Source of the DNA: a virus
Lineage: Duplodnaviria > Caudoviricetes
Reading direction: 5' to 3' (one strand)
DNA: 64,000 bases
IMG/VR virus record: IMGVR_UViG_3300025012_000029
Span: 96,001 to 160,000 of that record
The position numbers and the translations under genes are program-made. The notes under the pieces were generated by a model. That model made no database searches. It saw nothing but the letters and a program-made list of their open reading frames with translations, and had not been told where the DNA came from. How positions within the stretch are numbered: position 1 is the first letter of the stretch; every line of letters starts with the position of its first letter. This document shows, one piece after another, positions 1 to 64,000 of this stretch.

Positions 1-463
1 CAAATGATGGAACAATAATCCTGTTTTTATATTTGCCTTCAAGACAAACTCCCATTTTCCACCACAAAACATCATTAAAGGATAATCCTCTATTGTAGAG
101 ATATTGGCGAGCATGAATAGTTGCCGGGTGTGGCTTTTTTGAAGTTAGAGTGATAAATTCTTTAGGCAATTTAACTTTTTCTTCAACAAAATTATCTTTG
201 TCCACAATATCAGAAAAATCTACTTTTTCCTCAAATTCGCTCCACGCATTAATTTGTTGTTGATTTCCAAAAGAACGAACGGCAGAAAAAATTGATTTAC
301 CGGAATAGTTGCAGATCCAGCATTTGAAACAATTCTTGCTCAAAGAAAATGAGAGTTTTTTTTTATGATGTTTACATTTGCTACATGTAAAAAGATATTC
401 GCCACCAGAACAATAATAAGTTCCAAATATTTCCTCAAGAATTTGAAGTTTCTTCTCAAGCAC
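1..463 (-). CDS. DNA primase, N-terminal part (runs off window start)
   Basis: Not in the ORF track; translated by hand from GTG at 463: MLEKKLQILEEIFGTYYCSGGEYLFTCSKCKHHKKKLSFSLSKNCFKCWICNYSGKSIF...YLYNRGLS...GKYKNRIIVPSF. Zn-binding CxxC...CxxC motif followed by the primase-type YL.xRG and RI.xP motifs. Confidence 0.75.
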   Translation of the reverse strand, partial: MLEKKLQILEEIFGTYYCSGGEYLFTCSKCKHHKKKLSFSLSKNCFKCWICNYSGKSIFSAVRSFGNQQQINAWSEFEEKVDFSDIVDKDNFVEEKVKLPKEFITLTSKKPHPATIHARQYLYNRGLSFNDVLWWKMGVCLEGKYKNRIIVPSF

Positions 464-471
464 TCTAAACC

Positions 472-500
472 ATACTACACAAAAAAGAAAGATGTGTCAA
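472..500 (-). promoter_or_regulatory. sigma70-type promoter for the primase gene (probably leaderless transcript)
   Basis: Minus strand TTGACA (500-495), 17-nt spacer, TAGTAT (477-472); the GTG start lies 8 nt downstream and has no Shine-Dalgarno. Confidence 0.7.
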
Positions 501-892
501 ACCATAAATGGAACAGCAAGTCCTTCTTTCAAAAGAGCATCATTAATACAAATATCATTTCCATCTTTTTCAACAAACACTTTTGCCAAATAACGCCCAT
601 ATTTATCTTTTTTATCTTTAATAGTTTCTACTCTCAATGGAGCGGAATTGATTTTATCTGGAAATAAAAGAGTTTTGATGAAAACAACAGCTTTGAGTCC
701 TAAAGCTTTTTCTTCAGCTATTTTTGACTTTTTTCCATGCGTTTCTGCCGTATCTATTCCATATAAACGGAATCTATCAACAAAAGATAAACCAAATCCA
801 ATTTCTAATTTTAGCTCCAAAGTATCGCCGTCAATAATTCTCAAACAAATCGCTCTGTATTCATAATAAATCTCAGGATTAACATTTTCCAT
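497..892 (-). CDS. Thermonuclease (SNase-like) family nuclease
   Basis: IIDGDT, RLYGIDTAE, DKYGRYLA and INDALLKEGLA match the staphylococcal nuclease motifs. Confidence 0.85.
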   Translation of the reverse strand: MENVNPEIYYEYRAICLRIIDGDTLELKLEIGFGLSFVDRFRLYGIDTAETHGKKSKIAEEKALGLKAVVFIKTLLFPDKINSAPLRVETIKDKKDKYGRYLAKVFVEKDGNDICINDALLKEGLAVPFMV

Positions 893-1415
893 AATATTTT
901 AAATAGCCAGCTTTAGATACAATAAGCGCGTCGGCCATATCAAAATATTCTGGAGATGGATTTCCATGTTTAGTGAATTGAACAATATCGGCAAAATCGG
1001 GTTCAGTTTTCAATAAATGTTCCATCACGCATTTTTTTGCTTTTTCTCCTCTTGGAGCTATAACACCACACAATTTTCTAGCTGAAACAGCAGGAATAAA
1101 TTCTGGAATTATTCCTGTTTCCTCATAAATTATCCAAGATACGATTCCGTTGAACTTAAGCAACATTGAAATTGTTGAAGCAGAACTTTTCCCAGGTGAA
1201 AACATCATCAAAGCTGATTCAATGAAAACTCGATCAAATTCATAAGTTATATGAAGGTGTCTTATTTGATTTTGAATGTATAAAGCTTTTGAAAACAGAT
1301 CTGGAAACTTAGTTTTATTTTTCAGAATAAAGGCATCAGCCTTTATAAATTTACCATTAGTATTTAATATTGCCCAACCAGTTGTTGAAGTTGATACGTC
1401 GATCCCAAGAATCAT
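879..1415 (-). CDS. ruvC: RuvC-like Holliday junction resolvase
   Basis: ILGIDVSTSTTGWAIL, VFIES and DMADAL supply the RNase H-fold acidic tetrad. Confidence 0.75.
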   Translation of the reverse strand: MILGIDVSTSTTGWAILNTNGKFIKADAFILKNKTKFPDLFSKALYIQNQIRHLHITYEFDRVFIESALMMFSPGKSSASTISMLLKFNGIVSWIIYEETGIIPEFIPAVSARKLCGVIAPRGEKAKKCVMEHLLKTEPDFADIVQFTKHGNPSPEYFDMADALIVSKAGYLKYYGKC

Positions 1416-1432
1416 TTACATAAATATATCAC

Positions 1433-1792
1433 TTATTCATCAGGATTTAAAACAGTACGTTCTTTATTCCATCTCGGAAGACTTCTATATTCAACTGGAA
1501 CACCAAGCTTGTTGGAATGTTCAATTCCGAGCTTCATACCTGGCGAAATTCCCAAGTCATCATAAACGACAGTCTTTTTGGCAACTGTTCTAAACACAAA
1601 TCCTGCTTCGATTCCCAAATTTCGCTCATCACGAATATTATCGTCGAGAACTCCTTCTTGAGTATAGAGAACATGCGATACAAAAGGGGATTCACCCCTC
1701 AAAAGAGAATCTCTCATGGCAGCACGAGCATAACAAAGATTTCTTTGAACGTTGCCAGCGAACGGAGATTCGATCACTACGATTGGTTTCAT
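1433..1792 (-). CDS. Phage hypothetical protein (possible DUF4406/nucleoside deoxyribosyltransferase-like fold)
   Basis: 119 aa; VVIESPFAG, PFVSH and GISPGMKLGIE motifs; AAGGA Shine-Dalgarno upstream. Confidence 0.5.
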   Translation of the reverse strand: MKPIVVIESPFAGNVQRNLCYARAAMRDSLLRGESPFVSHVLYTQEGVLDDNIRDERNLGIEAGFVFRTVAKKTVVYDDLGISPGMKLGIEHSNKLGVPVEYRSLPRWNKERTVLNPDE

Positions 1793-1859
1793 ATTTTTTC
1801 CTTTAAAATCAGAACTGTTTATAACAGTAGCAAATAGAAAAAAGAAAGTAAAGTGAATT

Positions 1860-2996
1860 TTACGTATCTATTTTCATTTTTATACTAAATGAGTCCGTCT
1901 CTCTTTTTCTTATCGGCGAGGCCAATTTAGCAATTGCTATTAAATTTCTATCACGATCATATATTCCAACACGAGACAAATATGTGACATTATCAAAACT
2001 TCCGGTAGGCTCTATAAAATTACTTTTCACAATATTTTTTATTTCTATTTTATCACTTTCTCTATATTGCGTTGAACTAGAATGTGGAGTAATAGATCCT
2101 GTTTGTCCATGTTTGAGAAATGTTGGATTATTTGAAAAATTCAATTGCCCTTTTTGTGCGTGAGCAAACATAGTAATAACTGGAGTAAAAGTAGTTCCTT
2201 CAAAATCAATTTCAAAACTCGACGAAGCCACGTTCGTAAGATCGGCAGGAGTTGCTGAACCCGTTGTTCCAAAAAAAGTCCATCTAGGAGATTTAGAAAC
2301 TGGATCATGTATATCATAGCGTTCCTGATGCGATGGATGAATTGTCCAGCTTCCAGTTAAAGAAATAAATCCTTCTCTGTATAGAACAACACCAGCAACG
2401 CTGCCACTATTAGAATCTTGTGGTAGTTTCTGTCTCAATTCTCCATTGCCCTTATCGTCTGTAAGTTCTGCAGCAAGAGTTCCAGTTACATAAAATTTAC
2501 ACGACACACTTCCTTTTCTAATTGAAGAACCATAAAATATAGATGGAACACCGATCAACGTAATCTCTTGAGAGCTTTTATTCCCCAAAGATGATTCATA
2601 TGTAAAGTGTTTACTAAGAGTTTTATTATTGAAAATATTTCTGAGGGCATCAATATGAGACCGAACAACACCAGCAACATATCTATCAATTGAAATGCCA
2701 GCAGCTAATGGATAAGATCCTGTTACAATATCGCCATAAGAAAAATCAGAATTGAATTCAGAAGTGCTAACAGTTTTAAAAGATGTCAATGACCCGTCTT
2801 TTGTAATAAATGGATAGGTGTTTCCTGCTCCAGGAATTGGATGTAGAAATTCATGTATATCAATTTGTCCATTTGGAACAGTAACGGGCAATTGGTTGTT
2901 ATAGTAAATTTGCCCATCATAAATTTTGAAGTTTATGTTTGGATGGGCTTTAATTTGATTATAAAATATATCGTTTTTACCAAATTTGTGGTACAT
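1860..2996 (-). CDS. Virion tail/baseplate-associated structural protein
   Basis: 378 aa; C-terminal VGIYDRDRNLIAIAKLASPIRK resembles the tail-collar-fibre (DUF3751-like) motif; this C-terminus is paralogous to that of 3298..4386. Confidence 0.55.
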   Translation of the reverse strand: MYHKFGKNDIFYNQIKAHPNINFKIYDGQIYYNNQLPVTVPNGQIDIHEFLHPIPGAGNTYPFITKDGSLTSFKTVSTSEFNSDFSYGDIVTGSYPLAAGISIDRYVAGVVRSHIDALRNIFNNKTLSKHFTYESSLGNKSSQEITLIGVPSIFYGSSIRKGSVSCKFYVTGTLAAELTDDKGNGELRQKLPQDSNSGSVAGVVLYREGFISLTGSWTIHPSHQERYDIHDPVSKSPRWTFFGTTGSATPADLTNVASSSFEIDFEGTTFTPVITMFAHAQKGQLNFSNNPTFLKHGQTGSITPHSSSTQYRESDKIEIKNIVKSNFIEPTGSFDNVTYLSRVGIYDRDRNLIAIAKLASPIRKRETDSFSIKMKIDT

Positions 2997-3004
2997 TACT
3001 GGTA

Positions 3005-3013
3005 ATAAATAGT
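3005..3013 (-). promoter_or_regulatory. Candidate late-promoter motif ACTATTTAT
   Basis: Lies 8 nt upstream of the ATG at 2996. Related motifs occur at 5355-5363 (identical), 27049-27057 (ACTAATTAT), 35856-35864 (AGTATTTAG) and 900-907 (GCTATTTA). Confidence 0.4.
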
Positions 3014-3014
3014 T

Positions 3015-3251
3015 CTAGAACTCTTTTACAAAAACAATATTTCCAAGATCCCAGATGCGATCATACCCATTGTTTTGAAGATTTTCCCATTCTGTTAGTG
3101 ATACATCAAAATTTGATATCACATTCTCAAGTTTATGTTTTATTTTAACTTTTTGTTTGAGAGATTTATATGTGAAGATTTCTTCCAAAAAATAGTCTTC
3201 ATTTTGAAGTGCTTCTAAAAATTTATTTCCATTTGCGTAATTCTTTTTCAT
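3015..3251 (-). CDS. Small hypothetical protein inserted among structural genes
   Basis: The track starts this ORF at TTG 3287, but that TTG is the -35 box of a promoter; ATG at 3251 (MKKNYANG..., 78 aa) is the more likely start. Confidence 0.55.
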   Translation of the reverse strand: MKKNYANGNKFLEALQNEDYFLEEIFTYKSLKQKVKIKHKLENVISNFDVSLTEWENLQNNGYDRIWDLGNIVFVKEF

Positions 3252-3257
3252 ACCTGT

Positions 3258-3287
3258 AATATACCACAGGTTCAGAAAGCTTTTCAA
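3258..3287 (-). promoter_or_regulatory. sigma70-type promoter (leaderless)
   Basis: TTGAAA (3287-3282), 18-nt spacer ending in TGG (extended -10), TATATT (3263-3258); ATG follows 6 nt later. Confidence 0.55.
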
Positions 3288-3297
3288 TGGTTAGAAA

Positions 3298-4386
3298 TTA
3301 ATAATCTAACCTTATTCTTAATGTTAACTCATTTGTTGGGTCTTTACGTAAGGGCTCTGAAAGTTTAGCAACAGCAAGAAGTTCGTTATCTGCTGAGTAC
3401 AAACCGCAAGTTGTTATGTAACTTACGGGCGCATCAAGTGTATTGTTCTTCACAACAATTTTACTACCACTCAGATATGTGGGATTGGCTGAGTAATTAA
3501 AATCATTATTATTAATCCTGCAGAAATGAATCGTCGAATTCAACTCTGTCGTATTATTAAACGATAAATTATACATCCTGTGTCGAAGAGCGTCAGCGGC
3601 GCTAGAAATTGTTGATGTGCGAAATAGAGTATTTACATCTTCTCCAGCAGAATTCATTTGAGCTTTTATTCTCAATTTTCCGTTCGAACCAGTTGTATTT
3701 TCAAAAATAGAGCCAGTAAGAACTGCTATTCCCGCTTGATAAAACACAAGCCCACAATTTCCATTTAATACTGTTGCGCCATAAGAAGCTGAATAAGCTC
3801 CGGCGATGGACGCACTCAAAATTCCATATTCACCTACGGGAGAATTAACTCTAAAATCATTTTGAGCACCAGAATCTGTTATTGTAAACAATGTTTGGAA
3901 TGGAGAAGTCGTTTCATACGTATCAAACGCTCCCAAAACAAGAGAAAATGATCCTTTCTTTATTTCGTCTTTAGAAAGAAGACGTGAAAAGTTTAAGAAA
4001 TAACATTCCTGTATCTTTGTGCCACCAGCAAGTAAATCTCCATCTTCATCCAATAAATTTATACCACCAGTTACATCATGTCCCATCAATATTTGAGACA
4101 TTTGATTATACATGTTTATTTTCTTACTGTTTTGAGAATTAGCACTGCTTGATAAGGCAGAGTTAGAAGAATATCCCATAGTAATATCAAAGATGTGATT
4201 GGAAGAAGCGGAAAGATATGGGTAATCATATACGCTCTGAAAAATTCCGTGAGAATAGTTTTTAATATTAGATTCAGCAGCATATGTTCCAGAAACAATT
4301 GAACCTGTAATAGGAATTGCTTCGTGTAATAGCGTTCTCGTCGAAACGACATCTCCATTAAGGAAGGTCTTAAATACACTGCTCAT
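3298..4386 (-). CDS. Virion tail/baseplate-associated structural protein
   Basis: 362 aa; C-terminal CGLYSADNELLAVAKLSEPLRKD (DUF3751-like); GAGGAG Shine-Dalgarno upstream. Confidence 0.55.
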   Translation of the reverse strand: MSSVFKTFLNGDVVSTRTLLHEAIPITGSIVSGTYAAESNIKNYSHGIFQSVYDYPYLSASSNHIFDITMGYSSNSALSSSANSQNSKKINMYNQMSQILMGHDVTGGINLLDEDGDLLAGGTKIQECYFLNFSRLLSKDEIKKGSFSLVLGAFDTYETTSPFQTLFTITDSGAQNDFRVNSPVGEYGILSASIAGAYSASYGATVLNGNCGLVFYQAGIAVLTGSIFENTTGSNGKLRIKAQMNSAGEDVNTLFRTSTISSAADALRHRMYNLSFNNTTELNSTIHFCRINNNDFNYSANPTYLSGSKIVVKNNTLDAPVSYITTCGLYSADNELLAVAKLSEPLRKDPTNELTLRIRLDY

Positions 4387-4415
4387 CGAGAATCTCCTCT
4401 TTCCAAATCCTATTA

Positions 4416-5327
4416 TTAAATCTTCTTGGCAAACCTTATAGGTATATCTACACGATATCCTGTTGTTGCCCCTGTTATCCTTGTCATAGAATCAATATAT
4501 TTAACAGACGTGCTATTAATGGTTGCTGTAGATCCCAATTGATCAAACAAGAAGTCGCTTGTGTTTAATTCAATTGAAGATCTCAATTTGAATTTCAAAA
4601 TAGTTCCTCTTGGACCTCTGATTGTTTCGGTACCAGAAGATTCATCTCTCACGGTATTTTCTGACACATACGCAGCATCAGTTCCGAGCGACAAATAATA
4701 GCTAGCAATATTATCATCATCAATAAAACTTATACGAGCCTGACTACCATTATTATCAACAACGCTTGCTAATCTATTGTCTATTTCAATAATGTATTGA
4801 GTTTCAATTAAGTCCGCATCAATTACAAAGGAAGGTGAAATTTCAGTTGTATCCAGTCCTTGATCCAAACGAATAATTGAACCTCCACCGTCACCCGCTC
4901 TAGCACCTTTCATAATGCCTCTGTTATTTGCTCCATTTGCCGATTGAATGAGGGCGTCTTCCGTCTCTTCGTCAACAGCAAGAATAAATGCTCCAGAAGA
5001 ATGTCTGGAACTATCTGTTGGAAGTTCATTTAGTTTTATTATTGGAAGATAGAGAAGATTTGTTCTTGGAATAGAAATTAATTTTGACTGCATTGTGGCA
5101 GTATTGTTTGTAAAAGCTTCCAATATTGGAGTTTGAAGAATATCTAAATCATAATAAGCACTACCAGAAGAATGATTCTTGTTGAAATTCCGATAATTAA
5201 TTTCGTCGTCTCCAAGCGCAAATTTTACAATTTTAAAAGATCCATCTCCCTTAGCAAGTCTAAAACGACCAGTATCAGTAATCGTAGAATCTAGAATTAT
5301 GTCCCCGCTGCTATCAATGAATGCCAT
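4416..5327 (-). CDS. Conserved virion structural protein
   Basis: 303 aa; N-terminus IILDSTITDTGRFRLAKGDGSFKIVKFALGDDEINY is of a type I recall from large tailed phages; GAGGAG Shine-Dalgarno. Confidence 0.5.
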   Translation of the reverse strand: MAFIDSSGDIILDSTITDTGRFRLAKGDGSFKIVKFALGDDEINYRNFNKNHSSGSAYYDLDILQTPILEAFTNNTATMQSKLISIPRTNLLYLPIIKLNELPTDSSRHSSGAFILAVDEETEDALIQSANGANNRGIMKGARAGDGGGSIIRLDQGLDTTEISPSFVIDADLIETQYIIEIDNRLASVVDNNGSQARISFIDDDNIASYYLSLGTDAAYVSENTVRDESSGTETIRGPRGTILKFKLRSSIELNTSDFLFDQLGSTATINSTSVKYIDSMTRITGATTGYRVDIPIRFAKKI

Positions 5328-5350
5328 ATAAGTTATTTCTTCTCCTCTTC

Positions 5351-6262
5351 TCAGATAAATAGTACCTTATTACCTTTCTTGGTGTTTTCTTTAGAATCCA
5401 TCGGTCTTAGATTTTCCAAAGACCAGCATTTCAAAAAATTTGGATGGTCCATCGAATCATAAGGAAGAAAACTTTGAGGAATAATATGATCTATGTTCCA
5501 AGTTCTTTTCTCATTATTTAATTTTCCATAATTATCCCAATTCATCCATAACTCAAATTGTTTTTCAATATGTTCTCTCAGTTGTTTTGGCGTATACGGT
5601 AAATACACCCAAATAGAAGAATTATTTTTGCTACCATTATTTTCTTTCAAAACTCTTTGGATAATACTTGAGATGTTATGTGGTAATGGATCTTTCTTAT
5701 GTCTTCTTCTGTCCAATGCTCTTACTTTTTCTCTCCCGATGTCCGAACGTTTATATTCGGCACTTCTTTTTGCTCTGCAATTATTACAGTCGTAAGTAAA
5801 TCCTGTTGGAGAGTATTTATCTTTCGTAAATTCCTCCATTGATTTCTCAATTTTACAAATATAGCATATTTGTTTCTCTGGGGAAGTTTTGTTTTGGGTT
5901 GAATTTTTGTCTCTGCATTTTTTGGAATAAGAAGAACATTTTATTTTATTCTTATTTCTCCATTTTTTATTATATGCTGCGCTTTTTTCCTTGTAAGAAA
6001 ATTTTGCTTTTCTTTGTTCTTTTCGACAAACTTTGCAATGAGGGTCTAGTCCATCATGTCTAGCAGCATTTGGTCCAAACAATGTTTTATCTATAAGGTC
6101 ATCGCACCCGGGACACCATTTTTTATCAGGAGGTAATTCACAACCAAATACTTTCTTGCCTGTGCAGAATTTACACCAAGAATGAAGAGAATTTGGATTG
6201 TCCGAACGCTTACTAAACTCCCAATTCTCCTTTTCTACACGACATCTACTACACTTTTTCAT
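5351..6262 (-). CDS. Free-standing HNH homing endonuclease with tandem Zn-ribbon modules
   Basis: Repeated CxxC...CxxC modules (CSRC/CKFC, CPGC/CKVC, CYIC/CNNC); C-terminal WNIDHIIPQS...ENLRPMDSKENTKKGN. Confidence 0.85.
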   Translation of the reverse strand: MKKCSRCRVEKENWEFSKRSDNPNSLHSWCKFCTGKKVFGCELPPDKKWCPGCDDLIDKTLFGPNAARHDGLDPHCKVCRKEQRKAKFSYKEKSAAYNKKWRNKNKIKCSSYSKKCRDKNSTQNKTSPEKQICYICKIEKSMEEFTKDKYSPTGFTYDCNNCRAKRSAEYKRSDIGREKVRALDRRRHKKDPLPHNISSIIQRVLKENNGSKNNSSIWVYLPYTPKQLREHIEKQFELWMNWDNYGKLNNEKRTWNIDHIIPQSFLPYDSMDHPNFLKCWSLENLRPMDSKENTKKGNKVLFI

Positions 6263-6287
6263 GAACCCAATTCTACTATATTATTAT

Positions 6288-6656
6288 TCAGTATTCAGTC
6301 GTTTTCCTAACCGGATTCCACAAAGTTCCTCCACCAAAACCATGTTCGAGTCCTAAATTCTTTTCTAGTATTAAAATATCGTTGTTATTCTTTGCCACAA
6401 TTGGAAGATCTTCTCTTTTGGTGACAACTTGATACACCTTGAGTATTTTTTTATTATTTTTATCATATGATATTTCTGCATCCCATATTAAGCGTCCTCC
6501 ATTTGTAAAGAACCTTATGAATGGTGCCTGTGTTTTTTCTAATTCACTAACAATAACTGACTCTATATTGGCATCAAATGACTCTTGAGAATTTTCAACT
6601 GAAAATAATCCGTCTTCAACAATCAAATCTTTTGTTATTACATTTTCAACAATCAT
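6288..6656 (-). CDS. Hypothetical protein
   Basis: 122-aa ORF that fills the gap between neighbouring genes on the same strand. Confidence 0.55.
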   Translation of the reverse strand: MIVENVITKDLIVEDGLFSVENSQESFDANIESVIVSELEKTQAPFIRFFTNGGRLIWDAEISYDKNNKKILKVYQVVTKREDLPIVAKNNNDILILEKNLGLEHGFGGGTLWNPVRKTTEY

Positions 6657-6685
6657 ATTATATTATTTCTTCTCTTTCCGAAAGA

Positions 6686-9600
6686 TTATTCAGTCCCTTT
6701 GATATGAGTATGATTGAAATTTACATTAAAGTCAATCTTTTTTCCTGTTCTTTTTGAAGTAACTCTTATTTTAAATGTCTTTCCCCACACAGATTCATCA
6801 GCTAATCCCAAAAAAATGTTATTATTATTCAAAGCAGTTTCTAACCTTTCTCCATTTACTATTAATCCAGATTTCTGCTCATTGATGATTCTTTGATTAA
6901 ATGCTGGAATGATTTTTATCATTTTACGGAAATTCTTAAATGGCGATTTTTGTTCTTCGTCTGTATCAAATTCAACAGAACGAATAATTGGATAAATAGA
7001 ACCATCAGCATCTACAATTTCTAATTCATAGAGAGATGTGGGATTTGATATGTGTCCGTGATTATCAATGGTTCTAAAAATATAATAATACTTCTTATTG
7101 GGAATAATATTATCGATAAAAGATGCTGATGTTGCTTTTTGAACTGTAATTGAATCAATATCTGTTTGAACCAAAGCTATTCTATTGCCAGCAAAATCCT
7201 TGTAATGTTTAGGTTTGCGATTGAGTCTAAAAATTTCAAAAGCGGCGGCGTGATCATCGCTTTCATACTCCAGAAATTCATTTTCTGAAACTTTTTGAGC
7301 TTCTCTCAATAAAGCAATTATGGCTGAATCGGATGGTTCAATTATTATCGGTTCTAATTTGAATTGTCCGATTCCAGAATTGATATTAAATAATATCTGA
7401 TTGTTGATACCTCTATAGGGTATTATATCGACATTAGGTGAGATTGGAGGATTATCCATTATTCGTCCCACAAACTCATGAAAAAGAACTTCTACTAATT
7501 TTAACGTCGGCGAGTTAATAAAATGTATGTTAGCTGTATCATCTGAAATAGATTCAAATTGATAATGATATTTGTTGCCCAAAACCATTTGATAAACAAA
7601 AATTTTATAGCTATATTGTTTATTGTATTTTACTTGAGTATCAATGAATCTCATAATATCAATTCTATTTGAATTCGGAAGGTAAAAATTTTGAATAACT
7701 TCTCCCGTAGCAGCATCTCTTTTCTCAATTCTATAAAAAACACTTTCCGAATAAGACATCTTTCCAGATAATAAATCATGATATTGACGCAAATTATTTT
7801 CCACTATTTGTTTAACTTTTCCAACAAAAATAATAATCAATAGATTTTTAAACAAATCAAACTGAGGATTAGATGTCAATTCTATACTATTGTTTAACGT
7901 CCCAAGAAAAGTTCCATCCTGAAGTGATTCAAACGACCCTACGGGATTATTTTTAATAAGTTCAATCCATGTTGGTATATCCCATGATCTTAAAATTTTC
8001 TTAGAAGAAACTATAGAACGCTGAACTATGCCATCCGTTTGATTTGCGTCTGCTAAAGATTCTTGTACGAGAAGTTGTTCCTGTGGAAGATTGCCCTCAA
8101 TGATGTCTTTAATTAAAAGACTTGATAATTGGGAGTCTTCCAAAACTTGCGCAAACTGAGTTGAATTATCGGAAGTAAAACTTATATCCCAATACATTGG
8201 GAATAATTCTCTTTTTTCGTTAAAATCTTTGAAAAGATCAATATTTTCTATAGGAGTTACGAGATTGGTAAATTTTCGTCTTAGTTTAATTTCTTCCGAA
8301 GGAGCAACCCTCATTAATTCAGCAAAAGCTTGTCCGTATTTATCGAAATATTGTCCCGAATCTTTCTCTCCAATTTTTTCACCTTTATTATTAGTGACAT
8401 CTACAAAAGTATCAGGAATTGTTCCAGCTAATGTAATGTGTTGTTTGAAAATTGTATTTTTCTTATCTGTATTTTCATTTTGTAGTTCTGTGCAAAAAGC
8501 ATACATATTCGGCAGCAATTGCTCTTTAACGTTGATATTTTCCATTGCCGTCTCATAATCATCTATGAAAAAATTATACGTTGGTTGAATATCGATAAAA
8601 AGAGATCCAATTGGAGCGCCCAAAACATCCAATGTTTTTTTATCAAAAGGCACACTCATTTCAAATGAATTATCAAAAAATATTACTCCAGGTTTAACTG
8701 TTGGTTCAACATTCTTAAACGTAGTGGACGGCGCCGTGACAGATAGACCGCGTGGAGATTCTGTTCCAACTCTTTGAACACTTAATCCTTCTTCAAATGC
8801 TCTTAAACCGACATTAGATTGTAAAACGCCCTGATCTGATTCTCTATTAAATTGAGCTGATCTTAACCCAGTCGGACTTGTTGTTGAAACTTGCCTACTT
8901 TGTTCTTGGGGCAGAGGCTGTGTTGTAGTGGTCCTAATTACAGCAGATGTATTAGAAAGTTGACGTTGTTGAATTGCGAAATTTGTATTGCGACGAGATT
9001 GATGTCTACTAACGGCATCATTAGTTTGTTCTGTATCAGATGAATTTAAACTTAGTAGCGCAGGCGTAAATGCTACTTGTACTTGTGGAGGTGCCTCTAT
9101 TATATCTAAATTGGCTAAAGAAGTACTAGAATCAACAGGTTGTAATGTTGGCTGCTCAGGAGGAGTTATTGTGCCTTGTAATTGTAATGGTTGTAATGAA
9201 ACTTGTAATAATGGAGGAGGAGGCAAATCTGAAATGCCTAAAATAAAAGCTTTCCAATATTCTGGATTATAATTTGATATCGTAACAAGAGGATTTCCAG
9301 GAGCAAATTTAAACAATTCCTTATTTGACACCAATGTTAAAGCTTGCGATGTTTCGTGAAATAGCTCTTTATTTTCATCATCTTCTTCCAATGATTCAAC
9401 ATTCATATCAACTCTAATTGAAAAAGCTGCCTTTGGTGGAGTTGTCGTATGTATTGGTAAAGAATCAGGTTTATCTTTCCAATAATTATCAGAACGTCCT
9501 CGAACTAAATCTGCTATTGGAGGTTTAGTGTTTACAAGATTTTGGTTCGATACTGCGTCCTCTACATCTGAAAAAATGTCAGAATTGATTATTTGTTTAA

Positions 9601-9697
9601 TCTTGCCAGCAGCAACCAAATAATTGTGTGTAATTGGCTTTGAAGAAGAAGCTTCTCTTACTTGATTGCCAACATTGATTCGTGTATGACTAGACAT
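6686..9697 (-). CDS. Large putative virion protein with a Pro/Gln/Ser/Thr-rich insert
   Basis: 1003 aa inside the structural operon; C-terminal region looks beta-rich (FIDNIIPNKKYYYIFRTIDNHG). Confidence 0.5.
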   Translation of the reverse strand: MSSHTRINVGNQVREASSSKPITHNYLVAAGKIKQIINSDIFSDVEDAVSNQNLVNTKPPIADLVRGRSDNYWKDKPDSLPIHTTTPPKAAFSIRVDMNVESLEEDDENKELFHETSQALTLVSNKELFKFAPGNPLVTISNYNPEYWKAFILGISDLPPPPLLQVSLQPLQLQGTITPPEQPTLQPVDSSTSLANLDIIEAPPQVQVAFTPALLSLNSSDTEQTNDAVSRHQSRRNTNFAIQQRQLSNTSAVIRTTTTQPLPQEQSRQVSTTSPTGLRSAQFNRESDQGVLQSNVGLRAFEEGLSVQRVGTESPRGLSVTAPSTTFKNVEPTVKPGVIFFDNSFEMSVPFDKKTLDVLGAPIGSLFIDIQPTYNFFIDDYETAMENINVKEQLLPNMYAFCTELQNENTDKKNTIFKQHITLAGTIPDTFVDVTNNKGEKIGEKDSGQYFDKYGQAFAELMRVAPSEEIKLRRKFTNLVTPIENIDLFKDFNEKRELFPMYWDISFTSDNSTQFAQVLEDSQLSSLLIKDIIEGNLPQEQLLVQESLADANQTDGIVQRSIVSSKKILRSWDIPTWIELIKNNPVGSFESLQDGTFLGTLNNSIELTSNPQFDLFKNLLIIIFVGKVKQIVENNLRQYHDLLSGKMSYSESVFYRIEKRDAATGEVIQNFYLPNSNRIDIMRFIDTQVKYNKQYSYKIFVYQMVLGNKYHYQFESISDDTANIHFINSPTLKLVEVLFHEFVGRIMDNPPISPNVDIIPYRGINNQILFNINSGIGQFKLEPIIIEPSDSAIIALLREAQKVSENEFLEYESDDHAAAFEIFRLNRKPKHYKDFAGNRIALVQTDIDSITVQKATSASFIDNIIPNKKYYYIFRTIDNHGHISNPTSLYELEIVDADGSIYPIIRSVEFDTDEEQKSPFKNFRKMIKIIPAFNQRIINEQKSGLIVNGERLETALNNNNIFLGLADESVWGKTFKIRVTSKRTGKKIDFNVNFNHTHIKGTE

Positions 9698-9702
9698 TAA
9701 TA

Positions 9703-12700
9703 TTATCCTCTACGAAGTGACGACTGACTATTCCCAGCACTGATTGTTGAACTTCCTCGCTTAGTAGTGTCCGAATTAACGTTTGTAGTATTATTAACTA
9801 TATTATTAGACATATACTCTGTTCGAACAGCCATTTGATTCCTATTTTCTGTTGCCATATTAATTCCACCAGGAATAGCCTGTGACAAGCTCGGATTACT
9901 AGCAATAGTAATTGTAATTTTATTAACACCACCTTCTTTGATTAAATTATCAACACTCTCCATTTGTGTCGCAAAAGACTGTACACGAACATCTGTAAAT
10001 ATCTTAACTTCTTTTTGAAAGTTTTGAGAAATTTTCAAATTATTCTCCAAAAGAGAAGCAGACTTAGGTAATCCAACAACTTCTATCCTCGGGGTGGCAA
10101 TACGAGGAGAAATCGTAAGAACTGGTGTGGGAATAATTTTCGGCAATTCTACACCGACAGCATCTACTTGAGGAGTTAAAAGAAAATATTCATCATAAAC
10201 TGGCAAATCCAGACTTTTGTCTCTCACTATCCCTATAACTTTATTTTCATATGACTTCATTCGACATAACATAACTCCACCTGTAGCTTGATTATAGGCA
10301 AATAAAGTAAGCGGCATCCATATAGGATTTTTCAAAAGTAACTCACCATCACTTGATTTTTGATATCCATTAAATACTTGAATAGTATTAATCATTTGGT
10401 AATCTAATCTAAACTCTGTTTTTAATTCAGGAGTTTTAAGCGGATCCGTTGGATGAGAAAAAACATTCTTCCTCACTATGGTTGGAGATGTTCTCGAAAG
10501 ATAAAGAGACTTAACTTGATTTGGAAGACTAGACATGGCAAAATTAAATGTTGTGTTATGTGGCTTTCCTTGAAAGAAACTTTCGGCCGAAGACAGTTTC
10601 TTATCTTGAATGACTTTGTTTATCAAACTATCTTCAGAAGCAACATCAAACATACGTACTGAAGCTGGTTTTCCACCAATAGTTTTTGAATTAGAAGAAA
10701 AACTCAATCCTTTAGTTTGACTAGATGTTTTGGAAATTTGATGAGTGTCAAGTTTTTTTATCAAATCTAATAAAACAGGAGTTGGATTCAAATTAACGCT
10801 AACTTTTGGAGCGTCGCCCTTGTTGTTAGTATCACAATTCGAATGAATATCTATAATTGGATCAATAATTTTTGAGTCACGTACCGAGTTTCTTCCTTGT
10901 ATAATATTAACCAAAGGAATTCTATTTTTGTTAATCTCTAATATTGGCTCTACATTTAATTTTGCCAGCATCTTAAAGGCATCATCAGAAACTTCATAAG
11001 TTGCTTTATTGGATGTATTTTTTGAACTATTATAGGATTTATCTCTGGTCGGCGTTAGATTGGTATTAAAAGATTTAATTGATAAATCTAAATGTGCCAT
11101 CTGAGCTCGATCGACAATTGGAGTTGGTGAATTTCCCAACCTCATAACATTGAATTTCTCAGCAAATTTAATTTTTGCCGGAGTAAGATAAGAAAAACTA
11201 GTATTATCTATTGAATCTCCAAAAGTATATTGTTGATCTCTAAATTTGATGTTAATGTCTGGTTTTGTGTCATTGGATGAAATAAAATAATGATTATTTT
11301 CTCTTTCTACTCTTGCCGCATATTGTCCGCCAGTGATAACTCTCAATCCATTGAGTTGATCTTGAATATCTGAAGCATCTAGGAAATCGTATCCAATTGA
11401 TTTCGGAACGCTTGCGTTAAATGGAGTGTTATTAAAAAACTTAACAACGTTGAAAGATTTAACGGATGTCTTTCCTTTTTTCATAACTTTAGTCATTCGA
11501 GGAGCAACATTTTGAATCATTCCCAATTTTGAAAGTGGTTTTCCAGAAGTTGTTGATGGAACAGAAGACGTTCCAGAATCTCCAACAGCTTTGGATAAAC
11601 TTGTTTCTAACGTATCCATCAAATTCAAAAGTTTTAATATACCAGATGGATTTCCTGTTGCCGGATGTACGAAATAGAACAAAGATTTCTCAAATTTATC
11701 AAAAGGAATAGAATCGCTATTTTGAGCGAACAGTTTCATCATATCAATGTATACTTTAACTGCTGTTCCCCAAGGAGTAACAGCAATATCAGTAGTTCCA
11801 TACTTGGCAATTTGTTCATTAATGAATTTTTGAGTAAATCTATTCAATATAGTGTTAAAATTACCTGGTGTGGTAGTTGTTTGATCTACTTTTATTTCTC
11901 CTGGGAAGTCTATGTGAGGATTGTTGTTAGAAATGAGTGTTTTTGAAGATTCTAACTTTGTAGCATTATGAAAATACTTCAAAAGTTCATTTCTTGCGCC
12001 ATGTAGTTCACCAAGTTTTGATCTCAAAAAATCATACGATGGATCGACAATCTCCATCTCAATTCCATACACATAATATCCATCCGTTATATCAGAAATT
12101 GATTTATCTACGCCCGTAAAGTGTCGTATGTCTGATAAGTTCTGTGGTCCTTCAATTCCTTGTACAAAAACATCTTTTATCTCTCTAATCGAAGATATTT
12201 GAGTGTTTTTTTCAAAAAATCCTTTATAGAATCTCTCTCCGGAGATGGATATCACATCGTCTATTTGATTGCTCTCAAATAATTGAGAAGCATCGGCAAC
12301 AGAGCCTATTTCTGGGCTTCCTTTAATGCGACGCCGAACAATTTTCATAGACAAAATGAATGAATCCAGCATTGCCAATGGACCAGTTTTGGGATTTGAA
12401 AATAATTTTCCATAAATGCCATTTAAAGACAATAATTTTCGAAAATTAACAGAAAAAAAGAACCTAGCACGACCTTCCTCGTCCCTAGCAGTTTGAAAAT
12501 CCGAAAATGTTGACTCTATGGCTTGTATGTCGAGCGCATCTCTACGAGGACCAACTAATTTTGTATTCAAAATCTCATTTTCTACAATAGAGAAGTCTAA
12601 AACTAAGCGATCAATGTCTTTAAAGTCTCTAAAATCTTGAATTTTTGAATTTCCGACAACAGTTCTCGTAATTGGAATCTTTGTTCCATCTTTTGTAATA

Positions 12701-13599
12701 CCAAAAGACCCATTTGTAGATGTTTCATCTATTGGTCCAACCCATAAAGCTCCGGTTTCATCTAAATAAACAAAAGATTGTCCTATAATTTCTCCATTTT
12801 CAAACACTATATCAGAAACAACCTTACCAAATGGTTCTGAAATAAGACGACTATCGAGCTTTAGTTTGAAGTCTTTTGCCAATTGAAATAAATCAAGATA
12901 AGAAAAAGCAAAATAAGATAAATGTTCAGGGTTTTGATTAGTAAATTCAAAACAAACTCTAAAAACAAAACTTGTGATAGTATTTCCGTCCGAATCAACT
13001 TCACTATAATGTTGTGTAAGATTGGTTTTATCTCCAACTATATCGTCTTTAACACTCAGGGTTCTTGATTGAATAGAACGATCCATAGCATCGCGAACAT
13101 TACTCAAACTCTTAGAATCAAATATTTGTAAACTTCTTGCCACCGAACTCAATCCATTTATCAAACCTCTTTTAGAAATAGGAACAACAGAATCTTTGCT
13201 CATGACAAGTAAAAGATTTTTATTATTTGTGGCAGCTTGTGTAAGTGCTGGTTTGGTACTTTGAATCACTTTTAATTTGAGATATTTTGAGAAATCTTCA
13301 TTCTTAAACCAGGTTCCAATAAGTCCGTTATCTAGTTTCTCTTTCAAAATCAATTCAACAGTAACAGAAAGTTTTTCTGCTGTTCCTGCGTTTTTATCAA
13401 ATAAACTAGCACCAAGACGCGGTTTTACCAATTTTCCAGTAAGAGGATCTATCTGTTTTTCTGGTGACTTACTCAAATCTATATGAGGATTTTCTTCTCT
13501 TAGAATTTGTGCGCCACCAACAGTTTCTAAAATTATTTTAGAAATATATACATCTGGAACTAACGCGCCGAGTAGTTGATTTTGATTTAATAATACCAT
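9703..13599 (-). CDS. Large putative virion protein
   Basis: 1298 aa; translationally coupled to the upstream gene (TGATG overlap at 13599); low-complexity C-terminus. Confidence 0.5.
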   Translation of the reverse strand: MVLLNQNQLLGALVPDVYISKIILETVGGAQILREENPHIDLSKSPEKQIDPLTGKLVKPRLGASLFDKNAGTAEKLSVTVELILKEKLDNGLIGTWFKNEDFSKYLKLKVIQSTKPALTQAATNNKNLLLVMSKDSVVPISKRGLINGLSSVARSLQIFDSKSLSNVRDAMDRSIQSRTLSVKDDIVGDKTNLTQHYSEVDSDGNTITSFVFRVCFEFTNQNPEHLSYFAFSYLDLFQLAKDFKLKLDSRLISEPFGKVVSDIVFENGEIIGQSFVYLDETGALWVGPIDETSTNGSFGITKDGTKIPITRTVVGNSKIQDFRDFKDIDRLVLDFSIVENEILNTKLVGPRRDALDIQAIESTFSDFQTARDEEGRARFFFSVNFRKLLSLNGIYGKLFSNPKTGPLAMLDSFILSMKIVRRRIKGSPEIGSVADASQLFESNQIDDVISISGERFYKGFFEKNTQISSIREIKDVFVQGIEGPQNLSDIRHFTGVDKSISDITDGYYVYGIEMEIVDPSYDFLRSKLGELHGARNELLKYFHNATKLESSKTLISNNNPHIDFPGEIKVDQTTTTPGNFNTILNRFTQKFINEQIAKYGTTDIAVTPWGTAVKVYIDMMKLFAQNSDSIPFDKFEKSLFYFVHPATGNPSGILKLLNLMDTLETSLSKAVGDSGTSSVPSTTSGKPLSKLGMIQNVAPRMTKVMKKGKTSVKSFNVVKFFNNTPFNASVPKSIGYDFLDASDIQDQLNGLRVITGGQYAARVERENNHYFISSNDTKPDINIKFRDQQYTFGDSIDNTSFSYLTPAKIKFAEKFNVMRLGNSPTPIVDRAQMAHLDLSIKSFNTNLTPTRDKSYNSSKNTSNKATYEVSDDAFKMLAKLNVEPILEINKNRIPLVNIIQGRNSVRDSKIIDPIIDIHSNCDTNNKGDAPKVSVNLNPTPVLLDLIKKLDTHQISKTSSQTKGLSFSSNSKTIGGKPASVRMFDVASEDSLINKVIQDKKLSSAESFFQGKPHNTTFNFAMSSLPNQVKSLYLSRTSPTIVRKNVFSHPTDPLKTPELKTEFRLDYQMINTIQVFNGYQKSSDGELLLKNPIWMPLTLFAYNQATGGVMLCRMKSYENKVIGIVRDKSLDLPVYDEYFLLTPQVDAVGVELPKIIPTPVLTISPRIATPRIEVVGLPKSASLLENNLKISQNFQKEVKIFTDVRVQSFATQMESVDNLIKEGGVNKITITIASNPSLSQAIPGGINMATENRNQMAVRTEYMSNNIVNNTTNVNSDTTKRGSSTISAGNSQSSLRRG

Positions 13600-14516
13600 C
13601 AGCAGTCTTTAATTTCTTCTTCGCGAACAGAGCTTGAATATAGTATTCTTTTTACATCTGTTGGCAAAAGTTCATCTTCAACCTCGTCATCTATAATTAT
13701 GTCAAAGAAGTATTCTACACATGACGTATCTAACGGAGGGATATTGGTATTTATTTGATTTTCATCTAAAAGAATGTTATTTTTGATGAGTTCCGGTTTT
13801 TGAGAAACAAACCGTAAAGGAATGAGAACTTCTTTAGAACCATCTTCCGTGATCTCAAAAACTTCTATCTCAAAATTTTCACTTCCATAAATTGTGTTTA
13901 GCTCTTCAACGTCAATAACAATAGAATCTTCAATAACGTCAATATATGATCCATCTTTAAATTCATTGACAAGCAGTCCCAAATCGGTCCTATTAGCTTG
14001 AATTTCATCTAAAGAAAGTTGCTTAGTGATTGTTCTATACTCTATATCTTTCATTTCCAGTTGTGGTATTTTTAACGTCGTATGCTCTCCCTCTTTAAAA
14101 GAGATAGAACTGGAGATTTCTCCATCTAATACTTTAATAGACCAACCAGGAGCAGACGTTGCTTCAAGACTAATTGTCCCAATTGGAGCAGTTAACGAAT
14201 AATGTTTTTCAGCAGTAGGTTGAATCTTTTTACTACCTAATTCAGATTGCCCTTGTTTTATGAATTTATTTATTTTTATAACTTCTGTTTCAACTCCATG
14301 AAACAAGTGTTGAACTTCCAATTGAGGTATCTCTTTAATTCTGTCGTGAACATTATTTTGAGGCTCACTTAAAGACGCATATTGAGAATCATATAAAATT
14401 TCAGTATCAAAAAAAGCATACGAGTCAGGATGAAATTGTCCCTTTGAGAGAAGATATTTCCCATATTGTGTGATCTCGATATCGAGCACTTCCTCTTTGT
14501 TGTTGAGAAATTTCAT
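13599..14516 (-). CDS. Conserved putative structural protein
   Basis: 305 aa; N-terminus (EVLDIEITQYGKYLLSKGQF...YAFFD) is similar in layout to that of 4416..5327; coupled to both neighbours. Confidence 0.5.
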   Translation of the reverse strand: MKFLNNKEEVLDIEITQYGKYLLSKGQFHPDSYAFFDTEILYDSQYASLSEPQNNVHDRIKEIPQLEVQHLFHGVETEVIKINKFIKQGQSELGSKKIQPTAEKHYSLTAPIGTISLEATSAPGWSIKVLDGEISSSISFKEGEHTTLKIPQLEMKDIEYRTITKQLSLDEIQANRTDLGLLVNEFKDGSYIDVIEDSIVIDVEELNTIYGSENFEIEVFEITEDGSKEVLIPLRFVSQKPELIKNNILLDENQINTNIPPLDTSCVEYFFDIIIDDEVEDELLPTDVKRILYSSSVREEEIKDC

Positions 14517-17500
14517 TAGAATTTAATCCCTCCGCCACCCTTTGGTGAACTACTTTTTACACCTTTAGTTGATTTACCAAATACACTTATTCCTATAGAT
14601 GGTTTAACTGTAATTGAATCCATCACACTCTTTTTACCTACTGAAATTCCTATATTAGATGAAACAGTTTGATTTGACACATTTAATGTCGGCGCCACTG
14701 TACTAGGAACAATCCTAGAAATGGTACTAGATAAACCTCCCACTCCTGGTGTTGGAATTGGTATATCTTTTGGTATTGGAGCAATTGTTACTTCGGCTTC
14801 AATTTGAGCTAATTCAACTAATGAAAAATAATCATATGGCCAGTTAAAGGAATAATCTGGAGCCTTCACTCCTACCTTAAAATCAAACTTAAACCTATCA
14901 TCATCTTTTGAATCAGCCGTCTTCTCAAAATAATTGATTGCCGCTAGCTTTTTGACTTTAAAAACTAACCATCTTACGTTAGAAGGCAATTTCTTTCCAT
15001 GGAAAAATTCCCATGGACGCATGGGATGCGACAATTCTACTTCATCTTTTTCTGATGTCATGCCAATTTTAGGCATAACTCCTTGCCATATATCCACCAC
15101 ATCTTGTTTATCGAGAACGTGTTTAAATTCAAAAATATACATTACAAATGGAGGAATATCATCATATTTCAAAAAGTTCATTTCAGGTGGAATTACATAT
15201 TGACTCATTTGCTGCGGCAGTTTTGATATAGACGTTTCAGAAATATGAAAATCTCCAAATCCAGAAGTTGGATCGATGGCGTCTTGCCCAGCTTCAATTT
15301 TGCTTTTTTGTGTCCTCCATTGGGTCTCGTCTATTTTGAAAAAATTCCTTCCCATCACATTAGTAGTAACTGCAAATTCGTCATCCTTAAAAAGATTATC
15401 AATAAATGGAATAGCAACAATTGCTTCTGCAATTTCTTTGCCAGTATTTGGTTCTCCTAAACGCAAAGGTTCTGTATTAAATCCAAATACATTGATCAAT
15501 GAACCCGTTACTAGTTGTTCTTCTAAAGTTAAATTTGAAAAACTCTCCTCAACAGACATATATACACCAGTAGATCCAGAACAAAATTCTCCATATCCAC
15601 TCCACATTCCCTTTGGTATTTGATATCTTTTTATTGCTGTGTCATCCACGATGATGTCATAATATTCAGTTGGTTGGTTCTTAAAATTCAGAATTGGGCA
15701 TTCAAAACGAGGAGAAATTGCCCACGAATTAAATGTGGAATCGGCATCCTCGATCGATTGTGCTGCTGCTTTTCCAGTTATAGTATTAAACGATTTTGTA
15801 TCATACGTAACTTTCAATCCTTTACTTACTCCAAATAAATTAATAGAAGAACTTACTGTAGAGCGTCCTTGCCAAGCAGGACGAAGGGGAACAGCATCAT
15901 ACCCATCATGATTATAAAAGGCTATAAAATCCCTTAATGTATTATTATAATTTTCTACATTTGCTTTAGATAGCACATACGAAATAGGATCAAACTTCTC
16001 TTTTTCGGTTCCATCTGCTTTATATGAAATTCTAGCAACAGAATCTTTGAAATAATAAGGTGGCAAATATGGAGCATATGCTGGATCGGCGTAACGTACC
16101 AATCTCATATGACTTCCTATAGCTGTAGCATTTCCAAATGCAGCAATACCAAATGCGTAAAGACGGTCAGCGATATCCGTTGCACGATCGTTAAAATCAT
16201 CAGCCCACTTAAAAGGATGCCCAAAAAATCTTCCCGTATATGTTAATGCTGCATAATCCGGCACAATTTCTGTCGAATCCGGTCCGGCGCCGTTCGGTCC
16301 GGACGGTCCATAAGCAAACGAAGCAGTATGAAATAATTTATCTGTACTATTCCAGCGAGAACCATACATCAACAAATCGTCACTTTTATATAATTTAACG
16401 TCCATATAATAAGAGTTGCCAGAAACCATTGCTCGCATTTTGTTAGAAGGTTTAGAAATAATGGCTTTTACCTTACTTCCTTCAAGAAAAAAATTAATTG
16501 ATTCAGCAAGAAAATTATGCATAGACAGTTTATACAAAGAATTTGATTCACCTCCATTCCAATCAAAAAATATATCTCTTCGATTACCTGGAAGGTTCGT
16601 GGCGCCGGCGAGAAACTCAACGAGATTCCAATATATCGAACCAGATCCATTTGAGGAAGAAATAGGCACTCCACCTCTATTAGATCCATTCTTGATATCT
16701 AATAAAGATTCGAATTGAATTTTATAATTTGGATCATCATAAAATAAAAGATTTGCACCAGCTCCCAATGTTCCTATATCTCCTTGAGAACCAGTAAAAA
16801 CTGGAAAATCCATTGCGATACCAGATTTAATAGTATTATACAAAATGCCTGGAGCGAAAAACGGCTGCAATAAAGACATTACAGCAAGATTTCCAGAATG
16901 TGGATTCATGCTCGAATCGCGAGGTTTTCCGTCTTTCCAATACAATCCACCAATATGTGGAGCATAAGATTGAGAAAACAATGTAGCTAATTGAACTGTT
17001 CTAGTGACTGGATAGAATCCATTGTAAGGTAATAATTTTTTAATACCTTTACATTTAAGAGTTATTCTTTCAACATGATTATCAATATCGTTATGATCGT
17101 TATATATAACATCATAATGTTTCATTATGTCTGAATGTGAAAATGTTTTGAAAAATGTCTCATCAAGTCCAGACTCTTCGGTCGTAGCACTTTGTGTAAT
17201 AAATGCTCCAACATTGGATAAAAATTTATTATTTGACTTTCTAAAATTTCCGCCTTGCTTGTTAACATAAAAATCCATATTCTGTGATATATTAAATTCT
17301 GGAATGATTGAGTAATCTTTACTTAGACTTTTGATATCATCAAAAAATTCTTCGTACGAATCAAACCACGGATTCTTGCCTGATAAAATACTTGTTCTAA
17401 ATCGATGCTCATAAGTATCTTGAACAAGTTCATAGGATTTTCCGTTTTCAGAAAAATTAAAGTCATGATAAGTGTTGGCAAAAAGATCACCAAAAGGTTT

Positions 17501-20500
17501 GTTATATAAGGCAGATGCAGTTGGATGTAAAAAGTAATAGAAGTGACTTCCGGAACCGAAATCCGCACTGGCACTGGCACCTCTTTGTATATAAAACCAA
17601 TCTCTAACGGCAAATGTAGGAGGAGGCAGATTAACTTCATAAATGGTTCTATCCGGGGATAATTCTCCAGAGTCGTAATTTCCCCACTTACCCATATTTT
17701 TAGAATTTCCATCAGGGTATTCATATGACTGAGTGTGATAAAGTTCAATTCCAAACGGCCAAAGACTTGGAGCGTCGCCATCCCTTATCCCTTGTGAATT
17801 TATCAAAGGAGTTGTAAGAGAACCAGATCTTACTATATATGAACCTTCTTCGAGATGTCCATCTATCAAGCCAAATCGATTTCTTTTCTTCGGATCATTT
17901 CTCCAAAACGTTCTTCTCTCTAAAGGATTTCTATCTATTCCATTATGACCATACGAAGCAGATGAAACATTTTCTAAAACAAGAGCCTGATTTGAATCGT
18001 AGAAATTATATACAAAAGTACCAGATACTGACGCATCTTCAGCATGGTTTGTTCTGCCTCTTATTATTTTCTTTCCTGTATTAATTTCCTTCGGATAAAT
18101 AACTTCACTATATTGTAAAGATAAAAATCCATCTATCGGATTCTCTAATTCATTTTGATCGGCATCAATGTATAATTCCTTAATACGATCATACATCTGA
18201 TCATCACACTTGCTCAATCCCAATTTATTATTCAAATCTGTATTGGCAAACATGCCTATATTATTTGAATATGAATGTCTTAAGGAAACTGGAGTGTTAC
18301 TTCCTTTAACATTCAAAGTATGAATCATTGGTCTATTGCGAAATACAACAGCAGGTTCTTCATAATTTGTAAATGTATCTGAACGGCGATCCTTGTAAGG
18401 AATCCTTTGTCCGGTGTTTGTCGTTATAAGTCTTTCCTTGGTAGGATCGCTTACAGACAAAATATTTGTTTCTCTATGTTTTCTAGCAATTGGATGTTCA
18501 CCAGTTCTGATTTGTTTCCATGATGGATATTGGTATGGACCATTGCGATGTAATAATAATTTATTCAATACTTCATGTTCTGGAATTGTTCCAAATAAAG
18601 TATTTTTATATTCTGAAGAACTCAACAGATTGATAGAAGCAGTAAGTGAATCTTTAATGAGAGTATTAATTCCTGCGAAATCTACCCTTATTCCGCTTAT
18701 ACCTTCAATATCACTGCTAGCAGAAATAAAAACCAAATCAAAACCAGGAACTGATGTGCTTCCACTGGGAACATAAAATTCTGAAGCATAACCAATTGGA
18801 CAAAGTTCAGGAATGGCAGAAGACGTTATCCAAGCATATTGTAATTCACTTTGAGGAATGGGTCTTTGAACAAAAGCATTATCATAAACTGAAGCGGTTA
18901 TGAATGCGCTACCATCCTCTTCTATTCTCCTCGACGTGTTTCTGTTTATTTTATGATAATTCGCATATGCTGATGCCGTTGGATGAACTCCGAATTGTCC
19001 AGCATGAGTCGATTCGTCAATATTTAACCTATTTCTAACCAGAGAATTTCTATAATTGAGATCATTATAGACAGAATATTCTTCTGCCTCTCTGTCCAAA
19101 TATCCCCTAGATATTGTTTTTTGTTCGCCAGGAGAAGAAAAATGTTCTACAAAAACATGTTCAGAGTTGTATGCGGTCCTATCTGGAAGTGTGAACTCTC
19201 GTCCTCCAAGAACTGGAGTTTGTAATGTAAGGGATTGACTTCCTTCGGTTCTTGTTAGAAATCTATTATTGTTTGTTCTTCCAGATGTTTGAACAATCTC
19301 ATAGTCAGACGCATAATTTCCCAATGGAATATGCGCGTTTCTAACTGAAGATGATATAGAAAAAAGAGACCTACTATTTTTAATATTCTCTATTCTCATT
19401 GGTTCTATAAAATCGCTTGCCGTCACTTGTTGAGAAGCGTCAAGGTGTAATGGAGTTGTAAAACTTCTATTCAATGCGCTTGTGCGAACAGAAAATATTC
19501 GTGTTCTGCTAATATCTACTGATGTGATACCTGATGAATTAATTCCTGTTTTTTCTGCTCTATTTTTCCACCAAAACTCATTTTCAGATTGAAGTCCAGA
19601 AACTGGAGCGGAACCATCTTTCCAGTCATAAAGAAGTTCATTAATGCTTTTCATTCCACCTTCGGGTGGATTGCCTTTGAATTCAATGGTTGGTAATTTA
19701 TTCCAATACTTATTTCTTTCTAGAATATGACTTTCAATTAACGTTCTAACTTCACCAGAAAAATGAGCAGATGCCGGAATAAGTTGTTGAAGCATCATTG
19801 AAATTGAAGAATCAAACCATTTGAAGTAATCAACAAATTTCTCAAAATCAATTGAAGAATTCTTAACTCTTTCAAAATAAAGATGACGAAGTTGTGTAAG
19901 ATTTTTATATTCTTGTCTGTAACGATTAACAGGTTCTCCAATGAGATTATTGAAATCTTTAATTGTTCCAAATATCTTTAATACTTCATCTGTTATTATC
20001 GCATATGGACTTTTTTCAATAGCATAGAAGTGTTTGACTGGACGTGTATCGCGAGTAAACAAATCATCATCGCTAGTTCTAATTTCGACCATATTCGAAC
20101 TATTGAGAACTTCCGGTGGCAATTGTTTTGCTGATGGGATATATTCAACATTTACAGCGTCGATATCAAATGGCAAGAAGAAGTCTCCTTGTCCTGGATG
20201 TTGATGATATCTGATTGGTCCAAACCAACTATATCTGTTTGTTAATTCAAGAGAACCTGAAGTGGTATCCTCTACAATAAATTTAGCGTCTGATGTTGTT
20301 GGAAGTCCATCGCTAGAATTGCTAGATCCAGTAACATTTTCAAATGTCCAATGAAGAACTAATGTCTCCATTTCTGGAACTTCTATAATTCTTCTTGGCA
20401 GTAAGAAAGGATCATCGCAGGCACCAAGAGATGAAGAAAACAAATTAAAAGATGTATCTGCTGCCGTTATGTAAATTCTAACATCAAAAGATAAAGAGCC

Positions 20501-21100
20501 AGAAGGATCAATTACAACTGAATAACCATTTCCATATGCTGTGTATGACGAACTTGGACCATTGAAGGGCGCAACAAATGAACCAGATACTAATGCTTCC
20601 TGTAAAGAACCTGTTCCTTGTTGAACAAAAATATGAACTGAATTGCTGTCAACAGATGAACCAACATCTAAAACTTTGAAAGTAACATTATCGTTTGGAT
20701 TCGCATCAGTTGGGTTTGGTATGATTAAGTCATCAATATAGGGAGTCAACCCATATCCATTAAAATCATACGATAGAGGCGATAAAGAAATATTTTGATA
20801 ATCTACAACTCCAGAAACTATGTTTAAGGCATAATTTGATGACCCATTTGTCATCTCAGTATTAAACGATAAGTCAATATAGGTTGGATATGTTATTATT
20901 TGAGCAGAAGCACTTACTACGGATAATCCAACACTTCCAAGATCTGCTGCTATACTATAACTGCCCGTTGAATTAAACAGGGCAGACGAACTCATTGGAG
21001 AGGAAAATCCAACTCTAACAGTGTCAGTATCTATAGCAATGATACTTGTAATGCTGACTGAAGGGCCTACCCCAGTGAAGGAATTTGTCAAATGTGCCAA
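14516..21100 (-). CDS. Giant tail/baseplate protein with N-terminal Ig-like domains
   Basis: 2194 aa, TTG start with AAGGT upstream. The first ~240 aa look like two Ig-like modules (VRVGFSSPM...YSI...YALNIVSGVVD; VTFKVLDVGSSVDSNSVHIFV). Confidence 0.55.
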   Translation of the reverse strand: MAHLTNSFTGVGPSVSITSIIAIDTDTVRVGFSSPMSSSALFNSTGSYSIAADLGSVGLSVVSASAQIITYPTYIDLSFNTEMTNGSSNYALNIVSGVVDYQNISLSPLSYDFNGYGLTPYIDDLIIPNPTDANPNDNVTFKVLDVGSSVDSNSVHIFVQQGTGSLQEALVSGSFVAPFNGPSSSYTAYGNGYSVVIDPSGSLSFDVRIYITAADTSFNLFSSSLGACDDPFLLPRRIIEVPEMETLVLHWTFENVTGSSNSSDGLPTTSDAKFIVEDTTSGSLELTNRYSWFGPIRYHQHPGQGDFFLPFDIDAVNVEYIPSAKQLPPEVLNSSNMVEIRTSDDDLFTRDTRPVKHFYAIEKSPYAIITDEVLKIFGTIKDFNNLIGEPVNRYRQEYKNLTQLRHLYFERVKNSSIDFEKFVDYFKWFDSSISMMLQQLIPASAHFSGEVRTLIESHILERNKYWNKLPTIEFKGNPPEGGMKSINELLYDWKDGSAPVSGLQSENEFWWKNRAEKTGINSSGITSVDISRTRIFSVRTSALNRSFTTPLHLDASQQVTASDFIEPMRIENIKNSRSLFSISSSVRNAHIPLGNYASDYEIVQTSGRTNNNRFLTRTEGSQSLTLQTPVLGGREFTLPDRTAYNSEHVFVEHFSSPGEQKTISRGYLDREAEEYSVYNDLNYRNSLVRNRLNIDESTHAGQFGVHPTASAYANYHKINRNTSRRIEEDGSAFITASVYDNAFVQRPIPQSELQYAWITSSAIPELCPIGYASEFYVPSGSTSVPGFDLVFISASSDIEGISGIRVDFAGINTLIKDSLTASINLLSSSEYKNTLFGTIPEHEVLNKLLLHRNGPYQYPSWKQIRTGEHPIARKHRETNILSVSDPTKERLITTNTGQRIPYKDRRSDTFTNYEEPAVVFRNRPMIHTLNVKGSNTPVSLRHSYSNNIGMFANTDLNNKLGLSKCDDQMYDRIKELYIDADQNELENPIDGFLSLQYSEVIYPKEINTGKKIIRGRTNHAEDASVSGTFVYNFYDSNQALVLENVSSASYGHNGIDRNPLERRTFWRNDPKKRNRFGLIDGHLEEGSYIVRSGSLTTPLINSQGIRDGDAPSLWPFGIELYHTQSYEYPDGNSKNMGKWGNYDSGELSPDRTIYEVNLPPPTFAVRDWFYIQRGASASADFGSGSHFYYFLHPTASALYNKPFGDLFANTYHDFNFSENGKSYELVQDTYEHRFRTSILSGKNPWFDSYEEFFDDIKSLSKDYSIIPEFNISQNMDFYVNKQGGNFRKSNNKFLSNVGAFITQSATTEESGLDETFFKTFSHSDIMKHYDVIYNDHNDIDNHVERITLKCKGIKKLLPYNGFYPVTRTVQLATLFSQSYAPHIGGLYWKDGKPRDSSMNPHSGNLAVMSLLQPFFAPGILYNTIKSGIAMDFPVFTGSQGDIGTLGAGANLLFYDDPNYKIQFESLLDIKNGSNRGGVPISSSNGSGSIYWNLVEFLAGATNLPGNRRDIFFDWNGGESNSLYKLSMHNFLAESINFFLEGSKVKAIISKPSNKMRAMVSGNSYYMDVKLYKSDDLLMYGSRWNSTDKLFHTASFAYGPSGPNGAGPDSTEIVPDYAALTYTGRFFGHPFKWADDFNDRATDIADRLYAFGIAAFGNATAIGSHMRLVRYADPAYAPYLPPYYFKDSVARISYKADGTEKEKFDPISYVLSKANVENYNNTLRDFIAFYNHDGYDAVPLRPAWQGRSTVSSSINLFGVSKGLKVTYDTKSFNTITGKAAAQSIEDADSTFNSWAISPRFECPILNFKNQPTEYYDIIVDDTAIKRYQIPKGMWSGYGEFCSGSTGVYMSVEESFSNLTLEEQLVTGSLINVFGFNTEPLRLGEPNTGKEIAEAIVAIPFIDNLFKDDEFAVTTNVMGRNFFKIDETQWRTQKSKIEAGQDAIDPTSGFGDFHISETSISKLPQQMSQYVIPPEMNFLKYDDIPPFVMYIFEFKHVLDKQDVVDIWQGVMPKIGMTSEKDEVELSHPMRPWEFFHGKKLPSNVRWLVFKVKKLAAINYFEKTADSKDDDRFKFDFKVGVKAPDYSFNWPYDYFSLVELAQIEAEVTIAPIPKDIPIPTPGVGGLSSTISRIVPSTVAPTLNVSNQTVSSNIGISVGKKSVMDSITVKPSIGISVFGKSTKGVKSSSPKGGGGIKF

Positions 21101-21121
21101 AACTTATTTACCTTACTGTAA

Positions 21122-23815
21122 TTATTGTCCTTGTCCAAAAGATCTTGTAGTCTCTGTCAACCAACTGTTGCGTAATGGATGAGCAGAACCATAATTGGTA
21201 GCGTCTTTAGCGTGTGCTATAATTTCTTCTTCTTTCAAATATTTCATCCATACTCTCAAATTTGAAATCTTCGCATCTGAATAATTCACAACGGAACCTG
21301 TGAAATTAGTGCGATGAGATCCAACAAAAAATCTTTTGGCATTGGTTATAAACGCTATAGCGGCATCATACGTAATAGATCCACTAACGCTAAAACTATT
21401 ATTGATAATATCAACTGTCGTATTGTGTCCAGAAAATTCTACAACAAAGTTATTGGTGGCGCTTCCAGTAACTCCGCCTGCCCATGGATAAGTGGAAGGT
21501 TTAATTCTAACTGTAAATAACCATCTTTGATTATCATAAACATCTCTAAATGTTTCACTGTTTAATTCTGGCAAAACATATCCCGCCGTCCCACTCAACA
21601 TAAAATACGCTTCTTTGGATTCGAGTTGTGGTCGAACAGCATAAACTTGAAAATTAGCATAGTCTGGAAGAAACCATTCTTTACTATCTGACTCTAAACA
21701 TTCTGCCGTATGCGCACCATATATGGAAGCCATTGTGAATGGCGTCTCAAAATACAATTGAGAATCTTTTTCAAATTTCTTTGGAAAGATTGCTTCACAT
21801 TCATATGTTTGTCCGTGATAAACCGTATTTGAAGGAGCAGCAATATATGAACGAGAAGAAGGAGCACTAGATGTATGTTGGTATACTGTTGAATCAAATC
21901 TGTCAACATTGTTAAAATCAACATACTTCTTTTTAGCTGCTACATATCGATAATTGTCTTTCAAATCATAAACTACATTATCGCCATATAAATTAATCTT
22001 AACTAACTCATCATCTATACCAAAACATCTAATGAGATTTCTAAATGATTTTTCTGTTCCCTTTGACTTGTAGATATAAACCAAATTATTGTAAATGTTT
22101 TGATAAATCTTGTTCCTTATATCTGATAGTTTCTCAGAGAATTCTCTAAAATCATCTCGTCCAGCAATAGCTTCAAGTTCTTCAGCTTCTGTAAAAATTT
22201 CTGGCGCAATCATTCCTGCTGACTCTAAAAATCTTGAAACAAAAGGATATGGTTTACTACTACCACTCACATAATTTGGAGTTTTAAGTTTTGGTAATTC
22301 TTGGATTTGTAGGAATAAATTATCTAAGTAACTTGCTAACACTTGTGTCATTTTACGCAATACACGATGTTCTTTTTCTTCATCGCCTGTTGTTATCCAC
22401 TCCGGAAATGAGCCGTAAAGACTAGCGTTGTTTGTTGAATCATGTTCAAATCCTATTTCCTGTTTTTGAAGAATAAGAGCGCCAACATCTGGATGATTAG
22501 AATAAAGAATTGGATCCATAAATTCAAACGCTGCGGCGCCACTTTCTACCATGGCAGAACCTGTATGACGAGAACCCGTGACATATCCAATCCAACGCCC
22601 ATTAGAAACTCTTCCTGAATAATCTAAAACTTTAGTATCAGTGGAATCAACCGAGCCTGTAGAAATTATACCTTCATTAAATTTATAATAGACGCCTAAT
22701 TGCGTATTTGCTTCATCAGTATTTGTTCCAGCGCCTATTTGTGTAAACCAATATCTCCCTATTTGTTTGGCATTTCTTCTATTCTTCCAAAATCTAAACT
22801 CATCTAATGATCCAGATAATTTAGCAAATCCAGACCCACCAGAACCAGAAACTGTGCTAATCAAAGAGCCAACAGAAGCTAACATTGGTCCTCTTACTAG
22901 TCCTATATTGGAACCAGAAATAATAGTATCATTGAGCGTTCCGCTAGCATAAAGTTGTGCTACCATACTACTTCCACTATTAATAACTGAAATAGAAAAT
23001 TGTTGCCACCCAGAACCAGTTATATTGAGCCCATTTCCAATTGGAATAACTCCATATGGTTGACTGACAGATATCCCGGATGAACCAGATTGTAATTCAA
23101 TATAAAATTTTGATTGTTCGCCAGATACTCCAGGATGTATCTCCACTCTGAACCGTCCATAGTCGGCAGTTCCATACGAACCACTATTCCAAACATCAAA
23201 AACAGATTGCTTTGTGGATTCATTTCCTGAAGAGAATCCATTTTTCTTAAGCCAAAATTCAATAGTTACTCCGGTAGAACCATTAATTTCGAGATTTGAT
23301 TCTCTTCTTGAATCTACATTGTAAAAGTTTGAATTTGTGAATGTTTCATATAAAGGTTTTCCAACCATTCCTTCAGAAGCAGAATGAGGACCACCTTTGA
23401 GAAGGATATAACTTCCAGAAGTTGCCGAACTGTATCCATTAGAAGATGATATAATCGTTCCATAGGATACTCCAAAATTGGCATATCCTGTTGTTCTTGG
23501 ATACTCGTGTTCAAAAATATATTTGTCTAAATAAGAAGCAGAAAGTTCCCATTCAACTTTTTCCTTCGAAGAACCATCATATGGGTAATCGTTAAGAATG
23601 TAATTTATGCTATCTTCGTAATATTGCTGGGATAAACCAAAATGCGCAAAATTCTTTGGTTGAGAGTAATCAATATTTGGGACGAACCGATTTTTGTTTT
23701 CTATTTCCCGTCTGACGAAATCAGATGATTCTACTTCTGCACCGACTTCTTCAAAAGAAACTGATGGTAAAACTTTTTCTGAAATCTCGTTATTGAATAA
23801 ATTTTTGAGACTCAT
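21122..23815 (-). CDS. Tail/baseplate protein with LamG (concanavalin A-like) domain
   Basis: 897 aa; GVTIEFWLKK...WQQFSISV...SGSLDEFRFW is LamG-like; IYKSKGTEKSFRNLIRCFG resembles the baseplate wedge KGT motif. Confidence 0.6.
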   Translation of the reverse strand: MSLKNLFNNEISEKVLPSVSFEEVGAEVESSDFVRREIENKNRFVPNIDYSQPKNFAHFGLSQQYYEDSINYILNDYPYDGSSKEKVEWELSASYLDKYIFEHEYPRTTGYANFGVSYGTIISSSNGYSSATSGSYILLKGGPHSASEGMVGKPLYETFTNSNFYNVDSRRESNLEINGSTGVTIEFWLKKNGFSSGNESTKQSVFDVWNSGSYGTADYGRFRVEIHPGVSGEQSKFYIELQSGSSGISVSQPYGVIPIGNGLNITGSGWQQFSISVINSGSSMVAQLYASGTLNDTIISGSNIGLVRGPMLASVGSLISTVSGSGGSGFAKLSGSLDEFRFWKNRRNAKQIGRYWFTQIGAGTNTDEANTQLGVYYKFNEGIISTGSVDSTDTKVLDYSGRVSNGRWIGYVTGSRHTGSAMVESGAAAFEFMDPILYSNHPDVGALILQKQEIGFEHDSTNNASLYGSFPEWITTGDEEKEHRVLRKMTQVLASYLDNLFLQIQELPKLKTPNYVSGSSKPYPFVSRFLESAGMIAPEIFTEAEELEAIAGRDDFREFSEKLSDIRNKIYQNIYNNLVYIYKSKGTEKSFRNLIRCFGIDDELVKINLYGDNVVYDLKDNYRYVAAKKKYVDFNNVDRFDSTVYQHTSSAPSSRSYIAAPSNTVYHGQTYECEAIFPKKFEKDSQLYFETPFTMASIYGAHTAECLESDSKEWFLPDYANFQVYAVRPQLESKEAYFMLSGTAGYVLPELNSETFRDVYDNQRWLFTVRIKPSTYPWAGGVTGSATNNFVVEFSGHNTTVDIINNSFSVSGSITYDAAIAFITNAKRFFVGSHRTNFTGSVVNYSDAKISNLRVWMKYLKEEEIIAHAKDATNYGSAHPLRNSWLTETTRSFGQGQ

Positions 23816-23821
23816 AGCTCT

Positions 23822-25234
23822 TTAATCCACTCGAAATCGAAATATTTCTGGTTGCTCAGCGTAGATTCCATCCTCTAAAAATACAAATCTAAAAGCATAA
23901 GTATAACTTGGTTCGAACATAGACATATCACAATCAAACCACATACCTTTACCATCGTAAGATAATTTCGTGTGAGATGTGGAACTTGTTCCATAATCAA
24001 CTATTGTATGATTATCATTTATTCTCATTACTTTAAAGAAAGAATTTTCAACAATAGTTCCTTGGATATCTGCTGAAGCAATCGATACTAAATTCGGACT
24101 CCAATCACGAGGGCGAATAAACAATCTTATTCTGGCAGTTTCTTTATTCGAATACGATGGCTTCAGATTTGTTATAGATGTTACATATCCACGAGTTTCT
24201 AAATAATGATCCAAAGAATCATATGCTAATGGATTAATAGATCCAGTGTGATACACAATTGAACCGCTAAACCATCGATCATACACGACAGATTTTGTAG
24301 TATTTAATTCAAATGAAGCAGAATATATTCCTGTGGAAACCCAGCCACCAGTTACCGGAGATGGAATAGTATTAACTAAAGTGCCTTCCGAAGCGGAAGT
24401 GTAAACTTGGAGATAAATTGAGCCACTGCTAATTCCAGGTATGTTTTTAAGTTGACCTCCAACATAATTGTAAAGATATACCGTGTGTGTATTGTCAGTT
24501 GTGCTCAATAATGGACTGGTAGTAAAAAATTTATCTCTATCGTCAGTAGTTGATGAATTCCATCTAGCTTCTATAATTGGACGACTAAAAAAGAACTCAC
24601 TTGTTCTGGCCAAAAATCTCTTCGTATAAAAACTTCTATTTGTATTTTCGTGACTTGATGACAGTGCCACTCCAACACCATAATTTGGAATTGTGCCAGC
24701 CAGCCAAGACTCAACAAGAGGAGTAATATTTATCTCCAAATCTTCTAATCCTTCATCGAAGAATTGACTTGAAGTTAACGTATTGAGATAATCCCCCCCA
24801 GCAGTCGTCCATACTGAAGCAGAACTGGCATTGATCCAATTTGCTCCTTCTCCGTTCCTGGTTATATCACTGCCATTTTCATGATCTAGCCCCACTCCTG
24901 CTTGCCAGGAACGAGACACGGGAGAAACAATTAAATTGAATTGCCTTGGCAAAGTTTCTCCATGAGGAGCATTAAACATCTTGAGGTAGAAATCTACGCT
25001 TCCAGAAGATGGAATTTTTCCAGAACTTCTATCAGAAGAAATAGAACTAATTGGAAATTCCAATAATGCCCTTTTTAACTCTGAAGATGAAGAATTTGCT
25101 TGAGCATAAATTGAAAAGATTTCGATTATGTCCGAAGCGCCATAGTTACTTCCCGTCTGCCTTGTTCTCAAATTAGACATAAAGGCATTTGAAATGCTGG
25201 TTGTCTTATTGGATGTATATCTTTTAATTGACAT
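23822..25234 (-). CDS. Putative virion structural protein (DNRLRE-like beta-sandwich)
   Basis: 470 aa; RALLEFPIS, YLKMFN, VSPVSRSWQAG and AGGDY motifs; coupled to the gp6-like gene. Confidence 0.5.
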   Translation of the reverse strand: MSIKRYTSNKTTSISNAFMSNLRTRQTGSNYGASDIIEIFSIYAQANSSSSELKRALLEFPISSISSDRSSGKIPSSGSVDFYLKMFNAPHGETLPRQFNLIVSPVSRSWQAGVGLDHENGSDITRNGEGANWINASSASVWTTAGGDYLNTLTSSQFFDEGLEDLEINITPLVESWLAGTIPNYGVGVALSSSHENTNRSFYTKRFLARTSEFFFSRPIIEARWNSSTTDDRDKFFTTSPLLSTTDNTHTVYLYNYVGGQLKNIPGISSGSIYLQVYTSASEGTLVNTIPSPVTGGWVSTGIYSASFELNTTKSVVYDRWFSGSIVYHTGSINPLAYDSLDHYLETRGYVTSITNLKPSYSNKETARIRLFIRPRDWSPNLVSIASADIQGTIVENSFFKVMRINDNHTIVDYGTSSTSHTKLSYDGKGMWFDCDMSMFEPSYTYAFRFVFLEDGIYAEQPEIFRFRVD

Positions 25235-27039
25235 TATTTTACACTTCCACGCAAATCTTGGTTCGGATATTTAATTTCAAATATAACATTTTGTGGACAA
25301 CTTATAAAGCGTCCATTAGGAGTAATAAGAGAATCAATGTCTATCCTAACATCACTATAATTTCCGCCCTTTTTTTGATATATCCTTACCTTAATCACAT
25401 CAACAACCCCAATGGCTTTTTGTAATCGTTTGTGAATTCTGGTTATAGAAAATGGCTCTCCCACTTCTTCTTTCTTTGAAAATTCATCTCTAAGAACAGA
25501 TATACAATTGTTTAATATATCATATTTATTGATTTCCAAATCCCCTGCTACAACAAAATCAATACCTAAATTAATAATCTTCGCATCCAAAATATCGATT
25601 GTATCGTTAACCATTTTTCCTTGCTGCAGCCATATTTTGAGATTTTCTTTTATTGTTTGATTTGTAGTTATCAATGAACCATCATTATCCTCAGAAATAA
25701 CATACATATTCAAATTTCTTTTAAATGAGTCCGGGTCTTGAATTACATTAACTCTTTTTATTGCTCCAAATTCTGGTGGCATAGCATAAACAAAACTCTT
25801 ATAGTCTAATGACGTAACTGCTCTATTTTGAGACGAGAAATTATCAAAAATTCTCAATTTGAGTTCTTGAACTGTTGGGTTGGTAATGTCTCCAATAATG
25901 GCTTCTTCGTTTGTAATTTCAATTGAATCTATTATTCCTCTAACAACTTCGAGGTTGAGAGAATTCATGTCGGCAAACTCCACAATTGGATTTACGACTT
26001 GTGTAACAGAATTAACTGCCGCATTAACATTATCAGCAGTGTTGACACGATAAGTAACTCTCAAAATAGTATTAGAAGGAGCAATACCTAATTTGTCCGT
26101 TCCAAGAATATTTGTTGGATCAAATGTTACATCCGAGATATAATTCTTTCCATGAATATCTAATACTACTTGTGTAGGATCTATCAGAGGATCGCTGATA
26201 ACATCTCTATCGGAACCAAAACCAAATTGTAGGAAAGTTTTTGTTCTTTCTCTGTCGACCATAAATCTTCTAGGCACAACAAATGGTCTCAATAATGATG
26301 GAGCAGTTGTAGAAGTATCTGCTCTATTCGGAATCGCTTTATAAATGATATCTTGAGAAAGATAATCAACTTCAAAATATTCATTTCCTTCCGAATCTAC
26401 AACAGAAACAACTTCACTTATATCTCGTCCACTCAATTCAAGACGTAAAAATTTCTGAAAATCTCCAACATTTATAACTTCTTCTACCATCCTTCCGGAA
26501 ATAATTTTTCCGTGAGTTTTGACAGCATACGCTGTTGGAAGTCCAGTGCTCTCGTTTACTCTAGCAACAACAACTGAATTTTGTGGATTAGCAAAATCAA
26601 TATCTTCATTCAAAAGAAATCCATTGCCGCCAATGGATGACAATTCAGAACCACGCTTAAGTGTAAAAAGATAAGCCGAATCTGGACCTAGCCCGCCAGC
26701 GTTAGCAGGCACAATGGCAAAAAATGTTCCTATGCCAGTTGATGTTGGATTGCCCCTGAATTTGTATCCCAATTGCTTTCCAAGCTTTAGAACATTATTA
26801 AACTCAATTGCGGTATCTAAAAAAGATTCATTGACAGAATAATCTACATAAAATGATAATTGATCTCCAACATAAGAAACTAAATCCATCATTAGATCGT
26901 CAAAACTCGATTCATTTTGATCTTTTGATATATTAGGATAATATCGTTTCTTGTAATCAAGAAGAGATTCTTTGATGCTTTCAAAATCACGATTAGTATA
27001 TTTCACTAAAGGAAAATTTTTACGTTTTGAGGATGCCAT
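25234..27039 (-). CDS. Baseplate wedge subunit (T4 gp6 / baseplate J-like)
   Basis: YTNRDFESIKESL...LMMDLVSYVGDQLSFYVDYSVNESFLDTA at the N-terminus and SQNRAVTSLDYK in the C-terminal half. Confidence 0.85.
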   Translation of the reverse strand: MASSKRKNFPLVKYTNRDFESIKESLLDYKKRYYPNISKDQNESSFDDLMMDLVSYVGDQLSFYVDYSVNESFLDTAIEFNNVLKLGKQLGYKFRGNPTSTGIGTFFAIVPANAGGLGPDSAYLFTLKRGSELSSIGGNGFLLNEDIDFANPQNSVVVARVNESTGLPTAYAVKTHGKIISGRMVEEVINVGDFQKFLRLELSGRDISEVVSVVDSEGNEYFEVDYLSQDIIYKAIPNRADTSTTAPSLLRPFVVPRRFMVDRERTKTFLQFGFGSDRDVISDPLIDPTQVVLDIHGKNYISDVTFDPTNILGTDKLGIAPSNTILRVTYRVNTADNVNAAVNSVTQVVNPIVEFADMNSLNLEVVRGIIDSIEITNEEAIIGDITNPTVQELKLRIFDNFSSQNRAVTSLDYKSFVYAMPPEFGAIKRVNVIQDPDSFKRNLNMYVISEDNDGSLITTNQTIKENLKIWLQQGKMVNDTIDILDAKIINLGIDFVVAGDLEINKYDILNNCISVLRDEFSKKEEVGEPFSITRIHKRLQKAIGVVDVIKVRIYQKKGGNYSDVRIDIDSLITPNGRFISCPQNVIFEIKYPNQDLRGSVK

Positions 27040-27056
27040 AATTCTAAAATAATTAG

Positions 27057-27464
27057 TTATAGAACAATTATATCATCGTTTTCTCTAGCTAAGTTTATTT
27101 CATCGATAGTGCTCAAAGGAGTAATTCTGTAAATGATTTTGATAGAAAGTAAATTTCTATCTATTAATTCGTTCTCTGATGCTGATTTAAAGTCAACTTT
27201 TAGTATCTCTATATAAGACAAAAACCTCGCAACTTGTTGAATAATAGAAGCTTTTATTTCAGCTCGAAGAAGAGCATTGTCGTTTTGGAATAAATATCGT
27301 TTCATTCCTACGCCAAAATCTGTGATCATCACGCGCTCGCCAGGTATACAGAGAAGAAGATTAATTAGGTTTTGTTTTGCCACTTCTTGATATGTTTTAT
27401 TTAACGCTAAGCCATCGTCTGGATCTAGTGAAAGTGGTAGTTTTGTTGAAATGCCAAATGCCAT
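27057..27464 (-). CDS. gp25/GPW-like baseplate protein
   Basis: KQNLINLLLCIPGERVMITDFGVGMKRYLF is the gp25 signature. Start moved from 27599 to ATG 27464 (AAGGAG Shine-Dalgarno; removes overlap with the upstream gene). Confidence 0.85.
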   Translation of the reverse strand: MAFGISTKLPLSLDPDDGLALNKTYQEVAKQNLINLLLCIPGERVMITDFGVGMKRYLFQNDNALLRAEIKASIIQQVARFLSYIEILKVDFKSASENELIDRNLLSIKIIYRITPLSTIDEINLARENDDIIVL

Positions 27465-27468
27465 GATA

Positions 27469-30400
27469 TTACTCCTTGTTTTCTTCTCCATCATCAATAC
27501 ATTTAGTTGGACCACTGAAAGATTTAAAATCAATTCCAACTTCAGTTCCGATCGCTTCTCTTTTAATATCTTTACCTTTTGCAGAATTAAATATTTCATC
27601 TATATTTAGCGCTAAATAAATGAAGCCAAGAGGGCTGATTGGTGGTCCGATTCCAGGTCCCATTGGTGGAGGTGGAAACACGTTCATTGGAAGCAAACCC
27701 AAAGACGCAGCAAGAATAGGTATGTCTTTATTTCTTGTTTTAGCTGCATCAACAATTTTTCTAGCAATAGAAATATTCGGATCTATCAATTCGACCAAAC
27801 CTTTTAATATTAAAAACGGCGTTCTAATTGCCATGGCAGCCACATTGGTTCCAGGCACTTCTGGATCTGTATTGGCATTATTTAAACCACTCGTATTGAG
27901 TCCTATGTTGCCACCTAACCGATTGACATATTGATCCTCATACCTATAGTTTCCACTATTCAATAAGGCTTGAAACACACTCTTGATGGCAATCTTCGTT
28001 CCATCAAACAATTTCGAAACTTTTTCAATATTAGAAAGATAAGTTATGTTATAAATCGAAAGAAGAGTAAACATCCTATCGATAGGCAAACAATAGTGGA
28101 ATAGGAACTTGTATTCTTCCGACGCTATCAGATCATTCAGAAGTCTATTTGAAACATTATTCCATCTTCGTTCAATATTGATGTTGTTAATGGAGTTTGG
28201 AAGTGTTCGAAGATTTTCTGATGATTCTATACATATGATCGGAAACTGATGGATTTGACGAGACTTTGGAGTTGGCTTTGGCTTTCCAGGAACTCTTTTC
28301 CCATCTGGAGTTAAACTAAAAATTGTTTCTATTTCCATTACTTGTTCTGTTATAGAAAATGATTTATTAATATCAAACTCATTTTTAACCTTAATTGGAT
28401 TGTTGTTATTGCCAATGACGCTAGAGAAAGTCTGCGTAATCCCTGTTTCCTCTGTTTTGTTTTCGAATTCTTGTTCACGATTTAACGGAGGAACATAAGT
28501 CAATCTCAAACCATAGTTCCAACTTTCAAAAATGCTATTTAATCCAGCAACAAAATCAATCGTTTGTGATCCGACGCTATCATAATCAGGTTGTTGATTC
28601 ACAATTATTTCAGGCTCAATTACTTCTTTCAATAAATTATTAAAATCCTCAAAACTCAAAACACCAAATTCTTTGCTTCTAATTTCTGTTTCAAGTTCTG
28701 ATTGGCGCTGGGCACTCAGAATAATACTGGCATCGGAAAGAGTTTGATCGACAGCAATATTCCCTTCTCTTAAGTGTTTGAGTTGTTTTCCTTCCCAAGA
28801 TCCCCATTTTCCGTATGCTGACCTTTGAGCGCGAATTATATTTATTTCATTTTGTTGTCTACTTGCGATTCTTCGAATTAATCTATCTTCTTCATTTTTG
28901 TATGAAACTCTAATGTATCTTTCTAAGACAAAGTTTCCATTACCAAAATTAAACTTAGTTCCAGAGCCAATGAAAGAGCGTCCCTGATTAATATTAGTGG
29001 CAATATCTATTTGTTTTCTTACTTTCTCTTCTCCTTCTACCTTTACCTCTTCGAGAAATTGAAAGGATCTTCCTTCTCCACTAAACGTTTTTCTTTCAGT
29101 TGTAGCAAATCTTGCTTTCAAAATAGGACTGTCTTCGGCAAATGTTGGTGACGCAACAAAAGACGTTGGAGCATCAAACAAAGGAATATAATGTTTAGCT
29201 AATATCTCATCTAAATCAAGTTGATTGCTTCCATCTCGTTTTTTAACAAGAGCAAATAAATCCTTTACAACATCTTCAATCTCAGTTTTAATGAAAAATT
29301 CAGCAGCTATGGAAAAGTCATTTGTTTTCTGTTTTTCAAATGAATTGTATGACAGCAGTGTCTGTTCGGTAAACTCATTTTGAAAATTTGTATCACCTGT
29401 TATCTGTCCAACATTTTTGAGTTCTCTCAAAACTCTATCAGAAATAAATTTAATAATAGAATTGTCAACATCTCCAAAAGTATCAATTCTGAATTCTGAA
29501 AATACAAATATAGAACGAAGAATATTTTCAATCACGATTAGTCGAATGAATGTTCTAATGGCACCATCAATTCCTTCTCGCTCCATAGAATTTGGAGTTG
29601 ATTTACCCAATCCATCTACTATTGGAAATAAATCTTCTTCACAAGCAGAATCAGTAATCGCTTTTTTCATCTTCTTCTTAATTTTTTCCAAATCCAACAA
29701 ATGAGGATGGCATTGTCCAGGAATTGGATCAGGAGTAAAATCAACCAAAGATAAAACTTTCAAATTAAACAATGGAGATTTAGCAACTTGATTTGAAAAA
29801 GCTGCAAATGTATCAATAAATAAATTTTGATGAACAGATGTTTTAAATTTATCACGAAGAATTGTATCAATAGAAACTGTATTACTTGGAGATGAAATAC
29901 CTCTGGCATATGTTGGTGGCACAATATATGTTCCATTTCTATAAATTGGAGCGCCTTCTTTCCATATTTTAGCTAAAAATGAACCAAAATATGCTTGAGG
30001 AAAAGGAGTAGCAGTAAGTCCAAATGTGTTAGATGGATCTCTCTCTAAGCGTCTTGTTTGAATAAAGTTCAATATATTTTGTCTTATTGGATCTTCTCCA
30101 ACAATTGGAGGTTCATCAGAAATAATATTATGAGTGTTTGCGTTTCTTTTATCAATTTTAATCGAATATTGATCAACATCTTCTCTAGCTACATGCCCAG
30201 GCAAATAATTTATAAAATAAGAACTTACTTGAGTTTGTTCAGCTTGTTGTTGTATCGTTTCTATGGCAGCACGAATTGTTTCATCTTGTATATTTGACGC
30301 ATTAAAATTTGGATCTGAAACATTAGATAACAAAGCTTTGGAGTCAACTTGATTGGGAATAACTAAGGACACAACTCCATTAGTGTCAACATTAAACAAG

Positions 30401-33366
30401 TTAGAGTCTTTCTGTATGTTTTGTAAATTTTCTTTTAAACCTTTCGCAGCAAAATTTGTTGTGAACTGTATATCTTCAAATACAACAACAGGATCTCCAT
30501 CTTCATCTGGATCTTCTACAGAAACTCCTTGAGAAATTAAACGACGAAATTCTGGATTCTCTAAATCATCCACCTCTCTTCCATCTGGAAGTTTAACGCT
30601 TATTCTTCTTGAAACCTCTCTTGGTATTTGAACAGTCGTTATTTCTTTGAGCGCATTAACAAAGTTAGAAATTTCATTATTGAAAGACATATGAACTCCA
30701 TCATATATGACATCAATAGTTTTATCTAACATGTAAGAAAACGATGGATGATCTCTTTGAACCATCCCCTGTTCTTTACCGTCAGGACTTTTTTTACAAA
30801 AAACTGGTGGGAGCGCATCTTTTAAAGGATTACCTTTTAAGAGATTGTCTAAAAGATTATCAAACATATCTGCTTTACGTTTTTGTGCTGCAGCAACTTG
30901 TTTATCGATTTCTTCTTTTGTTAATCCTTTGTCGGCAAGTAATCTTCTATAATTTGAGTCTTCTGGAAGTTCGCATATTTCTCCGCTTCTCAATATCTCA
31001 GGACGTGACTGTTGAGCAATTTGCTCCAGCAAAGGACGTTTATCTAATACATCTCCAAGAGATTTAAAAAAATCGTCAATCTTCGCTGAAGAATTAAATG
31101 ACGATTTAAGTCCTTGATATTTCGTATCTATGAGACAATTTGCGAGAGCAACAACCTCTATGTCAGCATTACCGTTGAGCAAATTTGCCAGCTCTGACGG
31201 GGAAATAAGCGCAGTAATGTCTCCAACCAAACCTACAAGAGCATTGGTCGCAGCTTCCGTGCCTAAGGCACCCGCGCGAAGTGCTAACGTTCCCATTAAA
31301 TTAGATTGAAGAGAAGAGAATGATTCTGTATCTAATCCAACATCAAACGTCTTTGCCAATAAGTCTGCCATATTCAACGAACCAAAATTTGGAGTTCTGA
31401 AACTATTTTCGCAATTTAAAATTTGTTCTATCATTGCTTTGATGAGTTCTATTAAAGCAACTAAAATAGCATCTGTAATAGCAATTTCAATCGAAATGCT
31501 TATGCTAGCTATGATATCAATCGTTGGAAAGAAATTTGGAAGCTTAATAGTCGGTATTTCACATTTTTTGATAATATCACTCAATTCCATATTGAGAGCC
31601 GAACAGACATCATCTGGAATGGCATTGACAATGGCTCTTCTTGCTGCTGGGTCATCGCAGATTGCTTCAAGAAACTCTCTTCCTCTGTCACCAAGAGCAT
31701 TAATTATTACATCTAAACTAACTGTCGATAAATCACTAACAGTCGTAATTGGGAGACCAATCGCGAATTGAATTCTGCCTAAAAGAAAATTTCTATCATC
31801 TATATCAAGTCGGCTTAAACAACCAATTATTCTATTTCGAACAACCATTTCTAATTCAGGAATATTAACCAGTCTCATGATAAGACTTCCTGAAAAGAAT
31901 TCTAAAAAATCATCGCATGTGGCACTTATGAGCCAAGCTTTACTAATTCGACACGCTCTATCAGGAATCTTTAGACAATCTATCGCAACTTGAAGAATAC
32001 GACATATATTTATTCTATGAAAAAATTCTTCAAAAACATCATCTAGGTCTTTAAGATTATCCAAAACGTTTTTTATGTTTGGAGTCGAAAATGAAACATC
32101 TCCAACAAAATCTGTCCTCGTTGAAACAAAATTATTATCAGAAGAAGAATATTGATCGACAAATTTAAATGAATTCAAAACAGAATCTTCTTGCTGTTTT
32201 TGCTCTTCTGTTTTGTATGGACGGCTGTTGGATGTCTCAATAAAATTTGCTAAATCTTTCGGTTTAACCGATTTACCTTGACTCGCTTTTTGTAAAGCAA
32301 AATCAAATAAATCTTTATCAAAAGACATTCCAGCCTGTCCGCCATCATGTTGAAAATCTCTCAAGAAATCAGTTATTGGAAATTGTGGACGACCAAAACC
32401 TTGAAGTTTACCCATTTCAGATAACAATCTAATTGTTCTATCATTAGAGACAGATTTAGATTTGATGAAAGAACTATAGCCAGCTTCCAATCTCATGAAT
32501 TCTTCACCGTCATCAAAAAGAACATACAAAACTTTAAAGTTGTCATCTATTCCAATAATAATCAAATCTTCTCTATCATCACGAAGATTCAAACCATTGG
32601 CAGCCAATAAATTTTCTAAAACAAAAATAAATTCTTCAAGTCGATCAGCTTCTTTATCCAAAACAATTCCATGTATTACATTGCCAGAAGCTTCTGCTTC
32701 TTTTTGATAGTTACGAATTGTAATCGCAGTATTTTTAATCCTTTCTTTAGCTTCAGAAGAAATTAATTTAATTTCTTTGGTAGCGATTGGCAATGATTCA
32801 TTTGAAGTAATATCCGGAGCAATCTTAATTGAGTCGAATAATGTAGCTGGAACAGTTGTGAGAACGCGAACTCCAAACAAAGGAATTGTTTCACCATTAA
32901 CGCCACAATTAGGACTTGGACGAGGTGGAATAAAATAATCTGGAGTCTCCGTGGCTAATATGAGTTGTGAAATTATTTCATCAGAAATTTCTTTATTGTA
33001 AACTTCTAGTAAAGAATTAACTGCTATTTCTTTTGCCAAATCATAAACTGTTTGAGGTTGAGATCCTAAAGTTTCAAATCTAGTGTGAACCGTACAATAA
33101 TATTTGTCATCCTTTGGATTATAAAATGGGCTAAATTGATCAAGACTTGTCCAATCAGGAGTAATAATCATTGCAGAACTAAATTTAGAAGTTCTACGTA
33201 GAGATTTTCTATTTACTGCTGATGAAATCTTACAATGGTGCTTTTTACCATCATCTTTAAATATCGCATCAGTAATTGCTTTTTCAGCAACGTCACCCAA
33301 CTCTATTTTTGAAGCACTACGCAATCCAGCATTAATGTCTTTATTTATATCTTTAAAGTTTGCCAT
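27469..33366 (-). CDS. Very large hypothetical virion protein
   Basis: 1965 aa, appears largely helical; lies between the gp5-like and gp25-like genes. Confidence 0.45.
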   Translation of the reverse strand: MANFKDINKDINAGLRSASKIELGDVAEKAITDAIFKDDGKKHHCKISSAVNRKSLRRTSKFSSAMIITPDWTSLDQFSPFYNPKDDKYYCTVHTRFETLGSQPQTVYDLAKEIAVNSLLEVYNKEISDEIISQLILATETPDYFIPPRPSPNCGVNGETIPLFGVRVLTTVPATLFDSIKIAPDITSNESLPIATKEIKLISSEAKERIKNTAITIRNYQKEAEASGNVIHGIVLDKEADRLEEFIFVLENLLAANGLNLRDDREDLIIIGIDDNFKVLYVLFDDGEEFMRLEAGYSSFIKSKSVSNDRTIRLLSEMGKLQGFGRPQFPITDFLRDFQHDGGQAGMSFDKDLFDFALQKASQGKSVKPKDLANFIETSNSRPYKTEEQKQQEDSVLNSFKFVDQYSSSDNNFVSTRTDFVGDVSFSTPNIKNVLDNLKDLDDVFEEFFHRINICRILQVAIDCLKIPDRACRISKAWLISATCDDFLEFFSGSLIMRLVNIPELEMVVRNRIIGCLSRLDIDDRNFLLGRIQFAIGLPITTVSDLSTVSLDVIINALGDRGREFLEAICDDPAARRAIVNAIPDDVCSALNMELSDIIKKCEIPTIKLPNFFPTIDIIASISISIEIAITDAILVALIELIKAMIEQILNCENSFRTPNFGSLNMADLLAKTFDVGLDTESFSSLQSNLMGTLALRAGALGTEAATNALVGLVGDITALISPSELANLLNGNADIEVVALANCLIDTKYQGLKSSFNSSAKIDDFFKSLGDVLDKRPLLEQIAQQSRPEILRSGEICELPEDSNYRRLLADKGLTKEEIDKQVAAAQKRKADMFDNLLDNLLKGNPLKDALPPVFCKKSPDGKEQGMVQRDHPSFSYMLDKTIDVIYDGVHMSFNNEISNFVNALKEITTVQIPREVSRRISVKLPDGREVDDLENPEFRRLISQGVSVEDPDEDGDPVVVFEDIQFTTNFAAKGLKENLQNIQKDSNLFNVDTNGVVSLVIPNQVDSKALLSNVSDPNFNASNIQDETIRAAIETIQQQAEQTQVSSYFINYLPGHVAREDVDQYSIKIDKRNANTHNIISDEPPIVGEDPIRQNILNFIQTRRLERDPSNTFGLTATPFPQAYFGSFLAKIWKEGAPIYRNGTYIVPPTYARGISSPSNTVSIDTILRDKFKTSVHQNLFIDTFAAFSNQVAKSPLFNLKVLSLVDFTPDPIPGQCHPHLLDLEKIKKKMKKAITDSACEEDLFPIVDGLGKSTPNSMEREGIDGAIRTFIRLIVIENILRSIFVFSEFRIDTFGDVDNSIIKFISDRVLRELKNVGQITGDTNFQNEFTEQTLLSYNSFEKQKTNDFSIAAEFFIKTEIEDVVKDLFALVKKRDGSNQLDLDEILAKHYIPLFDAPTSFVASPTFAEDSPILKARFATTERKTFSGEGRSFQFLEEVKVEGEEKVRKQIDIATNINQGRSFIGSGTKFNFGNGNFVLERYIRVSYKNEEDRLIRRIASRQQNEINIIRAQRSAYGKWGSWEGKQLKHLREGNIAVDQTLSDASIILSAQRQSELETEIRSKEFGVLSFEDFNNLLKEVIEPEIIVNQQPDYDSVGSQTIDFVAGLNSIFESWNYGLRLTYVPPLNREQEFENKTEETGITQTFSSVIGNNNNPIKVKNEFDINKSFSITEQVMEIETIFSLTPDGKRVPGKPKPTPKSRQIHQFPIICIESSENLRTLPNSINNINIERRWNNVSNRLLNDLIASEEYKFLFHYCLPIDRMFTLLSIYNITYLSNIEKVSKLFDGTKIAIKSVFQALLNSGNYRYEDQYVNRLGGNIGLNTSGLNNANTDPEVPGTNVAAMAIRTPFLILKGLVELIDPNISIARKIVDAAKTRNKDIPILAASLGLLPMNVFPPPPMGPGIGPPISPLGFIYLALNIDEIFNSAKGKDIKREAIGTEVGIDFKSFSGPTKCIDDGEENKE

Positions 33367-33367
33367 A

Positions 33368-34306
33368 TTAAGTTAAATTGTGATGCCTAGAATTAATATA
33401 TTTTTTTCCAGAAGGATATAAATATGTGTGCTTATAAAGAGCTAAATTTGCTTTATTCATTATCAGAGACATTTTTGTTTGGAACAAATGATCGATCATT
33501 GTTTTCATTCCTGCTGCCACAACAGGAGGTGAAGGACTTGTTGGAAGTCCAAAAAAGGGACTAAAATGAAAATGGTGCGTCAATGCTGTATTAAATGTCA
33601 TTTGATACATTAATAAGCTATCCACAATTCCATTCAACTTATCTACGTGCATCGTCAATGTCTTCAATGCTTCATTTATATTTCTTCCTTTAACCATTGG
33701 CTGAATATCAGAATCGTCATTTCCGGCAATCAAATCAATCCCCGAAGTTGAATCAACTGAGCCTCCTTGCGAATTATTGTCATCAGTTTTTGTAACAAGT
33801 TTTATTCCTTCTCTCGCCACAATTCTTATGCCATCAGCCTTTAATCCTATAGCTGATTTAGTAGAAGCAATGCCTACTCTGCCAGACACCAAACCAAAAT
33901 TTTTATCAATATCTGTTTTTTGACTTATGTATATTCTAGCGGCATCTTCTTTAAAAGAAGGATCAACCCAGACTCTTGCCTCTCCATCAAACTCTCTAGC
34001 TTTATATCCCATCCTACCAACGACAATATCAATTGAGCCAGCTTGCGTATCACCGCGTCCACCATATCCACTCAAACGACTGGCAGGTCTATCTCTCCCT
34101 AAAACAATGGAAGAATTGAATCCAGATTCAATATGTTTTTCTGTAGAAGTTTTAATTACTTGAGGTACTGATTCATATAATGGGTGTCCAGCAGCTCCTC
34201 GGGCAAACGCAACTTGTTCTTTGTTGACCTTCTTGAGTCCATCTTGAACAATCTGATTTCCACCTTCATCGGAAAAAGCTTTTTTATTAGTAGCCATATT
34301 ACGCAA
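33368..34306 (-). CDS. gp5-like baseplate central spike (C-terminal beta-helix portion)
   Basis: RIYISQKTDID and IGLKADGIRIVAREGIKLV beta-repeats; THHFH motif resembles the metal-binding spike tip. Confidence 0.6.
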   Translation of the reverse strand: MRNMATNKKAFSDEGGNQIVQDGLKKVNKEQVAFARGAAGHPLYESVPQVIKTSTEKHIESGFNSSIVLGRDRPASRLSGYGGRGDTQAGSIDIVVGRMGYKAREFDGEARVWVDPSFKEDAARIYISQKTDIDKNFGLVSGRVGIASTKSAIGLKADGIRIVAREGIKLVTKTDDNNSQGGSVDSTSGIDLIAGNDDSDIQPMVKGRNINEALKTLTMHVDKLNGIVDSLLMYQMTFNTALTHHFHFSPFFGLPTSPSPPVVAAGMKTMIDHLFQTKMSLIMNKANLALYKHTYLYPSGKKYINSRHHNLT

Positions 34307-35528
34307 ATGACCTTAATTTTTCTGACAAAGGCAATTTTCCTTCAGCAACAATAATAGGGTGATTTATACCCAAAAACTCAAAATGCCAGAATTCTTTTTG
34401 TCCTTTAAAAAATCTCCCAGCATTATAAAAACCAAATTTATGAGCATTTGTTGCCATCCATCCATAAGCTTTAGAGTGAGGGTTGCCAACAGCAAAATCA
34501 AAAGCAATACCAGTTTGATGGTTTGAATGTCCTGGCCTAGCAGCAAGATTAAATCCAGGCTTACCTTTCTTAAATCCATCATATAGATATTGTTGTTGAG
34601 TTTGTGTTCTAAATCCACTATTCAATTGTATTGAAATACCATCTCTCTTGGCAGCATTAATCAGGTCATAAAAAGGCTTTTCCTGACTTTTGGTAATATA
34701 AACTCCTGCTTTGGTAGCAATTGGAACAGGAATTTCTATCAAATCAACATTATCTCCTGGAGATCCTGATTTAAATGCTATTTCTGGAGGGTTAATCGGG
34801 GGCAATCCCGTTGGTACGTCAACGTGATCTTTTTGTGGTGTAAAGCTTCCTACAGTCATTGGCGGTTGAGTTGATCTAGTTGTTTGAAAAGGCAATGGTT
34901 TTGGTATTTGATTTAACTCATTTCCAAGTCCAGTTATTGGGTTATCTCCAGATGGAGGCAAAACTGAAAATGGTGATTTTCCTTCGCTCGCAAATTTATC
35001 TCTTCCAGTTTCTCTTCCTACGGCACCACCTTGAGCCATCTTATAAGCAATCCCATAATATACTGGATCAGACATATTGTTTCTATTTCCAAAATCAACC
35101 CAAACAATATCTCCTGGTGCCGGAACTTCATTACTTATTTCATCATTGGCAGCTATAAATGTTGGATACATATCGATAATAAAATTTTCACTGCCTTGAA
35201 CTGGTCCATATTTTGTAGGTTCAAGTAAAGCAGCGTGAAGTTCTGGTATACGAACTTTAACGCCAATTTTAGATTTGGCAAGAGGATTTAGTTTATAAAT
35301 CCACGAAGTAATTGGATTATTGGTTGGATTAGAGTCGACTCTCAAAACAACTCCTTTGAGTCGTCCTGTATTGGCAAAAGCATTCTTTTTATAAGAATCT
35401 GAAAGATTTTGGCGAAGCGCTGCAAATCCGGACGTATTTTTAGGATCAAGAGTCTTTCCAAACTCCTGCTCTTCAATATTGTTTAAACTACCATATCCTA
35501 AATCAAATCTTCCATCATTAGCAGCCAT
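34299..35528 (-). CDS. gp5-like OB-fold fused to an M15B (VanY-type) peptidase; putative tail-associated lysin
   Basis: N-terminal VKVRIPELH...PAPGDIVWVDF (gp5 OB-fold-like); C-terminal SGFRT..QQYLY, ARPGHSNHQTGIAFD and EFWHFEF. Confidence 0.8.
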   Translation of the reverse strand: MAANDGRFDLGYGSLNNIEEQEFGKTLDPKNTSGFAALRQNLSDSYKKNAFANTGRLKGVVLRVDSNPTNNPITSWIYKLNPLAKSKIGVKVRIPELHAALLEPTKYGPVQGSENFIIDMYPTFIAANDEISNEVPAPGDIVWVDFGNRNNMSDPVYYGIAYKMAQGGAVGRETGRDKFASEGKSPFSVLPPSGDNPITGLGNELNQIPKPLPFQTTRSTQPPMTVGSFTPQKDHVDVPTGLPPINPPEIAFKSGSPGDNVDLIEIPVPIATKAGVYITKSQEKPFYDLINAAKRDGISIQLNSGFRTQTQQQYLYDGFKKGKPGFNLAARPGHSNHQTGIAFDFAVGNPHSKAYGWMATNAHKFGFYNAGRFFKGQKEFWHFEFLGINHPIIVAEGKLPLSEKLRSFA

Positions 35529-35839
35529 TATCTAGCCTTCTTTTTAGCTTCTCTAATTGGATTATTCAATGCTTCAAATATTTTATCTCTATCGTTATCT
35601 GATAAATCAAGTTCTTCACCGCCCGTCTTCTTAATTAAGCTTGTTAATTTAACTAATTGTTCATTAGATCTTTGAAGAGTTTCAACATATTTGGCCAAAG
35701 TAAATCCAACTTCTTTATGTCTGTCACCATTATTTGCTATATAAGCAATCAAATCATTTAAAAGTTCGCTTGTTTTTTCCCTATCTTTGCGGATATTATC
35801 TATAGACTCATCCATTAAAGTATCAAAATCTTTTCTCAT
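35528..35839 (-). CDS. Conserved hypothetical coiled-coil protein
   Basis: 103 aa; coupled to the downstream lysin gene. Confidence 0.55.
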   Translation of the reverse strand: MRKDFDTLMDESIDNIRKDREKTSELLNDLIAYIANNGDRHKEVGFTLAKYVETLQRSNEQLVKLTSLIKKTGGEELDLSDNDRDKIFEALNNPIREAKKKAR

Positions 35840-35914
35840 TTTAATTGCTCTTTAACTAAATACTCCAATTTCATTTTTTCTTACTATTTTGAGAACTCAA
35901 AATCCTGTCAGCTA

Positions 35915-36607
35915 TTATTCATCTTCGTTGTTCCATCTTCTAACAAAATCTTTGTAAAGAACGCGAAACTTATTAAGACTGTTGAGAATTTGCTTAGTGT
36001 TGAGATTTGTGATCTCTCGCACAAAAAGATACACAGCTTTTTTATTGAATATGTCAATTGATTCTGAATTTGCTAATAAAATTCTAATTGACTTGAGAAC
36101 TTTTTCTTCATTTGGTTTAAGCTCTATTTTTTCCCATTGATCTAATTCATTCCACAGAGCTTTTATGAATTCTTCTCTAACTTTATTATTAACATAATCG
36201 TTGTTGACGGAAAGATACTCTGTTTCGACGGATTTAGATATTTCCTCGTATTGAGTTTCTTTTTTTGTTTGTGCAGAAAACTTCTTAGCTGCATGTGAAA
36301 ACCAATTCTTTGTAATAACACTAAAATATGAAAATGCTTTAGAGCCCTTTTCTTTGTCAAATTTGCTTAAAACAGCAACAAGATGGCTTTCACATTCCTT
36401 AATTAACCCATCAATGTTAGGAAGAGAAGTAAATTTATATCGATAAACAATCTTTTTAATCATCTCCTCTAAAGCTGGTTGAATTATATGTTGATATAAT
36501 TCATTCCGATACTTGGAATTCTGTGAGCTGACATAATCAATAATTGCCTTCTCGTGAACCTTTGTAAAATATATTTTAGATTTAATCTTCGTTTTCTTTT
36601 TCGGCAT
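35915..36607 (-). CDS. Phage sigma factor (T4 gp55-like late sigma)
   Basis: IIQPALEEMIKKI...KFDKEKGSKAFSYFSVITKNWF matches sigma region 2 as seen in gp55-like proteins; likely start is MPKKK at 36607. Confidence 0.7.
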   Translation of the reverse strand: MPKKKTKIKSKIYFTKVHEKAIIDYVSSQNSKYRNELYQHIIQPALEEMIKKIVYRYKFTSLPNIDGLIKECESHLVAVLSKFDKEKGSKAFSYFSVITKNWFSHAAKKFSAQTKKETQYEEISKSVETEYLSVNNDYVNNKVREEFIKALWNELDQWEKIELKPNEEKVLKSIRILLANSESIDIFNKKAVYLFVREITNLNTKQILNSLNKFRVLYKDFVRRWNNEDE

Positions 36608-36929
36608 CAGGTTTTTCTTCTGAAAAAACAATATCTTCTAATTCTGTTTGTGTAAATGAATGAATCTCATTAAAAATGTTGAGATAATTCATCATAAATT
36701 TTGTATGCTCTATAACCTCTCGTAAGTTTTTATCTCCATAAAATAGTTGTAATTCATATATATCTTTCAAATGTGTCTTATAGGCATCAAGTCTGGAGAA
36801 TATTTCTGAAGCGGTTTCTGAGGCTATGAGTAATTGTTTTACAATTTTAGAAGCATATAAGATTAAAATAACATTGAGTCCTATTGAAAGAACTAAAAAA
36901 ATTGATAGTATTATCATTATGGATTCCAA
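36582..36929 (-). CDS. Small protein with an N-terminal transmembrane helix
   Basis: IMIILSIFLVLSIGLNVILILY is a hydrophobic stretch. Confidence 0.55.
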   Translation of the reverse strand: MESIMIILSIFLVLSIGLNVILILYASKIVKQLLIASETASEIFSRLDAYKTHLKDIYELQLFYGDKNLREVIEHTKFMMNYLNIFNEIHSFTQTELEDIVFSEEKPDAEKENED

Positions 36930-37180
36930 GTTCTCTTTTTAAGAGATTCTTTTTGCTCACTCATATCCTGTTTTGTTTCTTCACAAGCGCGTCCATAAGC
37001 TTCAAGATGCTCAAAGGTGCCCCACGTTTCTTTAGTCTTTACATTTACTTTACTAGGGACTTTCTTGAGAGTATTATTTCCGCAATCGCGACACTCAACA
37101 ATAGCATCGTCCATAGAATGAACCACTTCATATTCGCTCTCACATTCTGTGTTTGAACACTTGTAAGTATATGTTGGCAT
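36917..37180 (-). CDS. FmdB-family zinc-ribbon protein
   Basis: MPTYTYKC...C...YEVVHSMDD...CRDCG...LKK is the FmdB N-terminal signature. Confidence 0.8.
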   Translation of the reverse strand: MPTYTYKCSNTECESEYEVVHSMDDAIVECRDCGNNTLKKVPSKVNVKTKETWGTFEHLEAYGRACEETKQDMSEQKESLKKRTWNP

Positions 37181-37182
37181 TA

Positions 37183-37401
37183 TTATTCTGTCTCTACTTC
37201 AAGCATTGGAGGATTCAAAACTAAAAGTTTTCCATCCAAAGATTGTTCCATCTCTAATCCCAAAAGTAATTTTGTAATATCGCATTCTTCAGCAGGACGA
37301 TCAGAAGCAACGGACATAAGTCCTCTTTGAACACACATCATAATTGAACCAACCGCTTGTGGTGTAAATTGTAATTTTTTATTTTCCCATTTTTTCGTCA
37401 T
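37183..37401 (-). CDS. Hypothetical protein
   Basis: 72-aa ORF packed between neighbouring genes. Confidence 0.5.
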   Translation of the reverse strand: MTKKWENKKLQFTPQAVGSIMMCVQRGLMSVASDRPAEECDITKLLLGLEMEQSLDGKLLVLNPPMLEVETE

Positions 37402-37726
37402 TTAAATCTCCAAAATATTCCTTATCGTTCATAGCTTTATCATCAATCCAATGATCATAAAATGGCTTCCCGAGCTTCACTTCATGATACTTCGCTCCCC
37501 AGCTATCAAGTTGCTTCTTTGTGAAGTCAAAAAATCCTCGATATGCTTTTTCAACAACTTCACAATATCTACTCATACCTCGCGCGGTCCAATAAATTAT
37601 TATATGTCCTTCATCATAGAGTTTATTTATTTTTTCTATTCTGTTTTTGTAAGGAACAGCATTTTCGTAATCACCTTCTGTCCTAGAACAGATTGTTCCA
37701 TCAATGTCTACTATGTAAATTGCCAT
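37379..37726 (-). CDS. HAD-superfamily phosphatase (capsule-biosynthesis phosphatase type)
   Basis: IYIVDIDGTIC, YWTARG and GKPFYDHWIDDKA are HAD motifs I-IV. Confidence 0.8.
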   Translation of the reverse strand: MAIYIVDIDGTICSRTEGDYENAVPYKNRIEKINKLYDEGHIIIYWTARGMSRYCEVVEKAYRGFFDFTKKQLDSWGAKYHEVKLGKPFYDHWIDDKAMNDKEYFGDLNDEKMGK

Positions 37727-38135
37727 GCTCTAAAATCCTTGTTGTAGAATATCCAGGAATTCTATCAAAGTAAACAATTTCTTTACAATACTCTTCTCCA
37801 ACAATCTTCTTTCCTTCCCAATCAGACCCAACTATTCTAACATCTGGTTGAATAATTTTTAACATCTGAATTAATTCTTCTTCCGAATTAAAGCTTTTAA
37901 TCTGATCTATAAATTTTATTAATGACAAAGCATACATTCTGTCTTCAAGAGTGTTGAATGGTCGATTTATTCCTTTGTCTTTTTTAACTTTTTCATCCGT
38001 GTCAAGAGCTATGATGATTTTTGTCTTAGGATTACACAAAGAAGCAAATTCAATTAATTCAAAATGTCCGCGATGTAAAATATCAAAACAACCTGAAATA
38101 AACACAACAACTTCTTTACAATTTATATTAATCAT
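37701..38135 (-). CDS. Cytidylyltransferase-family nucleotidyltransferase (HldE/RfaE domain II-like)
   Basis: GCFDILHRGH, KGINRPFNTLEDR, IVGSDW and YSTTRIL. Confidence 0.85.
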   Translation of the reverse strand: MININCKEVVVFISGCFDILHRGHFELIEFASLCNPKTKIIIALDTDEKVKKDKGINRPFNTLEDRMYALSLIKFIDQIKSFNSEEELIQMLKIIQPDVRIVGSDWEGKKIVGEEYCKEIVYFDRIPGYSTTRILEHGNLHSRH

Positions 38136-38883
38136 CTAATTCTTCTTTATTTACAACTGATACGCCCCGATGTTGAGCAGCGTATGTTGCGCAATTATTG
38201 GCAAATTTTATTGCTTCCTCAATATTTTTTGTTTCAAGATATTTTACAACCAAACCACTTAAGAAGCTATCGCCGCAGCCAGCAACGTCTCTGGTTGTAA
38301 TTTTTGGAACTGGAAAAGTCATTCCTTTAAACATTGCTCCATCTGGACCAAGAGTTATAATAGTCTTGTTTATAATATCTTTGCTAAGATTACCTTTCGC
38401 GCGCTTAAACTCGTTCTCATTTACTTTTATAAAAGATAAATTTCTAACCCAAGCGCTCAAAGGTTTTTTTGTATCAATAAAAGTTAGTTTGTGAGAAGCA
38501 GCAATATATTTTATCTCCGATTCTGTTAAAAATCCCTTATTATAATCTGAAATAACAATCGCTTCATATTTAGAAAAATCTATTGAACGTAAATCAGAAC
38601 GACCATAGCTTTTATCATTTTCATCTATTCGAACAAACATATGATTGCTCTTATGTTCGACATAACGAGTTTTTGTAATTTCACGCCAATTTGTATTAGT
38701 ATACAGGTGAGCATCGGCGCCCAAAGCAAGCAGATTGTTTAGAACGTTTGAAGCCATGCCAGAATTTTCATTACGAGAAACTGGAACCAATATTGGTACT
38801 GGGCTTTCTGGACTTAAACGTGTACAGTCGCACCCAATAAAAACATCTAAATTTGATTCACCTATAACTAATATTTTAGACAT
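38128..38883 (-). CDS. PfkB-family sugar kinase (HldE/RfaE domain I-like)
   Basis: RLSPESPVP, GMASNVLNNL, ISDYNKG, KVNENE, ITLGPDGA and DVAGCGDSF; start taken at ATG 38883. Confidence 0.85.
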   Translation of the reverse strand: MSKILVIGESNLDVFIGCDCTRLSPESPVPILVPVSRNENSGMASNVLNNLLALGADAHLYTNTNWREITKTRYVEHKSNHMFVRIDENDKSYGRSDLRSIDFSKYEAIVISDYNKGFLTESEIKYIAASHKLTFIDTKKPLSAWVRNLSFIKVNENEFKRAKGNLSKDIINKTIITLGPDGAMFKGMTFPVPKITTRDVAGCGDSFLSGLVVKYLETKNIEEAIKFANNCATYAAQHRGVSVVNKEELDD

Positions 38884-38884
38884 A

Positions 38885-40087
38885 TTAAATAATACAATAA
38901 TGTGAAGTTTTGACAATGTTACAAATAAATTCTATGTCGTCCTTGGACAAAGAAATATAATTTGGCAAAAATAATCCACAAGAATGAATCCGATCTGATA
39001 TTGGATGAGAATATTCCCCATACAAATTTTTCCAAAAAACAGATTTCCCCATATTTCCGGCCGAATATATTCTTGTTTCAATTCCATGGAGTTTTAAATT
39101 TCTTACAATAATTTTTCTGTGTTCTTCCGAACTAGCAAGAACAGCAAATGATATAGAAGCGACATTATTTTGTTCCACTTCTTGAACTTGAAACATAGAA
39201 CTTCCTTCAAATTGTTTTTTATAAAAAATATGATTTTCGTGTCTTTTCTTTCCTATGCTGTCCAATTTCGAAATTTGTCTTAAACCAACAAATGCCATTA
39301 AATCGGTAGGACGAAGATTCATGCCTGGAACAATGAAAGAAAACTGTTCATAAATCTTCGAAATATTATATTTTTCCACCATTTCTTTTTTTGAATCATC
39401 ATCTAAATCTCTTATAAATCCATGAGAACGTAACATCAATAGGTGATTATAAATTTCTTTATCATCAGTAAAAACAACTCCACCCTCCGGAGGAACTGTC
39501 GAAACTTGATGCCCAAAAAATAAACTCCATGTAGATATATCACCTACTGCACCTGATTTTGTGCCATCGACATAATGTGATGTTACTGCCGCACACCCAT
39601 CCTCAATCAAATAAAAACCATATTTATTTTTAAGTTGAAGTAATCGATTTTTATCACATAAAACCCCGAGCGGCTGAACAAACAATACTACCGCAGGATT
39701 TTCTCTTTCACATATAATTTCTAATTCATCCAAATCCATCCCAAAGTTATTTTTATCCGCTCCAACCATTATGGGTTTATCAAATCCAAAATTTATAAAT
39801 GGAGCAATTGAAGTTGCCCACGCAACAGATGGAACGACACATTTATTGTTTTTTAATTTTCCAATTATTTTCAAAGCGTATATTGCTAATAAATTTGCAG
39901 ATGAACCACTATTACAAAGAACAGCATATTTTCTTCCAACCCATTCAGCAATCTTCTTTTCAAATTCCTTTGTCAACTCACCCATTGTAAGTTTTGGTGT
40001 TGGATTTTGTAGCATCCATTCACACAATGCCTCAATATCTGATCGATCAAACGTATCTTTAGCAAGTGGAAATTTAATATCTATCAT
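38885..40087 (-). CDS. DegT/DnrJ-family PLP enzyme, His-type (ColD-like GDP-4-keto-6-deoxymannose 3-dehydratase)
   Basis: NSGSSANL, LIEDGCAA and SLFFGHQVSTVPPEGG, with His at the usual Schiff-base Lys position; adjacent to gmd and fcl/colC-like genes. Confidence 0.7.
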   Translation of the reverse strand: MIDIKFPLAKDTFDRSDIEALCEWMLQNPTPKLTMGELTKEFEKKIAEWVGRKYAVLCNSGSSANLLAIYALKIIGKLKNNKCVVPSVAWATSIAPFINFGFDKPIMVGADKNNFGMDLDELEIICERENPAVVLFVQPLGVLCDKNRLLQLKNKYGFYLIEDGCAAVTSHYVDGTKSGAVGDISTWSLFFGHQVSTVPPEGGVVFTDDKEIYNHLLMLRSHGFIRDLDDDSKKEMVEKYNISKIYEQFSFIVPGMNLRPTDLMAFVGLRQISKLDSIGKKRHENHIFYKKQFEGSSMFQVQEVEQNNVASISFAVLASSEEHRKIIVRNLKLHGIETRIYSAGNMGKSVFWKNLYGEYSHPISDRIHSCGLFLPNYISLSKDDIEFICNIVKTSHYCII

Positions 40088-40088
40088 T

Positions 40089-41069
40089 CTATTTCCTTTC
40101 GTTTTTCACCAATTCTTCATCAGCATCGTACATTATTTTAACAAGCTGTTTAAATTTCGTTTTCGATTCGAATTTGAGAACTGCTTTGGCTTTCGAACAA
40201 TCACCTAGTAACATTGGAACTTCTTGCGCTCTATAATAGATTGGATCTATACGAACACATTTTTCATAATTACCCAAACCGGCATATTCAAATGTTTCTT
40301 TTAAAAATTCTTCAACAGAATGCATTTCTTCTGAACACAGTACGTAATCGCCTGGATGTTTTTGTTGAAGAATTTTCCATATTCCTTCACAAATTTCAGG
40401 AGCATAACTCCAATCTCTAAATGATTTTAGATTACCTAAAACTAATTCTTTTTGTATTCCAGCTTTTATTCTTGCCGCACCTAATGTTATTTTTCTAGTA
40501 ACGAAGTTTTCTCCGCGTCGACTAGACTCGGTGTTAAAAACTATTCCACAACTCGTGTGCAGATTATAAGCATTACGATAATTTACAACTAGATTGTGCG
40601 CTGCTACTTTTGAGCAAGCATACGGACTAGCAGGCATAAATCTAGACAATTCATTAAATGGAACATCAGGATTAAATCCAAACTGCTCACTAGAAGAAGC
40701 TTGATATAACTTTGTTTCTGGACTCAACCTATGAATACATTCAAGTATCCTAAGAGTCCCTATAGCAACTGTATTAAATGCTTCTTCGGGCATGTCAAAA
40801 GAAACTCTAACATGGCTCATACATCCCAAATTATAGAATTCATCTATTTTATATTTTGTAAAAATATTTACAATTGAAATTGGATCGTTAAAATCAAAAT
40901 ACTCCAATTTCAAATTTGGACTTAATAGAATATGATTTATTCTGGTTGTAGAATTGATTGTAGAAGTTCTTCTTTTTAATCCAACAACATAATATCCCTT
41001 ATCTAATAAGAGTTCTGCTAGATAACTTCCAATCTGCCCAGTAATACCGCTAATTGCAGCAATTTTCAT
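40089..41069 (-). CDS. gmd: GDP-mannose 4,6-dehydratase
   Basis: GITGQIGSYLAELLL, SHVRVSF, QASSSE, SPYACSK, FVTRKIT and LGNLKSFRDW. Confidence 0.92.
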   Translation of the reverse strand: MKIAAISGITGQIGSYLAELLLDKGYYVVGLKRRTSTINSTTRINHILLSPNLKLEYFDFNDPISIVNIFTKYKIDEFYNLGCMSHVRVSFDMPEEAFNTVAIGTLRILECIHRLSPETKLYQASSSEQFGFNPDVPFNELSRFMPASPYACSKVAAHNLVVNYRNAYNLHTSCGIVFNTESSRRGENFVTRKITLGAARIKAGIQKELVLGNLKSFRDWSYAPEICEGIWKILQQKHPGDYVLCSEEMHSVEEFLKETFEYAGLGNYEKCVRIDPIYYRAQEVPMLLGDCSKAKAVLKFESKTKFKQLVKIMYDADEELVKNERK

Positions 41070-42034
41070 TTCACACCCCTACAGTTTGGATAATTCGTCG
41101 TAAACCATTTCACACTTTCTTTCAATGCTACATCAATGCCTGTGTATTTAAAATTGGGAAACAGTTTATCAAAATATTGCGACTCTGTTTTTCTGCGCAT
41201 TTGTCCATTTGGTTTATCTTTGTTCCAAACAATATCGGGATAACTCGTACCTAGTTGTGAATAAACACTCAAAAAAGACAAATCAATCTTTTCGACAATT
41301 TCTTTAATAGAAAATTCTTGACCAGGAACAATCAATCTTTGAGGCATTAGTTCATTCTTTTTCAACAACTCAACACAAACTTTTGCTAAATCTTGAGCAT
41401 AAATAAATTCTCTTTTTGGACTGCCATCGCCCCAACATTCAATATTGGTTTCTGTCGCAAGAGCATTATAAAACTTATGGATGAGAGAAGGAACAACATG
41501 TCCGTCTTCTAAATCATAATTGTCTTTAATCCCAAAAATGTTAGTAGGAATAATTGAGCAATAGTTTACATCGTATTGATCTCGATATGCTCCAATCTGC
41601 ACATCAACCATGCGCTTTGCCATAGCATAGCTCCAGTGAGCAGGAAATGGAGGACCATCGTGCATATTGTTTTCTCTTAAAACTTCTGTATTAGAAGGAA
41701 AAACACATACAGACGAAAAGGCAATTAATTTTTCAATTTTATGTAAGTGTGCTTGTTTGATGATGTTTGTATTCATCAAAATATTATCATTAAATTGCTG
41801 TACTGGGCTATTTAGATTCCTTCCGATCCCTCCAACTCTAGCAGCGCAATGAATTATGTATTCAGGCTTATACAGTCTAAAAAGTCTTTCTACTTCTGAC
41901 TCCTTTGTCAAATCGGCATTCTTGCGTCCAACAAATATGAAATCTAATTCAGGATGGTCAAAGGAAATAGTTTTAATGGCATTACCTACAAGACCGTCCC
42001 CCCCCGTAACAAGCGCGCGACATGGTTTATCCAT
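41066..42034 (-). CDS. GDP-fucose synthase / ColC-like reductase
   Basis: IHCAARVGGI, FSSVCVFP, YAMAKR, GHVVPSLIHK and WGDGSPKREFIY. Confidence 0.88.
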   Translation of the reverse strand: MDKPCRALVTGGDGLVGNAIKTISFDHPELDFIFVGRKNADLTKESEVERLFRLYKPEYIIHCAARVGGIGRNLNSPVQQFNDNILMNTNIIKQAHLHKIEKLIAFSSVCVFPSNTEVLRENNMHDGPPFPAHWSYAMAKRMVDVQIGAYRDQYDVNYCSIIPTNIFGIKDNYDLEDGHVVPSLIHKFYNALATETNIECWGDGSPKREFIYAQDLAKVCVELLKKNELMPQRLIVPGQEFSIKEIVEKIDLSFLSVYSQLGTSYPDIVWNKDKPNGQMRRKTESQYFDKLFPNFKYTGIDVALKESVKWFTTNYPNCRGVK

Positions 42035-42205
42035 TTATATATCCCCTATAGAAATTTGCCATTTTTTGTAACAAAACAATTGAAATTTCTTCAAATCATT
42101 TAAAATAACTTCGTCGTAATCAATTTTATCTTTTAAATAAACAAGAAAATATTCTAACTCTTTTTCAATACCACATTTAGAGCACGCTTTTATCATATTA
42201 GTCAT
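42035..42205 (-). pseudogene. Truncated HNH-family remnant (56 aa)
   Basis: Hand translation MTNMIKACSKCGIEKELEYFLVYLKDK...; KxCSKCGxEKEL matches the N-terminus of 51346..52155; no nuclease domain follows. Confidence 0.6.
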
Positions 42206-42218
42206 TATAACACGCTAG

Positions 42219-42977
42219 CTATCGCCCAAAACGCATATTCCATTTGCTTTCAGCATCTGTCCAATTATAATAATCGATTTTTATTCTCTGTGTTTGATCT
42301 TTGTCCCATATTTCTTCAAAAAGTTTTTTATCATTTTCAAAATATGCTCTTTGTATAGGTTTAGCGTCCGTTGTTACCCAAGACCAGTAAAAATTAGCAC
42401 ACGATTGATGCGATAGAATTATTTTACCACCATTATTCTGAATTCTAAACGAAAGATCGTGTGTATTCATATTTATGTGGAGAAACCGGCAATCTAAACC
42501 ACCCAATTCTCTAAAATAATTTGTATTATACATTCCTAGTGGAGCTATTTTATAGTCATCTGGGATACCAGCTAATTTCTGCATATCACCATGATGTTTC
42601 CCTCTCCAATAATCTAAAGGAAACTCTCCATTGCCTTCTCCTTCAAAATAACGTAATGTTATTCCATCTTTTTCTGTTGCTTGTCCGCTTTCAAATAATT
42701 GAATACATTGAGCTAAAGATCGAGGAGTTATAAATGTGCAGTCGTCCGATAACCACATTAAAAGTTTTCCCTCCGCTAGACAACTTCCCATTTGCACGCA
42801 TCTAGATGGAGATCCAAAATCTCTTATTACTTTAACTCCATCAATTGGAACATCATATGGACTGACAACAATTATCTCGTGAGAATATGGCTCAATTGCT
42901 CGGTCGAGCATGAATTGAATTTTCAATAAATTTTGGACTCGAATAGAAGGTATAATCACGGAAATATCAAATTTCAT
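42219..42977 (-). CDS. GT-A (GT2-like) glycosyltransferase, paralog 1
   Basis: ISVIIPSIR, GSPSRC, WLSDDC and YFRELGGLD. Confidence 0.75.
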   Translation of the reverse strand: MKFDISVIIPSIRVQNLLKIQFMLDRAIEPYSHEIIVVSPYDVPIDGVKVIRDFGSPSRCVQMGSCLAEGKLLMWLSDDCTFITPRSLAQCIQLFESGQATEKDGITLRYFEGEGNGEFPLDYWRGKHHGDMQKLAGIPDDYKIAPLGMYNTNYFRELGGLDCRFLHINMNTHDLSFRIQNNGGKIILSHQSCANFYWSWVTTDAKPIQRAYFENDKKLFEEIWDKDQTQRIKIDYYNWTDAESKWNMRFGR

Positions 42978-43291
42978 TTAATCTCCAAATTCTGGATAAC
43001 ATATCCTAAAAGTTGTTTACGAGAAATTCCTTTTTCAAAAGCCAATTGTTCAACTCTATTTTTCTTATCAATTCTCTCTTGAAATTTTTCTGCAGTGACA
43101 TTACCAAAAGCAATGCCTTCAGGTTCATCTCTATAATCCAATATGCGACCTAGTTCGTATGAACCATCATCATTTATCGCTACTTCTAAAGCAAGTCCCA
43201 ATGGATGAAAGAAGAGACGATTGGCTTCTTGAAGGAAACCAAATTCAAGAAATTCTTTAATATCCATATTTTTAATCTTATTAGAATTCAT
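42974..43291 (-). CDS. Phage hypothetical protein
   Basis: Likely start is ATG 43291 (ATGA overlap with the upstream gene); GFLQEANRLFFHPLGLALEV. Confidence 0.55.
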   Translation of the reverse strand: MNSNKIKNMDIKEFLEFGFLQEANRLFFHPLGLALEVAINDDGSYELGRILDYRDEPEGIAFGNVTAEKFQERIDKKNRVEQLAFEKGISRKQLLGYVIQNLEIK

Positions 43292-44073
43292 CCAAACCTC
43301 CTTTTCCATACTGCTGATGAATCTTTCCAATTATTAATGTCCAGTCTCATTTCTCCCATGGTCCACGAAGGATTTCTATATCGAGATTGAAATAAAGGCT
43401 TATCGTGTATAATTTGAGCAGATTCGATCGGAGCATGATCAAGTTGCTCATGATCACAATTTAGCAAAGGAAAATCAGACATCTTGACATTGGCGCCTAG
43501 ATATTGAGCCCGAACTGCCATGTCAGCGTGTGAGTAAAAAGTTCCTTCATACAAGGAATCCCATCCTCCAAGTTCTTCGAAAAAAGTCCGATGTATTATA
43601 GCAACATTAAAGAGCCACCACTCTTTTGAAATAAATGGCGATGAAGTCCAATCTGATCCGTTTAATTTGAAATAATTATCTGGTTGAAGAGGCTTCTCTG
43701 TACCATTTTTTCCTTCATAATATTTTGTCACAACAACATTTTTATTATTGTCTCCCATAGAACGAAGTAGATCTATATTTTTATCTAATGAATCTGGAAG
43801 GAGAATTCCATCATCGGCAATCCAAGTCACTAATTCTCCTTCACACATAGAAGCAGCAATTTGAGAAGCTCTCACAGGAGAACCATAATCTTTGACATAT
43901 TTAACACAATTAATAACTTCTAATTGTGGAGTAAGAGGAAATGGACCACATATGATTAATTCAAAAGTTTTTTTTGTAGAAGCAACAATTGAATCATATA
44001 CGGCATCCCAATTTTGTTGACGAATGCCTGGAAGGACTATCGATATTTCTGGTTTAGACATTGCAACTCCCAA
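43288..44073 (-). CDS. GT-A (GT2-like) glycosyltransferase, paralog 2
   Basis: ISIVLPGIR, GSPVRA, WIADDG and FFEELGGWD. Confidence 0.75.
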   Translation of the reverse strand: MGVAMSKPEISIVLPGIRQQNWDAVYDSIVASTKKTFELIICGPFPLTPQLEVINCVKYVKDYGSPVRASQIAASMCEGELVTWIADDGILLPDSLDKNIDLLRSMGDNNKNVVVTKYYEGKNGTEKPLQPDNYFKLNGSDWTSSPFISKEWWLFNVAIIHRTFFEELGGWDSLYEGTFYSHADMAVRAQYLGANVKMSDFPLLNCDHEQLDHAPIESAQIIHDKPLFQSRYRNPSWTMGEMRLDINNWKDSSAVWKRRFG

Positions 44074-45064
44074 TATATTCTATTACTTCGTCGATGCTTT
44101 CGTCGAGTGTTATTTTAGCTTCAAACCCAAGCAATTCTTTTGCCTTTGATACGTCGGGCTCTCTTCGAAGAGTATCATACTTGAATGGTTGCTCCATTTT
44201 GAATTCAAATGCTTCATTGGGTCGTAATTTGTTCCAAATAATTTCTGCTAATTCTTTTATCTTTATTGGATTTGGATTTGCGATATTAAAAATTTCATTC
44301 TCAGCAAGATTGCTTTCTAATGAAAGTCTAATACCTTTAGCAATATCTCGTACAGACGTAAAAGTTCTTATTTGATTTCCATCACCCAATATCTTTAACG
44401 GTTTTTGTCCAGATAAAGTTTTCATTATTAAATCTGGAATGACATGTGAACTTTCTCCTTTGCGAAAATCTTCCTCTCCAATCCCGCACGCATTCCAAGG
44501 ATTTATAATAGTATATGGCAATTTATATTGTTCACAAGCTGCTTTCGCAAAATACATTGTTCCTAATTTGGAAAATCCATATGAAGAAGGTGGAGGTGGT
44601 ATGTTAGGTATATCCGACTCAGATGTTGGAAATGTATCTGTCATATCCATAATCATTGAACTAGCTAACGCTACAATTCTTTTAAGTTGATGGTTTTGAA
44701 ATAAATCTATAGCACAATCAAACACGGAAGCATCTAGTCTCATATTTTCAGCTAGCAAATCAAATGCATTTGCATGAAAAAAAGATATGCCACCTATGGA
44801 AGCTGCGCAGTGAACAATGTAATCTACTTTATGTAGACCACTAAAAACTTCAACATTATCGCACGTACACCACTCGTTTAATTTTTTAGCATCTTCTTTA
44901 ATCAATTGAAAATTTGGATGATTATCGTGTGGCCTTTCGATGTAACCATATTTTGAATAATTATCTATAGATATGACATGATAATCATTATCAAGAAACT
45001 CTTGGCAAACCGCACTTCCGATGAAGCCTTGGCCACCAGTTACCAGTACCGTCGTCTTATTCAT
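44054..45064 (-). CDS. NAD-dependent epimerase/dehydratase (extended SDR)
   Basis: VTGGQGFIG, HCAASIGGI, YGFSK and GDGNQIRTF. Confidence 0.85.
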   Translation of the reverse strand: MNKTTVLVTGGQGFIGSAVCQEFLDNDYHVISIDNYSKYGYIERPHDNHPNFQLIKEDAKKLNEWCTCDNVEVFSGLHKVDYIVHCAASIGGISFFHANAFDLLAENMRLDASVFDCAIDLFQNHQLKRIVALASSMIMDMTDTFPTSESDIPNIPPPPSSYGFSKLGTMYFAKAACEQYKLPYTIINPWNACGIGEEDFRKGESSHVIPDLIMKTLSGQKPLKILGDGNQIRTFTSVRDIAKGIRLSLESNLAENEIFNIANPNPIKIKELAEIIWNKLRPNEAFEFKMEQPFKYDTLRREPDVSKAKELLGFEAKITLDESIDEVIEYIGSCNV

Positions 45065-45270
45065 TCTTGTTCGTCTTCTTTCGCACCAGACTCTACTGAT
45101 GCAATTAGTGGGCAGCTCTCTACTTCAAATTCTTCTCTAAAGACACGGTTTAGATTTCTAATAGCCGCATAAGCTTCTGCTTCGTTTTTATCAAAAAATA
45201 CCGCAACAAGTTCTTTGTCAAGAAGTTGAAATCTTTCTATCATACTCTTCGTAACGACATAAACTTTCAT
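45061..45270 (-). CDS. Small hypothetical protein
   Basis: 69 aa; coupled to its neighbours. Confidence 0.5.
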   Translation of the reverse strand: MKVYVVTKSMIERFQLLDKELVAVFFDKNEAEAYAAIRNLNRVFREEFEVESCPLIASVESGAKEDEQE

Positions 45271-45585
45271 CTATCTCTGCTCACGTATCAATTTAGCATA
45301 ATATCTTTTATCAAAAAGATTGAACCAGATATCGTCGTCGACATTTTTTTGAACTCCACGACACCAGTAACCCTTAATTTCTGTACGACTAGTATCTATG
45401 TCAATAGCATCATCAAACATATTCTTGCCGCATTCATCCCAAACAATCAATCTATCTCCATCCGTTAGAGGATGTAGATTCTCATATGAGCACTGCTCCT
45501 TATCATGGTCTGTCTGCATACACCAGATGATACCCTCTGTCCCAGTTGCTACATAAGCCAACAATTTTCCATCAAAAGTCTTCAT
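45271..45585 (-). CDS. Small hypothetical protein
   Basis: 104 aa; coupled to its neighbours. Confidence 0.5.
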   Translation of the reverse strand: MKTFDGKLLAYVATGTEGIIWCMQTDHDKEQCSYENLHPLTDGDRLIVWDECGKNMFDDAIDIDTSRTEIKGYWCRGVQKNVDDDIWFNLFDKRYYAKLIREQR

Positions 45586-46400
45586 TTCATTCTCATTCCA
45601 TCTGGAACTGTCTTGATATATTTCTCATTTTCTTCAATAATATATTTGAAGAATTCTACTTTTGTTCCGGAACACATTTTATTAAGTGCTGGTAAATCTT
45701 TGCTAAAACAGGGCCCGCAATATCCTCTCCAATTTGAATTCACAAGCAAATAGTCAGGCGGAATATGTGGAATATTCGTCATCGCATTTTTAATGTTATC
45801 GTAATCTGCTCCATATTTTTTCGAAAGTTCATGAAACGAATTCGCAAACACAACACGCATAGCGTTAAAAGAATTCAGAAAATATTTGCAAAGCTCTGCT
45901 TCAGTTGGACTTACCTTTACAAACTTCTTCGGCAATCTTCCATGCGCTTCTTTGATTTTTTCATAGACCATGTCACAATCAGTTCCAATAACACATAAAT
46001 CTTGTCTTTCGGAGAAATCTATAATTGCAGAACGCTCCTTGAGAAACTCTGGTACAAAACAAATATCAAAATCTGAATGCCTTTCTTGAATCTTTTTTGT
46101 GGTTCCGATTGCAACTGTAGATTTGATTGCAATAATAGGGCGCAAACGCCTTGGAAGCATCATTGCTTGCGTGTGCGCAATAATATCCTCAACAACGTCT
46201 TCTACAAAGCCTGTATAACACGAACCATCAGATTCCATAGGCGTTGGAACTGTAATAAAAATGATATCAGAATCAATAACATCGGCAATGTTTGTTTTTA
46301 GTTTTAAATCATGGCATTTTACTTCATGCCCTAACTTCTGGAAACCGAATTTACAAGCTGATCCAACAACGCCTTCGCTTCCAACAATCCCTAAACGCAT
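45582..46400 (-). CDS. UDP-glucose/GDP-mannose 6-dehydrogenase family (lacks the C-terminal domain)
   Basis: GIVGSEGVVG, FITVPTP, IKSTV, PEFL, ELCKYFLN and GPCFSKD (catalytic Cys); only 272 aa. Confidence 0.85.
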   Translation of the reverse strand: MRLGIVGSEGVVGSACKFGFQKLGHEVKCHDLKLKTNIADVIDSDIIFITVPTPMESDGSCYTGFVEDVVEDIIAHTQAMMLPRRLRPIIAIKSTVAIGTTKKIQERHSDFDICFVPEFLKERSAIIDFSERQDLCVIGTDCDMVYEKIKEAHGRLPKKFVKVSPTEAELCKYFLNSFNAMRVVFANSFHELSKKYGADYDNIKNAMTNIPHIPPDYLLVNSNWRGYCGPCFSKDLPALNKMCSGTKVEFFKYIIEENEKYIKTVPDGMRMK

Positions 46401-46416
46401 ATTTTGTTTCCTTTTC

Positions 46417-46599
46417 TTATATTTTCTTTTGCTTCAAGTGGTTGTAAATAAAGAGAACATTTTCTGGAAGGTTGTTTGGCTCATCTAAGGATGTTATTGT
46501 TATAGTTTTGCAATTCTTGTTTAGCAAAAGATTCACAAGATGGCGACCAATCATTCCTGTTCCGCCGCTTATTAGCACATTTTTGTTTTCAAAATACAT
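46417..46599 (-). pseudogene. Internally deleted SDR epimerase stub (60 aa)
   Basis: NVLISGGTGMIGRHLVNLLL (Rossmann beta1-alpha1) is followed by a stop after 60 aa. Confidence 0.7.
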
Positions 46600-47542
46600 T
46601 TTTCTTATACCATCTCAAAGTTTCTTTTATGCCTTTATCTATAGAAATTTTGGGTTGCCAATCAATGTCATTAAAAGCTTTATCATTTTTCATTGCTAAT
46701 TTTGTTGCAACAAAAGGCTTTGAAATATCATACTTGATTTTCAAATTTTTTCCAGAATAATCGATTATTTTTTGAACTATTTCAGAAACAGAAAATGACT
46801 TACCATAACTTACATTAAAAATATCAAACAATTTAGTTTGTCTTTGAATTACATCGTCAATAAAATCAACAACATCATCGATGTAAATTAAATCTCTTTC
46901 AGTTGATCCGTCGCCGCATACAACAATATCATCGCCTTCGTTTGCTTTCATAACCTTTGTTATGTTGGCACCCATAAAATGTGAACGTTCCAAATCAAAT
47001 TTATCATATGGACCGTAAGTATTACTAAGTCGCATTACTGTATGTTTCGTTCTACCAAGTCGAGAATAAAACTCACACATTTTCTCTATATAAACTTTCG
47101 TCCATCCAACACCAAAATAAGTTGGAACAATACCATCGCTTTCGTTAAAATCTTCTTCTGAAACTGGACTTTTGGCTGGATTATACATCACACCACAACT
47201 TGGAAATATAAAGTGCCTTACATTATTTTCAAAACATTTTTTCAACAAAAGAGAATTCATTACAGCATTATCAGTAACGTGTAAATAAGGTTTATTAATA
47301 GTGTCATCGATGCCCGACGACGCGGCAGCGCACTGTATTACTACATCAAACTTATTTTTAGAAAAAAAAGAATCAATCTCTTTATTGTTTGTTAATGTTA
47401 AATCAAATCCGTAGATCCTACTGTAATTCAACGATCTATTTAGCACAAGTCCAAACGTCTCATACCCTTGTCTACCACTGAAACTTTCAAATATATTTCT
47501 ACCAACAAATCCTGTCGCGCCACAAACTAAAATCTTCATCAT
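46589..47542 (-). CDS. NAD-dependent epimerase/reductase (GDP-fucose-synthase-like, atypical active site)
   Basis: VCGATGFVG, IQCAAASSG and NTYGPYD; VGWTK stands in place of the canonical YxxxK. Confidence 0.8.
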   Translation of the reverse strand: MMKILVCGATGFVGRNIFESFSGRQGYETFGLVLNRSLNYSRIYGFDLTLTNNKEIDSFFSKNKFDVVIQCAAASSGIDDTINKPYLHVTDNAVMNSLLLKKCFENNVRHFIFPSCGVMYNPAKSPVSEEDFNESDGIVPTYFGVGWTKVYIEKMCEFYSRLGRTKHTVMRLSNTYGPYDKFDLERSHFMGANITKVMKANEGDDIVVCGDGSTERDLIYIDDVVDFIDDVIQRQTKLFDIFNVSYGKSFSVSEIVQKIIDYSGKNLKIKYDISKPFVATKLAMKNDKAFNDIDWQPKISIDKGIKETLRWYKKNVF

Positions 47543-47558
47543 TCTTCTACCTTCTCTT

Positions 47559-47690
47559 CTAGAGATCTTCTAGAGAACCCAGACCAAGTTTTTTATCCAG
47601 ATTTTCTTTTACTTCTTTCCCAATTAACCCGAATCCGAACTTGCAAGCAGCGCCGACAACACCTTCAGATCCGATTATTCCTAGCTTCAT
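47559..47690 (-). pseudogene. Truncated paralog of the nucleotide-sugar dehydrogenase (43 aa)
   Basis: Hand translation MKLGIIGSEGVVGAACKFGFGLIGKEVK..., compared with MRLGIVGSEGVVGSACKFGFQKLGHEVK in 45582..46400; TAG at 47559-47561. Confidence 0.75.
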
Positions 47691-48072
47691 ATTCTTTTAC
47701 CTTCCTTTCCAATTCTGCTAATCGATTATTTTGTTTCCAAATCTTTTCAGGAAAAAAATGTCCTGTACGTATTAATGTTAAAAGTCGTTGAAAAAATGTA
47801 TTAATTGTTTCATTTATTATTCTAAGTGTCCCTTTAAACCAAGACAAATAAAATTTACGAAGACTCAATTGATCCCACAATTCATTTCGCATGGCATGTA
47901 TTTGCTGATAATCCCATTTAATTCTGTCATGCCATTCTTTGGCTGGTTTCATAACAGCAACATAACGACGACGATATTTAGAAACACGCTTTTCTAATTT
48001 CTGACATCTCCTATTGAGACGCCTGTTAGTCTCTTTATACCGTTCGATTTCCTGTTGTAACTCTTCGTTCAT
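47665..48072 (-). CDS. Hypothetical coiled-coil protein
   Basis: 135 aa, basic, with a heptad-like N-terminus. Confidence 0.5.
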   Translation of the reverse strand: MNEELQQEIERYKETNRRLNRRCQKLEKRVSKYRRRYVAVMKPAKEWHDRIKWDYQQIHAMRNELWDQLSLRKFYLSWFKGTLRIINETINTFFQRLLTLIRTGHFFPEKIWKQNNRLAELERKVKEYEARNNRI

Positions 48073-48296
48073 TGTTTTTCTACATATCCTGTACAGGATG
48101 GTAAATCTAACAGATCTTCAGGATCATTGTCCTCGTGTCCGTAACTCCATCCCCTACAAATAGGACAAATAATTTTTCCATCTTTTTCTAAACACTTAAA
48201 AGAACAATAGTCATAATACCATTCTTCGACTCCACAGCTAGAACAAATATGATATTTCTCTCCACAAACCTTACAAACTGTTCCACCGAATGCCAT
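48069..48296 (-). CDS. Small Cys-rich (zinc-finger-like) protein
   Basis: CKVC, CSSC, YCSFKC and CPIC in 75 aa. Confidence 0.55.
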   Translation of the reverse strand: MAFGGTVCKVCGEKYHICSSCGVEEWYYDYCSFKCLEKDGKIICPICRGWSYGHEDNDPEDLLDLPSCTGYVEKQ

Positions 48297-48844
48297 TATT
48301 TTACTGCCTCAATATTCAAACTTACTAATTTTGCTGTTCTACTAAATGGAGGTTCTAGTGTTGCTGCAGAGTAATCATCAACAAATGCGTGCGTCGTTGA
48401 AAATCTATCGTACATGCGAACTTCTTTAAATCCAACCGATCGCAAATCTCTTTCTAAACTATTAAAATCAAAAATATGATAATGAATGTCGAAATGATTT
48501 CTTTGACCACCCAATAAAAGTCCATAAATCTTTTCTATATTTCCAAATTTTGAATAATGCTCACATATGGCAAAAAAATCAGGTACAGACAAACGAAGTA
48601 TACCGCCAGGATTTAATGCTTTAAACCAATCTTTCAAAACATCCAAATAAGTTTTTTCTTGTCCTTGAAATGGTTTGCGAGGAAAATGTTCCAACAAATG
48701 AACTGCCAATATTAATTCTACATTTTGATATTTTTCACTTATTTTTGATACATCCATAACAACATCTGGATTACAAGATGAGTCTCCATCAATATTTATA
48801 AATCCGTGAATTTGTTTTTTCCCACAACCAAGATGCAGCTTCAT
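48296..48844 (-). CDS. SAM-dependent methyltransferase (type 11-like, glycan-locus type)
   Basis: MKLHLGCG...INID, VHLLEHF and LNPGGILRLSVPDF. Confidence 0.85.
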   Translation of the reverse strand: MKLHLGCGKKQIHGFINIDGDSSCNPDVVMDVSKISEKYQNVELILAVHLLEHFPRKPFQGQEKTYLDVLKDWFKALNPGGILRLSVPDFFAICEHYSKFGNIEKIYGLLLGGQRNHFDIHYHIFDFNSLERDLRSVGFKEVRMYDRFSTTHAFVDDYSAATLEPPFSRTAKLVSLNIEAVK

Positions 48845-49638
48845 TTTAACAAATCCTCATAATTTTTTGGAATAGTTTTAAATCGTCTTGTCCAAACAGA
48901 AGGTTGTTGCGTCCAATTGTTGATGTCTATTTTTATTCTAGTTTTTAGCGCATCTGGATTGGAATATATTTTTTGAAAAAGAGGAAGGTCGTGTTCATGG
49001 TGTGCTTTTTCGATAGCGTTATGATCATTTTGACCGTGATTACATGTGGTTACATCAATAGGAGAGTCATATAATTTTCCACCATCAGCTTGAACGCGCA
49101 GCATTATATCGTGTAAATTGAAGTTTTGATATTCAAATTCACAATCATAACCGCCAAGTTCTCTAAAATATTCTATATTTATTAAATGATGAAGAGAAAT
49201 TTTTGAATCTTGAGGAATGCCAGCAAGTCGTAAATCTCCATGATACTGAGCGGTCCAATATACAATTGGCATTGAAGCACCAGAATATCCAGCACCTTCC
49301 TTATATCGCATATTAACTACGTCTTTATGTCCACAAATTGAATTATAAAAATCAATTGATTCATCAATACTGTTTTCTAGCATCAAAGCATCATCAACAA
49401 CATGATAGAGAAGCCTTCCATTACATTCAAAAGAAGCAAGCTGGGCACATCTACTTGGAGATCCTAAATCTTTTATCATATTAACATTGTTTTTTGTTTT
49501 CAAATATTCAGTTAATTCAAACGGTCCACACATTACGAGTTCCCAAGAATATTTTTTACAAGATTGAACAATGGAATCATACATACGATCCCAATTTGGT
49601 ATACGAATCGCAGGACAAAAAATACTTAAATCAATCAT
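48841..49638 (-). CDS. GT-A (GT2-like) glycosyltransferase, paralog 3
   Basis: LSIFCPAIR, GSPSRC, HVVDDA and YFRELGGYD. Confidence 0.75.
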   Translation of the reverse strand: MIDLSIFCPAIRIPNWDRMYDSIVQSCKKYSWELVMCGPFELTEYLKTKNNVNMIKDLGSPSRCAQLASFECNGRLLYHVVDDALMLENSIDESIDFYNSICGHKDVVNMRYKEGAGYSGASMPIVYWTAQYHGDLRLAGIPQDSKISLHHLINIEYFRELGGYDCEFEYQNFNLHDIMLRVQADGGKLYDSPIDVTTCNHGQNDHNAIEKAHHEHDLPLFQKIYSNPDALKTRIKIDINNWTQQPSVWTRRFKTIPKNYEDLLK

Positions 49639-50590
49639 TCATTACTTTCTCTAAAACTGTTGTCCAGAATATTTTTGAATTATATTTTTCATTATATACT
49701 TTATAACCATTTTCCGCTATTTTAACTCTCTCTGCTTCATTGTTTAAGTAATAATGAATTTTCTGAACAAAATCATTTGGATCGGTAAATTCAACATATT
49801 CAATACCGGGCACAAATAATTCTTTTGTAGCATTATTCGCACTTTCCAAAAGCATTGAATGAGATGCTAAGATTTCATACACCCGTCCCTTACATTGATG
49901 AAATGAACCAGGAGACCATGAAAAATTAACCCCTATTTTGCTCCTACGAATATAAGATGCGTATTGTTCTGGAGAAAGTTTTTCTTCTCTTTGTCCTCCT
50001 CTAATAAGAATTGGAGCATTCGATTGAACGGCATGTTTAAGGAAAATTTGTCTATCTTGGTAGCGAGGACTTCCGATAAAACTAATAGGAATATCCTGAC
50101 CTTCTTGTTTGAAATATAATTTATCGTCTTGAGGCACCCACATTTGTTGAAAGTTAGATGGTAATTGCCTAGTTCTGTGGAAATCACTGTCAGCGCGATC
50201 CCAACCAATATGTAAATCTACCAAAGATCCCAAACCAAGAATTTGTGGATATCCCCAATCAATGCCAACGTCTGGCCACATTACAACATTTTTAATTCCC
50301 ATATTTTTAATAATTTCAAACGTTGGAGGATTGGGGTTGGCAGAAGACTTTCCCAACAAAGAAAAAATACATATATCTGGCTTTATTGAAGAACACACTT
50401 TTGGAAGAATAACATCCATATGTGTTTTATGAGAAACAACAGCCTCATCTAAATGTATAATGTCAAATATAATCTCAGGCATTGAATGTTTGAGAGAGCC
50501 AAATAAATTATGGTAATTATTTGTTAAACCCATATCTGGGCGTCCGTCAACCCATTTCTCAGTACAAAAAAGCAGCTTTGGTTTATTCAT
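49631..50590 (-). CDS. GT-B glycosyltransferase (CgeB / Glyco_trans_1_2-like)
   Basis: IPISFIGS, YIRRSKIGVNFS, KGRVYEILAS, LFVPGIEYVEF and IHYYLNNEAERVKIAENG. Confidence 0.8.
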   Translation of the reverse strand: MNKPKLLFCTEKWVDGRPDMGLTNNYHNLFGSLKHSMPEIIFDIIHLDEAVVSHKTHMDVILPKVCSSIKPDICIFSLLGKSSANPNPPTFEIIKNMGIKNVVMWPDVGIDWGYPQILGLGSLVDLHIGWDRADSDFHRTRQLPSNFQQMWVPQDDKLYFKQEGQDIPISFIGSPRYQDRQIFLKHAVQSNAPILIRGGQREEKLSPEQYASYIRRSKIGVNFSWSPGSFHQCKGRVYEILASHSMLLESANNATKELFVPGIEYVEFTDPNDFVQKIHYYLNNEAERVKIAENGYKVYNEKYNSKIFWTTVLEKVMND

Positions 50591-50623
50591 CGCTTTATCC
50601 TATATTTTTAATCCTGTCATCTT

Positions 50624-50845
50624 TTATTTTATTTTATCAAACCAACTTTTAGTTTCTTGTTCATAATACTTCGCTCTATAGTCCAAATCTAATATTAAAC
50701 ATCTTTGACGAGAGTGGGATTTAATCAAATGCCCCAATGGGTCTTCTTTGATAAATTCAAACTGTTCATCATCCAAGAATGAATGCAAATAGTCTTCTAT
50801 TCTTTGTATTTCTTTATTTTTCATTATAATAGTCCCCAAATTCAA
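50624..50845 (-). CDS. Small hypothetical protein
   Basis: 73 aa; its C-terminus ILDLDYRAKYYEQETKSW is repeated in 55353..55460. Confidence 0.5.
   Translation of the reverse strand: MNLGTIIMKNKEIQRIEDYLHSFLDDEQFEFIKEDPLGHLIKSHSRQRCLILDLDYRAKYYEQETKSWFDKIK
50642..50699. repeat. 58-bp direct repeat, copy 1 (copy 2 at 55380..55437)
   Basis: 57 of 58 positions identical on direct comparison; the copies are 4738 bp apart. Confidence 0.9.
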
Positions 50846-51353
50846 CTAAAATTGTTGATTTTCCATCTGTTCTTTCATAAGCATGTTTGTAGGCAGGAAA
50901 AATATCTTTTGGTTCATTTAATTCTATAATTTCTATATTGGTAAGCATTTCTCTAAATGCTGATGAAAAATTGCCAACATGTTGCGCTTGTGGATGAAGC
51001 GGACGTTCGGAACCCACACCAACTCGGATTATGACTTTTGGAATAAATTCATCATGCGAATATTGTTTGATTTTATCCAGATGGTTGACCAGTTGATCGG
51101 AAGCACAAATCAAAAAATTCCATCGAGGAAAAATGGAAATTGGTATAGTTCCGTTGATTGCCATCCCAATTGACATTCCAAGTTGCGTGTTCTCAATAAC
51201 AGGCATTTCAAGTCGTTTAGACAATGGAACATCTTTCAATGTCGCAAACATTGCTGTTCCTTCTTTTCCTACTGATTGTCCTAGAAAGAAAGTGTCTTGC
51301 TGCTCACCGAGCCAAGTCATTGTTTTTTTCATTTCTTCAAAGTACTTACCCAT
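50814..51353 (-). CDS. Minimal ThDP-enzyme beta subunit (E1-beta/transketolase pyrimidine-binding domain only)
   Basis: FFLGQSV, EMPVIENTQLGMSIGMA, DQLVNHLDK and PQAQH; 179 aa with no C-terminal domain. Confidence 0.8.
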   Translation of the reverse strand: MGKYFEEMKKTMTWLGEQQDTFFLGQSVGKEGTAMFATLKDVPLSKRLEMPVIENTQLGMSIGMAINGTIPISIFPRWNFLICASDQLVNHLDKIKQYSHDEFIPKVIIRVGVGSERPLHPQAQHVGNFSSAFREMLTNIEIIELNEPKDIFPAYKHAYERTDGKSTILVEFGDYYNEK

Positions 51354-52155
51354 CTATTTTATCTCCCTTTCTTATGTTTTCTATTGATTCTAATGGTCGG
51401 AGGTTTTCAAGTGTCCAACATTTCAAAAAGTTTTCATGTTCCATTGAATCATAAGGCAACTTGCTTTGAGGTATTATGTGATCTATTTGCCAAGTTTGTT
51501 TAGTGAAAGAAAGTCTACCATGGTTGTCCCAGTTCATCCACGGTTCCCATAAACTTTCTATGTGTTTTACTAACTCTTCTGGCGTATAAGGTAGTTTAGA
51601 AAAAATGGGAGCATTTTTGATGCCACCTTGAGATTTGAGGGTTTTGCGAATCGAGGAAGAAATAACACGATGACATCTAAAGCATGGATCATTTTTGATG
51701 CGTTGTTTGAACTTTTTCTTTCTTAGTTCTTTTGCTTTTGGAGATTGGCGATATTGTCTATCTCGTTTCCTATCTCGTTTCAATATTTTTTCTATATTAT
51801 TTTTTCGATATTGTTTACATTTTTCCAAAATATTTTCTTTATTATATAAATAATATTGTTTTTTCTGTTCTAAAATATTTTCTTTATTATATAAATAATA
51901 TTGTTTATATTTTTCCAAAATATTTTCTTTATTATATAAATAATATTGTTTTTTCTGTTCTAAAATATTTTCTTTATTATATAAATAATATTGTTTATAT
52001 TTTTCCAAAATAGTTTCTTTGTTATTTATAAAGAATTGTTTTTTATATCGTTTATTACAATTTTTACACCATGCATGCTTATTGTCTTTATTGTTTTTAT
52101 TATTACTAAACTCACTCAACTCTTTTTCAAGACCACATTTACTACATTTCTTCAT
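51346..52155 (-). CDS. Free-standing HNH homing endonuclease with internal tandem repeats
   Basis: CSKC...CKNC N-terminus; WQIDHIIPQS...ENLRPLESIENIRKG C-terminus closely matches that of 5351..6262. Confidence 0.85.
   Translation of the reverse strand: MKKCSKCGLEKELSEFSNNKNNKDNKHAWCKNCNKRYKKQFFINNKETILEKYKQYYLYNKENILEQKKQYYLYNKENILEKYKQYYLYNKENILEQKKQYYLYNKENILEKCKQYRKNNIEKILKRDRKRDRQYRQSPKAKELRKKKFKQRIKNDPCFRCHRVISSSIRKTLKSQGGIKNAPIFSKLPYTPEELVKHIESLWEPWMNWDNHGRLSFTKQTWQIDHIIPQSKLPYDSMEHENFLKCWTLENLRPLESIENIRKGDKIDG
51821..52012. repeat. Coding tandem repeat: 45-bp units in A-B-A-B order (exact 90-bp duplication)
   Basis: 51821-51910 is identical to 51911-52000; it encodes KQYYLYNKENILE(KY/QK) four times. 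Confidence 0.95.
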
Positions 52156-52157
52156 AA

Positions 52158-52811
52158 CTAAAATTGTATCCTTTTTCCGCCCGGGCCGGCGTGAGGATAA
52201 TCCAAGCGATATTTATAATACCACAAATATTTGCTCTTGTAAAACTCATTTTCTTCTATCATTCCTTGATTTATTTCATCTGGTTCGAATGGAAGTTTGT
52301 GAGTATTCCATACCTCCCTGGTGTCAGTGCAAACACTTTTACCATTGTCGCTTATCACAAATACAATAGGCAAAAAATGATTTTTCGCATAAGTATATGC
52401 TTCATAAAACCCACCACAAGTAGCAGACATTTCTCCTGCGAAACAATAAACTTTATTATTATCACCCCTTCTTTTTATATCTAACGCTATTCCTAGCGCA
52501 ATAGGAAAAATGCCTGCTACTATGGCAGATGTAAAAACTTTATGCTCTTTATTACACAACTCGATTGACCGTCCGTCAAGAATATCTTGTTTTGCTTTTT
52601 CAGGTGGAACACCTTTCAATAGCGTTTCTGCATGAAAACGCCAAGTTCCACAAACCCAATCTTCTTCGTTTATTTCTTCAAACATCTTTATCAATATCTC
52701 AAAATTATTTGACTGAAGATGTATGGGCGCTCTAATCATTTTGTTATTGAAACATTGAGCTATGTCTTCTTCAAAAGCAATTAACTGTTCGGCTGTCATT
52801 AAGTTTTTCAT
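52158..52811 (-). CDS. Minimal ThDP-enzyme alpha subunit (E1-alpha-like)
   Basis: IRAPIHL, SAIVAGIFPIALGIA and a variant ThDP motif GEM-X26-DN; 217 aa. Confidence 0.78.
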   Translation of the reverse strand: MKNLMTAEQLIAFEEDIAQCFNNKMIRAPIHLQSNNFEILIKMFEEINEEDWVCGTWRFHAETLLKGVPPEKAKQDILDGRSIELCNKEHKVFTSAIVAGIFPIALGIALDIKRRGDNNKVYCFAGEMSATCGGFYEAYTYAKNHFLPIVFVISDNGKSVCTDTREVWNTHKLPFEPDEINQGMIEENEFYKSKYLWYYKYRLDYPHAGPGGKRIQF

Positions 52812-54350
52812 TTAATCTCCAAGCAAACGCCTTTTTAGTTTTATCTGTGTTGATGCTTTAATGTTGTCGGTGCAAACTTTCCCAAACTTCTTTTCCATCA
52901 TTTGAAGGTAAACAGAATTTGTAAAATATCTAGTCCAACAATCATCACGGGCTTGCAGAATTTCTGCTGCTGATAATGTATCAGTTGGAAGATTTTGAGT
53001 GTAATATGAATGTTGTGAATAACCAGCATACCGATCAGGCAATATAACTTTATTTTTTCTTGCTTCTAAATATAATGGACTTCCAGGAAGTGCCATTGCC
53101 GAATAGATATTCATAAACTCTGTTAGATTATTCATCATAAACTCAACAGTATTTTGGATACTTTCTTTTGTGTCTTTTGGAAGTCCAAAAATGTAGTTTG
53201 CTCCTATATTTATTCCGGCATTTCTCATCATACTAAATAAGTTATCTATTTTTACTTCTTTGAATCCTCCCTTATGAACTTCTTTACGGAGAACTTGATT
53301 TGGATTCTCAACGCCTATTCCTAACCAGTTTATTCCTGCTTTTTTCATTCTATCAAGATATTCAGGCTTGCAAGTATCAACCCTAGAATAACACCAAATA
53401 TTGAAGTCATATTTTCGCTCTATTATCAAATCACATATTTTCAGAAAGTGCTTTGGATTATAGACAAAAAGTTCATCTGCTATTTTAACATTCTTTACGC
53501 CCATTTGCGCGATAATATCAAACTGTTTAATAATGAACTCTGGATCCCAATAGCGAAAAATATTGCTATCAGCGGCTGAAATATGAAGTGCATTGTCAGT
53601 CCTATTCAGAATATTTATCATACAATAGCTACATTTATATGGGCAACCAAGAGAAGTATAAAGAGATGCAAATGGAGTTTTTATTGTGTTATTTGACCAA
53701 CTGTGCCAGCCTGAGGTTTTAAAATATTTAATATTTGGCATTAAATCCCAAGCAATTCCTGGCAAATCTCTCGCGAGAAAATCTTTTGGAACAATTCTTT
53801 CTGGTTCGTTTATTATTGATAATCCTTCTTTTGTTTTAAAACCAATACCTTTTATTTTTAGAAGATCGTGATTATCGTCAACATTGCATTTCAATAAATT
53901 ATGAAGAGCATAAACACCTTCATTCGTGCACACAATATCAACGCAACCTTCATTAAGAGTTTCCCTAGGAACGGCTGAAACATGTGGACCTACAAAAATA
54001 ATTTTTGAATTAGGATTAAGCTCTTTGACTTTTTTTGCAGTTGCAATATTTCCTTCCATTGATTGAGTAGAAGCATTAGGATTGGCACCAAAAACAACAA
54101 AGCAAATTAAACGGGAATTTCTAGAAACAATTTCTTTTGCAGAATTGTTAGTTGTTAAATGTTCTGCTTCGCAATCTAATATTTGTGAAGAAAAACCTTT
54201 ACTTTTGCAACTGTTTGCTAACATACCAGCCCAAATATTAGGCTCTATTGCGCTATGTTCATTAGCAAGTTCTTGATAATTGATTTCCAAACTATTACTG
54301 TGCACAAAAAGTATGTCTAAATTTTTACTCATCTTTGATTTTCCTTCCAT
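52812..54350 (-). CDS. Cobalamin-binding radical SAM protein (class B methylase-like)
   Basis: N-terminal B12-binding-type domain (IIFVGPHVSAVP); TSLGCPYKCSYC (CxxxCxxC), ADELF, IGVE and NYIFGLP. Start may be the second Met (54332). Confidence 0.88.
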   Translation of the reverse strand: MEGKSKMSKNLDILFVHSNSLEINYQELANEHSAIEPNIWAGMLANSCKSKGFSSQILDCEAEHLTTNNSAKEIVSRNSRLICFVVFGANPNASTQSMEGNIATAKKVKELNPNSKIIFVGPHVSAVPRETLNEGCVDIVCTNEGVYALHNLLKCNVDDNHDLLKIKGIGFKTKEGLSIINEPERIVPKDFLARDLPGIAWDLMPNIKYFKTSGWHSWSNNTIKTPFASLYTSLGCPYKCSYCMINILNRTDNALHISAADSNIFRYWDPEFIIKQFDIIAQMGVKNVKIADELFVYNPKHFLKICDLIIERKYDFNIWCYSRVDTCKPEYLDRMKKAGINWLGIGVENPNQVLRKEVHKGGFKEVKIDNLFSMMRNAGINIGANYIFGLPKDTKESIQNTVEFMMNNLTEFMNIYSAMALPGSPLYLEARKNKVILPDRYAGYSQHSYYTQNLPTDTLSAAEILQARDDCWTRYFTNSVYLQMMEKKFGKVCTDNIKASTQIKLKRRLLGD

Positions 54351-54424
54351 GTTATATTTCTTACTATTCTAGAAACTGTATTTCTAGTAGTGCTCTGTCT
54401 TCTGTTTCAGACATACATTCTTTA

Positions 54425-54470
54425 GTGAACTACCCACCCACGCCAAAGCGATGAATGGGTTTTACGGCAC
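54425..54470 (-). mobile_element. Orphan IS200/IS605-type right end (subterminal hairpin plus TTCAC); omegaRNA-3'-end-like
   Basis: Minus strand reads ACCCATTCATCGC-TTTG-GCGTGGGTGGGT-AGTTCAC: a hairpin with two G.U pairs followed by a TCAC-type end. No tnpA or tnpB ORF in the window. Confidence 0.5.
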
Positions 54471-54543
54471 ATCCTATAAAGAATTCTAAAAACTCTTGCT
54501 GCATAAAACGTCCAATATCAATAATTTTATTTAGAGAAATTTT

Positions 54544-55143
54544 TTATTCTTCGAACATTATTGCATACCACGGTGGCATTTTCGTTTTTTTATTTTTTAA
54601 AAAATATTTCCATATTGTTGCAACAGTTCTGTGTGTTCCATCAACTATTTGATATTGTCCATCTTTACGTTTCATCCAAATACATCGATGATAATCTATA
54701 CTAGGATTAAAATCAATCATCCAATTCGTGTCTAAAGAAACGCTTGGTAATGTTTTCATTCTACGATTTACTTCACGCACTGAACCTTTATCTTTCACCA
54801 CTCCTTTGATTTTGACCTTCTTATTGTTAAGAAATGCTCGTTTGTATTCTTTAGCAAGTCTATACAGTGGTACGTTATTCCACACTGATAATACATTTAC
54901 AATGTCTTTTTTTTCCAATTTTACTAGCGCGAATGATTTATTTTCAATAAAATCAAATAACCATTTACGATTTTTAGTCTCTTTTAAAAAGATTTTTCGC
55001 AATTCGTTTTCTTTATTATCAATAAAATTGGGAGATTTAATAATAGACGCAGAAAGAAATTTCTCAACATCCTGACATGCATGATCTCCCTTCAAAATAC
55101 ACCATATTGGAATATTTTGATTAATGTAATTAATGATTTCCAT
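54544..55143 (-). CDS. Hypothetical protein with a ParB/sulfiredoxin-like motif
   Basis: GQYQIVDGTHRTVA matches the ParB-N DGxHR motif. Confidence 0.5.
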   Translation of the reverse strand: MEIINYINQNIPIWCILKGDHACQDVEKFLSASIIKSPNFIDNKENELRKIFLKETKNRKWLFDFIENKSFALVKLEKKDIVNVLSVWNNVPLYRLAKEYKRAFLNNKKVKIKGVVKDKGSVREVNRRMKTLPSVSLDTNWMIDFNPSIDYHRCIWMKRKDGQYQIVDGTHRTVATIWKYFLKNKKTKMPPWYAIMFEE

Positions 55144-55342
55144 ATTCTTTTTTTAAAAAAATATCTAAAGTGTCATATCCAAGAAGTTTTGATATCTGTT
55201 CAAGCTTGATTCTTGCCTGTTCGAGATGAACAAAATCGCCACACTCTATACATTGACAATAAACATTAAACCAATAATCAGCAGCTTTATCAATAGAAAA
55301 CGGAACATCCATATCCCAACCAATATCAATAATTTCGTGCAT
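55130..55342 (-). CDS. Small hypothetical protein
   Basis: 70 aa with CQCIEC; overlaps the downstream start codon. Confidence 0.45.
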   Translation of the reverse strand: MHEIIDIGWDMDVPFSIDKAADYWFNVYCQCIECGDFVHLEQARIKLEQISKLLGYDTLDIFLKKEYGNH

Positions 55343-55352
55343 ACCTAAGACC

Positions 55353-55460
55353 CTACTCGCCTTCCATCATTCTGTCAAGCCAACTTTTTGTTTCTTGTTC
55401 ATAATACTTCGCTCTATAGTCCAAATCTAATATTAAAATGATAAGTGCTTTTTTACTCAT
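55353..55460 (-). CDS. 35-aa mini-ORF carrying the second copy of the 58-bp repeat
   Basis: Hand translation MSKKALIILILDLDYRAKYYEQETKSWLDRMMEGE*; GGAAGGA upstream of the ATG. Confidence 0.45.
   Translation of the reverse strand: MSKKALIILILDLDYRAKYYEQETKSWLDRMMEGE
55380..55437. repeat. 58-bp direct repeat, copy 2
   Basis: Matches 50642..50699 with one mismatch. Confidence 0.9.
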
Positions 55461-55480
55461 TTCATTCCTTCCAAAAATAT

Positions 55481-55879
55481 CTAACCACATGAGAAACTTT
55501 CGCCGCATCCACAACAACGAGATGCGCTTTGGTTGATAAACTTAAACCCTGATCCCATTAATCCTTCTCTATAATCTAACACAACATTTTGAAGAAATAT
55601 AAAACTTTTTGGGTCTACTAAAACAGCTTTTCTGCTTTCATCTATCGGAATAACATGGTCGCCTTCTTCTAACGTTCCATCTTCAAGAAGATAACGATAT
55701 CCCGAACAACCTCCTGCTATCACTCCAACACGAATATATTGTCCTCTCTCTTCTTTTTCTTCAAGATATTTTACAAACTCTACCTTTGCCGCTTCTGTTA
55801 TTTGCAATGGTTGTTTTTCTTCAGAATTATCCATTTTTCTTCTTTCTTCTCCACCTATTATTTTTTCACTATAGCTCAA
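55481..55879 (-). CDS. iscA: A-type Fe-S cluster carrier (IscA/HesB family)
   Basis: IRVGVIAGGCSGYRY, LDYREGLMGSGFKFIN and CCGCGESF; the start may be 55834. Confidence 0.9.
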   Translation of the reverse strand: MSYSEKIIGGEERRKMDNSEEKQPLQITEAAKVEFVKYLEEKEERGQYIRVGVIAGGCSGYRYLLEDGTLEEGDHVIPIDESRKAVLVDPKSFIFLQNVVLDYREGLMGSGFKFINQSASRCCGCGESFSCG

Positions 55880-55880
55880 A

Positions 55881-56612
55881 TTATTCTACCTCAAATACGT
55901 GAGTTATCAAACACTCCCTATCTTCACACAAAATATGAATCCTAGATTTTTCACCGGAAGAAACGATATTTCCCCAATTGTTGCCATCTAAAGTAGATGA
56001 AATAACAGTCGTAGTTGTGTCTAGGTGTTCATAAATCAATTCCAATTCTTCATAATCATGAAAATTTGGATGTTGATTCAAAACTGGATTGCTTGAATAA
56101 TCCATACAGCTTCCTAAAGGAATATTATAAAAATCCTCATCTTGATGACTTAATCCTAGCGTATGTCCTATCTCTTGACACATAACAAGTCTTCTAAGTT
56201 CAGGTGTATTGTACTGCTGCATATTAAAATAAGTGTCATTCATTTTTACAATGCCTTGCGTAATATGTTCACCGCTAATCCAAATTTGGGCAATTCCAAG
56301 CCATCCTGTTTTTCCATACTTTGAATTACAAATCAAAATAGAACCAGCAGAAATCCTACAAGATCTTCCATTAAATAGCATTACAGTTGTATCCAATACG
56401 GAAGACAAACTCCAATCGTATGAGGCTTCATTTAAATATGGATCCCACGTAGTTGATACATTATCTCGTAAATTCAAAGTGAAAGGATTTGACGTTCTTG
56501 CCCAATGATATCCATTCCAAGAATGAAGTCCGGAAATAGAATTATTATAATCCGCTTCAAAATTACAAGACGACAAAAGCACTACAAACAAAAAACTAAA
56601 AATAAATTTCAT
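55881..56612 (-). CDS. Predicted lipoprotein, matrixin-like zinc metalloprotease
   Basis: Signal peptide with lipobox LSSC; CQEIGHTLGLSH zinc motif and SCMDY Met-turn. Confidence 0.7.
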   Translation of the reverse strand: MKFIFSFLFVVLLSSCNFEADYNNSISGLHSWNGYHWARTSNPFTLNLRDNVSTTWDPYLNEASYDWSLSSVLDTTVMLFNGRSCRISAGSILICNSKYGKTGWLGIAQIWISGEHITQGIVKMNDTYFNMQQYNTPELRRLVMCQEIGHTLGLSHQDEDFYNIPLGSCMDYSSNPVLNQHPNFHDYEELELIYEHLDTTTTVISSTLDGNNWGNIVSSGEKSRIHILCEDRECLITHVFEVE

Positions 56613-56647
56613 TTTCTCTCCTATTTTTATATTTTACAGAAACCATT

Positions 56648-57727
56648 TTATACTATTATTCCTTCAACGTATTTTGCTATCGATAAACAGCAAGTAAGCC
56701 CAGGTGATTCTATTCCAATCAAGTTTATCATATTGCGGAAACCATTGTCAATTTCATTCTTGATTATAAAATCTTTTTTATTGCCCTCATTACCAGAAAG
56801 TCTTGGACGAATTCCACTATAATCAGGAAATATATCTTCATCGCCTAATTCAATATATTCATTGATAGATGAAAGAAAACTTTCTTTAAATCTTTCATCA
56901 ATATTGTAATCAACATCGTATACTCTATAAGCGTTTGGTCCAAAAGAAACAGAACCATCTAAATTAATTCGAGTATGTATTCCCAAACTATCAAAACGAG
57001 GCAATGGATAAATTAAATGATTAAGATTTTTAATTTTATTTGTTTTATAATAATCGCCTTTCCAGAATTCCAATCTATATTGGTTTGGAAAAAGCAAATT
57101 TGCTATTTTATCTGCCCAGAGCCCAGCACAATTAATTAGAATTTTAGATGTTAAATGAAAATCATCTATTCCAACTCGAAAAGTGCCACCTTCATAGCGA
57201 TCGTATTGAATGCTCCGAACATTACATCCGAATCCAACATATACGTTGTTTCTCTGTCCTATCTGTCTATTCAATTCATACATTAAAGCATGAGAGTCGA
57301 TTATGCCAGTAGACGGCACCCATACAGCGGTATTATACTTTATAGTATCAGGAATATTATCTTTCGCTATTGTTAACCCTTCAATGCCATTTCTCTTTCC
57401 GTTGGAAAGGATATCAATTAAATAACCTTCCTCTCCTTTTTGGCATATGATAAATTTTCCGCATTTCTTATGATGAATATTGTGCTCATGAGCAAAATCA
57501 TAAAGCATTTTATTGCCTTCAATACACAATTTTGATTTTAGACTATTTGCTTGGTAATAAATACCAGAATGAATTACTTCACTATTTCTACTTGAAGTAT
57601 GTTGACCAAAACTGTTTTCTTTTTCAACAATGATTACTTGTTTCCCAGAACGAGATAAGCGTTCAGCTATAGCAAGACCAATTACTCCAGCACCAATAAC
57701 AATAATTTCGGCATCAATAGTTGGCAT
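56648..57727 (-). CDS. FAD-dependent oxidoreductase, L-2-hydroxyglutarate oxidase (LhgO)-like family
   Basis: IVIGAGVIG, TSSRNSEVIHSGIYY, STGIIDSH, INCAGLWAD, KGDYY, YSGIRP and GIESPGLT. Confidence 0.85.
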   Translation of the reverse strand: MPTIDAEIIVIGAGVIGLAIAERLSRSGKQVIIVEKENSFGQHTSSRNSEVIHSGIYYQANSLKSKLCIEGNKMLYDFAHEHNIHHKKCGKFIICQKGEEGYLIDILSNGKRNGIEGLTIAKDNIPDTIKYNTAVWVPSTGIIDSHALMYELNRQIGQRNNVYVGFGCNVRSIQYDRYEGGTFRVGIDDFHLTSKILINCAGLWADKIANLLFPNQYRLEFWKGDYYKTNKIKNLNHLIYPLPRFDSLGIHTRINLDGSVSFGPNAYRVYDVDYNIDERFKESFLSSINEYIELGDEDIFPDYSGIRPRLSGNEGNKKDFIIKNEIDNGFRNMINLIGIESPGLTCCLSIAKYVEGIIV

Positions 57728-58658
57728 AGATTATAAAATCATCATTTAACATTTCGTACACAGTTTTGAGTTGTATAATGCCTTCATCTAGATCAGTACG
57801 GCAACTAAATCCTTTATCATAGAATTTTTGACTACTAATAATATAATTCCGACAATCAGGATCCTTTGTTATTTGTGCTTCAATAATTTCCAATGGAATA
57901 TGTTCAGAAATTTTTTGACAAAGCTGAAGTTTACTCATATTGAGTTTATCATTTCCAACGTTAAATACTTCATTTTTACACTTATCCCAATTATTTATGG
58001 CGAATATAAAAGCATTACACGCATCATCAATATGTATATAATTACGCATGTATGAGCCTTCATATACAATAAGAACTTTTTCTCTCATTGCCTTTAACAC
58101 AAGATTGTTCACAAGCAAATCAGTTCGCATCCTTGACGATGGACCAAACACTGTAGCAAGTCTCATCGAACAATGGTTCTCGACTTGCCGAATTGCTTCT
58201 TCGCCAGCGCATTTTGATTTTCCATAAACAGATATCGGATTAAGTGGATCTTTTTCTGTTATCGTTGAAGTCCCATCAGTAGTTCCATAACCAGAATTCG
58301 AATTTGGAACCAAAAGTAATTGATCTTTTGATTTGTTATTGGCAAGGAATTCATTAGCTCCGTGATGAATGTCCCACGCTTCTTGTGGACGTTTATCACA
58401 TAATGGAGCGCCGACTAAAGCAGCGAGAGAAATAATAACATCATGATTTTTTAATAAAAAACCAAGCAACTCTTTATCTCGTACATCACCTTTAACAAAA
58501 TTGAATCTATCATCATTTGCGTACTGAAGAAGAGAAGTTTTATCGTAAAGAAGTGAGTCTAGTGCTGTAACTTCACCGAATGGATAGTCCTGTTCTAAAA
58601 TTTTGCCAACTAGATTAGAACCAATATATCCCGCTGCTCCGGATATAAGATATCTCAT
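57714..58658 (-). CDS. NAD-dependent epimerase/dehydratase (extended SDR)
   Basis: ISGAAGYIGS, LAALVGAPLC, YGKSK and RLATVFG. Confidence 0.85.
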   Translation of the reverse strand: MRYLISGAAGYIGSNLVGKILEQDYPFGEVTALDSLLYDKTSLLQYANDDRFNFVKGDVRDKELLGFLLKNHDVIISLAALVGAPLCDKRPQEAWDIHHGANEFLANNKSKDQLLLVPNSNSGYGTTDGTSTITEKDPLNPISVYGKSKCAGEEAIRQVENHCSMRLATVFGPSSRMRTDLLVNNLVLKAMREKVLIVYEGSYMRNYIHIDDACNAFIFAINNWDKCKNEVFNVGNDKLNMSKLQLCQKISEHIPLEIIEAQITKDPDCRNYIISSQKFYDKGFSCRTDLDEGIIQLKTVYEMLNDDFIIYANY

Positions 58659-58661
58659 ATT

Positions 58662-59084
58662 TTATTCCTCACTATTCCAGCTTGGTTCCCAATCAGAATA
58701 TTCTGATGCCAAGCAATCAACTTTATGATCAATTCTTCCTTTGACTTGATATTCAATATTATTTTTAGCTCTATTTCTTACTCCATTCAAAGAATGTGAC
58801 AATAAAAGCTTACTTCCGTCTTTATTGCCTTTTCTTGCTTCACTTTCATTATACCAGATATGATTGTTATAGTGCGCAAGGATAATGATATTACGAATGA
58901 TGTCAGCATTGAGCGCTACTGGAATTTCATCTAAAAATAGATCAATATCATACATTATGTCCTTTATTTCTTGCGCGTACGCTGCTTTATGTTCAGGAAT
59001 TCTAACTTCTTTCAACTGATCTATCGACATCCTATCTATCAAGTCTGATAGCGATGGCAAATATCTCCTTTTCTTCTCTGTCAT
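58662..59084 (-). CDS. Hypothetical helical protein
   Basis: Likely start is ATG 59084 (GAGGAG Shine-Dalgarno); YLPSLSDLIDRMSIDQLK. Confidence 0.55.
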   Translation of the reverse strand: MTEKKRRYLPSLSDLIDRMSIDQLKEVRIPEHKAAYAQEIKDIMYDIDLFLDEIPVALNADIIRNIIILAHYNNHIWYNESEARKGNKDGSKLLLSHSLNGVRNRAKNNIEYQVKGRIDHKVDCLASEYSDWEPSWNSEE

Positions 59085-59158
59085 TTTTTCTCCTCGATTC
59101 CCATTACAACTACAACACACATATCCCATATGAATAGAACAATAATTGTGTAACATTT

Positions 59159-60829
59159 TTATTCAACACTGTCAAAGTATTCTTTAAAGGTATTATAATT
59201 TGACTCTCCTATAACATCTTTAAATTCATGGAAAACATCACGTTCTTCGCGCCTTCGACGAAGCATTTTGTCTGGATCGGAACTTGTGCTTAATCCGTCT
59301 GGATTATAATAATAAAGTCCCAATATTTTATTAACCTTCTTAAAAAGAGAACCAGCTCTAACAGCTCGCAACCATAACTCCCAATCTCCAGCGTGTTTGA
59401 GTTTTTCATCCCATAGTCCCGCTTTATCGTGAATAGATTTACGATATAGAGGTAGGGGTCCGGGAAGACATTTGATCATATTTTCTCTGGAAAAATCCAT
59501 TCGAGAGTGTTCATACAATCTTCCTTTTGAAGAATTTTGTTCAACTGTTTCATTAGGTTTTGTCGTTTGAAGACAATCCCCATATACCAAATCGATTTCT
59601 GGATTCAACATTAAGTGTTTTGCTAGTGTTTCTAAATGATCGTTCGCCATCCTATCATCAGCCAACACACATGCTATAAATTCCCCGGACGCAAGTTTCG
59701 TTGCTTCATTAAATGCTTCCATTGGAGTTATTTGGGTGTTTTTTCTAATATATTTAATATTGTCTGTATGCACTTGTATATATTTCGAAATTATTGAGAC
59801 TTCATCATCTGGAGAATTGGCATCGATAATGATTAATTCAGAATCGTCTGATATTGTTTGTGCTACAAACGAATCCATAAAACCTTTAATATGTTCCTTT
59901 GCTTTATAGATTGTCGTAATAACTGAAACTTTGGGAAGTTTTACTGAATTAAATTTTTCCACTTCTTTATCTTTGATTACTTTCTCAAACAAATCAATTG
60001 TTTTTTCTTTTCTTCCGGCAATATATTCTAATAACTCTTCGCCCTTTAATTTGAAAAAATCTTCTGATGCGCATCCTAAAGCTTTGTTTGTTATTAATTT
60101 ACAACCTAGAATTCTAGCTTCAATCGCGACCCTACAAAATGTTTCAATCCATGTAGGAAAAAACACCAACGTTTCTGTTTTGGCAAGTTCATCAAAAAAT
60201 CTATCTTGATCACAAAATGGAATTAATTCATAATTTATTTTATTCTTTTTACAATATTGTATTGCTTCGGGCATGCCTTTATTTTTATTATTGGATTGGA
60301 TAATACCAACTTTTCTATTCTTCTTTTTTCCAATATTGTTGCGAAGGACTTCAACTGCTTCATCAGACCATATATTACATCCAATATTGACAATATTTTT
60401 GAGAAGAAGATTTTTCTCCATTATTTCAGCATGCATCTTGCTTTGACAAAAAACTGCTTTCGCTGATTTAAAAAATTGTTTATTCTGTATTTGATCTTCA
60501 GGAACAACAAGATTTGGAAATAATGCTGGGTTATTTGATTTGAATGCCTTCCAATCATTTTCAACTATCAAATAATTTATTTTTTCATTAATCAGTGTTT
60601 GTTTACTATCTTCTGGTAATAGCATAAAATTTGATATTATCCAAAAACAATCTTTATTGTCTTTTAGCAAGTTAGAAGTACATTCAACACTTTTAAGTTT
60701 TTCTAATTCGAATCCACGTTTCTGCAGAGACTTTATTTGTTCTTCTGCGCACAACTCGGCACCGCCACAGATTTCATTAGCAAAATAGTCAGCAACATAA
60801 ACAACTTTTTTAGTATTAATCATACGCAA
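59159..60829 (-). CDS. Two-domain glycosyltransferase (GT-B-like fused to GT2)
   Basis: N-terminal GGAELC...ETFCRVAIEARILGC; C-terminal KVSVITT, LIIIDANS, LADD and GDWELWLR. Confidence 0.8.
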   Translation of the reverse strand: MRMINTKKVVYVADYFANEICGGAELCAEEQIKSLQKRGFELEKLKSVECTSNLLKDNKDCFWIISNFMLLPEDSKQTLINEKINYLIVENDWKAFKSNNPALFPNLVVPEDQIQNKQFFKSAKAVFCQSKMHAEIMEKNLLLKNIVNIGCNIWSDEAVEVLRNNIGKKKNRKVGIIQSNNKNKGMPEAIQYCKKNKINYELIPFCDQDRFFDELAKTETLVFFPTWIETFCRVAIEARILGCKLITNKALGCASEDFFKLKGEELLEYIAGRKEKTIDLFEKVIKDKEVEKFNSVKLPKVSVITTIYKAKEHIKGFMDSFVAQTISDDSELIIIDANSPDDEVSIISKYIQVHTDNIKYIRKNTQITPMEAFNEATKLASGEFIACVLADDRMANDHLETLAKHLMLNPEIDLVYGDCLQTTKPNETVEQNSSKGRLYEHSRMDFSRENMIKCLPGPLPLYRKSIHDKAGLWDEKLKHAGDWELWLRAVRAGSLFKKVNKILGLYYYNPDGLSTSSDPDKMLRRRREERDVFHEFKDVIGESNYNTFKEYFDSVE

Positions 60830-63326
60830 TAACTTCTTTCAATAAGGGATTAACTTCTTTTTCTTCTTTCAGAAAATCCGCAATATCTACAATTGGATAA
60901 TATTCATCTACACAATCGGCGAAATGTGTCAACATCTTATCGGAATCAAATTTGTCTAACACATATTCTTGAAGTTTGTTTGCTCGCGATTTACAAGAAC
61001 CATAATTTTTGTAAACTTCCCTCATTTGTTGTTTAGCATCAATTTCTCTAGGAAAGCACCATTGTGCATCAGGAATAATTATTCCATCCCAAACTGCTTC
61101 TGGTTGAACATTTTTAATATCGTACGCTACGTTAGAAATCATACATGTATTTTTGATTTTATTCTTTTTCTTATCTTTTATTGGCATATAAATAAAATCA
61201 TTTTGTCCACTCCATGCGGGGGCAACTATCGGCAATCCATTATATGCTGATTCAAACATTGGAAGACAGTTGTGCACCATAAAATTTTCAGTACAATAAG
61301 TTTCGTCTTCTTCAACAGAAAGGTTGAATACTTTACCAGCGTGCTGAAATTTAGTAATATTTTTTATTCTCAGCAAAAAACAATCTTCTTTTTCTTTAGT
61401 TCTTCCAGATTGTTTTTCATTAAACGAATCTGCCAACTGCAGTGTGTCGTATATTACAGTATTAGAAGTATGTTTATTTAACATGGTTACAAATTTATTA
61501 ATACTTTCTTTTTTTCCAATAACTAACGAATGAATTTCACTCTTGTAATTCCATTTTTCTTTAATAATTCCTTCTCGGGTGCACATTTTATAGGAACATA
61601 ATATTCCTTGTTCTAATAATAATATTCTAATTTGTCTCAATAATGTTTTATTGACAAGTTGTACCTCTATAGATGGATTCTTGTAATTTTTAGTATTAAT
61701 ATATCCATCTCCTTCAAATAAAGCAGTAATCATTCCCTCTTTAAATTCATTAGGAAACGAGAAAACGCAATCACTAATAACTTTATTTTTTGATTTATTT
61801 CCCAATAAAGATTTGAAAAATAAAGCCACAATTTTATTGTGAAATACAATAACAGAACATTTTTTATTTTTTCTTTTTTCTATCCTAAAATGTTCTATCC
61901 CGAATATATCTTTCATGCAATTGATAATTTCTTTTCCAAAAGAATCAATTTCTTTATCATGAAGAGAAAAAGCAATAATTCTATCATCAGATACACATCC
62001 TTCGGCTAAAAACCATCCACACAATCTACCAAATTTTTTATCAATATTGATATTATTTTTTATTTTTAGGCCAAGTTTATTTGAATGCATATAAAAAATA
62101 TCTTCATCGTTTAGTACTAAATTTTTTTCATTTTTTACGTGTTCAAATATATCAATATTGTTAATGATATTTTCTTTTTTTGACATTTTTGGCAAAACCA
62201 AATAGTCATTTTGTTTTAATTCATCGCTTCTTTTCCACAAGAATTCTTTATTTTTATTATCATAAATGTAAACATTGTGATTCGGCGTTAAAACAATTGG
62301 TTCCATAGGTACTGCACAATATGGAACAATTTTAATCATCTCGCCAGAATATTCACGAGACATAGGAGTTATAACTTTTCGATATCGATTTCTATGAGTC
62401 AATACTAAATCTCCAGATTTAATATCGATCAATTTCTTAAGTCCTTTGTCTGTAATAATTGGAGTATAGTCCAATCCGCAGAAACCTTCTCCGTGCGTTA
62501 AACTAATGAAAGCTTTAATTTTTGGATGTCTATAAAGAAAAGTCATTTCTTCCTCTCTTAAATCTCCATGTAAAAGATGTATAGCACATTTTCGTTCTTT
62601 TCCATTAAATTGAGATAAAACATCATTAACTCTATTTTGAGTCATTTCTCTATCCATTAATGATTGATTAACGGAATTGACTTTCAATATTAATCCAACT
62701 TCTTTATTCATAAACTCTTCAACGAACCATTTAATTGTATTTTCAACATTCTTTCGTGGTCCCCATTGAGCTACAGTTAGAAAATTAAAATCATACTTAA
62801 AATCAACATTAATTGGTTTTGGTTCTACAATTCTAACCGGATAAGGAACAACTTCCATTGGCATCTCAAGTTTGGCAACAAATTGTCTTCCTGTAACATT
62901 ATCTGTCGCTGGAAACTGCGCATTGGTAAAACCAAATTTAGAATGATTAGATGTTAATAGAATTTTGTTTACATTGAAACATCCCTGAAACCATTGAGGT
63001 GAAATTTTAGTTGTTTCAATTCCAGCAGTATATCCAATATTAATTGGAGCCATTTTTTTCCACTCATTTGGGATACAAACTTGTAATGATATATCAAACT
63101 GTCCACCTTGTTGTTGATAAACAAGAGTTTTTTGAAGAATTTGATCAATCCAGCGGCGCTCTTCTGTATCTTCCCATGTCCAACTTGTTCTACCCCAAGG
63201 GGTATTAATGAGATATATGTCAAATCGTTCTGGAAACTTTCGAAGAGCGGAAAGAGCAAAACGACTCTGAACACCATAACCGCTTTGGCTCAAAAAAGGT
63301 CCCCTCATTATGATTTTTTTAGTCAT
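60816..63326 (-). CDS. GT4-family glycosyltransferase interrupted by an intein
   Basis: SGYG and FLTVAQWGPRKN; after intein removal the extein reads HGEGF/CLPMFE, giving the EX7E motif. Confidence 0.85.
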   Translation of the reverse strand: MTKKIIMRGPFLSQSGYGVQSRFALSALRKFPERFDIYLINTPWGRTSWTWEDTEERRWIDQILQKTLVYQQQGGQFDISLQVCIPNEWKKMAPINIGYTAGIETTKISPQWFQGCFNVNKILLTSNHSKFGFTNAQFPATDNVTGRQFVAKLEMPMEVVPYPVRIVEPKPINVDFKYDFNFLTVAQWGPRKNVENTIKWFVEEFMNKEVGLILKVNSVNQSLMDREMTQNRVNDVLSQFNGKERKCAIHLLHGDLREEEMTFLYRHPKIKAFISLTHGEGFCGLDYTPIITDKGLKKLIDIKSGDLVLTHRNRYRKVITPMSREYSGEMIKIVPYCAVPMEPIVLTPNHNVYIYDNKNKEFLWKRSDELKQNDYLVLPKMSKKENIINNIDIFEHVKNEKNLVLNDEDIFYMHSNKLGLKIKNNINIDKKFGRLCGWFLAEGCVSDDRIIAFSLHDKEIDSFGKEIINCMKDIFGIEHFRIEKRKNKKCSVIVFHNKIVALFFKSLLGNKSKNKVISDCVFSFPNEFKEGMITALFEGDGYINTKNYKNPSIEVQLVNKTLLRQIRILLLEQGILCSYKMCTREGIIKEKWNYKSEIHSLVIGKKESINKFVTMLNKHTSNTVIYDTLQLADSFNEKQSGRTKEKEDCFLLRIKNITKFQHAGKVFNLSVEEDETYCTENFMVHNCLPMFESAYNGLPIVAPAWSGQNDFIYMPIKDKKKNKIKNTCMISNVAYDIKNVQPEAVWDGIIIPDAQWCFPREIDAKQQMREVYKNYGSCKSRANKLQEYVLDKFDSDKMLTHFADCVDEYYPIVDIADFLKEEKEVNPLLKEVIAYD
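61269..62480 (-). mobile_element. Intein (404 aa) with a LAGLIDADG homing endonuclease
   Basis: Starts CGLDYTPII, ends VFNLSVEEDETYCTENFMVHN, +1 residue is Cys; DOD motifs LCGWFLAEG and ITALFEGDG. Confidence 0.92.
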
Positions 63327-63334
63327 TGTGCTTC

Positions 63335-63655
63335 CTATAATATATTTTTAATTTTTATTTCATTAGTTTTTGGATCGCATACACGCGAAGATAAAGATAC
63401 ATTATCTATATGCCTAGGATATAATAATCTTTTTTTTAGTGCGACTTCTTTTAGTTTTTGTCCACGAAGTGAATTTTTAAAAAAACTTTTTATACTGTTA
63501 TTAAAACATTCTTTATTATCAAAACAAATATTATGTGGTGAAAACTTAATTGACTTTTTTTCCACCCGGCGTCGCAAAGTATATAATAATCTCTCAATTA
63601 GAAAAAACATATACTCCATCGTTTTCAATAAATTATAAATAATATTTTTCACCAT
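63335..63655 (-). CDS. Hypothetical protein
   Basis: 106-aa basic ORF between two glycosyltransferase genes; weakly supported. Confidence 0.35.
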   Translation of the reverse strand: MVKNIIYNLLKTMEYMFFLIERLLYTLRRRVEKKSIKFSPHNICFDNKECFNNSIKSFFKNSLRGQKLKEVALKKRLLYPRHIDNVSLSSRVCDPKTNEIKIKNIL

Positions 63656-63674
63656 ATTTACCCCTTACACTTTT

Positions 63675-64000
63675 TTATAAAGTTCTCAATTCCCACGCTC
63701 TGTAACATTTTCTATTTTCCCAACTACCATGCTTTTCGTGAACATGAGTTAAAACTTCATCCCAACGCTTGTTGAATGATTCAAAATTATAATTTTTGAT
63801 AACATGTTCTCTTCCCTTTTTACCCATCAATATGCGTTCTTCTTTTGTCATATTATAAAACATAACCATTGCCTTGAGAAAATCCGGTTTTGAAATTCTG
63901 TCCTCAAAAATATATGGCACTGTTTGTGATCCAATTACAACGCTTGACGCCGGAATTATTCCAATTCCATGTTCACATATTTTTATTTTATCAGATATCT
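63675..64000 (-). CDS. GT-B glycosyltransferase, C-terminal part (runs off window end)
   Basis: The frame stays open to the window edge: ...GIGIIPASSVVIGSQTVPYIFEDR...MGKKGREHVIKNYNFESFNKRW. Confidence 0.7.
   Translation of the reverse strand, partial: ISDKIKICEHGIGIIPASSVVIGSQTVPYIFEDRISKPDFLKAMVMFYNMTKEERILMGKKGREHVIKNYNFESFNKRWDEVLTHVHEKHGSWENRKCYRAWELRTL

What the first reader, a model, noticed from the sequence alone, without database searches (positions are those of the whole stretch)
1860..25234. Strong enrichment of an [S/T]-G-S tripeptide in five tail proteins: a possible glycosylation sequon
Manual counts of SGS/TGS: 15 in the 897-aa protein, at least 13 in the 2194-aa, 6 in the 378-aa, 5 in the 470-aa and 4 in the 362-aa. 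I found about 0-1 in each of the neighbouring 601-, 1003-, 1298- and 1965-aa proteins. The motif recurs in unrelated sequence contexts (ITGS, VSGS, NSGS, HTGS), so tandem duplication does not explain it. Inference: these are surface-loop acceptor sites for the phage GTs, which would give a glycan-coated tail. The ordinary explanation is a preference for beta-turns.
Basis: partly seen in the sequence, partly recalled or inferred. Interest (0 to 1): 0.72.

Follow-up and report, generated by a model that had tools for sequence, protein, structure and literature searches.

The report
Ser/Thr-Gly-Ser motif marks outer virion proteins
A three-residue motif (Ser/Thr-Gly-Ser) is four to nine times too frequent in each of five tail proteins, and in other outward-facing particle proteins of this uncultured T4-like phage and its relatives; it may be where the phage's own enzymes attach sugars, but that is unproven.

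Summary
[ST]GS counts are 6, 4, 13, 15 and 5 in the 378-, 362-, 2194-, 897- and 470-aa proteins (43 observed, 6.8 expected). The 601-, 1003-, 1298- and 1965-aa neighbours have 0-1. TGS and SGS are the two most over-represented of all tripeptides. The excess survives shuffling within 10-residue windows and is order-specific. It does not come from a DNA word, repeats, GC content or the LamG fold.

It reaches beyond the window. About ten more virion proteins of the 201-kb genome carry it. In sheath and capsid it lies only in the outer insertion domains. Non-virion proteins are at expectation.

Thirty uncultured relatives share the pattern, and so does the cultured Microcystis phage Mel-JY01. T4 and cyanophage S-SSM7 do not.

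In two AlphaFold models the motif lies in loops or at strand edges, never in helices. Aligned homologs substitute SAS, TSS or SGT.

An adjacent glycosyltransferase pair co-occurs with the motif, but phylogeny confounds this.

Glycosylation sequon (about 0.4) and lineage-specific turn motif (about 0.38) remain nearly level. Mass spectrometry of Mel-JY01 virions would decide. Earlier agents of this scan described the glycan island of this genome, but not the motif.

The parts
1860..2996 (-). 378-aa conserved virion protein of unknown fold with 6 [ST]GS sites (residues 92, 197, 214, 245, 299, 331). It is a paralog of the 362-aa protein.
   Evidence: 6 observed, 0.64 expected; 2763 homologs; the 120 listed homologs (47-73% identical) average 5.25 sites against 0.69 expected; sites 92, 197, 214 and 245 are kept in 75-86% of them; in the AF2 model (pLDDT 74) all sites are in loops; no PDB fold match. 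Atlas models resemble viral LamG-bearing clusters (TM 0.53-0.55).
3298..4386 (-). 362-aa paralog of the 378-aa protein with 4 [ST]GS sites.
   Evidence: 4 observed, 0.69 expected; 26% identity over 180 aa to the 378-aa protein; both paralogs carry a similar Leu-Thr-Gly-Ser site followed by Trp or Ile.
14516..21100 (-). 2194-aa baseplate/fibre giant protein with 13 sites, 6 of them in the first 281 residues. In most relatives it is fused to the 897-aa protein.
   Evidence: 13 observed, 2.77 expected; relatives have one ORF of 2600-3570 aa with 11-25 sites; here three in-frame stops separate it from the 897-aa gene.
21122..23815 (-). 897-aa protein with two LamG/pentraxin-like jelly rolls and 15 sites, 8 of them in residues 211-336.
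   Evidence: 15 observed, 1.55 expected. AF2 model with Foldseek matches to neurexin LNS, pentraxin and PAPP-A LamG domains; sites lie at hairpin turns or strand edges; the 21 aligned family members (query included) average 8.0 sites against 1.45 expected.
23822..25234 (-). 470-aa protein directly downstream of the gp6-like wedge gene, with 5 sites.
   Evidence: 5 observed, 1.09 expected; the 26 distinct family members (query included) carry 4-11 sites, mean 6.7 against 0.95 expected; viral-only structure clusters with a weak lead to CBM96.
25234..27039 (-). 601-aa gp6/baseplate-J-like wedge protein. It serves as an internal negative control with 0 sites.
   Evidence: 0 observed, 0.38 expected; weak match to a baseplate J-like chain (9gtp); 0-1 site in every relative; the Mel-JY01 counterpart (629 aa) has 0.
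38128..60829 (-). Nucleotide-sugar synthesis and glycosyltransferase island. It is the presumed source of the glycan.
   Evidence: PfkB kinase, DegT aminotransferase, GDP-mannose 4,6-dehydratase, five epimerase/dehydratase-family proteins, UDP-glucose dehydrogenase, GT2 and GT1-like domains, B12 radical SAM enzyme, ThDP E1 and an FAD oxidoreductase.
60816..63326 (-). 836-aa intein-bearing protein. Its Mel-JY01 counterpart gives a sub-threshold Pfam GT1 match. It is half of the lineage-conserved GT pair proposed as candidate motif reader.
   Evidence: intein and LAGLIDADG domains; the Mel-JY01 counterpart has a GT1 match of 22.5 bits, below the cut-off; the extein is 44-55% identical in five relatives and 33% in Mel-JY01, gives a weak match in RM378 (E 1.5e-4), and is absent from T4, S-SSM7 and XacN1.
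63675..64000 (-). Part of the 415-aa glycosyltransferase lying in the window's last 326 bases, adjacent to the 836-aa gene. The ORF runs off the window to genome 160922. It is the other half of the conserved pair.
   Evidence: 55-61% identical in five relatives, 35% in Mel-JY01 and 32% in RM378 (E 1e-27); absent from T4, S-SSM7 and XacN1; the Mel-JY01 counterpart carries a Pfam GT1 match.

Best explanation
[ST]-G-S, more loosely [ST]-[G/A/S]-S, is a short linear motif kept at high density in the outward-facing domains of this phage lineage's virion proteins. I propose it is the acceptor site for O-glycosylation by the phage's own soluble glycosyltransferases.

Proposed mechanism (inferred). 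Late in infection, the island's enzymes make activated sugars in the cytoplasm. A priming transferase recognises the tripeptide displayed at an exposed beta-turn or strand edge of folded or folding virion proteins, and it puts the first sugar on the third-position serine. The best candidate is the adjacent GT pair conserved across the lineage. The other transferases then extend the glycan. The result is a glycan coat on the capsid insertion domains, sheath outer domains, baseplate periphery and fibres.

Shown: the enrichment, its specificity, its restriction to peripheral virion domains, its conservation in the lineage, and its co-occurrence with the GT pair.

Inferred: that any sugar is attached, which residue is the acceptor, and which GT reads the motif.
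For: 1. The specificity is higher than turn propensity predicts. In the five proteins, 43 of 89 [ST]G dipeptides are followed by S, against 5 by T and 3 by N. GS and [ST]G show no excess outside the tripeptide. In the 15 motif-rich proteins, [ST]GS is 122 observed against 20.7 expected, [ST]AS 45 against 15 and [ST]GT 24 against 14.7; this set was picked by motif count, so its ratio is inflated.

2. The motif recurs in proteins with no detectable homology. All-vs-all BLAST finds only a few paralog pairs, and LamG profile HMMs hit nothing significant. Flank identity is 1.1 of 16 residues. This pattern fits recognition by a trans-acting factor.

3. The motif follows the virion compartment. The virion block has 125 sites against 28.2 expected, and the rest of the genome 19 against 19.4. 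All 7 sheath sites fall in residues 144-598, between the blocks that align to the T4 gp18 N-terminus and its C-terminal residues 355-653. Both capsid sites fall between the gp23-aligned blocks, where the insertion domain lies. That these T4 regions are the inner core and the outer domains respectively is established knowledge, not tested here. The gp6-like protein and the 1003-, 1298- and 1965-aa proteins have 0-1.

4. The trait is lineage-wide. Nearly all of the related loci that carry both genes show it, and TGS or SGS tops the tripeptide list in nearly every one. Sheath homologs down to 27% identity, from contigs of 35-61% GC, keep 2-6 sites against about 1.2 expected. Cultured Mel-JY01 has 52 sites against 8.6 expected in its baseplate/fibre block.

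5. Controls are negative. T4 virion genes give 4 against 9.8, with every large structural protein at 0. S-SSM7 gives 8 against 7.3. Seventy-nine LamG_3 homologs give 87 against 64.4.

6. Density is maintained while positions move. The p897 family averages 8.0 sites per protein against 1.45 expected, yet only 4 of 53 motif columns are shared by at least half of the sequences.

7. Gly is replaced by Ala or Ser at aligned sites, for example SGS 14 and SAS 6 at residue 334. This is not expected if a positive-phi glycine were the constraint.

8. The GT pair is present in five of five large relatives, in Mel-JY01 and in RM378, and absent from T4, S-SSM7 and XacN1.

9. There is a precedent for a soluble GT that hyper-modifies serine, not threonine, next to small residues (NSGG, TSAA) in a beta-rich substrate: TibC (PMC4358343). 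PAS-positive virion proteins are reported for the T4-like jumbo phage XacN1 (PMC5852040).
Against: There is no direct evidence of any modification.

In the AF2 models the motif sits where a canonical two-residue Gly-Ser hairpin turn would sit. At sites 243, 280 and 300 of the 897-aa protein, the S/T is the last strand residue and G-S forms the loop.

Several sites are as conserved as structural residues, and T against S is fixed per site: residue 214 of the 378-aa protein is TGS in 103 of 120 sequences and never SGS.

The apparent positional turnover may be inflated by misalignment in loops.

The co-occurrence with the GT pair is phylogenetically confounded, because all positives belong to one lineage. 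RM378 carries the pair but shows only a diffuse 2.4-fold excess, and its 378-aa homolog has a single site.

The related locus L032 has a p897 homolog with 0-2 sites although its contig has GT genes.

Three other island GTs (319, 556 and 265 aa) have no detectable homolog in Mel-JY01.

The island's target could instead be DNA or the host surface.
Confidence: 0.4

Rival explanations
1. The motif is purely structural and specific to this lineage. [ST]-G-S is this lineage's preferred way to build tight beta-hairpin turns and strand caps: an ST-turn followed by a two-residue Gly-Ser loop. It occurs in the jelly-roll and beta-sandwich accessory domains that decorate the virion. It was inherited and spread with those domains, and nothing is attached to it.
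For:: sites lie in loops, none of 16 confident sites is in a helix, and 9 of 11 in the 897-aa protein lie at strand edges. Three of those have S/T as the last strand residue followed by a two-residue G-S loop.

the 897-aa protein has two LamG jelly rolls, and the 378-aa protein resembles LamG-bearing viral clusters. Many motif-rich domains may therefore share one fold class.

some sites are near-invariant, with a site-specific choice of S or T.

Gly-Ser/Thr/Asn as the two-residue type II' hairpin loop is established knowledge (Sibanda and Thornton 1985, as cited in PMC4358343).
Against: The fold does not explain the excess. LamG_3 homologs reach 1.35x. The large T4 structural proteins, including gp10, gp12, Hoc and the sheath, have 0 sites, and the whole T4 stretch gives 4 against 9.8 expected. 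S-SSM7 sheath and fibre are at or below expectation.

Other classic turn dipeptides (NG, GN, GG, GT) are not enriched in the same proteins.

Ser is preferred about nine-fold over Thr and fourteen-fold over Asn at the third position in the five proteins and five- to fifteen-fold in the 15 motif-rich proteins.

Gly is often replaced by Ala or Ser.

The proteins are not detectably homologous.
Confidence: 0.38
2. The motif is read by a trans-acting factor other than a glycosyltransferase. Examples are a kinase or another serine-modifying enzyme, or an assembly chaperone that recognises exposed turns of late proteins.
For: The arguments are the same as for a sequon: recurrence in non-homologous virion proteins, strict residue order and Ser specificity. 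An earlier agent's note (e1-5320323, not tested here) reports GNAT-like and ART-like genes among the neck genes of this genome.
Against: I identified no candidate enzyme with a phyletic pattern that matches the motif. The only large enzyme set in the genome with no assigned target is the glycan island.
Confidence: 0.08
3. The enrichment is a composition or low-complexity artefact. On this view the excess only reflects Ser/Thr/Gly-rich linkers or duplicated segments.
For: The five proteins are somewhat rich in S (11-15%) and G (7-8%).
Against: Local shuffles in 10-residue windows give 9.6 +/- 2.9 against 43 observed. Permuted orders of the same residues are about four times rarer. There are no relevant tandem repeats and the flanks are unrelated. 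The codons are diverse.
Confidence: 0.02

Closest known systems
Mycobacteriophage virion O-glycosylation (Freeman et al. 2023, Cell Host Microbe, as described in PMC12619734; the paper itself was not readable here)
   Same: Phage-encoded glycosyltransferases decorate the phage's own structural proteins, and the glycans shield the particle.
   Different: There the glycans are reported at the C-termini of the capsid and tail-tube subunits, and the description in PMC12619734 mentions no acceptor motif. Here the candidate sites are internal, number 2-20 per protein, and are spread over about 15 proteins of a T4-like myovirus. Nothing here is experimentally shown.
Bacterial autotransporter heptosyltransferases TibC/Aah acting on TibA/AIDA-I (PMC4358343)
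   Same: A soluble cytoplasmic GT hyper-glycosylates many serines, not threonines, in a beta-rich substrate. The mapped sites are next to small residues (Ser-313 in NSGG, Ser-322 in TSAA).
   Different: That family is GT9 and dodecameric with an iron finger, and its substrate is a beta-helix adhesin. No GT9 enzyme was identified in this window, and the motif here is [ST]-G-S in jelly-roll and other accessory domains.
Two-residue Gly-Ser/Thr/Asn beta-hairpin turns (Sibanda and Thornton 1985, cited in PMC4358343; the residue preferences are from my own knowledge)
   Same: The predicted location is the same: the last strand residue, then Gly-Ser, then the next strand.
   Different: A generic turn preference does not predict Ser over Thr or Asn at the third position, S/T at the first position, Gly-to-Ala/Ser replacement, or the absence of the motif from T4, S-SSM7 and LamG_3 controls.
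Flagellin and other stepwise, lipid-independent bacterial O-glycosylation systems (review PMC12645811)
   Same: Soluble GTs transfer nucleotide-activated sugars directly to exposed Ser/Thr of a structural protein before it is assembled or exported.
   Different: The review states that no sequon is recognised for the Maf flagellin transferases. A defined tripeptide would be unusual for this class.
Chlorovirus PBCV-1 Vp54 glycosylation by virus-encoded cytoplasmic GTs (mentioned in PMC5852040; PMC7019647 turned up but was not read)
   Same: A virus encodes its own machinery to glycosylate its capsid protein. That the sites are atypical and virus-specific is from my own knowledge.
   Different: The host is eukaryotic and, from my own knowledge, the linkages are N-linked with different sequons.

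Membership tests
Protein O-glycosylation acceptor motif (sequon) | Over-represented in the target proteins after composition correction, with defined residue order | tested here: met
   43 observed against 6.8 expected. Local shuffles give 9.6 +/- 2.9. Permuted orders give about 10 each.
Protein O-glycosylation acceptor motif (sequon) | Sites are solvent-exposed on the substrate | tested here: inconclusive
   DSSP strings of two AF2 models place the sites in loops or at strand edges, never in helices. Sheath and capsid sites lie only in the segments that correspond to T4's outer domains.
Protein O-glycosylation acceptor motif (sequon) | A cognate transferase co-occurs with the motif across genomes | tested here: inconclusive
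   The GT pair is present in all motif-rich genomes tested and absent from T4, S-SSM7 and XacN1. All positives are one lineage, and RM378 has the pair with only a weak excess.
Protein O-glycosylation acceptor motif (sequon) | A glycan is covalently attached to the motif's Ser/Thr | not testable with these tools
   This needs mass spectrometry or glycan staining of virions. Mel-JY01 is cultured.
Canonical two-residue Gly-X beta-hairpin turn | Located at a tight turn between antiparallel strands | tested here: inconclusive
   This holds for about 3-4 of 11 confident sites in the 897-aa model (243, 280, 300, possibly 133). The others precede or follow a single strand or lie in long loops.
Canonical two-residue Gly-X beta-hairpin turn | Glycine is required at the first loop position | tested here: not met
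   Aligned homologs often have Ala or Ser there: SGS 14 and SAS 6 at residue 334; TGS 40 and TAS 25 at residue 331 of the 378-aa protein; TSS 27 at residue 306.
Canonical two-residue Gly-X beta-hairpin turn | The same preference is seen in proteins of the same fold elsewhere | tested here: not met
   LamG_3 homologs reach 1.35x. T4 gives 4 against 9.8. S-SSM7 gives 8 against 7.3.

The most novel reading that the evidence does not exclude
A defined tripeptide O-glycosylation sequon, [ST]-[G/A]-S displayed at exposed beta-turns, is read by a conserved soluble GT pair. That pair carries an intein and, per earlier agents' notes, a group I intron in this phage. It directs a glycan coat onto the outer domains of capsid, sheath, baseplate and fibres. 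The system would span a large lineage of environmental T4-like phages, including the cultured Microcystis phage Mel-JY01. To my knowledge it would be the first sequence-defined sequon for phage virion glycosylation; I found none in the papers searched.
Probability: 0.35. Interest if true: 0.85.

Novelty: new variant of a known kind. Interest (0 to 1): 0.62.

Why it matters
Large sugar-synthesis islands without export genes recur in environmental jumbo and T4-like phages, and what they modify is an open question. If this motif is the acceptor, target proteins and sites could be predicted from sequence alone.

The extent of a phage glycan coat could then be read from metagenomes. The hypothesis becomes testable peptide by peptide in a cultured relative, Mel-JY01.

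It would also give a rare example of a sequence-defined sequon for a stepwise, cytoplasmic O-glycosylation system.

If the motif proves purely structural, it is still an unusually strong lineage-specific turn signature. It marks peripheral virion domains and can help annotate them.

Tried and rejected
- **DNA-level word.** Rejected: 34 different 9-mers encode the 43 sites. GGT is used for Gly in 21 of 43 sites against 26% overall, which I did not explain.
- **Tandem or internal duplication.** Rejected.
- **Ser/Gly-rich patches.** Rejected by local shuffles.
- **GC effect.** Rejected: relatives with 35-61% GC keep the motif, and I recall T4 as similarly AT-rich (not computed here) yet it lacks the motif.
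- **A property of the LamG fold.** Rejected as sufficient: 1.35x.
- **A general property of T4-like virions, or of phages with sugar genes.** Rejected: T4 and S-SSM7.
- **Family searches.** Pfam and PHROGs gave nothing significant for the five proteins. PDB sequence searches were uninformative for the 470- and 378-aa proteins. Foldseek found no PDB match for the 378-aa model.
- **Similarity searches in the phage collection.** Megablast of the 897/470-aa genes and tblastn of the 470-aa protein found nothing.
- **A GT-less close relative.** None was found; all five large related contigs have GT2 genes.
The 319-, 556- and 265-aa GTs have no detectable homolog in Mel-JY01, RM378, T4, S-SSM7 or XacN1.
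- **XacN1 as a positive control.** It was uninformative. The PAS-positive bands are not identified in the paper, and its proteins show only about a two-fold excess.
- **Literature.** Searches for a Ser-Gly-Ser sequon found nothing. The Freeman 2023 paper is not held.
- **Complex prediction.** Not run, because an enzyme-substrate pair with an unknown priming GT is a poor use of that test.
Full report
**Setting.** The window is bases 96001-160000 of a 201,144-bp IMG/VR virus record that CheckV rates as complete. All long ORFs are on the minus strand and GC is about 33%. The phage is a distant T4 relative.
- It has a gp23-type capsid protein and a 949-aa tail sheath just upstream of the window.
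- It has a gp6/baseplate-J-like 601-aa protein at w25234-27039.
- Its nearest cultured relatives by capsid protein are Microcystis phage Mel-JY01 (36% identity) and Rhodothermus phage RM378 (33%).
- The five proteins of the finding lie downstream of the gp6-like gene, in the baseplate-periphery and fibre part of the tail module. Pfam and PHROGs gave no significant match for them.
- Window 38-64 kb is a nucleotide-sugar and glycosyltransferase island. Earlier agents of this scan had already described it as soluble and lacking export genes.

| Protein | Observed | Shuffle mean |
|---|---|---|
| 378 aa | 6 | 0.64 |
| 362 aa | 4 | 0.69 |
| 2194 aa | 13 | 2.77 |
| 897 aa | 15 | 1.55 |
| 470 aa | 5 | 1.09 |
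| 601, 1003, 1298 aa | 0 each | 0.38-1.22 |
| 1965 aa | 1 | 1.03 |

Further checks:
- Among all tripeptides in the five proteins, TGS (21 against 2.5) and SGS (22 against 4.3) rank first and second. No tripeptide stands out in the neighbouring proteins.
- The signal belongs to the tripeptide, not to its dipeptides. Of 89 [ST]G, 43 are followed by S. Of 69 GS, 43 are preceded by S or T.
- Shuffling inside windows of 10, 20 or 40 residues leaves 8.2-9.6 expected against 43 observed. Other orders of the same residues occur about 10 times each.
- Codons are diverse, there are no relevant tandem repeats, and the flanks share 1.1 of 16 residues on average.

**The pattern is wider than the finding.** Genome-wide there are 144 sites against 47.6 expected. 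The virion block (genome 54-130 kb) holds 125 against 28.2 expected, and the rest of the genome holds 19 against 19.4.
- Strongly enriched proteins outside the window include a 581-aa protein (15 sites), a 488-aa protein (12) and a 1103-aa fibre-like protein (20). Others are the sheath (7), a 434-aa neck-region protein (4), a LamG_3 protein (3), a 118-aa protein (4) and a 458-aa protein (7).
- The distribution is bimodal. Many core or internal components have none.
- In the sheath, residues 650-949 and 11-67 align to T4 gp18 residues 355-653 and 3-59. All seven sites lie at 144-598, which is the expanded counterpart of gp18's outer domains.
- In the capsid protein, both sites (160, 201) lie between the two gp23-aligned blocks. 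That is where the surface insertion domain sits.
- That these T4 regions face outward is established knowledge, not something I tested here.

**The proteins are not one family.** All-against-all BLAST links only a few pairs: 378/362, 488/1103, 395/488 and 458/463. Profile HMMs of the two LamG domains of the 897-aa protein hit nothing significant elsewhere in the genome.

**Conservation.**
- Thirty related IMG/VR loci (22-71% identity, 34% or more for the full-length matches) repeat the pattern. The 470-aa homolog has 4-11 sites and the gp6-like protein 0-1.
- In the same loci the roughly 2000-aa upstream protein has 0-3 sites, and the 897+2194 counterpart, usually one ORF of 2600-3570 aa, has 11-25.
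- One exception is L032, whose 897-like region has 0-2 sites.
- TGS or SGS tops the tripeptide ranking in nearly every relative, with SAS, TAS, TSS and SSS behind.
- The 378-aa protein has 2763 homologs. The 120 best average 5.25 sites against 0.69 expected.
- Sheath homologs down to 27% identity, from contigs of 35-61% GC, keep 2-6 sites against about 1.2 expected.
- A few sites are nearly fixed: residues 197, 214 and 245 of the 378-aa protein, and 334 and 418 of the 897-aa protein. Most are not.
- In the 897 family only 4 of 53 motif columns are shared by at least half of the sequences. Each protein still carries 8.0 sites on average against 1.45 expected. Loop misalignment may exaggerate this turnover.
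- At aligned sites the usual replacements are SAS, TAS, SSS, TSS, SGT and TGT. The motif generalises to [ST]-[G/A/S]-S.
- In the 15 motif-rich proteins, [ST]AS is 45 against 15 and [ST]GT 24 against 14.7. That set was chosen by motif count, so its ratios are inflated.

**Structure.**
- AlphaFold2 on a 21-sequence alignment gives the 897-aa protein a mean pLDDT of 69.
- The model has two jelly rolls that Foldseek matches to neurexin LNS, pentraxin and PAPP-A LamG domains.
- The 378-aa model (68 sequences, pLDDT 74) has no PDB match. Atlas models resemble viral LamG-bearing clusters.
- None of 16 confidently modelled sites is in a helix. In the 897-aa protein 9 of 11 abut a strand end, against a 39% background.
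- Three of those sites have the S/T as the last strand residue followed by a two-residue G-S loop.
- This is where a Gly-Ser hairpin turn would sit, and it is also where an exposed acceptor would sit.
- The tool returns no coordinates, so I could not compute accessibility.

**Controls.**

| Set | Observed | Expected |
|---|---|---|
| T4 virion genes, 70-120 kb | 4 | 9.8 |
| Cyanophage S-SSM7 virion proteins | 8 | 7.3 |
| 79 diverse LamG_3 homologs | 87 | 64.4 |
| RM378, 20 ORFs | 12 | 4.9 |
| Mel-JY01 baseplate/fibre block | 52 | 8.6 |

- In T4 every large structural protein has 0 sites. That includes gp5, 6, 7, 8, 10, 12, wac, 18, 23, 24 and Hoc.
- S-SSM7 has heptose and epimerase genes among its structural genes, but its sheath has 0 sites.
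- XacN1 shows about a two-fold excess. RM378's excess is diffuse.
- Mel-JY01 shows the full signature. The 1336-aa protein has 11 sites against 1.4 expected, the 718-aa protein 9 against 0.6 and the 591-aa protein 5 against 0.6.
- In the same phage a 508-aa annotated structural protein has 13 against 2.5, the sheath 4 against 0.95, and the gp6-like protein 0.

**Glycosyltransferases.**
- All five large related contigs carry GT2 genes, so no GT-less close relative was available.
- Comparing the whole proteome with Mel-JY01 shows two adjacent island genes conserved as an adjacent pair. One is the intein-bearing 836-aa protein (w60816-63326). The other is the 415-aa GT that runs off the window's end (genome 159675-160922).
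- The pair is present in five of five relatives (44-61% identity) and in Mel-JY01 (33-35%). In RM378 one member matches at 32% and the other only weakly (E 1.5e-4). It is absent from T4, S-SSM7 and XacN1.
- The pair's presence therefore tracks the motif, but all positives are one lineage, and RM378 is only weakly positive.
- Three other island GTs have no homolog in those genomes.

**Interpretation.** Four observations argue for recognition by a trans-acting factor:
- the tripeptide is strict and order-specific;
- it recurs in non-homologous proteins of one compartment;
- its density is maintained while positions move;
- same-fold and same-architecture controls lack it.

The only unassigned enzyme set at hand is the glycan island. 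TibC shows that a soluble GT can hyper-modify serines, but not threonines, next to small residues in a beta-rich protein (PMC4358343). Glycosylated phage virions are known from mycobacteriophages (PMC12619734), and PAS-positive bands were reported for XacN1.

Against this:
- nothing shows a sugar on these serines;
- the predicted location is that of an ordinary Gly-Ser turn;
- some sites behave like fixed structural residues;
- the co-occurrence with the GT pair is confounded by ancestry.

I put the sequon reading at about 0.40, a purely structural lineage-specific turn motif at about 0.38, and another trans-acting reader at about 0.08. An artefact is essentially excluded. I found no published sequon of this form.

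Noticed in passing
window 21095-21124 (junction of the 897-aa and 2194-aa genes); loci L006-L030: In most relatives the 897-aa and 2194-aa proteins are one giant ORF of 2600-3570 aa. Here they are separated by three in-frame stop codons within 30 bases. Other relatives are split at other points (898, 1122, 1229, 1246 and 1552 aa).
   Followed up: partly
window 1860-2996: The 378-aa protein belongs to a very large family (2763 hits, about 50% identity across many clusters), including TARA ocean samples. It has no Pfam, PHROG or PDB fold match. It looks like a conserved core virion protein of an undescribed fold, and its C-terminal half resembles LamG-bearing viral proteins in the ESM Atlas.
   Followed up: partly
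window 60816-63326 and 63675-64000 (continuing to genome 160922): The two adjacent GT genes conserved as far as Mel-JY01 and RM378 both appear to host selfish elements in this phage: an intein with a LAGLIDADG domain (confirmed here) and a group I intron (taken from earlier agents' notes, not checked here). In some relatives (649-668-aa ORFs) the first GT is fused to a GT2 domain.
   Followed up: partly
window 5351-6262 and 51346-52155: A 303-aa ORF inside the tail module is 52% identical over its C-terminal 139 residues to a 269-aa ORF in the sugar island. The latter has only a sub-threshold HNH_4 match (18.1 bits against a 22-bit cut-off). They are probably two copies of a free-standing, possibly HNH-type, homing endonuclease.
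   Followed up: no
the 43 motif sites within window 1860-25234: Gly in the motif uses GGT in 21 of 43 cases, against 84 of 317 (26%) for all Gly in the same proteins. I have no explanation.
   Followed up: no
L035:3065-8430 (Mel-JY01 3065-8430): In Mel-JY01 the most motif-rich protein (508 aa, annotated structural protein, 13 sites) lies directly upstream of a 1226-aa protein. That protein is annotated FkbM methyltransferase and also carries a GT1 domain. A cytidylyltransferase-like gene follows a few kb further downstream.
   Followed up: no
L056:32985-37526 (RM378 112985-117526): The RM378 homolog of the 378-aa protein lies three genes from a UDP-galactopyranose mutase-like gene. It carries only one [ST]GS.
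   Followed up: partly
L002:218-3067 (genome 54218-57067): The tail sheath is 949 aa. About 580 residues lie between the gp18-like N-terminal and C-terminal blocks, roughly twice the length of the corresponding T4 region.
   Followed up: partly

Follow-up and report, generated by a model that had tools for sequence, protein, structure and literature searches.

An uncultivated groundwater phage, IMGVR_UViG_3300025012_000029, carries a long run of sugar-pathway genes next to its tail genes, which raises the question of what kind of glycan these genes could build and onto which acceptor it would be transferred. The window analysed here is a stretch of 64,000 nucleotides of the phage genome. The sugar island was read from its genes, which were identified from the ORF list, by Pfam and NCBIfam profile searches and by phrog matches.

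Extent and gene content of the sugar island

The island extends from window position 37379 to the window-equivalent position 65259, 1.26 kb beyond the end of the window, and comprises about 25 genes in 27.9 kb. All of its genes are co-oriented on the minus strand and overlap for the most part, with 18 junctions overlapping or abutting within 4 nt according to the ORF coordinates. The original prediction of about 20 co-oriented, mostly coupled sugar genes was borne out, every gene that it listed being recovered in place on the minus strand. A PD-(D/E)XK nuclease gene followed by two GT4 genes forms the head of the locus. In the direction of transcription the island was said to run into a sigma gene and then into tail genes, and we did find there a weak match to a late sigma factor (phrog_234, E 2e-6) together with a baseplate wedge protein and giant tail proteins. 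No promoter or terminator signals linking the island to late transcription were found. The features within the window are as follows.

37379-37726, minus: small HAD-type sugar-phosphate phosphatase, GmhB/capsule-phosphatase-like, last island gene (DIDGT motif; TIGR01689 E 1.5e-12; phrog_1238 E 1e-31)
37701-38135, minus: nucleotidyltransferase, HldE domain II-like (PF01467 E 5e-12; TIGR02199 E 3e-25, below cut-off)
38128-38916, minus: PfkB-family anomeric sugar kinase, shortened HldE domain I-like (PF00294 E 3e-19; TIGR02198 E 5e-34, below cut-off)
38885-40087, minus: PMP-dependent NDP-4-keto-6-deoxy-sugar 3-dehydratase, ColD-like (best solved relative ColD/WbdK 2GMS, E 2e-47)
40089-41069, minus: GDP-mannose (or NDP-heptose) 4,6-dehydratase, Gmd (PF16363 E 7e-105; TIGR01472 348 bits)
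41066-42034, minus: Fcl/ColC-like epimerase-reductase (NF047922 GDP-L-fucose synthase E 8e-56, below cut-off)
42219-42977, minus: GT-A glycosyltransferase paralogue 1, Pfam-less family (37-38% identity to paralogues; invariant DD motif)
42974-43330, minus: conserved 118-aa ORF (62% orthologue in L006; no family match)
43288-44073, minus: GT-A glycosyltransferase paralogue 2 (weak PF00535 match; paralogue alignment)
44054-45064, minus: SDR, nucleotide-sugar epimerase- or decarboxylase-like (PF01370 E 7e-40; solved relatives GalE, UXS, ArnA)
45582-46400, minus: short NDP-sugar dehydrogenase, Ugd-like, N-terminal and central domains only (PF03721, PF00984; TIGR03026 E 3e-38)
46589-47542, minus: SDR, Fcl/GalE-like (PF01370 E 1e-39)
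48296-48844, minus: SAM methyltransferase (PF13489 E 2e-5, below cut-off)
48841-49638, minus: GT-A glycosyltransferase paralogue 3 (AlphaFold model pLDDT 98)
49631-50590, minus: GT-B glycosyltransferase, PF13524 family (E 1e-18; orthologues in L010 and L011)
50814-51353, minus: minimal ThDP enzyme, beta (Pyr) subunit (NF006667 E 2e-9)
51346-52155, minus: free-standing HNH endonuclease between the ThDP subunit genes (weak PF13395 match; 45-nt tandem repeats)
52158-52811, minus: minimal ThDP enzyme, alpha (PP) subunit (PF00676 E 1e-13; TIGR03182 E 4e-21)
52812-54350, minus: B12-binding radical SAM enzyme (PF02310 and PF04055)
55481-55879, minus: IscA/ErpA-type Fe-S carrier (TIGR00049 85 bits, above cut-off)
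56648-57727, minus: FAD oxidoreductase, L-2-hydroxyglutarate-oxidase-like (PF01266 E 1e-52; NF008726 E 5e-61, below cut-off)
57714-58658, minus: Cj1427-family NDP-heptose C4-dehydrogenase (phmmer E 3e-68 to 6VO6)
58662-59156, minus: conserved 164-aa ORF, family almost only in viruses (orthologues in L007 and L011, 55-56%)
59159-60829, minus: 556-aa glycosyltransferase, C-terminal half GT2 (PF00535 E 1e-17 at residues 302-469)
60816-63326, minus: intein-bearing GT4 glycosyltransferase, 432-aa extein (intein-less homologues of 415-440 aa carry PF00534)
63675-64000, minus: first island GT4 gene, 3' part, the gene continuing to window-equivalent 65259 (PF00534 on L001:675-1922)

Because the majority of the enzyme matches do not reach the equivalog cut-offs of NCBIfam, the exact substrates are uncertain. 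The HAD phosphatase (37379-37726), the flavoenzyme (56648-57727) and the IscA-type carrier (55481-55879) had not been named in the original prediction.

The enzyme families are bacterial in origin, as they would be if a bacterial O-antigen or capsule locus had been wrongly joined to a phage contig or taken for one. We regard the chance of such an artefact as negligible. The genome is a viral record consisting of a single 201-kb contig, 100% complete by CheckV, with a terminase at genome 84018-84623, and 235 of its 253 ORFs lie on one strand; the GC content of the island equals that of the rest of the genome, and both GC and GC skew are uniform across its junctions. Phage genes flank the island on both sides, and it lies where the DNA-metabolism genes give way to the late genes. 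Independent assemblies show the same arrangement, and the island sequence was present in groundwater DNA runs only, from two studies. Furthermore, the island harbours selfish elements of phage type. A 404-aa LAGLIDADG intein (61269-62480; intein, LAGLIDADG and Hint matches), bounded by Cys1 and by HN followed by Cys+1, interrupts the second GT4, a 259-nt group I intron (RF00028, 62 bits, E 2e-15, L001:1954-2238) lies in the first GT4 gene, and the HNH endonuclease gene, which is outside the sugar pathway, is not present between the ThDP subunit genes of L009, L010 and L011.

Predicted sugar activation and tailoring chemistry

The kinase, phosphatase and nucleotidyltransferase have as best matches HldE domains I and II and the HAD capsule phosphatase, all below equivalog cut-offs, and would together activate a sugar by the logic of the heptose pathway; the phosphatase has an orthologue of 52% identity in L011. 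No match to PF13580, the SIS domain of the sedoheptulose-7-phosphate isomerase GmhA, was detected in the whole genome, so the host would have to supply the isomerase or the substrate of the kinase would be another sugar. Gmd scores above the cut-off for PF16363 (351 bits) and below the equivalog cut-off of 415 bits for TIGR01472, and its substrate could therefore be NDP-heptose. When the ColD-like enzyme is aligned with 2GMS and with the H188N and H188K mutants of that protein, a His falls at the position of ColD His188, where aminotransferases have Lys. The Fcl/ColC-like enzyme matches the Fcl family at 190 bits against a cut-off of 500, and its sequence does not reveal the stereochemistry of the product. 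In the proposed route, 4,6-dehydration by Gmd would be followed by PMP-dependent 3-deoxygenation and by epimerisation and reduction, leading to colitose-type 3,6-dideoxy sugars. Gene content and catalytic signatures strongly support the prediction that the phage encodes both sugar-activation enzymes and a 3,6-dideoxy-sugar route. Additionally, the short Ugd-like form is retained in L006 and L011. The SDR at 46589-47542 sits in a segment missing from the closest relative, flanked by an SDR N-terminal fragment (46417-46614) and by a copy of the Ugd N-terminus (47559-47696).

The model of the predicted C4-dehydrogenase superimposes on Cj1427 (6VO6/6VO8) with a TM-score of 0.90 and a sequence identity of 40%, the solved structures that rank next sharing at most 25%, which strongly supports a putative capacity of the phage to oxidise NDP-heptose at C4. 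Cj1427 reduces alpha-ketoglutarate to L-2-hydroxyglutarate in the course of its reaction (PMC10680097). The adjoining flavoenzyme would re-oxidise L-2-hydroxyglutarate to the alpha-ketoglutarate that Cj1427-type enzymes consume to regenerate their bound NAD+, and may thus act as a recycling partner, a role that the adjacency of the two genes fits and does not prove as regards NADH recycling.

Further tailoring may be carried out by the ThDP pair, by the B12 radical SAM enzyme, served by the IscA-type carrier, and by the methyltransferase, which together would add C-branches or methyl groups to 4-keto intermediates. The ThDP beta subunit has orthologues in L010 and L011 (59-63% identity) and the methyltransferase in L008, L009, L010 and L011 (40-50%); the nearest families of the radical SAM enzyme are HpnJ (E 1e-40) and AprD4 (6FD2, E 1e-11).

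A close chemical parallel is the modification of capsular heptose in Campylobacter jejuni, which likewise combines a Cj1427-type C4-dehydrogenase with a Gmd-type 4,6-dehydratase, a PLP/PMP 3-dehydratase (the HS:5 C3-dehydratase) and Fcl-like reductases (C4-reductases). In C. jejuni, however, HddA/HddC supply the GDP-heptose and the finished product leaves the cell as capsule, whereas the island has HldE/GmhB-type activation, no exporter, and an L-2-hydroxyglutarate-oxidase-like gene coupled to the dehydrogenase.

A soluble glycan-synthesis locus and its relatives

Seven glycosyltransferase genes encode eight predicted transferase domains without a membrane anchor, the eighth being the N-terminal half of the 556-aa protein, which was judged by eye only and whose 295 residues gave no match in a family search. 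These soluble domains may together assemble an oligosaccharide. The model of GT-A paralogue 3 adopts a GT-A fold (TM about 0.6 to RmlT, ppGalNAc-T and WrtF). Its Pfam-less family accounts for 353 clusters (E<1e-30) of a representative set built at 50% identity, with zero matches in 50,697 GenBank phage records and a single one, on a 5.9-kb contig, among 185,579 prokaryote species genomes; by sequence and model it is a new GT-A family, almost absent from prokaryote genomes. A search with the N-extein of the second GT4, its N-terminal half, yielded 5,953 homologues, of which the best 120 are 53-76% identical.

Neither the window, nor the whole 201-kb genome in a hydropathy scan, nor five to six related islands contained a polytopic membrane protein. 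No protein of the genome has more than five hydrophobic segments, and multiple segments occur solely in a 985-aa tail-type protein and a 115-aa holin-like ORF. Exporters, flippases, polymerases and polyprenyl-phosphate transferases were absent from the complete genome, and no such Pfam family was found in the island or the related loci searched. The claim that the window lacks a Wzx/Wzy/ABC exporter or membrane-bound transferase thus holds for the entire genome; profile searches confirmed the sugar-enzyme families, and the hydropathy screen left no exporter or polymerase in the flanks. The best explanation is that the island is a wholly cytoplasmic, self-contained glycan-synthesis locus of a clade of large myophages.

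Other metagenomic contigs, of 113-187 kb, contain the module as well. L011 is collinear with the island through to the sigma gene (43-62% identity), L006 shares 56-71% identity across syntenic genes (45% for the methyltransferase), and L009, L010 and L004/7/8 have 10-15 orthologues in common with it (25-59%). As read from these alignments, the module is conserved among phages and is not a one-off capture. No similarity to this genome was detectable outside the island in L004, L009 and L010: the module may move between phages, or its enzymes alone may have stayed recognisable, and in the first case the argument that the acceptor is co-inherited would be weaker. The order PD-(D/E)XK nuclease, GT4, GT4 is syntenic in two cultured phages, Flavobacterium phage immuto and Microcystis phage Mel-JY01, the same two that have the baseplate wedge protein in common with this phage. 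The first GT4 is 33% identical to immuto gp181 (E 8e-74) and immuto gp180 and a Mel-JY01 protein are syntenic homologues of the second, the identity of the head pair ranging from 28 to 36%. Unlike the island, the loci of the cultured phages span 6-11 kb, have other or no sugar-synthesis genes and lack the heptose/3,6-dideoxy, ThDP and radical SAM chemistry.

The novelty implied by the original prediction was overstated, since cell-wall/LPS clusters of 22-24 genes have been described in large cyanophages (PMC12801897). Cyanomyoviruses P-SSM2, S-SCSM1 and S-SCSM2R, with genomes of 170-250 kb, carry tens of co-located glycosyltransferase and NDP-sugar genes including Gmd (PMC12801897), to which the Gmd of this phage is 46-47% identical. 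They nevertheless belong to a different lineage, the baseplate of this phage being nearest to Immutovirus, and differ from it in the Cj1427-like/L-2-hydroxyglutarate-oxidase pair, the ColD-like dehydratase, the minimal ThDP pair, the B12 radical SAM enzyme and the Pfam-less GT-A family, for all of which tblastn against GenBank phages returned essentially no matches. Multi-gene glycan clusters are therefore already known in large cyanophages, and what is new is the recurrence of the module in other contigs, the synteny of its head with two cultured phages and its GT-A family. We know of no large cyanophage glycan cluster whose acceptor has been assigned.

Candidate acceptors of the glycan

The original prediction proposed that the phage glycosylates its own virion proteins. 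Its premises, a phage-borne NDP-sugar and glycosyltransferase island that is wholly soluble, held up in the genome scan; surface-exposed virion proteins (capsid, tail or fibres) are the most likely acceptor, at a probability that we place a little short of even. The head GT4 pair is kept across phages of different host phyla, so it probably primes an acceptor that travels with the phage, and hosts in both Bacteroidota and Cyanobacteria argue against a host-specific one. The pair would start the glycan on that acceptor, and virion proteins would receive it in the cytoplasm as the particles are assembled. The structural proteins of this phage showed neither mucin-like Ser/Thr tracts nor collagen repeats. 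The adjacency to sigma and tail genes, which had been offered as support, is real and yet weak evidence, given the boundary position of the island and its location elsewhere, or in opposite orientation to a neighbouring tail-fibre gene, in other carriers.

To our knowledge, glycans on phage particles have been documented for mycobacteriophages only, with few transferases and host sugars. In the account of Freeman et al. 2023 given in PMC12619734, virion glycosylation in these phages involves 1-4 transferase genes and host nucleotide sugars. They resemble this phage in encoding soluble glycosyltransferases, for which capsid or tail proteins modified in the cytoplasm have been proposed as acceptors (PMC12619734); they differ in that this phage would make its own rare sugars for a predicted glycan.

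Alternatively, the phage NDP-sugars and soluble transferases could act on undecaprenyl-linked or lipid A-core intermediates of the host, whose own flippase, polymerase and ligase would display the glycan, and could thereby block superinfection or keep progeny from being lost on debris of cells, a function that has been suggested for the LPS clusters of cyanophages. The same enzyme families do build capsules and O-antigens (the C. jejuni heptose enzymes, ColD of E. coli O55, the capsule phosphatase TIGR01689), and the literature reads the 22-gene cluster of S-SCSM2R and its P-SSM2 homologues in this way (PMC12801897). An initiating transferase, flippase, polymerase, ligase or ABC exporter is nevertheless absent from the genome and from five related islands. 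Most O-antigen glycosyltransferases are soluble, and soluble enzymes also build lipid-linked O-antigen units, so that missing exporters are compatible with, and do not exclude, the feeding of host lipid-linked pathways. Against such remodelling, the head GT4 pair is kept in Flavobacterium and Microcystis phages although the envelope pathways of these hosts differ, the near-absence of the GT-A family from prokaryotes is unlike a recently borrowed host pathway, and the Wzx/Wzy of the host would need to handle a foreign repeat unit built by up to eight transferase domains. We consider host-envelope remodelling unlikely, if a serious competitor.

Somewhat more doubtful is another soluble acceptor, whether a non-virion protein of host or phage, a small molecule, or a free oligosaccharide or glycoconjugate serving as decoy, signal or protective solute. 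Nothing in the sequence specifies the acceptor, the first GT4 matches PF20706, a GT4 family of 'conflict systems', and the conserved small ORFs within the module (42974-43330 and 58662-59156, the nearest Atlas clusters of the latter being 100% viral) could be carriers. Both ORFs are however short and devoid of a recognisable modification site, and a 25-gene investment of this kind is without phage precedent. Transfer to modified bases of phage DNA for restriction evasion, the alternative that the original prediction had left standing, would suit phage glycosyltransferases, which commonly glycosylate DNA, and an island adjoining DNA-metabolism genes. It lost ground here and is very improbable: known routes to glycosylated hmC, hmU and 5hoC all start from a thymidylate-synthase homologue (bioRxiv 10.1101/2025.06.16.659550), of which the complete genome holds none (zero PF00303 matches), and nucleoside LC-MS of immuto DNA detected dA, dC, dT and formyl-preQ1 and no glycosylated base (bioRxiv 10.1101/2023.04.13.536721). 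Moreover, seven glycosyltransferase genes and branched deoxy-sugar chemistry go far beyond known DNA glycans.

Returning to virion glycosylation, we tentatively propose, as a wider reading with a fair amount of doubt attached, a widespread clade of aquatic large myophages with their own host-independent cytoplasmic protein glycosylation, in which the conserved GT4 pair would prime virion proteins and lineage-specific cassettes would add rare sugars, here a C-branched or methylated 3,6-dideoxy-heptose or -hexose made via the Cj1427/L-2-hydroxyglutarate-oxidase couple, the cultured Flavobacterium and Microcystis phages having minimal versions. Giant viruses (Megavirinae fibrils, chloroviruses) encode host-independent, soluble pathways for rare bacterial-type sugars and the glycosyltransferases that decorate their particles, with clade-specific cluster content; they are eukaryotic viruses and have no sequence relationship to the island beyond generic folds.

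The toolkit of the island is richer than described clusters, partly virus-exclusive and conserved across many uncultivated large phages, and the head that it has in common with two cultured phages makes what big phages glycosylate testable at the bench. It also offers candidate enzymology, namely a natural alpha-ketoglutarate recycling partner for Cj1427-type dehydrogenases and, for the tailoring of sugars, a minimal two-subunit ThDP enzyme together with a B12 radical SAM enzyme. A clade with virion glycosylation would, if real, parallel among bacteriophages the clade-specific glycan coats that giant viruses have, and rare-sugar coats on its virions would bear on phage stability, adsorption, recognition by grazers and immune systems, and sources of rare-sugar enzymes.

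Genomic setting and extent of the sugar-gene island

The phage genome is a single contig of 201,144 bp, the window being its bases 96001-160000, and the IMG/VR virus record gives a CheckV completeness of 100%. GC content is 33%, and a simple ORF call on the genome placed 235 of 253 ORFs on the minus strand with 95% of the sequence coding. A large-terminase match was located at genome positions 84018-84623, the lower half of the window codes for a baseplate wedge protein and giant tail proteins as well as a protein weakly matching late sigma (phrog_234, E 2e-6), and no shift in composition or GC skew was detected at the borders of the minus-strand sugar-gene run (hereafter the island). Pfam found no domains in the three giant tail proteins. 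The viral record, the completeness, the terminase, the structural genes and the uniform composition together therefore indicate a complete or near-complete jumbo phage and exclude a bacterial chromosome. The viral origin on which the original prediction depended is thus confirmed, with phage genes on both sides of the island, and the chance that a bacterial locus had been mis-assembled or mistaken for phage is negligible. The sequence was found in groundwater metagenome runs from two studies, and no RNA runs containing it were found. GenBank phages gave no megablast match to 19.6 kb of the island; scans of IMG/VR returned one relative of the sigma protein, at a contig edge, and none of the radical SAM enzyme.

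Every sugar-pathway and transferase gene listed in the original prediction was present (ORF list, Pfam, NCBIfam), and the reported co-orientation and coupling held as well, all island genes lying on the minus strand with 18 junctions that overlap or abut. The gene reaching the window end at 63675-64000 continues outside the window, and the island therefore covers genome 133379-161259, that is 27.9 kb, in agreement with the predicted minimum of 26 kb. Its upstream neighbours, which lie in the flanking stretch past the window end (L001), are a DUF559/NUMOD3 endonuclease, a PD-(D/E)XK nuclease and an intein-bearing PhoH:

L001:5148-7742, minus strand, PIN-PhoH fusion protein with a LAGLIDADG intein, 5 kb upstream of the island

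The island thus lies where DNA-metabolism genes give way to the sigma and tail genes. In a promoter and terminator scan, sigma-70-like sites numbered 91 (92 expected) and terminator-like sites 4 (8.6 expected), and the T4 late motif TATAAATA showed no placement upstream of genes. The 8-mer ACTATTTA is enriched on the coding strand, with 17 copies in the whole genome, nine of which lie 11-64 nt upstream of gene starts, including those of the tail genes at window positions 3013 and 5363, and none inside the island; it could be a promoter element of the phage.

Predicted sugar routes and glycosyltransferases

The best solved relative of the DegT-family protein is ColD (2GMS, E 2e-47), and alignments to the H188N and H188K mutants place a histidine at the position of ColD His188. 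The protein is accordingly a predicted 3-dehydratase; an aminotransferase identity is ruled out by this histidine. Gmd and an Fcl-like gene beside this ColD-like 3-dehydratase point to a colitose-type 3,6-dideoxy route. At the downstream end of the island, a gene without Pfam annotation was assigned as follows:

37379-37726, minus strand, small HAD phosphatase with a DIDGT motif (TIGR01689 capsule biosynthesis phosphatase, phrog_1238)

Together with an HldE-I-like kinase and an HldE-II-like nucleotidyltransferase, it would provide three of the four heptose activation steps; the isomerase GmhA was not found anywhere in the genome. The SDR at 57714-58658 matches Cj1427 (phmmer E 3e-68), and its AlphaFold model superimposes on 6VO6/6VO8, identified by their entry title as Cj1427 of Campylobacter jejuni, at 40% identity with a TM of 0.90; identity drops to 25% or less in the solved structures ranking next. 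Sequence and model thus concur in the predicted membership of the Cj1427 family. Cj1427 oxidises GDP-heptose at C4 and regenerates its bound cofactor by converting alpha-ketoglutarate to L-2-hydroxyglutarate (PMC10680097). The gene at 56648-57727, which overlaps the 3' end of the SDR gene, best matches L-2-hydroxyglutarate oxidase (NF008726, E 5e-61, below cut-off), and the two products may form a redox couple recycling alpha-ketoglutarate; the same pairing occurs in L007, one of the metagenomic contexts of the GT-A family described below. In C. jejuni HS:5, a 4,6-dehydratase, a PLP-dependent C3-dehydratase, an epimerase and a C4-reductase lead to a 3,6-dideoxy-heptose (PMC10680097), and the Gmd/ColD/Fcl trio could therefore use heptose as well as mannose.

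Each ThDP subunit is minimal, the 217-aa one having only the PP domain and the 179-aa one only the Pyr domain; no E2 or E3 partner accompanies them. The nearest relatives of the B12 radical SAM enzyme, near whose gene lies one for an IscA-type carrier, are HpnJ and AprD4, whose substrates are sugar rings. The ThDP pair, radical SAM enzyme, IscA and methyltransferase may, as YerE and AviB1/B2 suggest by analogy, tailor the sugar by C-branching, methylation or deoxygenation.

Three island glycosyltransferases (42219-42977, 43288-44073 and 48841-49638) are paralogues, 37-38% identical, of a GT-A family for which no Pfam model exists. A profile search returned 353 clusters at E<1e-30, many with tandem fusions. 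The AlphaFold model (pLDDT 98, very confident) has a generic GT-A fold, with a TM of about 0.6 to RmlT, ppGalNAc-transferases and WrtF, a similarity that gives no clue to the acceptor. No tblastn match to this family was found among 50,697 GenBank phage records, and a single one among 185,579 prokaryotic species genomes, which were searched with a 3-sequence profile, the 71-sequence profile being too divergent for the genome-contig pattern scan. The matching contig (JAPLWR010000067.1, 5.9 kb, 32.5% GC) was assigned to a Candidatus Magasanikiibacteriota MAG from Lac Pavin and has an island-like content of GT-A, radical SAM and DegT genes; probably a phage fragment was mis-binned, or alternatively the contig hints at the host.

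The gene cut by the window end encodes a GT4 glycosyltransferase (L001:675-1922, PF00534). Pfam matched neither the separated exteins of the adjacent intein-bearing gene (60816-63326) nor the N-terminal half of the 556-aa transferase (59159-60829). The spliced extein reached only E 0.001 against the other GT4 in a local comparison, and the intein-bearing protein was assigned to GT4 because its intein-less homologues have PF00534.

Related islands, the GT4 head and mobile elements

The same gene set surrounds GT-A family members in further large contigs from metagenomes. L011 (113 kb) is collinear with the window over the stretch that begins at the 556-aa transferase, takes in the phosphatase and reaches the sigma gene, with 43-62% identity. 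L006, which shares one metagenome of origin with L003, has syntenic genes 56-71% identical and a methyltransferase at 45%. Between 10 and 15 orthologues (25-59% identity) are common to the island and to L009 (187 kb) and L004/7/8 (129 kb), the latter having an island of about 30 kb with more than ten transferases. Five copies of the GT-A gene occur in the island of L010 (177.6 kb), whose neighbour is a gene for a collagen-like tail fibre running on the other strand; the sigma-like gene beside this island has no detectable homology to the sigma of the window phage, so that this adjacency was not counted. Outside the island, no similarity to the phage genome was found in L004, L009 or L010.

Homologues of the N-extein in the intein-bearing GT4 number 5,953 and come from freshwater, marine (Tara) and other samples, the best 120 of them being 53-76% identical; most are intein-less proteins of 415-440 aa with PF00534, the intein-less ones numbering in the thousands. 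Among GenBank phages the N-extein matched only Flavobacterium phage vB_FspM_immuto and Microcystis phage Mel-JY01, which are also the nearest cultured phages by baseplate wedge protein. Both keep the gene order PD-(D/E)XK nuclease, GT4, GT4, followed by a shorter and different set of transferase or sugar genes that spans some 11 kb in immuto and 6-7 kb in Mel-JY01. The shared GT4 head thus makes the locus ancestral to a clade with hosts among Bacteroidota, Cyanobacteria and other groundwater organisms, in which the head is conserved and the cassettes are variable.

In the window phage both conserved head genes carry selfish elements:

L001:1954-2238 (genome 160954-161238), minus strand, group I intron match (RF00028, 700 bases searched)
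61269-62480, minus strand, LAGLIDADG intein of 404 aa, within the conserved GEGF / LP..E motif of the glycosyltransferase

The intron (259 nt, 62 bits, E 2e-15) is preceded by the first 14 codons of its GT4 gene, the splice junction having been checked by hand on the sequence. It was absent from an Rfam gathering-threshold scan of 83 kb and was found by a short-range search, the true match having been hidden by speed filters in the longer scan; Rfam gave no further RNA families within the island. It is unusual for a glycosyltransferase to host an intein.

Several smaller elements were also observed, all on the minus strand where genes are concerned. An HNH endonuclease gene (51346-52155) with six 45-nt tandem repeats (15-aa unit) separates the ThDP alpha (52158-52811) and beta (50814-51353) genes, and between the Fcl-like and first GT-A genes (42035-42214) the N-terminus of a similar endonuclease survives as a remnant. 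A 69-nt direct repeat, 94% identical (50631-50699 and 55369-55437), falls within two small ORFs sharing a C-terminus and encloses the ThDP pair, the HNH gene, the radical SAM gene and two unknown ORFs; since the stretch of L011 that separates the ThDP pair from the Cj1427-like SDR is arranged differently, this repeat may be the scar of a recombination event. The start of the Ugd-like gene is present a second time over about 20 codons (47559-47696); this copy and an orphan SDR N-terminus (46417-46614, GGTGMIGRHLV) border the segment from the methyltransferase to the SDR at 46589-47542, which is elsewhere or absent in L006, the closest relative. These partial copies are evidence of cassette insertion with target duplication.

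Among island proteins only the product of 55881-56612 has a signal peptide, ending in LLSSC. This predicted 243-aa lipoprotein carries a metzincin-like motif (QEIGHTLGLSH) with the first His replaced, has no orthologue in the related islands and may be an envelope-acting moron. Between the radical SAM and IscA genes, a 199-aa ORF (54544-55143) shows by eye a ParB/sulfiredoxin-like DGTHR motif and gave no family match.

The glycan acceptor

A hydropathy scan of all ORFs gave at most five hydrophobic segments per protein; several segments were seen in two products, a tail-type protein of 985 aa and a holin-like ORF of 115 aa, and the island signal is confined to Rossmann-fold N-termini. No match to the Wzx, Wzy, ABC-2, Bac_transf or MraY/WecA families was found among the scanned proteins, in keeping with the predicted absence of an exporter, nor were polytopic membrane proteins present in the related islands described above. 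We tentatively favour virion proteins as acceptor, on the indirect grounds that the system is soluble and self-contained in every version and that its key components are virus-restricted. Conservation of the putative priming GT4 pair across hosts of different phyla likewise suggests an acceptor that travels with the phage. Structural proteins showed nothing striking in the way of Ser/Thr-rich or collagen-like tracts, the candidate O-glycosylation sites.

Modification of the host envelope, which appears unlikely, would fit the derivation of the enzyme families from capsule and O-antigen pathways and the fact that lipid-linked units are the normal substrate of soluble transferases, and it is preferred in the literature for cyanophage clusters (PMC12801897). 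Another soluble acceptor is more doubtful still. Phage DNA, the alternative offered in the original prediction, is highly improbable, because all known glycosylated pyrimidines begin with a thymidylate-synthase homologue (bioRxiv 10.1101/2025.06.16.659550), none of which was found in the genome, and because LC-MS of immuto virion DNA gave dA, dC, dT and formyl-preQ1 only (bioRxiv 10.1101/2023.04.13.536721), hence no glycosylated base.

Multi-gene glycan clusters are already known in large phages such as P-SSM2 and S-SCSM2R (PMC12801897), and virion glycosylation is known in mycobacteriophages from work cited in PMC12619734. What is new here is the gene content, comprising the Cj1427/L-2-hydroxyglutarate-oxidase couple, a ColD-type dehydratase, a minimal ThDP pair, a B12 radical SAM enzyme and the GT-A family, together with the conservation of the island across uncultivated large phages and its tie to a syntenic locus in cultured phages.

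Follow-up and report, generated by a model that had tools for sequence, protein, structure and literature searches.

The 201-kb uncultured phage IMGVR_UViG_3300025012_000029 encodes a conserved set of ThDP, radical SAM (rSAM), and reductase genes whose most likely role is to equip a deoxy sugar with a carbon side-branch. On balance, we favour the view that these genes constitute a ThDP sugar-branching module at the core of a phage glycan island of ~25 kb. The gene set occurs widely in O-antigen loci of bacteria and in marine phages, and no published study of it was found. The window analysed here is a 64,000-nucleotide stretch of the phage genome (positions 96,001 to 160,000 of the record). 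Based on ORF calling and typing with Pfam and NCBIfam, the genes named in a preliminary description of this DNA are real and correctly placed, and all are intact on the minus strand. The relevant features are as follows:

57714-58658, minus strand: extended SDR, 314 aa (Pfam Epimerase, E = 2e-30)
56648-57727, minus strand: FAD oxidoreductase, 359 aa (DAO family, E = 1e-52)
55881-56612, minus strand: putative secreted lipoprotein with a metzincin motif, 243 aa (weak Met-zincin/serralysin matches only)
55481-55879, minus strand: IscA/ErpA-like A-type Fe-S carrier, 132 aa (TIGR00049)
55130-55342, minus strand: orf70, no profile match
54544-55143, minus strand: orf199, no profile match
52812-54350, minus strand: B12-binding rSAM, 512 aa (PF02310 and PF04055), directly adjoining alpha, as had been described
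52158-52811, minus strand: ThDP alpha subunit, 217 aa (E1_dh, PP domain only)
51346-52155, minus strand: HNH endonuclease ORF, 269 aa (phrog_1035)
50814-51353, minus strand: ThDP beta subunit, 179 aa (Transket_pyr, Pyr domain only)
41066-42034, minus strand: ColC/Fcl-like SDR (Fcl model, 189.7 bits)
40089-41069, minus strand: GDP-mannose 4,6-dehydratase, GMD (GDP_Man_Dehyd, 351 bits)
38885-40087, minus strand: ColD-like PMP 3-dehydratase (ColD 2gms, E = 2e-47)

Four of the ORFs at 50814-58658 were absent from the preliminary description. The free-standing HNH ORF (endonuclease VII, E = 3e-16) sits exactly in the junction between alpha and beta and contains 45-nt tandem repeats (51726-52085); a 59%-identical HNH domain occurs in the related locus L005 at another site, between IscA and rSAM. 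The 243-aa ORF, located between the FAD oxidoreductase and IscA, carries an HExxHxxGxxH metzincin motif and a lipobox on sequence inspection. It has no homologue among 51 bacterial and 60 viral loci and is probably an unrelated insert. Finally, orf70 and orf199, placed between IscA and rSAM, matched nothing in Pfam, NCBIfam, or PHROG and have no homologues in the same related loci; they are inserts specific to this phage.

The alpha and beta subunits are a minimal E1-type ThDP pair that comprises PP and Pyr domains, retains the cofactor-binding residues, and has no E2 or E3 partner. Alpha matches E1_dh over profile positions 5-172 of 300, and beta matches Transket_pyr at 21-170 and the PDH E1-beta model NF006667 (E = 2e-9). 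With one domain each, the subunits are indeed far shorter than those of pyruvate dehydrogenase: a full-length E1 has an alpha of ~325 aa and a beta of ~345 aa with a C-terminal domain, and a Pfam search of beta detected no Transketolase_C (E2-binding C-terminal) domain. The motif in alpha is G126-E127-M128 ... D155-N156, with 26 residues in between. This GEM-X26-DN variant is present as first described but is less odd than it appeared, because G-[ED]-M is common to the whole short-alpha family and the corresponding residues of human BCKDH E1-alpha are GEG (GEM...DN aligning with GEG...NN). The Mg ligands, E127 and N156, align with those of BCKDH. The predicted fold of alpha matches the E1-alpha PP core: an AF2 model (pLDDT 87) overlaid on human PDH E1-alpha at 1.7 Å over 164 columns, ~40% of the target. 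In beta, Glu54 aligns with the catalytic, cofactor-activating Glu of E1-beta structures; of 47 homologues, at least 95% retain it. The separate alpha, with its G-D/E-x ... N motif, and beta, with its activating Glu, would thus place the pair among the E1-type enzymes.

Profile searches of the whole 201-kb genome found no E2 (PF00198), no second E1_dh, and no ALS-type ThDP enzyme (PF02775); the missing E2 partner, noted earlier for the window, is therefore missing from the entire phage genome. A YerE-like single-chain lyase was rejected as a candidate on the same PF02775 result, alpha and beta being of the E1_dh/Transket_pyr type. Likewise, assignment as the E1 of a 2-oxo acid dehydrogenase complex was rejected, as neither an E2 partner nor an E2-binding beta domain is encoded. 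It is extremely improbable that alpha and beta act in central carbon metabolism as an ordinary 2-oxo acid decarboxylase or dehydrogenase E1, carried as an auxiliary metabolic gene. The best family matches of the pair are PDH and BCKDH E1 subunits, but the genome encodes no E2 or E3, alpha lacks the C-terminal half, beta lacks the domain that binds E2, and the >100 loci examined are all glycan loci.

The short alpha (~200 aa) and beta (~180 aa) subunits belong to a large, strongly conserved family with matches in 207 bacterial-genome stretches and 214 viral-contig stretches, alpha being 50-68% identical across phyla. Neighbourhoods were counted in loci with good flanks, 51 bacterial and 60 viral; many of the viral loci are close relatives, so counts over them do not represent independent events. 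The preliminary description had named failure of the genes to co-occur elsewhere as grounds for abandoning its proposal. The genes clearly do co-occur elsewhere: alpha and beta are found together in all 51 bacterial and all 60 viral loci, in most of them 3-16 nt apart, and the SDR and rSAM accompany them in most loci. Specifically, 39/51 bacterial and 52/60 viral loci have an SDR homologue no more than 4-5 kb from alpha, making the SDR a conserved partner of the rSAM/ThDP unit. The rSAM is missing beside alpha and beta in about one third of the bacterial loci.

Bacterial alpha subunits share 83 positions with at least 95% conservation; the alpha subunit of the window deviates at 14 of them, versus 5-6 in its nearest relatives, and its specificity may therefore differ. 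These deviations, the HNH ORF that splits alpha from beta, an rSAM of another subfamily than in the nearest relatives, and a 69-nt repeat flanking the block could also be the marks of a decaying mosaic in which HNH invasion, an rSAM swap, and divergence of alpha have left a non-working pair. We consider this very improbable: the ORFs are all intact and tightly packed or overlapping, and the cofactor ligands and catalytic Glu are kept. Moreover, an independent relative (P0006/L255) shows the same deviations in alpha, which points to a sub-lineage and not to decay.

The neighbours of the family point to a keto-deoxy-sugar acceptor. The commonest bacterial neighbour of alpha and beta is a ColD-type 3-dehydratase, adjacent in 46 of the 51 loci. 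ColD is the best PDB match of the bacterial and window 3-dehydratases (E ~1e-50), and all 55 members of the ColD-type family have His at the catalytic position. In the window enzyme, as in the bacterial neighbours, this His replaces the Schiff-base Lys of DegT aminotransferases; it aligns with ColD His188, marked by the H188N mutant entry 3b8x. A ColD-type enzyme makes an NDP-3,6-dideoxy-4-keto sugar, the acceptor type of YerE, and we infer that the GMD and ColD-like genes of the window supply the GDP-3,6-dideoxy-4-keto form. These genes and the ColC-like gene are contiguous but lie 11 kb downstream of the module, not adjacent to alpha and beta. Because they are needed, the module is not the self-contained pathway that had been proposed; in bacteria it takes the form of an eight-gene cassette (rSAM, HddA-like kinase, Fcl-like SDR, alpha, beta, ColD-like, HddC-like, and SDR) that adjoins Wzm/Wzt.

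The rSAM has the class B architecture: an N-terminal B12-binding-type domain (PF02310, 46 bits; cut-off, 32.1) and a radical SAM core (PF04055, 62.9 bits) with a CX3CX2C motif (C236/C240/C243) that is invariant in 32 homologues. A profile search found it to be the only radical SAM gene in the 201-kb genome. Its best NCBIfam match, HpnJ, scored 139.6 bits, a quarter of the cut-off. Its top PDB match, by sequence and by fold, was AprD4 (6fd2), followed by TsrM, MgmA, CysS, OxsB, and TokK; the identity to AprD4 and the cobalamin methylases is only 14-18%. The earlier proposal of class B methylation is borne out as regards architecture, but not as the sole reading, since the nearest structure is that of a 1,2-diol dehydratase and no motif in the sequence is diagnostic of cobalamin binding or methyl transfer. 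The putative chemistry is thus either C-methylation or an AprD4-like dehydration/rearrangement.

This resemblance raises the alternative of chain extension, in which an AprD4-like rSAM would dehydrate a vicinal diol, such as C6-C7 of a nucleotide-heptose, to a deoxy-aldehyde or ketone, to which the ThDP pair would add C2, yielding a C8/C9 deoxy sugar after reduction by the SDR. The near-constant proximity of rSAM and ThDP enzyme is consistent with such a route, as are the heptose-activation genes that accompany the cassette, HddA/HddC-like in bacteria and HldA/HldC-like with a phosphatase in the window. So is the presence of the family in Pelagibacterales, which are not known to have cobalamin enzymes. 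Nevertheless, we regard chain extension as unlikely: the lead of AprD4 over the cobalamin methylases is tiny (E = 8e-21 vs 2e-20), the best NCBIfam match is HpnJ and not AprD4, the bacterial loci without rSAM do not fit, and the constant ColD-type neighbour is left unexplained.

Of the remaining module genes, the SDR has YxxxK and lacks the dehydratase-type acid pair on sequence inspection; it is probably a ketoreductase with a YerF/Pau7-like role rather than a 4,6-dehydratase. The FAD oxidoreductase had been described as LhgO-like. L-2-hydroxyglutarate oxidase (NF008726) is its best NCBIfam match, but at 206.8 bits it misses the 299-bit equivalog cut-off, so LhgO identity was rejected and only DAO-superfamily membership is secure. 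By its likeness to LhgO and glycerol-3-P oxidases, it may turn a 2-hydroxy acid into a 2-oxo acid donor or oxidise the branch. Homologues with 44-49% identity lie beside the SDR in six loci (L156, L157, L159, L169, L172, and L193); none is present in the nearest relatives, L005 and L007. The designation of IscA as an A-type Fe-S carrier holds: TIGR00049 scored 85.2 bits against a cut-off of 58.8, and the three cluster-ligand cysteines are present, one in GGCSGY and two in a C-terminal CGCG. IscA presumably serves the rSAM. Contrary to the preliminary description, however, neither gene is part of the core module: IscA occurs in 0/51 bacterial and 3/60 viral loci (L005, L007, and L138 among the relatives) and the FAD oxidase in about six related phage loci. 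Both are lineage-specific accessories.

The rSAM lies beside a ThDP enzyme in 49 of 50 rSAM-centred viral loci. Its partner is of three interchangeable kinds: the short alpha/beta pair, a longer E1-like alpha/beta pair, or a single-chain YerE/ALS-type enzyme, which takes the alpha/beta slot next to rSAM in related phage islands. Donor-type genes also occur at the junction, namely a true PanB in L175 and L191 and a class II aldolase in L008, which fits a scheme in which aldolases encoded beside the ThDP enzyme make the 2-oxo acid donor (PMC9306805). It is quite unlikely that the rSAM, ThDP enzyme, and PanB, aldolase, or FAD oxidase instead make, from 2-oxo acids, a small acyl or alkyl group that is later O- or N-linked to a sugar, not joined C-C to its ring. 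The clustering of donor-type enzymes with the rSAM/ThDP unit, the similarity of the FAD enzyme to 2-hydroxy acid oxidases, and the free exchange of ThDP enzyme type are consistent with this possibility. Yet the cassette has no conserved acyltransferase or ligase, and the conserved dehydratase, with His rather than Lys, yields a keto and not an amino sugar.

Given the family conservation, the ColD-type neighbour, and the rSAM-ThDP link, the pair is best read as a putative minimal E1-type (αKADH2-like) carboligase that acts in a scheme of the yersiniose/erwiniose type. The α2β2 enzyme would decarboxylate a 2-oxo acid, either pyruvate or an elaborated one, and add the ThDP-bound acyl anion to the C-4 ketone of the GDP-3,6-dideoxy-4-keto sugar from the phage GMD and ColD-like enzymes. 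The product would be a tertiary-alcohol acyl branch, as in the yersiniose, erwiniose, and eurekanate routes, the ketone of which the SDR would then reduce. The rSAM, its [4Fe-4S] cluster loaded by IscA, would perform one further radical step, C-methylation of the branch or donor or an AprD4-like dehydration; the FAD oxidase would make or trim the donor. Island glycosyltransferases would then place the sugar on a host or virion glycan.

We favour sugar branching because the cofactor sites are kept in an E1-alpha PP fold, the genome encodes neither an E2 nor a further ThDP enzyme, the bacterial cassette lies near Wzm/Wzt with an invariant ColD-type His, three kinds of ThDP enzyme swap beside rSAM, and E1-type pairs are already precedents for sugar branching (PMC4425429, PMC4753412, PMC12247030). 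Against it, the minimal pair is approximately one third shorter than AviB1/Pau11-type pairs, the ColD-like gene of the window is distant from alpha and beta, the Fcl/ColC-like 4-reductase of the cassette would compete for the same 4-keto intermediate, and the role of rSAM has no precedent in known branched-sugar routes. We tentatively raise the further possibility that ThDP carboligases of three architectures have an obligate partner in an rSAM with a B12-like domain, and that together they form an undescribed branch of acyl-branched-sugar biosynthesis that yields a new class of surface sugars. If so, the rSAM might act on the side chain installed by the ThDP enzyme, extending or methylating it, or might create the carbonyl that is attacked. 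New surface sugars would then be expected in SAR11, Nitrospira, cyanobacteria, Verrucomicrobia, and their large phages, which would remodel host or virion glycans with them.

Among known systems, the YerE analogy of the preliminary description is backed independently by the ColD-type neighbour and by the YerE/ALS-type swap at the same slot; closer analogues are nevertheless the E1-type pairs AviB1/AviB2 (avilamycin), Pau11/Pau12 (paulomycin), AlmDI/DII (aldgamycin), and KbDH-α/β (kibdelomycin). For these pairs, transfer of a pyruvate-derived C2 unit onto a keto sugar has been proposed or demonstrated, with later reduction, methylation, or transamination of the branch (PMC4425429, PMC4753412, PMC12247030). 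Like the window pair, such αKADH2 enzymes are encoded by two genes, alpha (PP) and beta (Pyr), in a deoxysugar cluster without E2 or E3. However, by published descriptions and sizes, on which the comparison with AviB1 and Pau11 is based, they are full-size (Pau11, 325 aa; Pau12, 345 aa; PMC4425429) and belong to actinomycete antibiotic clusters, whereas the short family, with no C-terminal domain in beta, is found in surface-glycan loci of Gram-negative bacteria, cyanobacteria, and phages, coupled to rSAM.

The YerE/ErwE/MMAR_2332 scheme (yersiniose, erwiniose, and caryophyllose) follows the same logic of 4,6-dehydratase, PMP 3-dehydratase, ThDP carboligation at C-4, and NAD(P)H reduction. YerE, however, is a single chain (TPP_enzyme_N/M/C) of the decarboxylase superfamily, of which the window has none; YerE-type routes use CDP-glucose and E1/E3, whereas the window series is of the GDP-manno/ColD type; and the published scheme has no radical SAM enzyme. 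The three types of the colitose pathway (GMD, ColD, and ColC) are contiguous in the window, the ColD-like enzyme keeping its catalytic His, but that pathway includes no ThDP or radical SAM step; here, the proposal is that branching draws off the 4-keto intermediate. Finally, AprD4/AprD3 (diol dehydratase and reductase) and class B methylases (TsrM, TokK, CysS, and GenK) share with the rSAM a two-domain architecture, in which a Rossmann-like N-domain precedes a radical SAM barrel containing one CX3CX2C cluster, as well as a sugar context with an NAD(P) reductase-type gene alongside. AprD4 is a dehydratase and not a methyltransferase despite this common architecture; the window rSAM, a putative user of cobalamin, differs from all of them in its low identity and its nearest curated family, HpnJ.

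Across 46-63 kb of the window, all genes lie on the minus strand. Each gene named in the preliminary description was confirmed at its given position by Pfam and NCBIfam; all of them are real, but four ORFs had been overlooked: those for an HNH endonuclease and a metzincin-like lipoprotein, and the unnamed orf70 and orf199. The module comprises the following features.

57714-58658, minus strand: extended SDR, assigned by Pfam and NCBIfam
56648-57727, minus strand: FAD oxidoreductase of the DAO family; the best model is L-2-hydroxyglutarate oxidase, with a score below the cut-off
55881-56612, minus strand: metzincin-like lipoprotein of 243 aa, with a lipoprotein-type signal and an HExxHxxGxxH motif
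55481-55879, minus strand: A-type Fe-S carrier (IscA), exceeding the family cut-off
54544-55143, minus strand: orf199, with a DGTHRT motif
52812-54350, minus strand: radical SAM protein (rSAM) with an N-terminal B12-binding-type domain, assigned by Pfam and NCBIfam
52158-52811, minus strand: E1-alpha-like subunit of 217 aa (alpha), matching only the first 172 of 300 positions of the E1_dh profile
51346-52155, minus strand: HNH endonuclease ORF of 269 aa, occupying the whole alpha-beta gap
50814-51353, minus strand: E1-beta-like subunit of 179 aa (beta), consisting of the Pyr domain only

The metzincin-like lipoprotein, orf70, and orf199 are located between the FAD oxidase and rSAM. The first of these lies amid sugar genes and had no homologue in any related locus. 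The DGTHRT motif of orf199 resembles ParB/sulfiredoxin-type nuclease domains, with no profile match in support. The complete 201-kb phage record contained no E2, second E1, ALS-type ThDP enzyme, or other radical SAM gene.

The ThDP motif of alpha had been described as a variant. The G-E-M...D-N residues are indeed present, but they are not odd: they align residue by residue with GEG...NN of human BCKDH E1-alpha, and G-[ED]-M is the rule throughout the alpha family. Thus, the Glu is a normal metal ligand. In beta, the ThDP-activating Glu of E1-beta structures is kept, as it is in at least 95% of 47 homologues. When modeled with AlphaFold (pLDDT 87), alpha superposes at 1.7 Å on the PP-domain core of human PDH E1-alpha and covers only ~40% of that subunit. 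Alpha lacks its C-terminal half and beta its C-terminal domain, the parts that serve the dehydrogenase complex. Of the 83 positions with at least 95% conservation in bacteria, the window alpha deviates at 14, and many of these changes are common to P0006, a relative's alpha on contig L255. Overall, the ThDP pair is predicted to be a real, compact enzyme.

A protein search returned 1498 relatives of alpha; most are 198-225 aa long, with 50-68% identity among cyanobacteria, Bacteroidota, and uncultured phages. By pattern scans, relatives were located in the bacterial genome collection (207 stretches) and in viral contigs (214 stretches). Related loci cannot be counted as independent, and the IMG/VR contigs may include cellular fragments. 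The bacterial carriers include Nitrospira, Verrucomicrobiota, Burkholderiales, Planctomycetia, Acidobacteriota, CPR, and Pelagibacteraceae. Neighbors were counted in the 51 bacterial loci flanked by 6 kb or more on each side. Beta was present in all 51, an orthologue of the window SDR in 39, and rSAM in 35, confirming that the genes co-occur elsewhere. A DegT-like gene lay within 4 kb in 46 of the 51. Clustering of all ORFs revealed a recurrent cassette of rSAM, an HddA-like GHMP kinase, an Fcl-like SDR, alpha, beta, DegT, an HddC-like nucleotidyltransferase, and SDR, which often adjoins Wzm/Wzt O-antigen exporters. The alpha/beta family is therefore large and tied to glycan loci.

This DegT-like gene, which encodes a ColD-type dehydratase, is the key neighbor. 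The cassette protein and the window copy (38885-40087) both match ColD at E ~1e-50, and in both, His replaces the Schiff-base Lys of aminotransferases. This His, found in 55 of 55 family members, is the hallmark that rules out an aminotransferase making an amino sugar. ColD is a PMP-dependent GDP-4-keto-6-deoxymannose 3-dehydratase, and ColD-type enzymes make NDP-3,6-dideoxy-4-keto sugars. These sugars are the acceptor class for YerE, which adds a pyruvate-derived unit in yersiniose synthesis, and for ErwE and MMAR_2332, which add longer 2-oxo acid-derived chains (PMC9306805). In the window, the ColD-like gene is contiguous with an Fcl/ColC-like SDR and a strong match to GDP-mannose 4,6-dehydratase (38885-42034), forming a colitose-type trio. 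The trio is followed, within 37379-42034, by an HldA-like kinase, an HldC-like adenylyltransferase, and a capsule-type phosphatase, all of ADP-heptose type. Based on these two sets of genes, the phage may activate both hexose and heptose.

A scan of viral contigs centered on rSAM covered 50 loci with at least 4 kb on either side. The short alpha/beta pair occurred in 15 and a longer E1-like pair (alpha, ~240-275 aa; beta, ~300 aa) in 22; a further 12 carried a single-chain TPP_enzyme_N/M/C protein of the ALS/YerE type, and one had no ThDP enzyme. The domains were verified. In the phage islands, the frame of GT2, orf164 (an unnamed ORF), SDR, rSAM, and ThDP enzyme is constant while the type of ThDP enzyme varies. 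Of the analogous routes to acyl-branched keto sugars, the two best established use E1-type pairs and YerE-type enzymes (PMC4425429, PMC12247030); the swap in position thus provides independent support for a carboligase role. PanB (ketopantoate hydroxymethyltransferase), above the NCBIfam cut-off, lies between rSAM and the YerE/ALS-type enzyme in two related loci (L175:9517-10455 and L191:9520-10482), and a class II aldolase lies between rSAM and alpha in a third, L008. Such enzymes, whose substrates are 2-oxo acids or sugar phosphates, fit the published pattern of a neighboring enzyme making the 2-oxo acid donor. L175 also carries a second, SPASM-type radical SAM gene downstream. In three loci from Pelagibacterales (SAR11; L009-L011), an ALS-type ThDP enzyme and a longer E1-like alpha/beta flank the same rSAM, and L211 and L255 contain the long and short pairs together. 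Given these double occurrences, one pathway may include two ThDP steps.

The AlphaFold model of rSAM was confident (pLDDT 88), and its nearest solved structure, both by sequence and by fold, was AprD4. The latter is a 1,2-diol dehydratase whose substrate is an aminoglycoside sugar. The cobalamin enzymes TsrM, MgmA, CysS, OxsB, and TokK trail AprD4 by at most one order of magnitude in E-value, the best curated family, HpnJ, scored a quarter of its cut-off, and the invariant cysteines are the three radical SAM ones only. Two readings are therefore kept: C-methylation of the branch or donor, and preparation or modification of the sugar through dehydration or rearrangement. The branched-sugar route put forward in the preliminary description is partly supported, by the co-occurrence, the ColD-type neighbor, and the ThDP swap, and becomes more specific, with these two readings for its rSAM step.

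The two accessory genes, for IscA and the FAD oxidase, are less widely distributed. IscA, a lineage-specific addition, occurred in none of the 51 bacterial loci; its only carriers among the relatives were L138 and the closest two, L005 and L007 (~50% identity). As rSAM is the sole radical SAM gene of the genome, IscA is a plausible donor of its cluster. Homologues of the FAD oxidase (44-49% identity) lie beside SDR in ~6 related phage loci and are absent from L005 and L007. We infer that this enzyme either turns a 2-hydroxy acid into a 2-oxo acid for the pathway or oxidizes the branch. Orf164 (58662-59156) is conserved just upstream of SDR in 39 of 60 viral loci (45-61% identity) and in no bacterial loci; a language-model search placed it near DUF4254/DUF6165 clusters, as a lead only. 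The orf265 family (~260 aa, no Pfam domain) is represented at 48841-49638, 43288-44073, and 42219-42977, with 3-4 paralogues per island here and in related phages. An 836-aa ORF at 60816-63326, with Hint/intein-splicing and LAGLIDADG domains, is an intein-bearing gene adjoining the GT2 gene.

A distant fused homologue of ~400 aa in cyanophages S-SM2 and P-TIM68 (phrog_34187; 33-36% identity, GDG motif) raised the idea that alpha and beta are one fused gene split by the HNH ORF. This was rejected because, in >100 loci, members of the close family natively have alpha and beta as separate genes with 3-16 nt between them. That the junction is a homing-endonuclease hotspot is true only in part: ~10 of 84 viral loci have inserts there, and most inserts are unrelated non-nuclease ORFs. 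Rfam searches of 50000-59500 at E up to 1 revealed no group I intron and no TPP or cobalamin riboswitch. A phosphonate pathway, combining a Ppd-type decarboxylase with a PhpK-like rSAM, was discarded because alpha/beta is E1-type, not Ppd-type; no PEP mutase was among the genes typed in the window or related loci. Neither the nucleotide search of the module nor the structural-protein search gave a match in the phage collection.

Judged from sequence comparisons, this phage's copy of the module is a mosaic. Identity to L005 is 66% for alpha and 77% for beta but only 47% for rSAM, which is 56-64% identical to the subfamily accompanying long alpha/beta pairs in SAR11 and other phages. This subfamily differs from that of the nearest relatives (L005, L007, and L255), and rSAM looks like a xenologous replacement within a syntenic island. 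At the locus of the nearest alpha, P0006, a long alpha/beta pair comes first, then rSAM, then the short alpha/beta pair. In the window, orf70 through beta are enclosed by a 69-nt direct repeat (50631-50699 and 55369-55437, 94% identical), whose copies encode the C-termini of small ORFs at 50624-50845 and 55353-55517; the repeat may be a recombination scar of cassette exchange. Within the HNH ORF, a 45-nt (15-aa) unit is repeated in tandem at 51726-52085, in six overlapping copies. In L005, an HNH domain 59% identical to that of the window lies between IscA and rSAM, and L007 has an ORF with a related N-terminus in the alpha-beta gap, indicating that the nuclease moves about within the cassette. 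None of the mosaic changes broke a reading frame or removed a cofactor ligand.

Two contexts are known for ThDP-dependent sugar branching: a few LPS pathways, which use YerE-type enzymes, and actinomycete antibiotic clusters, which use full-size E1-type pairs. In the open-access literature, we found no description of the minimal family, the ColD link, or the radical SAM partner, and nothing relevant on radical SAM enzymes tied to ThDP sugar branching. "Radical SAM cassettes" and LPS genes were mentioned as parts of the host-recognition cluster in a survey of pelagimyophages, which offered no functional analysis of them (PMC7029224). The module points to a third, minimal form of ThDP sugar branching, common both in environmental Gram-negatives, among them SAR11 and Nitrospira, two groups of very high abundance, and in the islands with which large phages of marine and fresh waters recognize their hosts. 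If confirmed, this form would make branched sugars not yet known predictable from sequence, provide a compact two-subunit carboligase (~400 aa in total) for the biocatalysis of tertiary alcohols, and account for part of the output of these phage glycan islands. The module would work like the E1-type (αKADH2) branching enzymes, but its size and architecture set it apart from the known pairs as described. Similarly, it would fit the yersiniose/erwiniose scheme, but its pair falls outside the YerE family, and it suggests a radical SAM step for which the scheme as published has no room.
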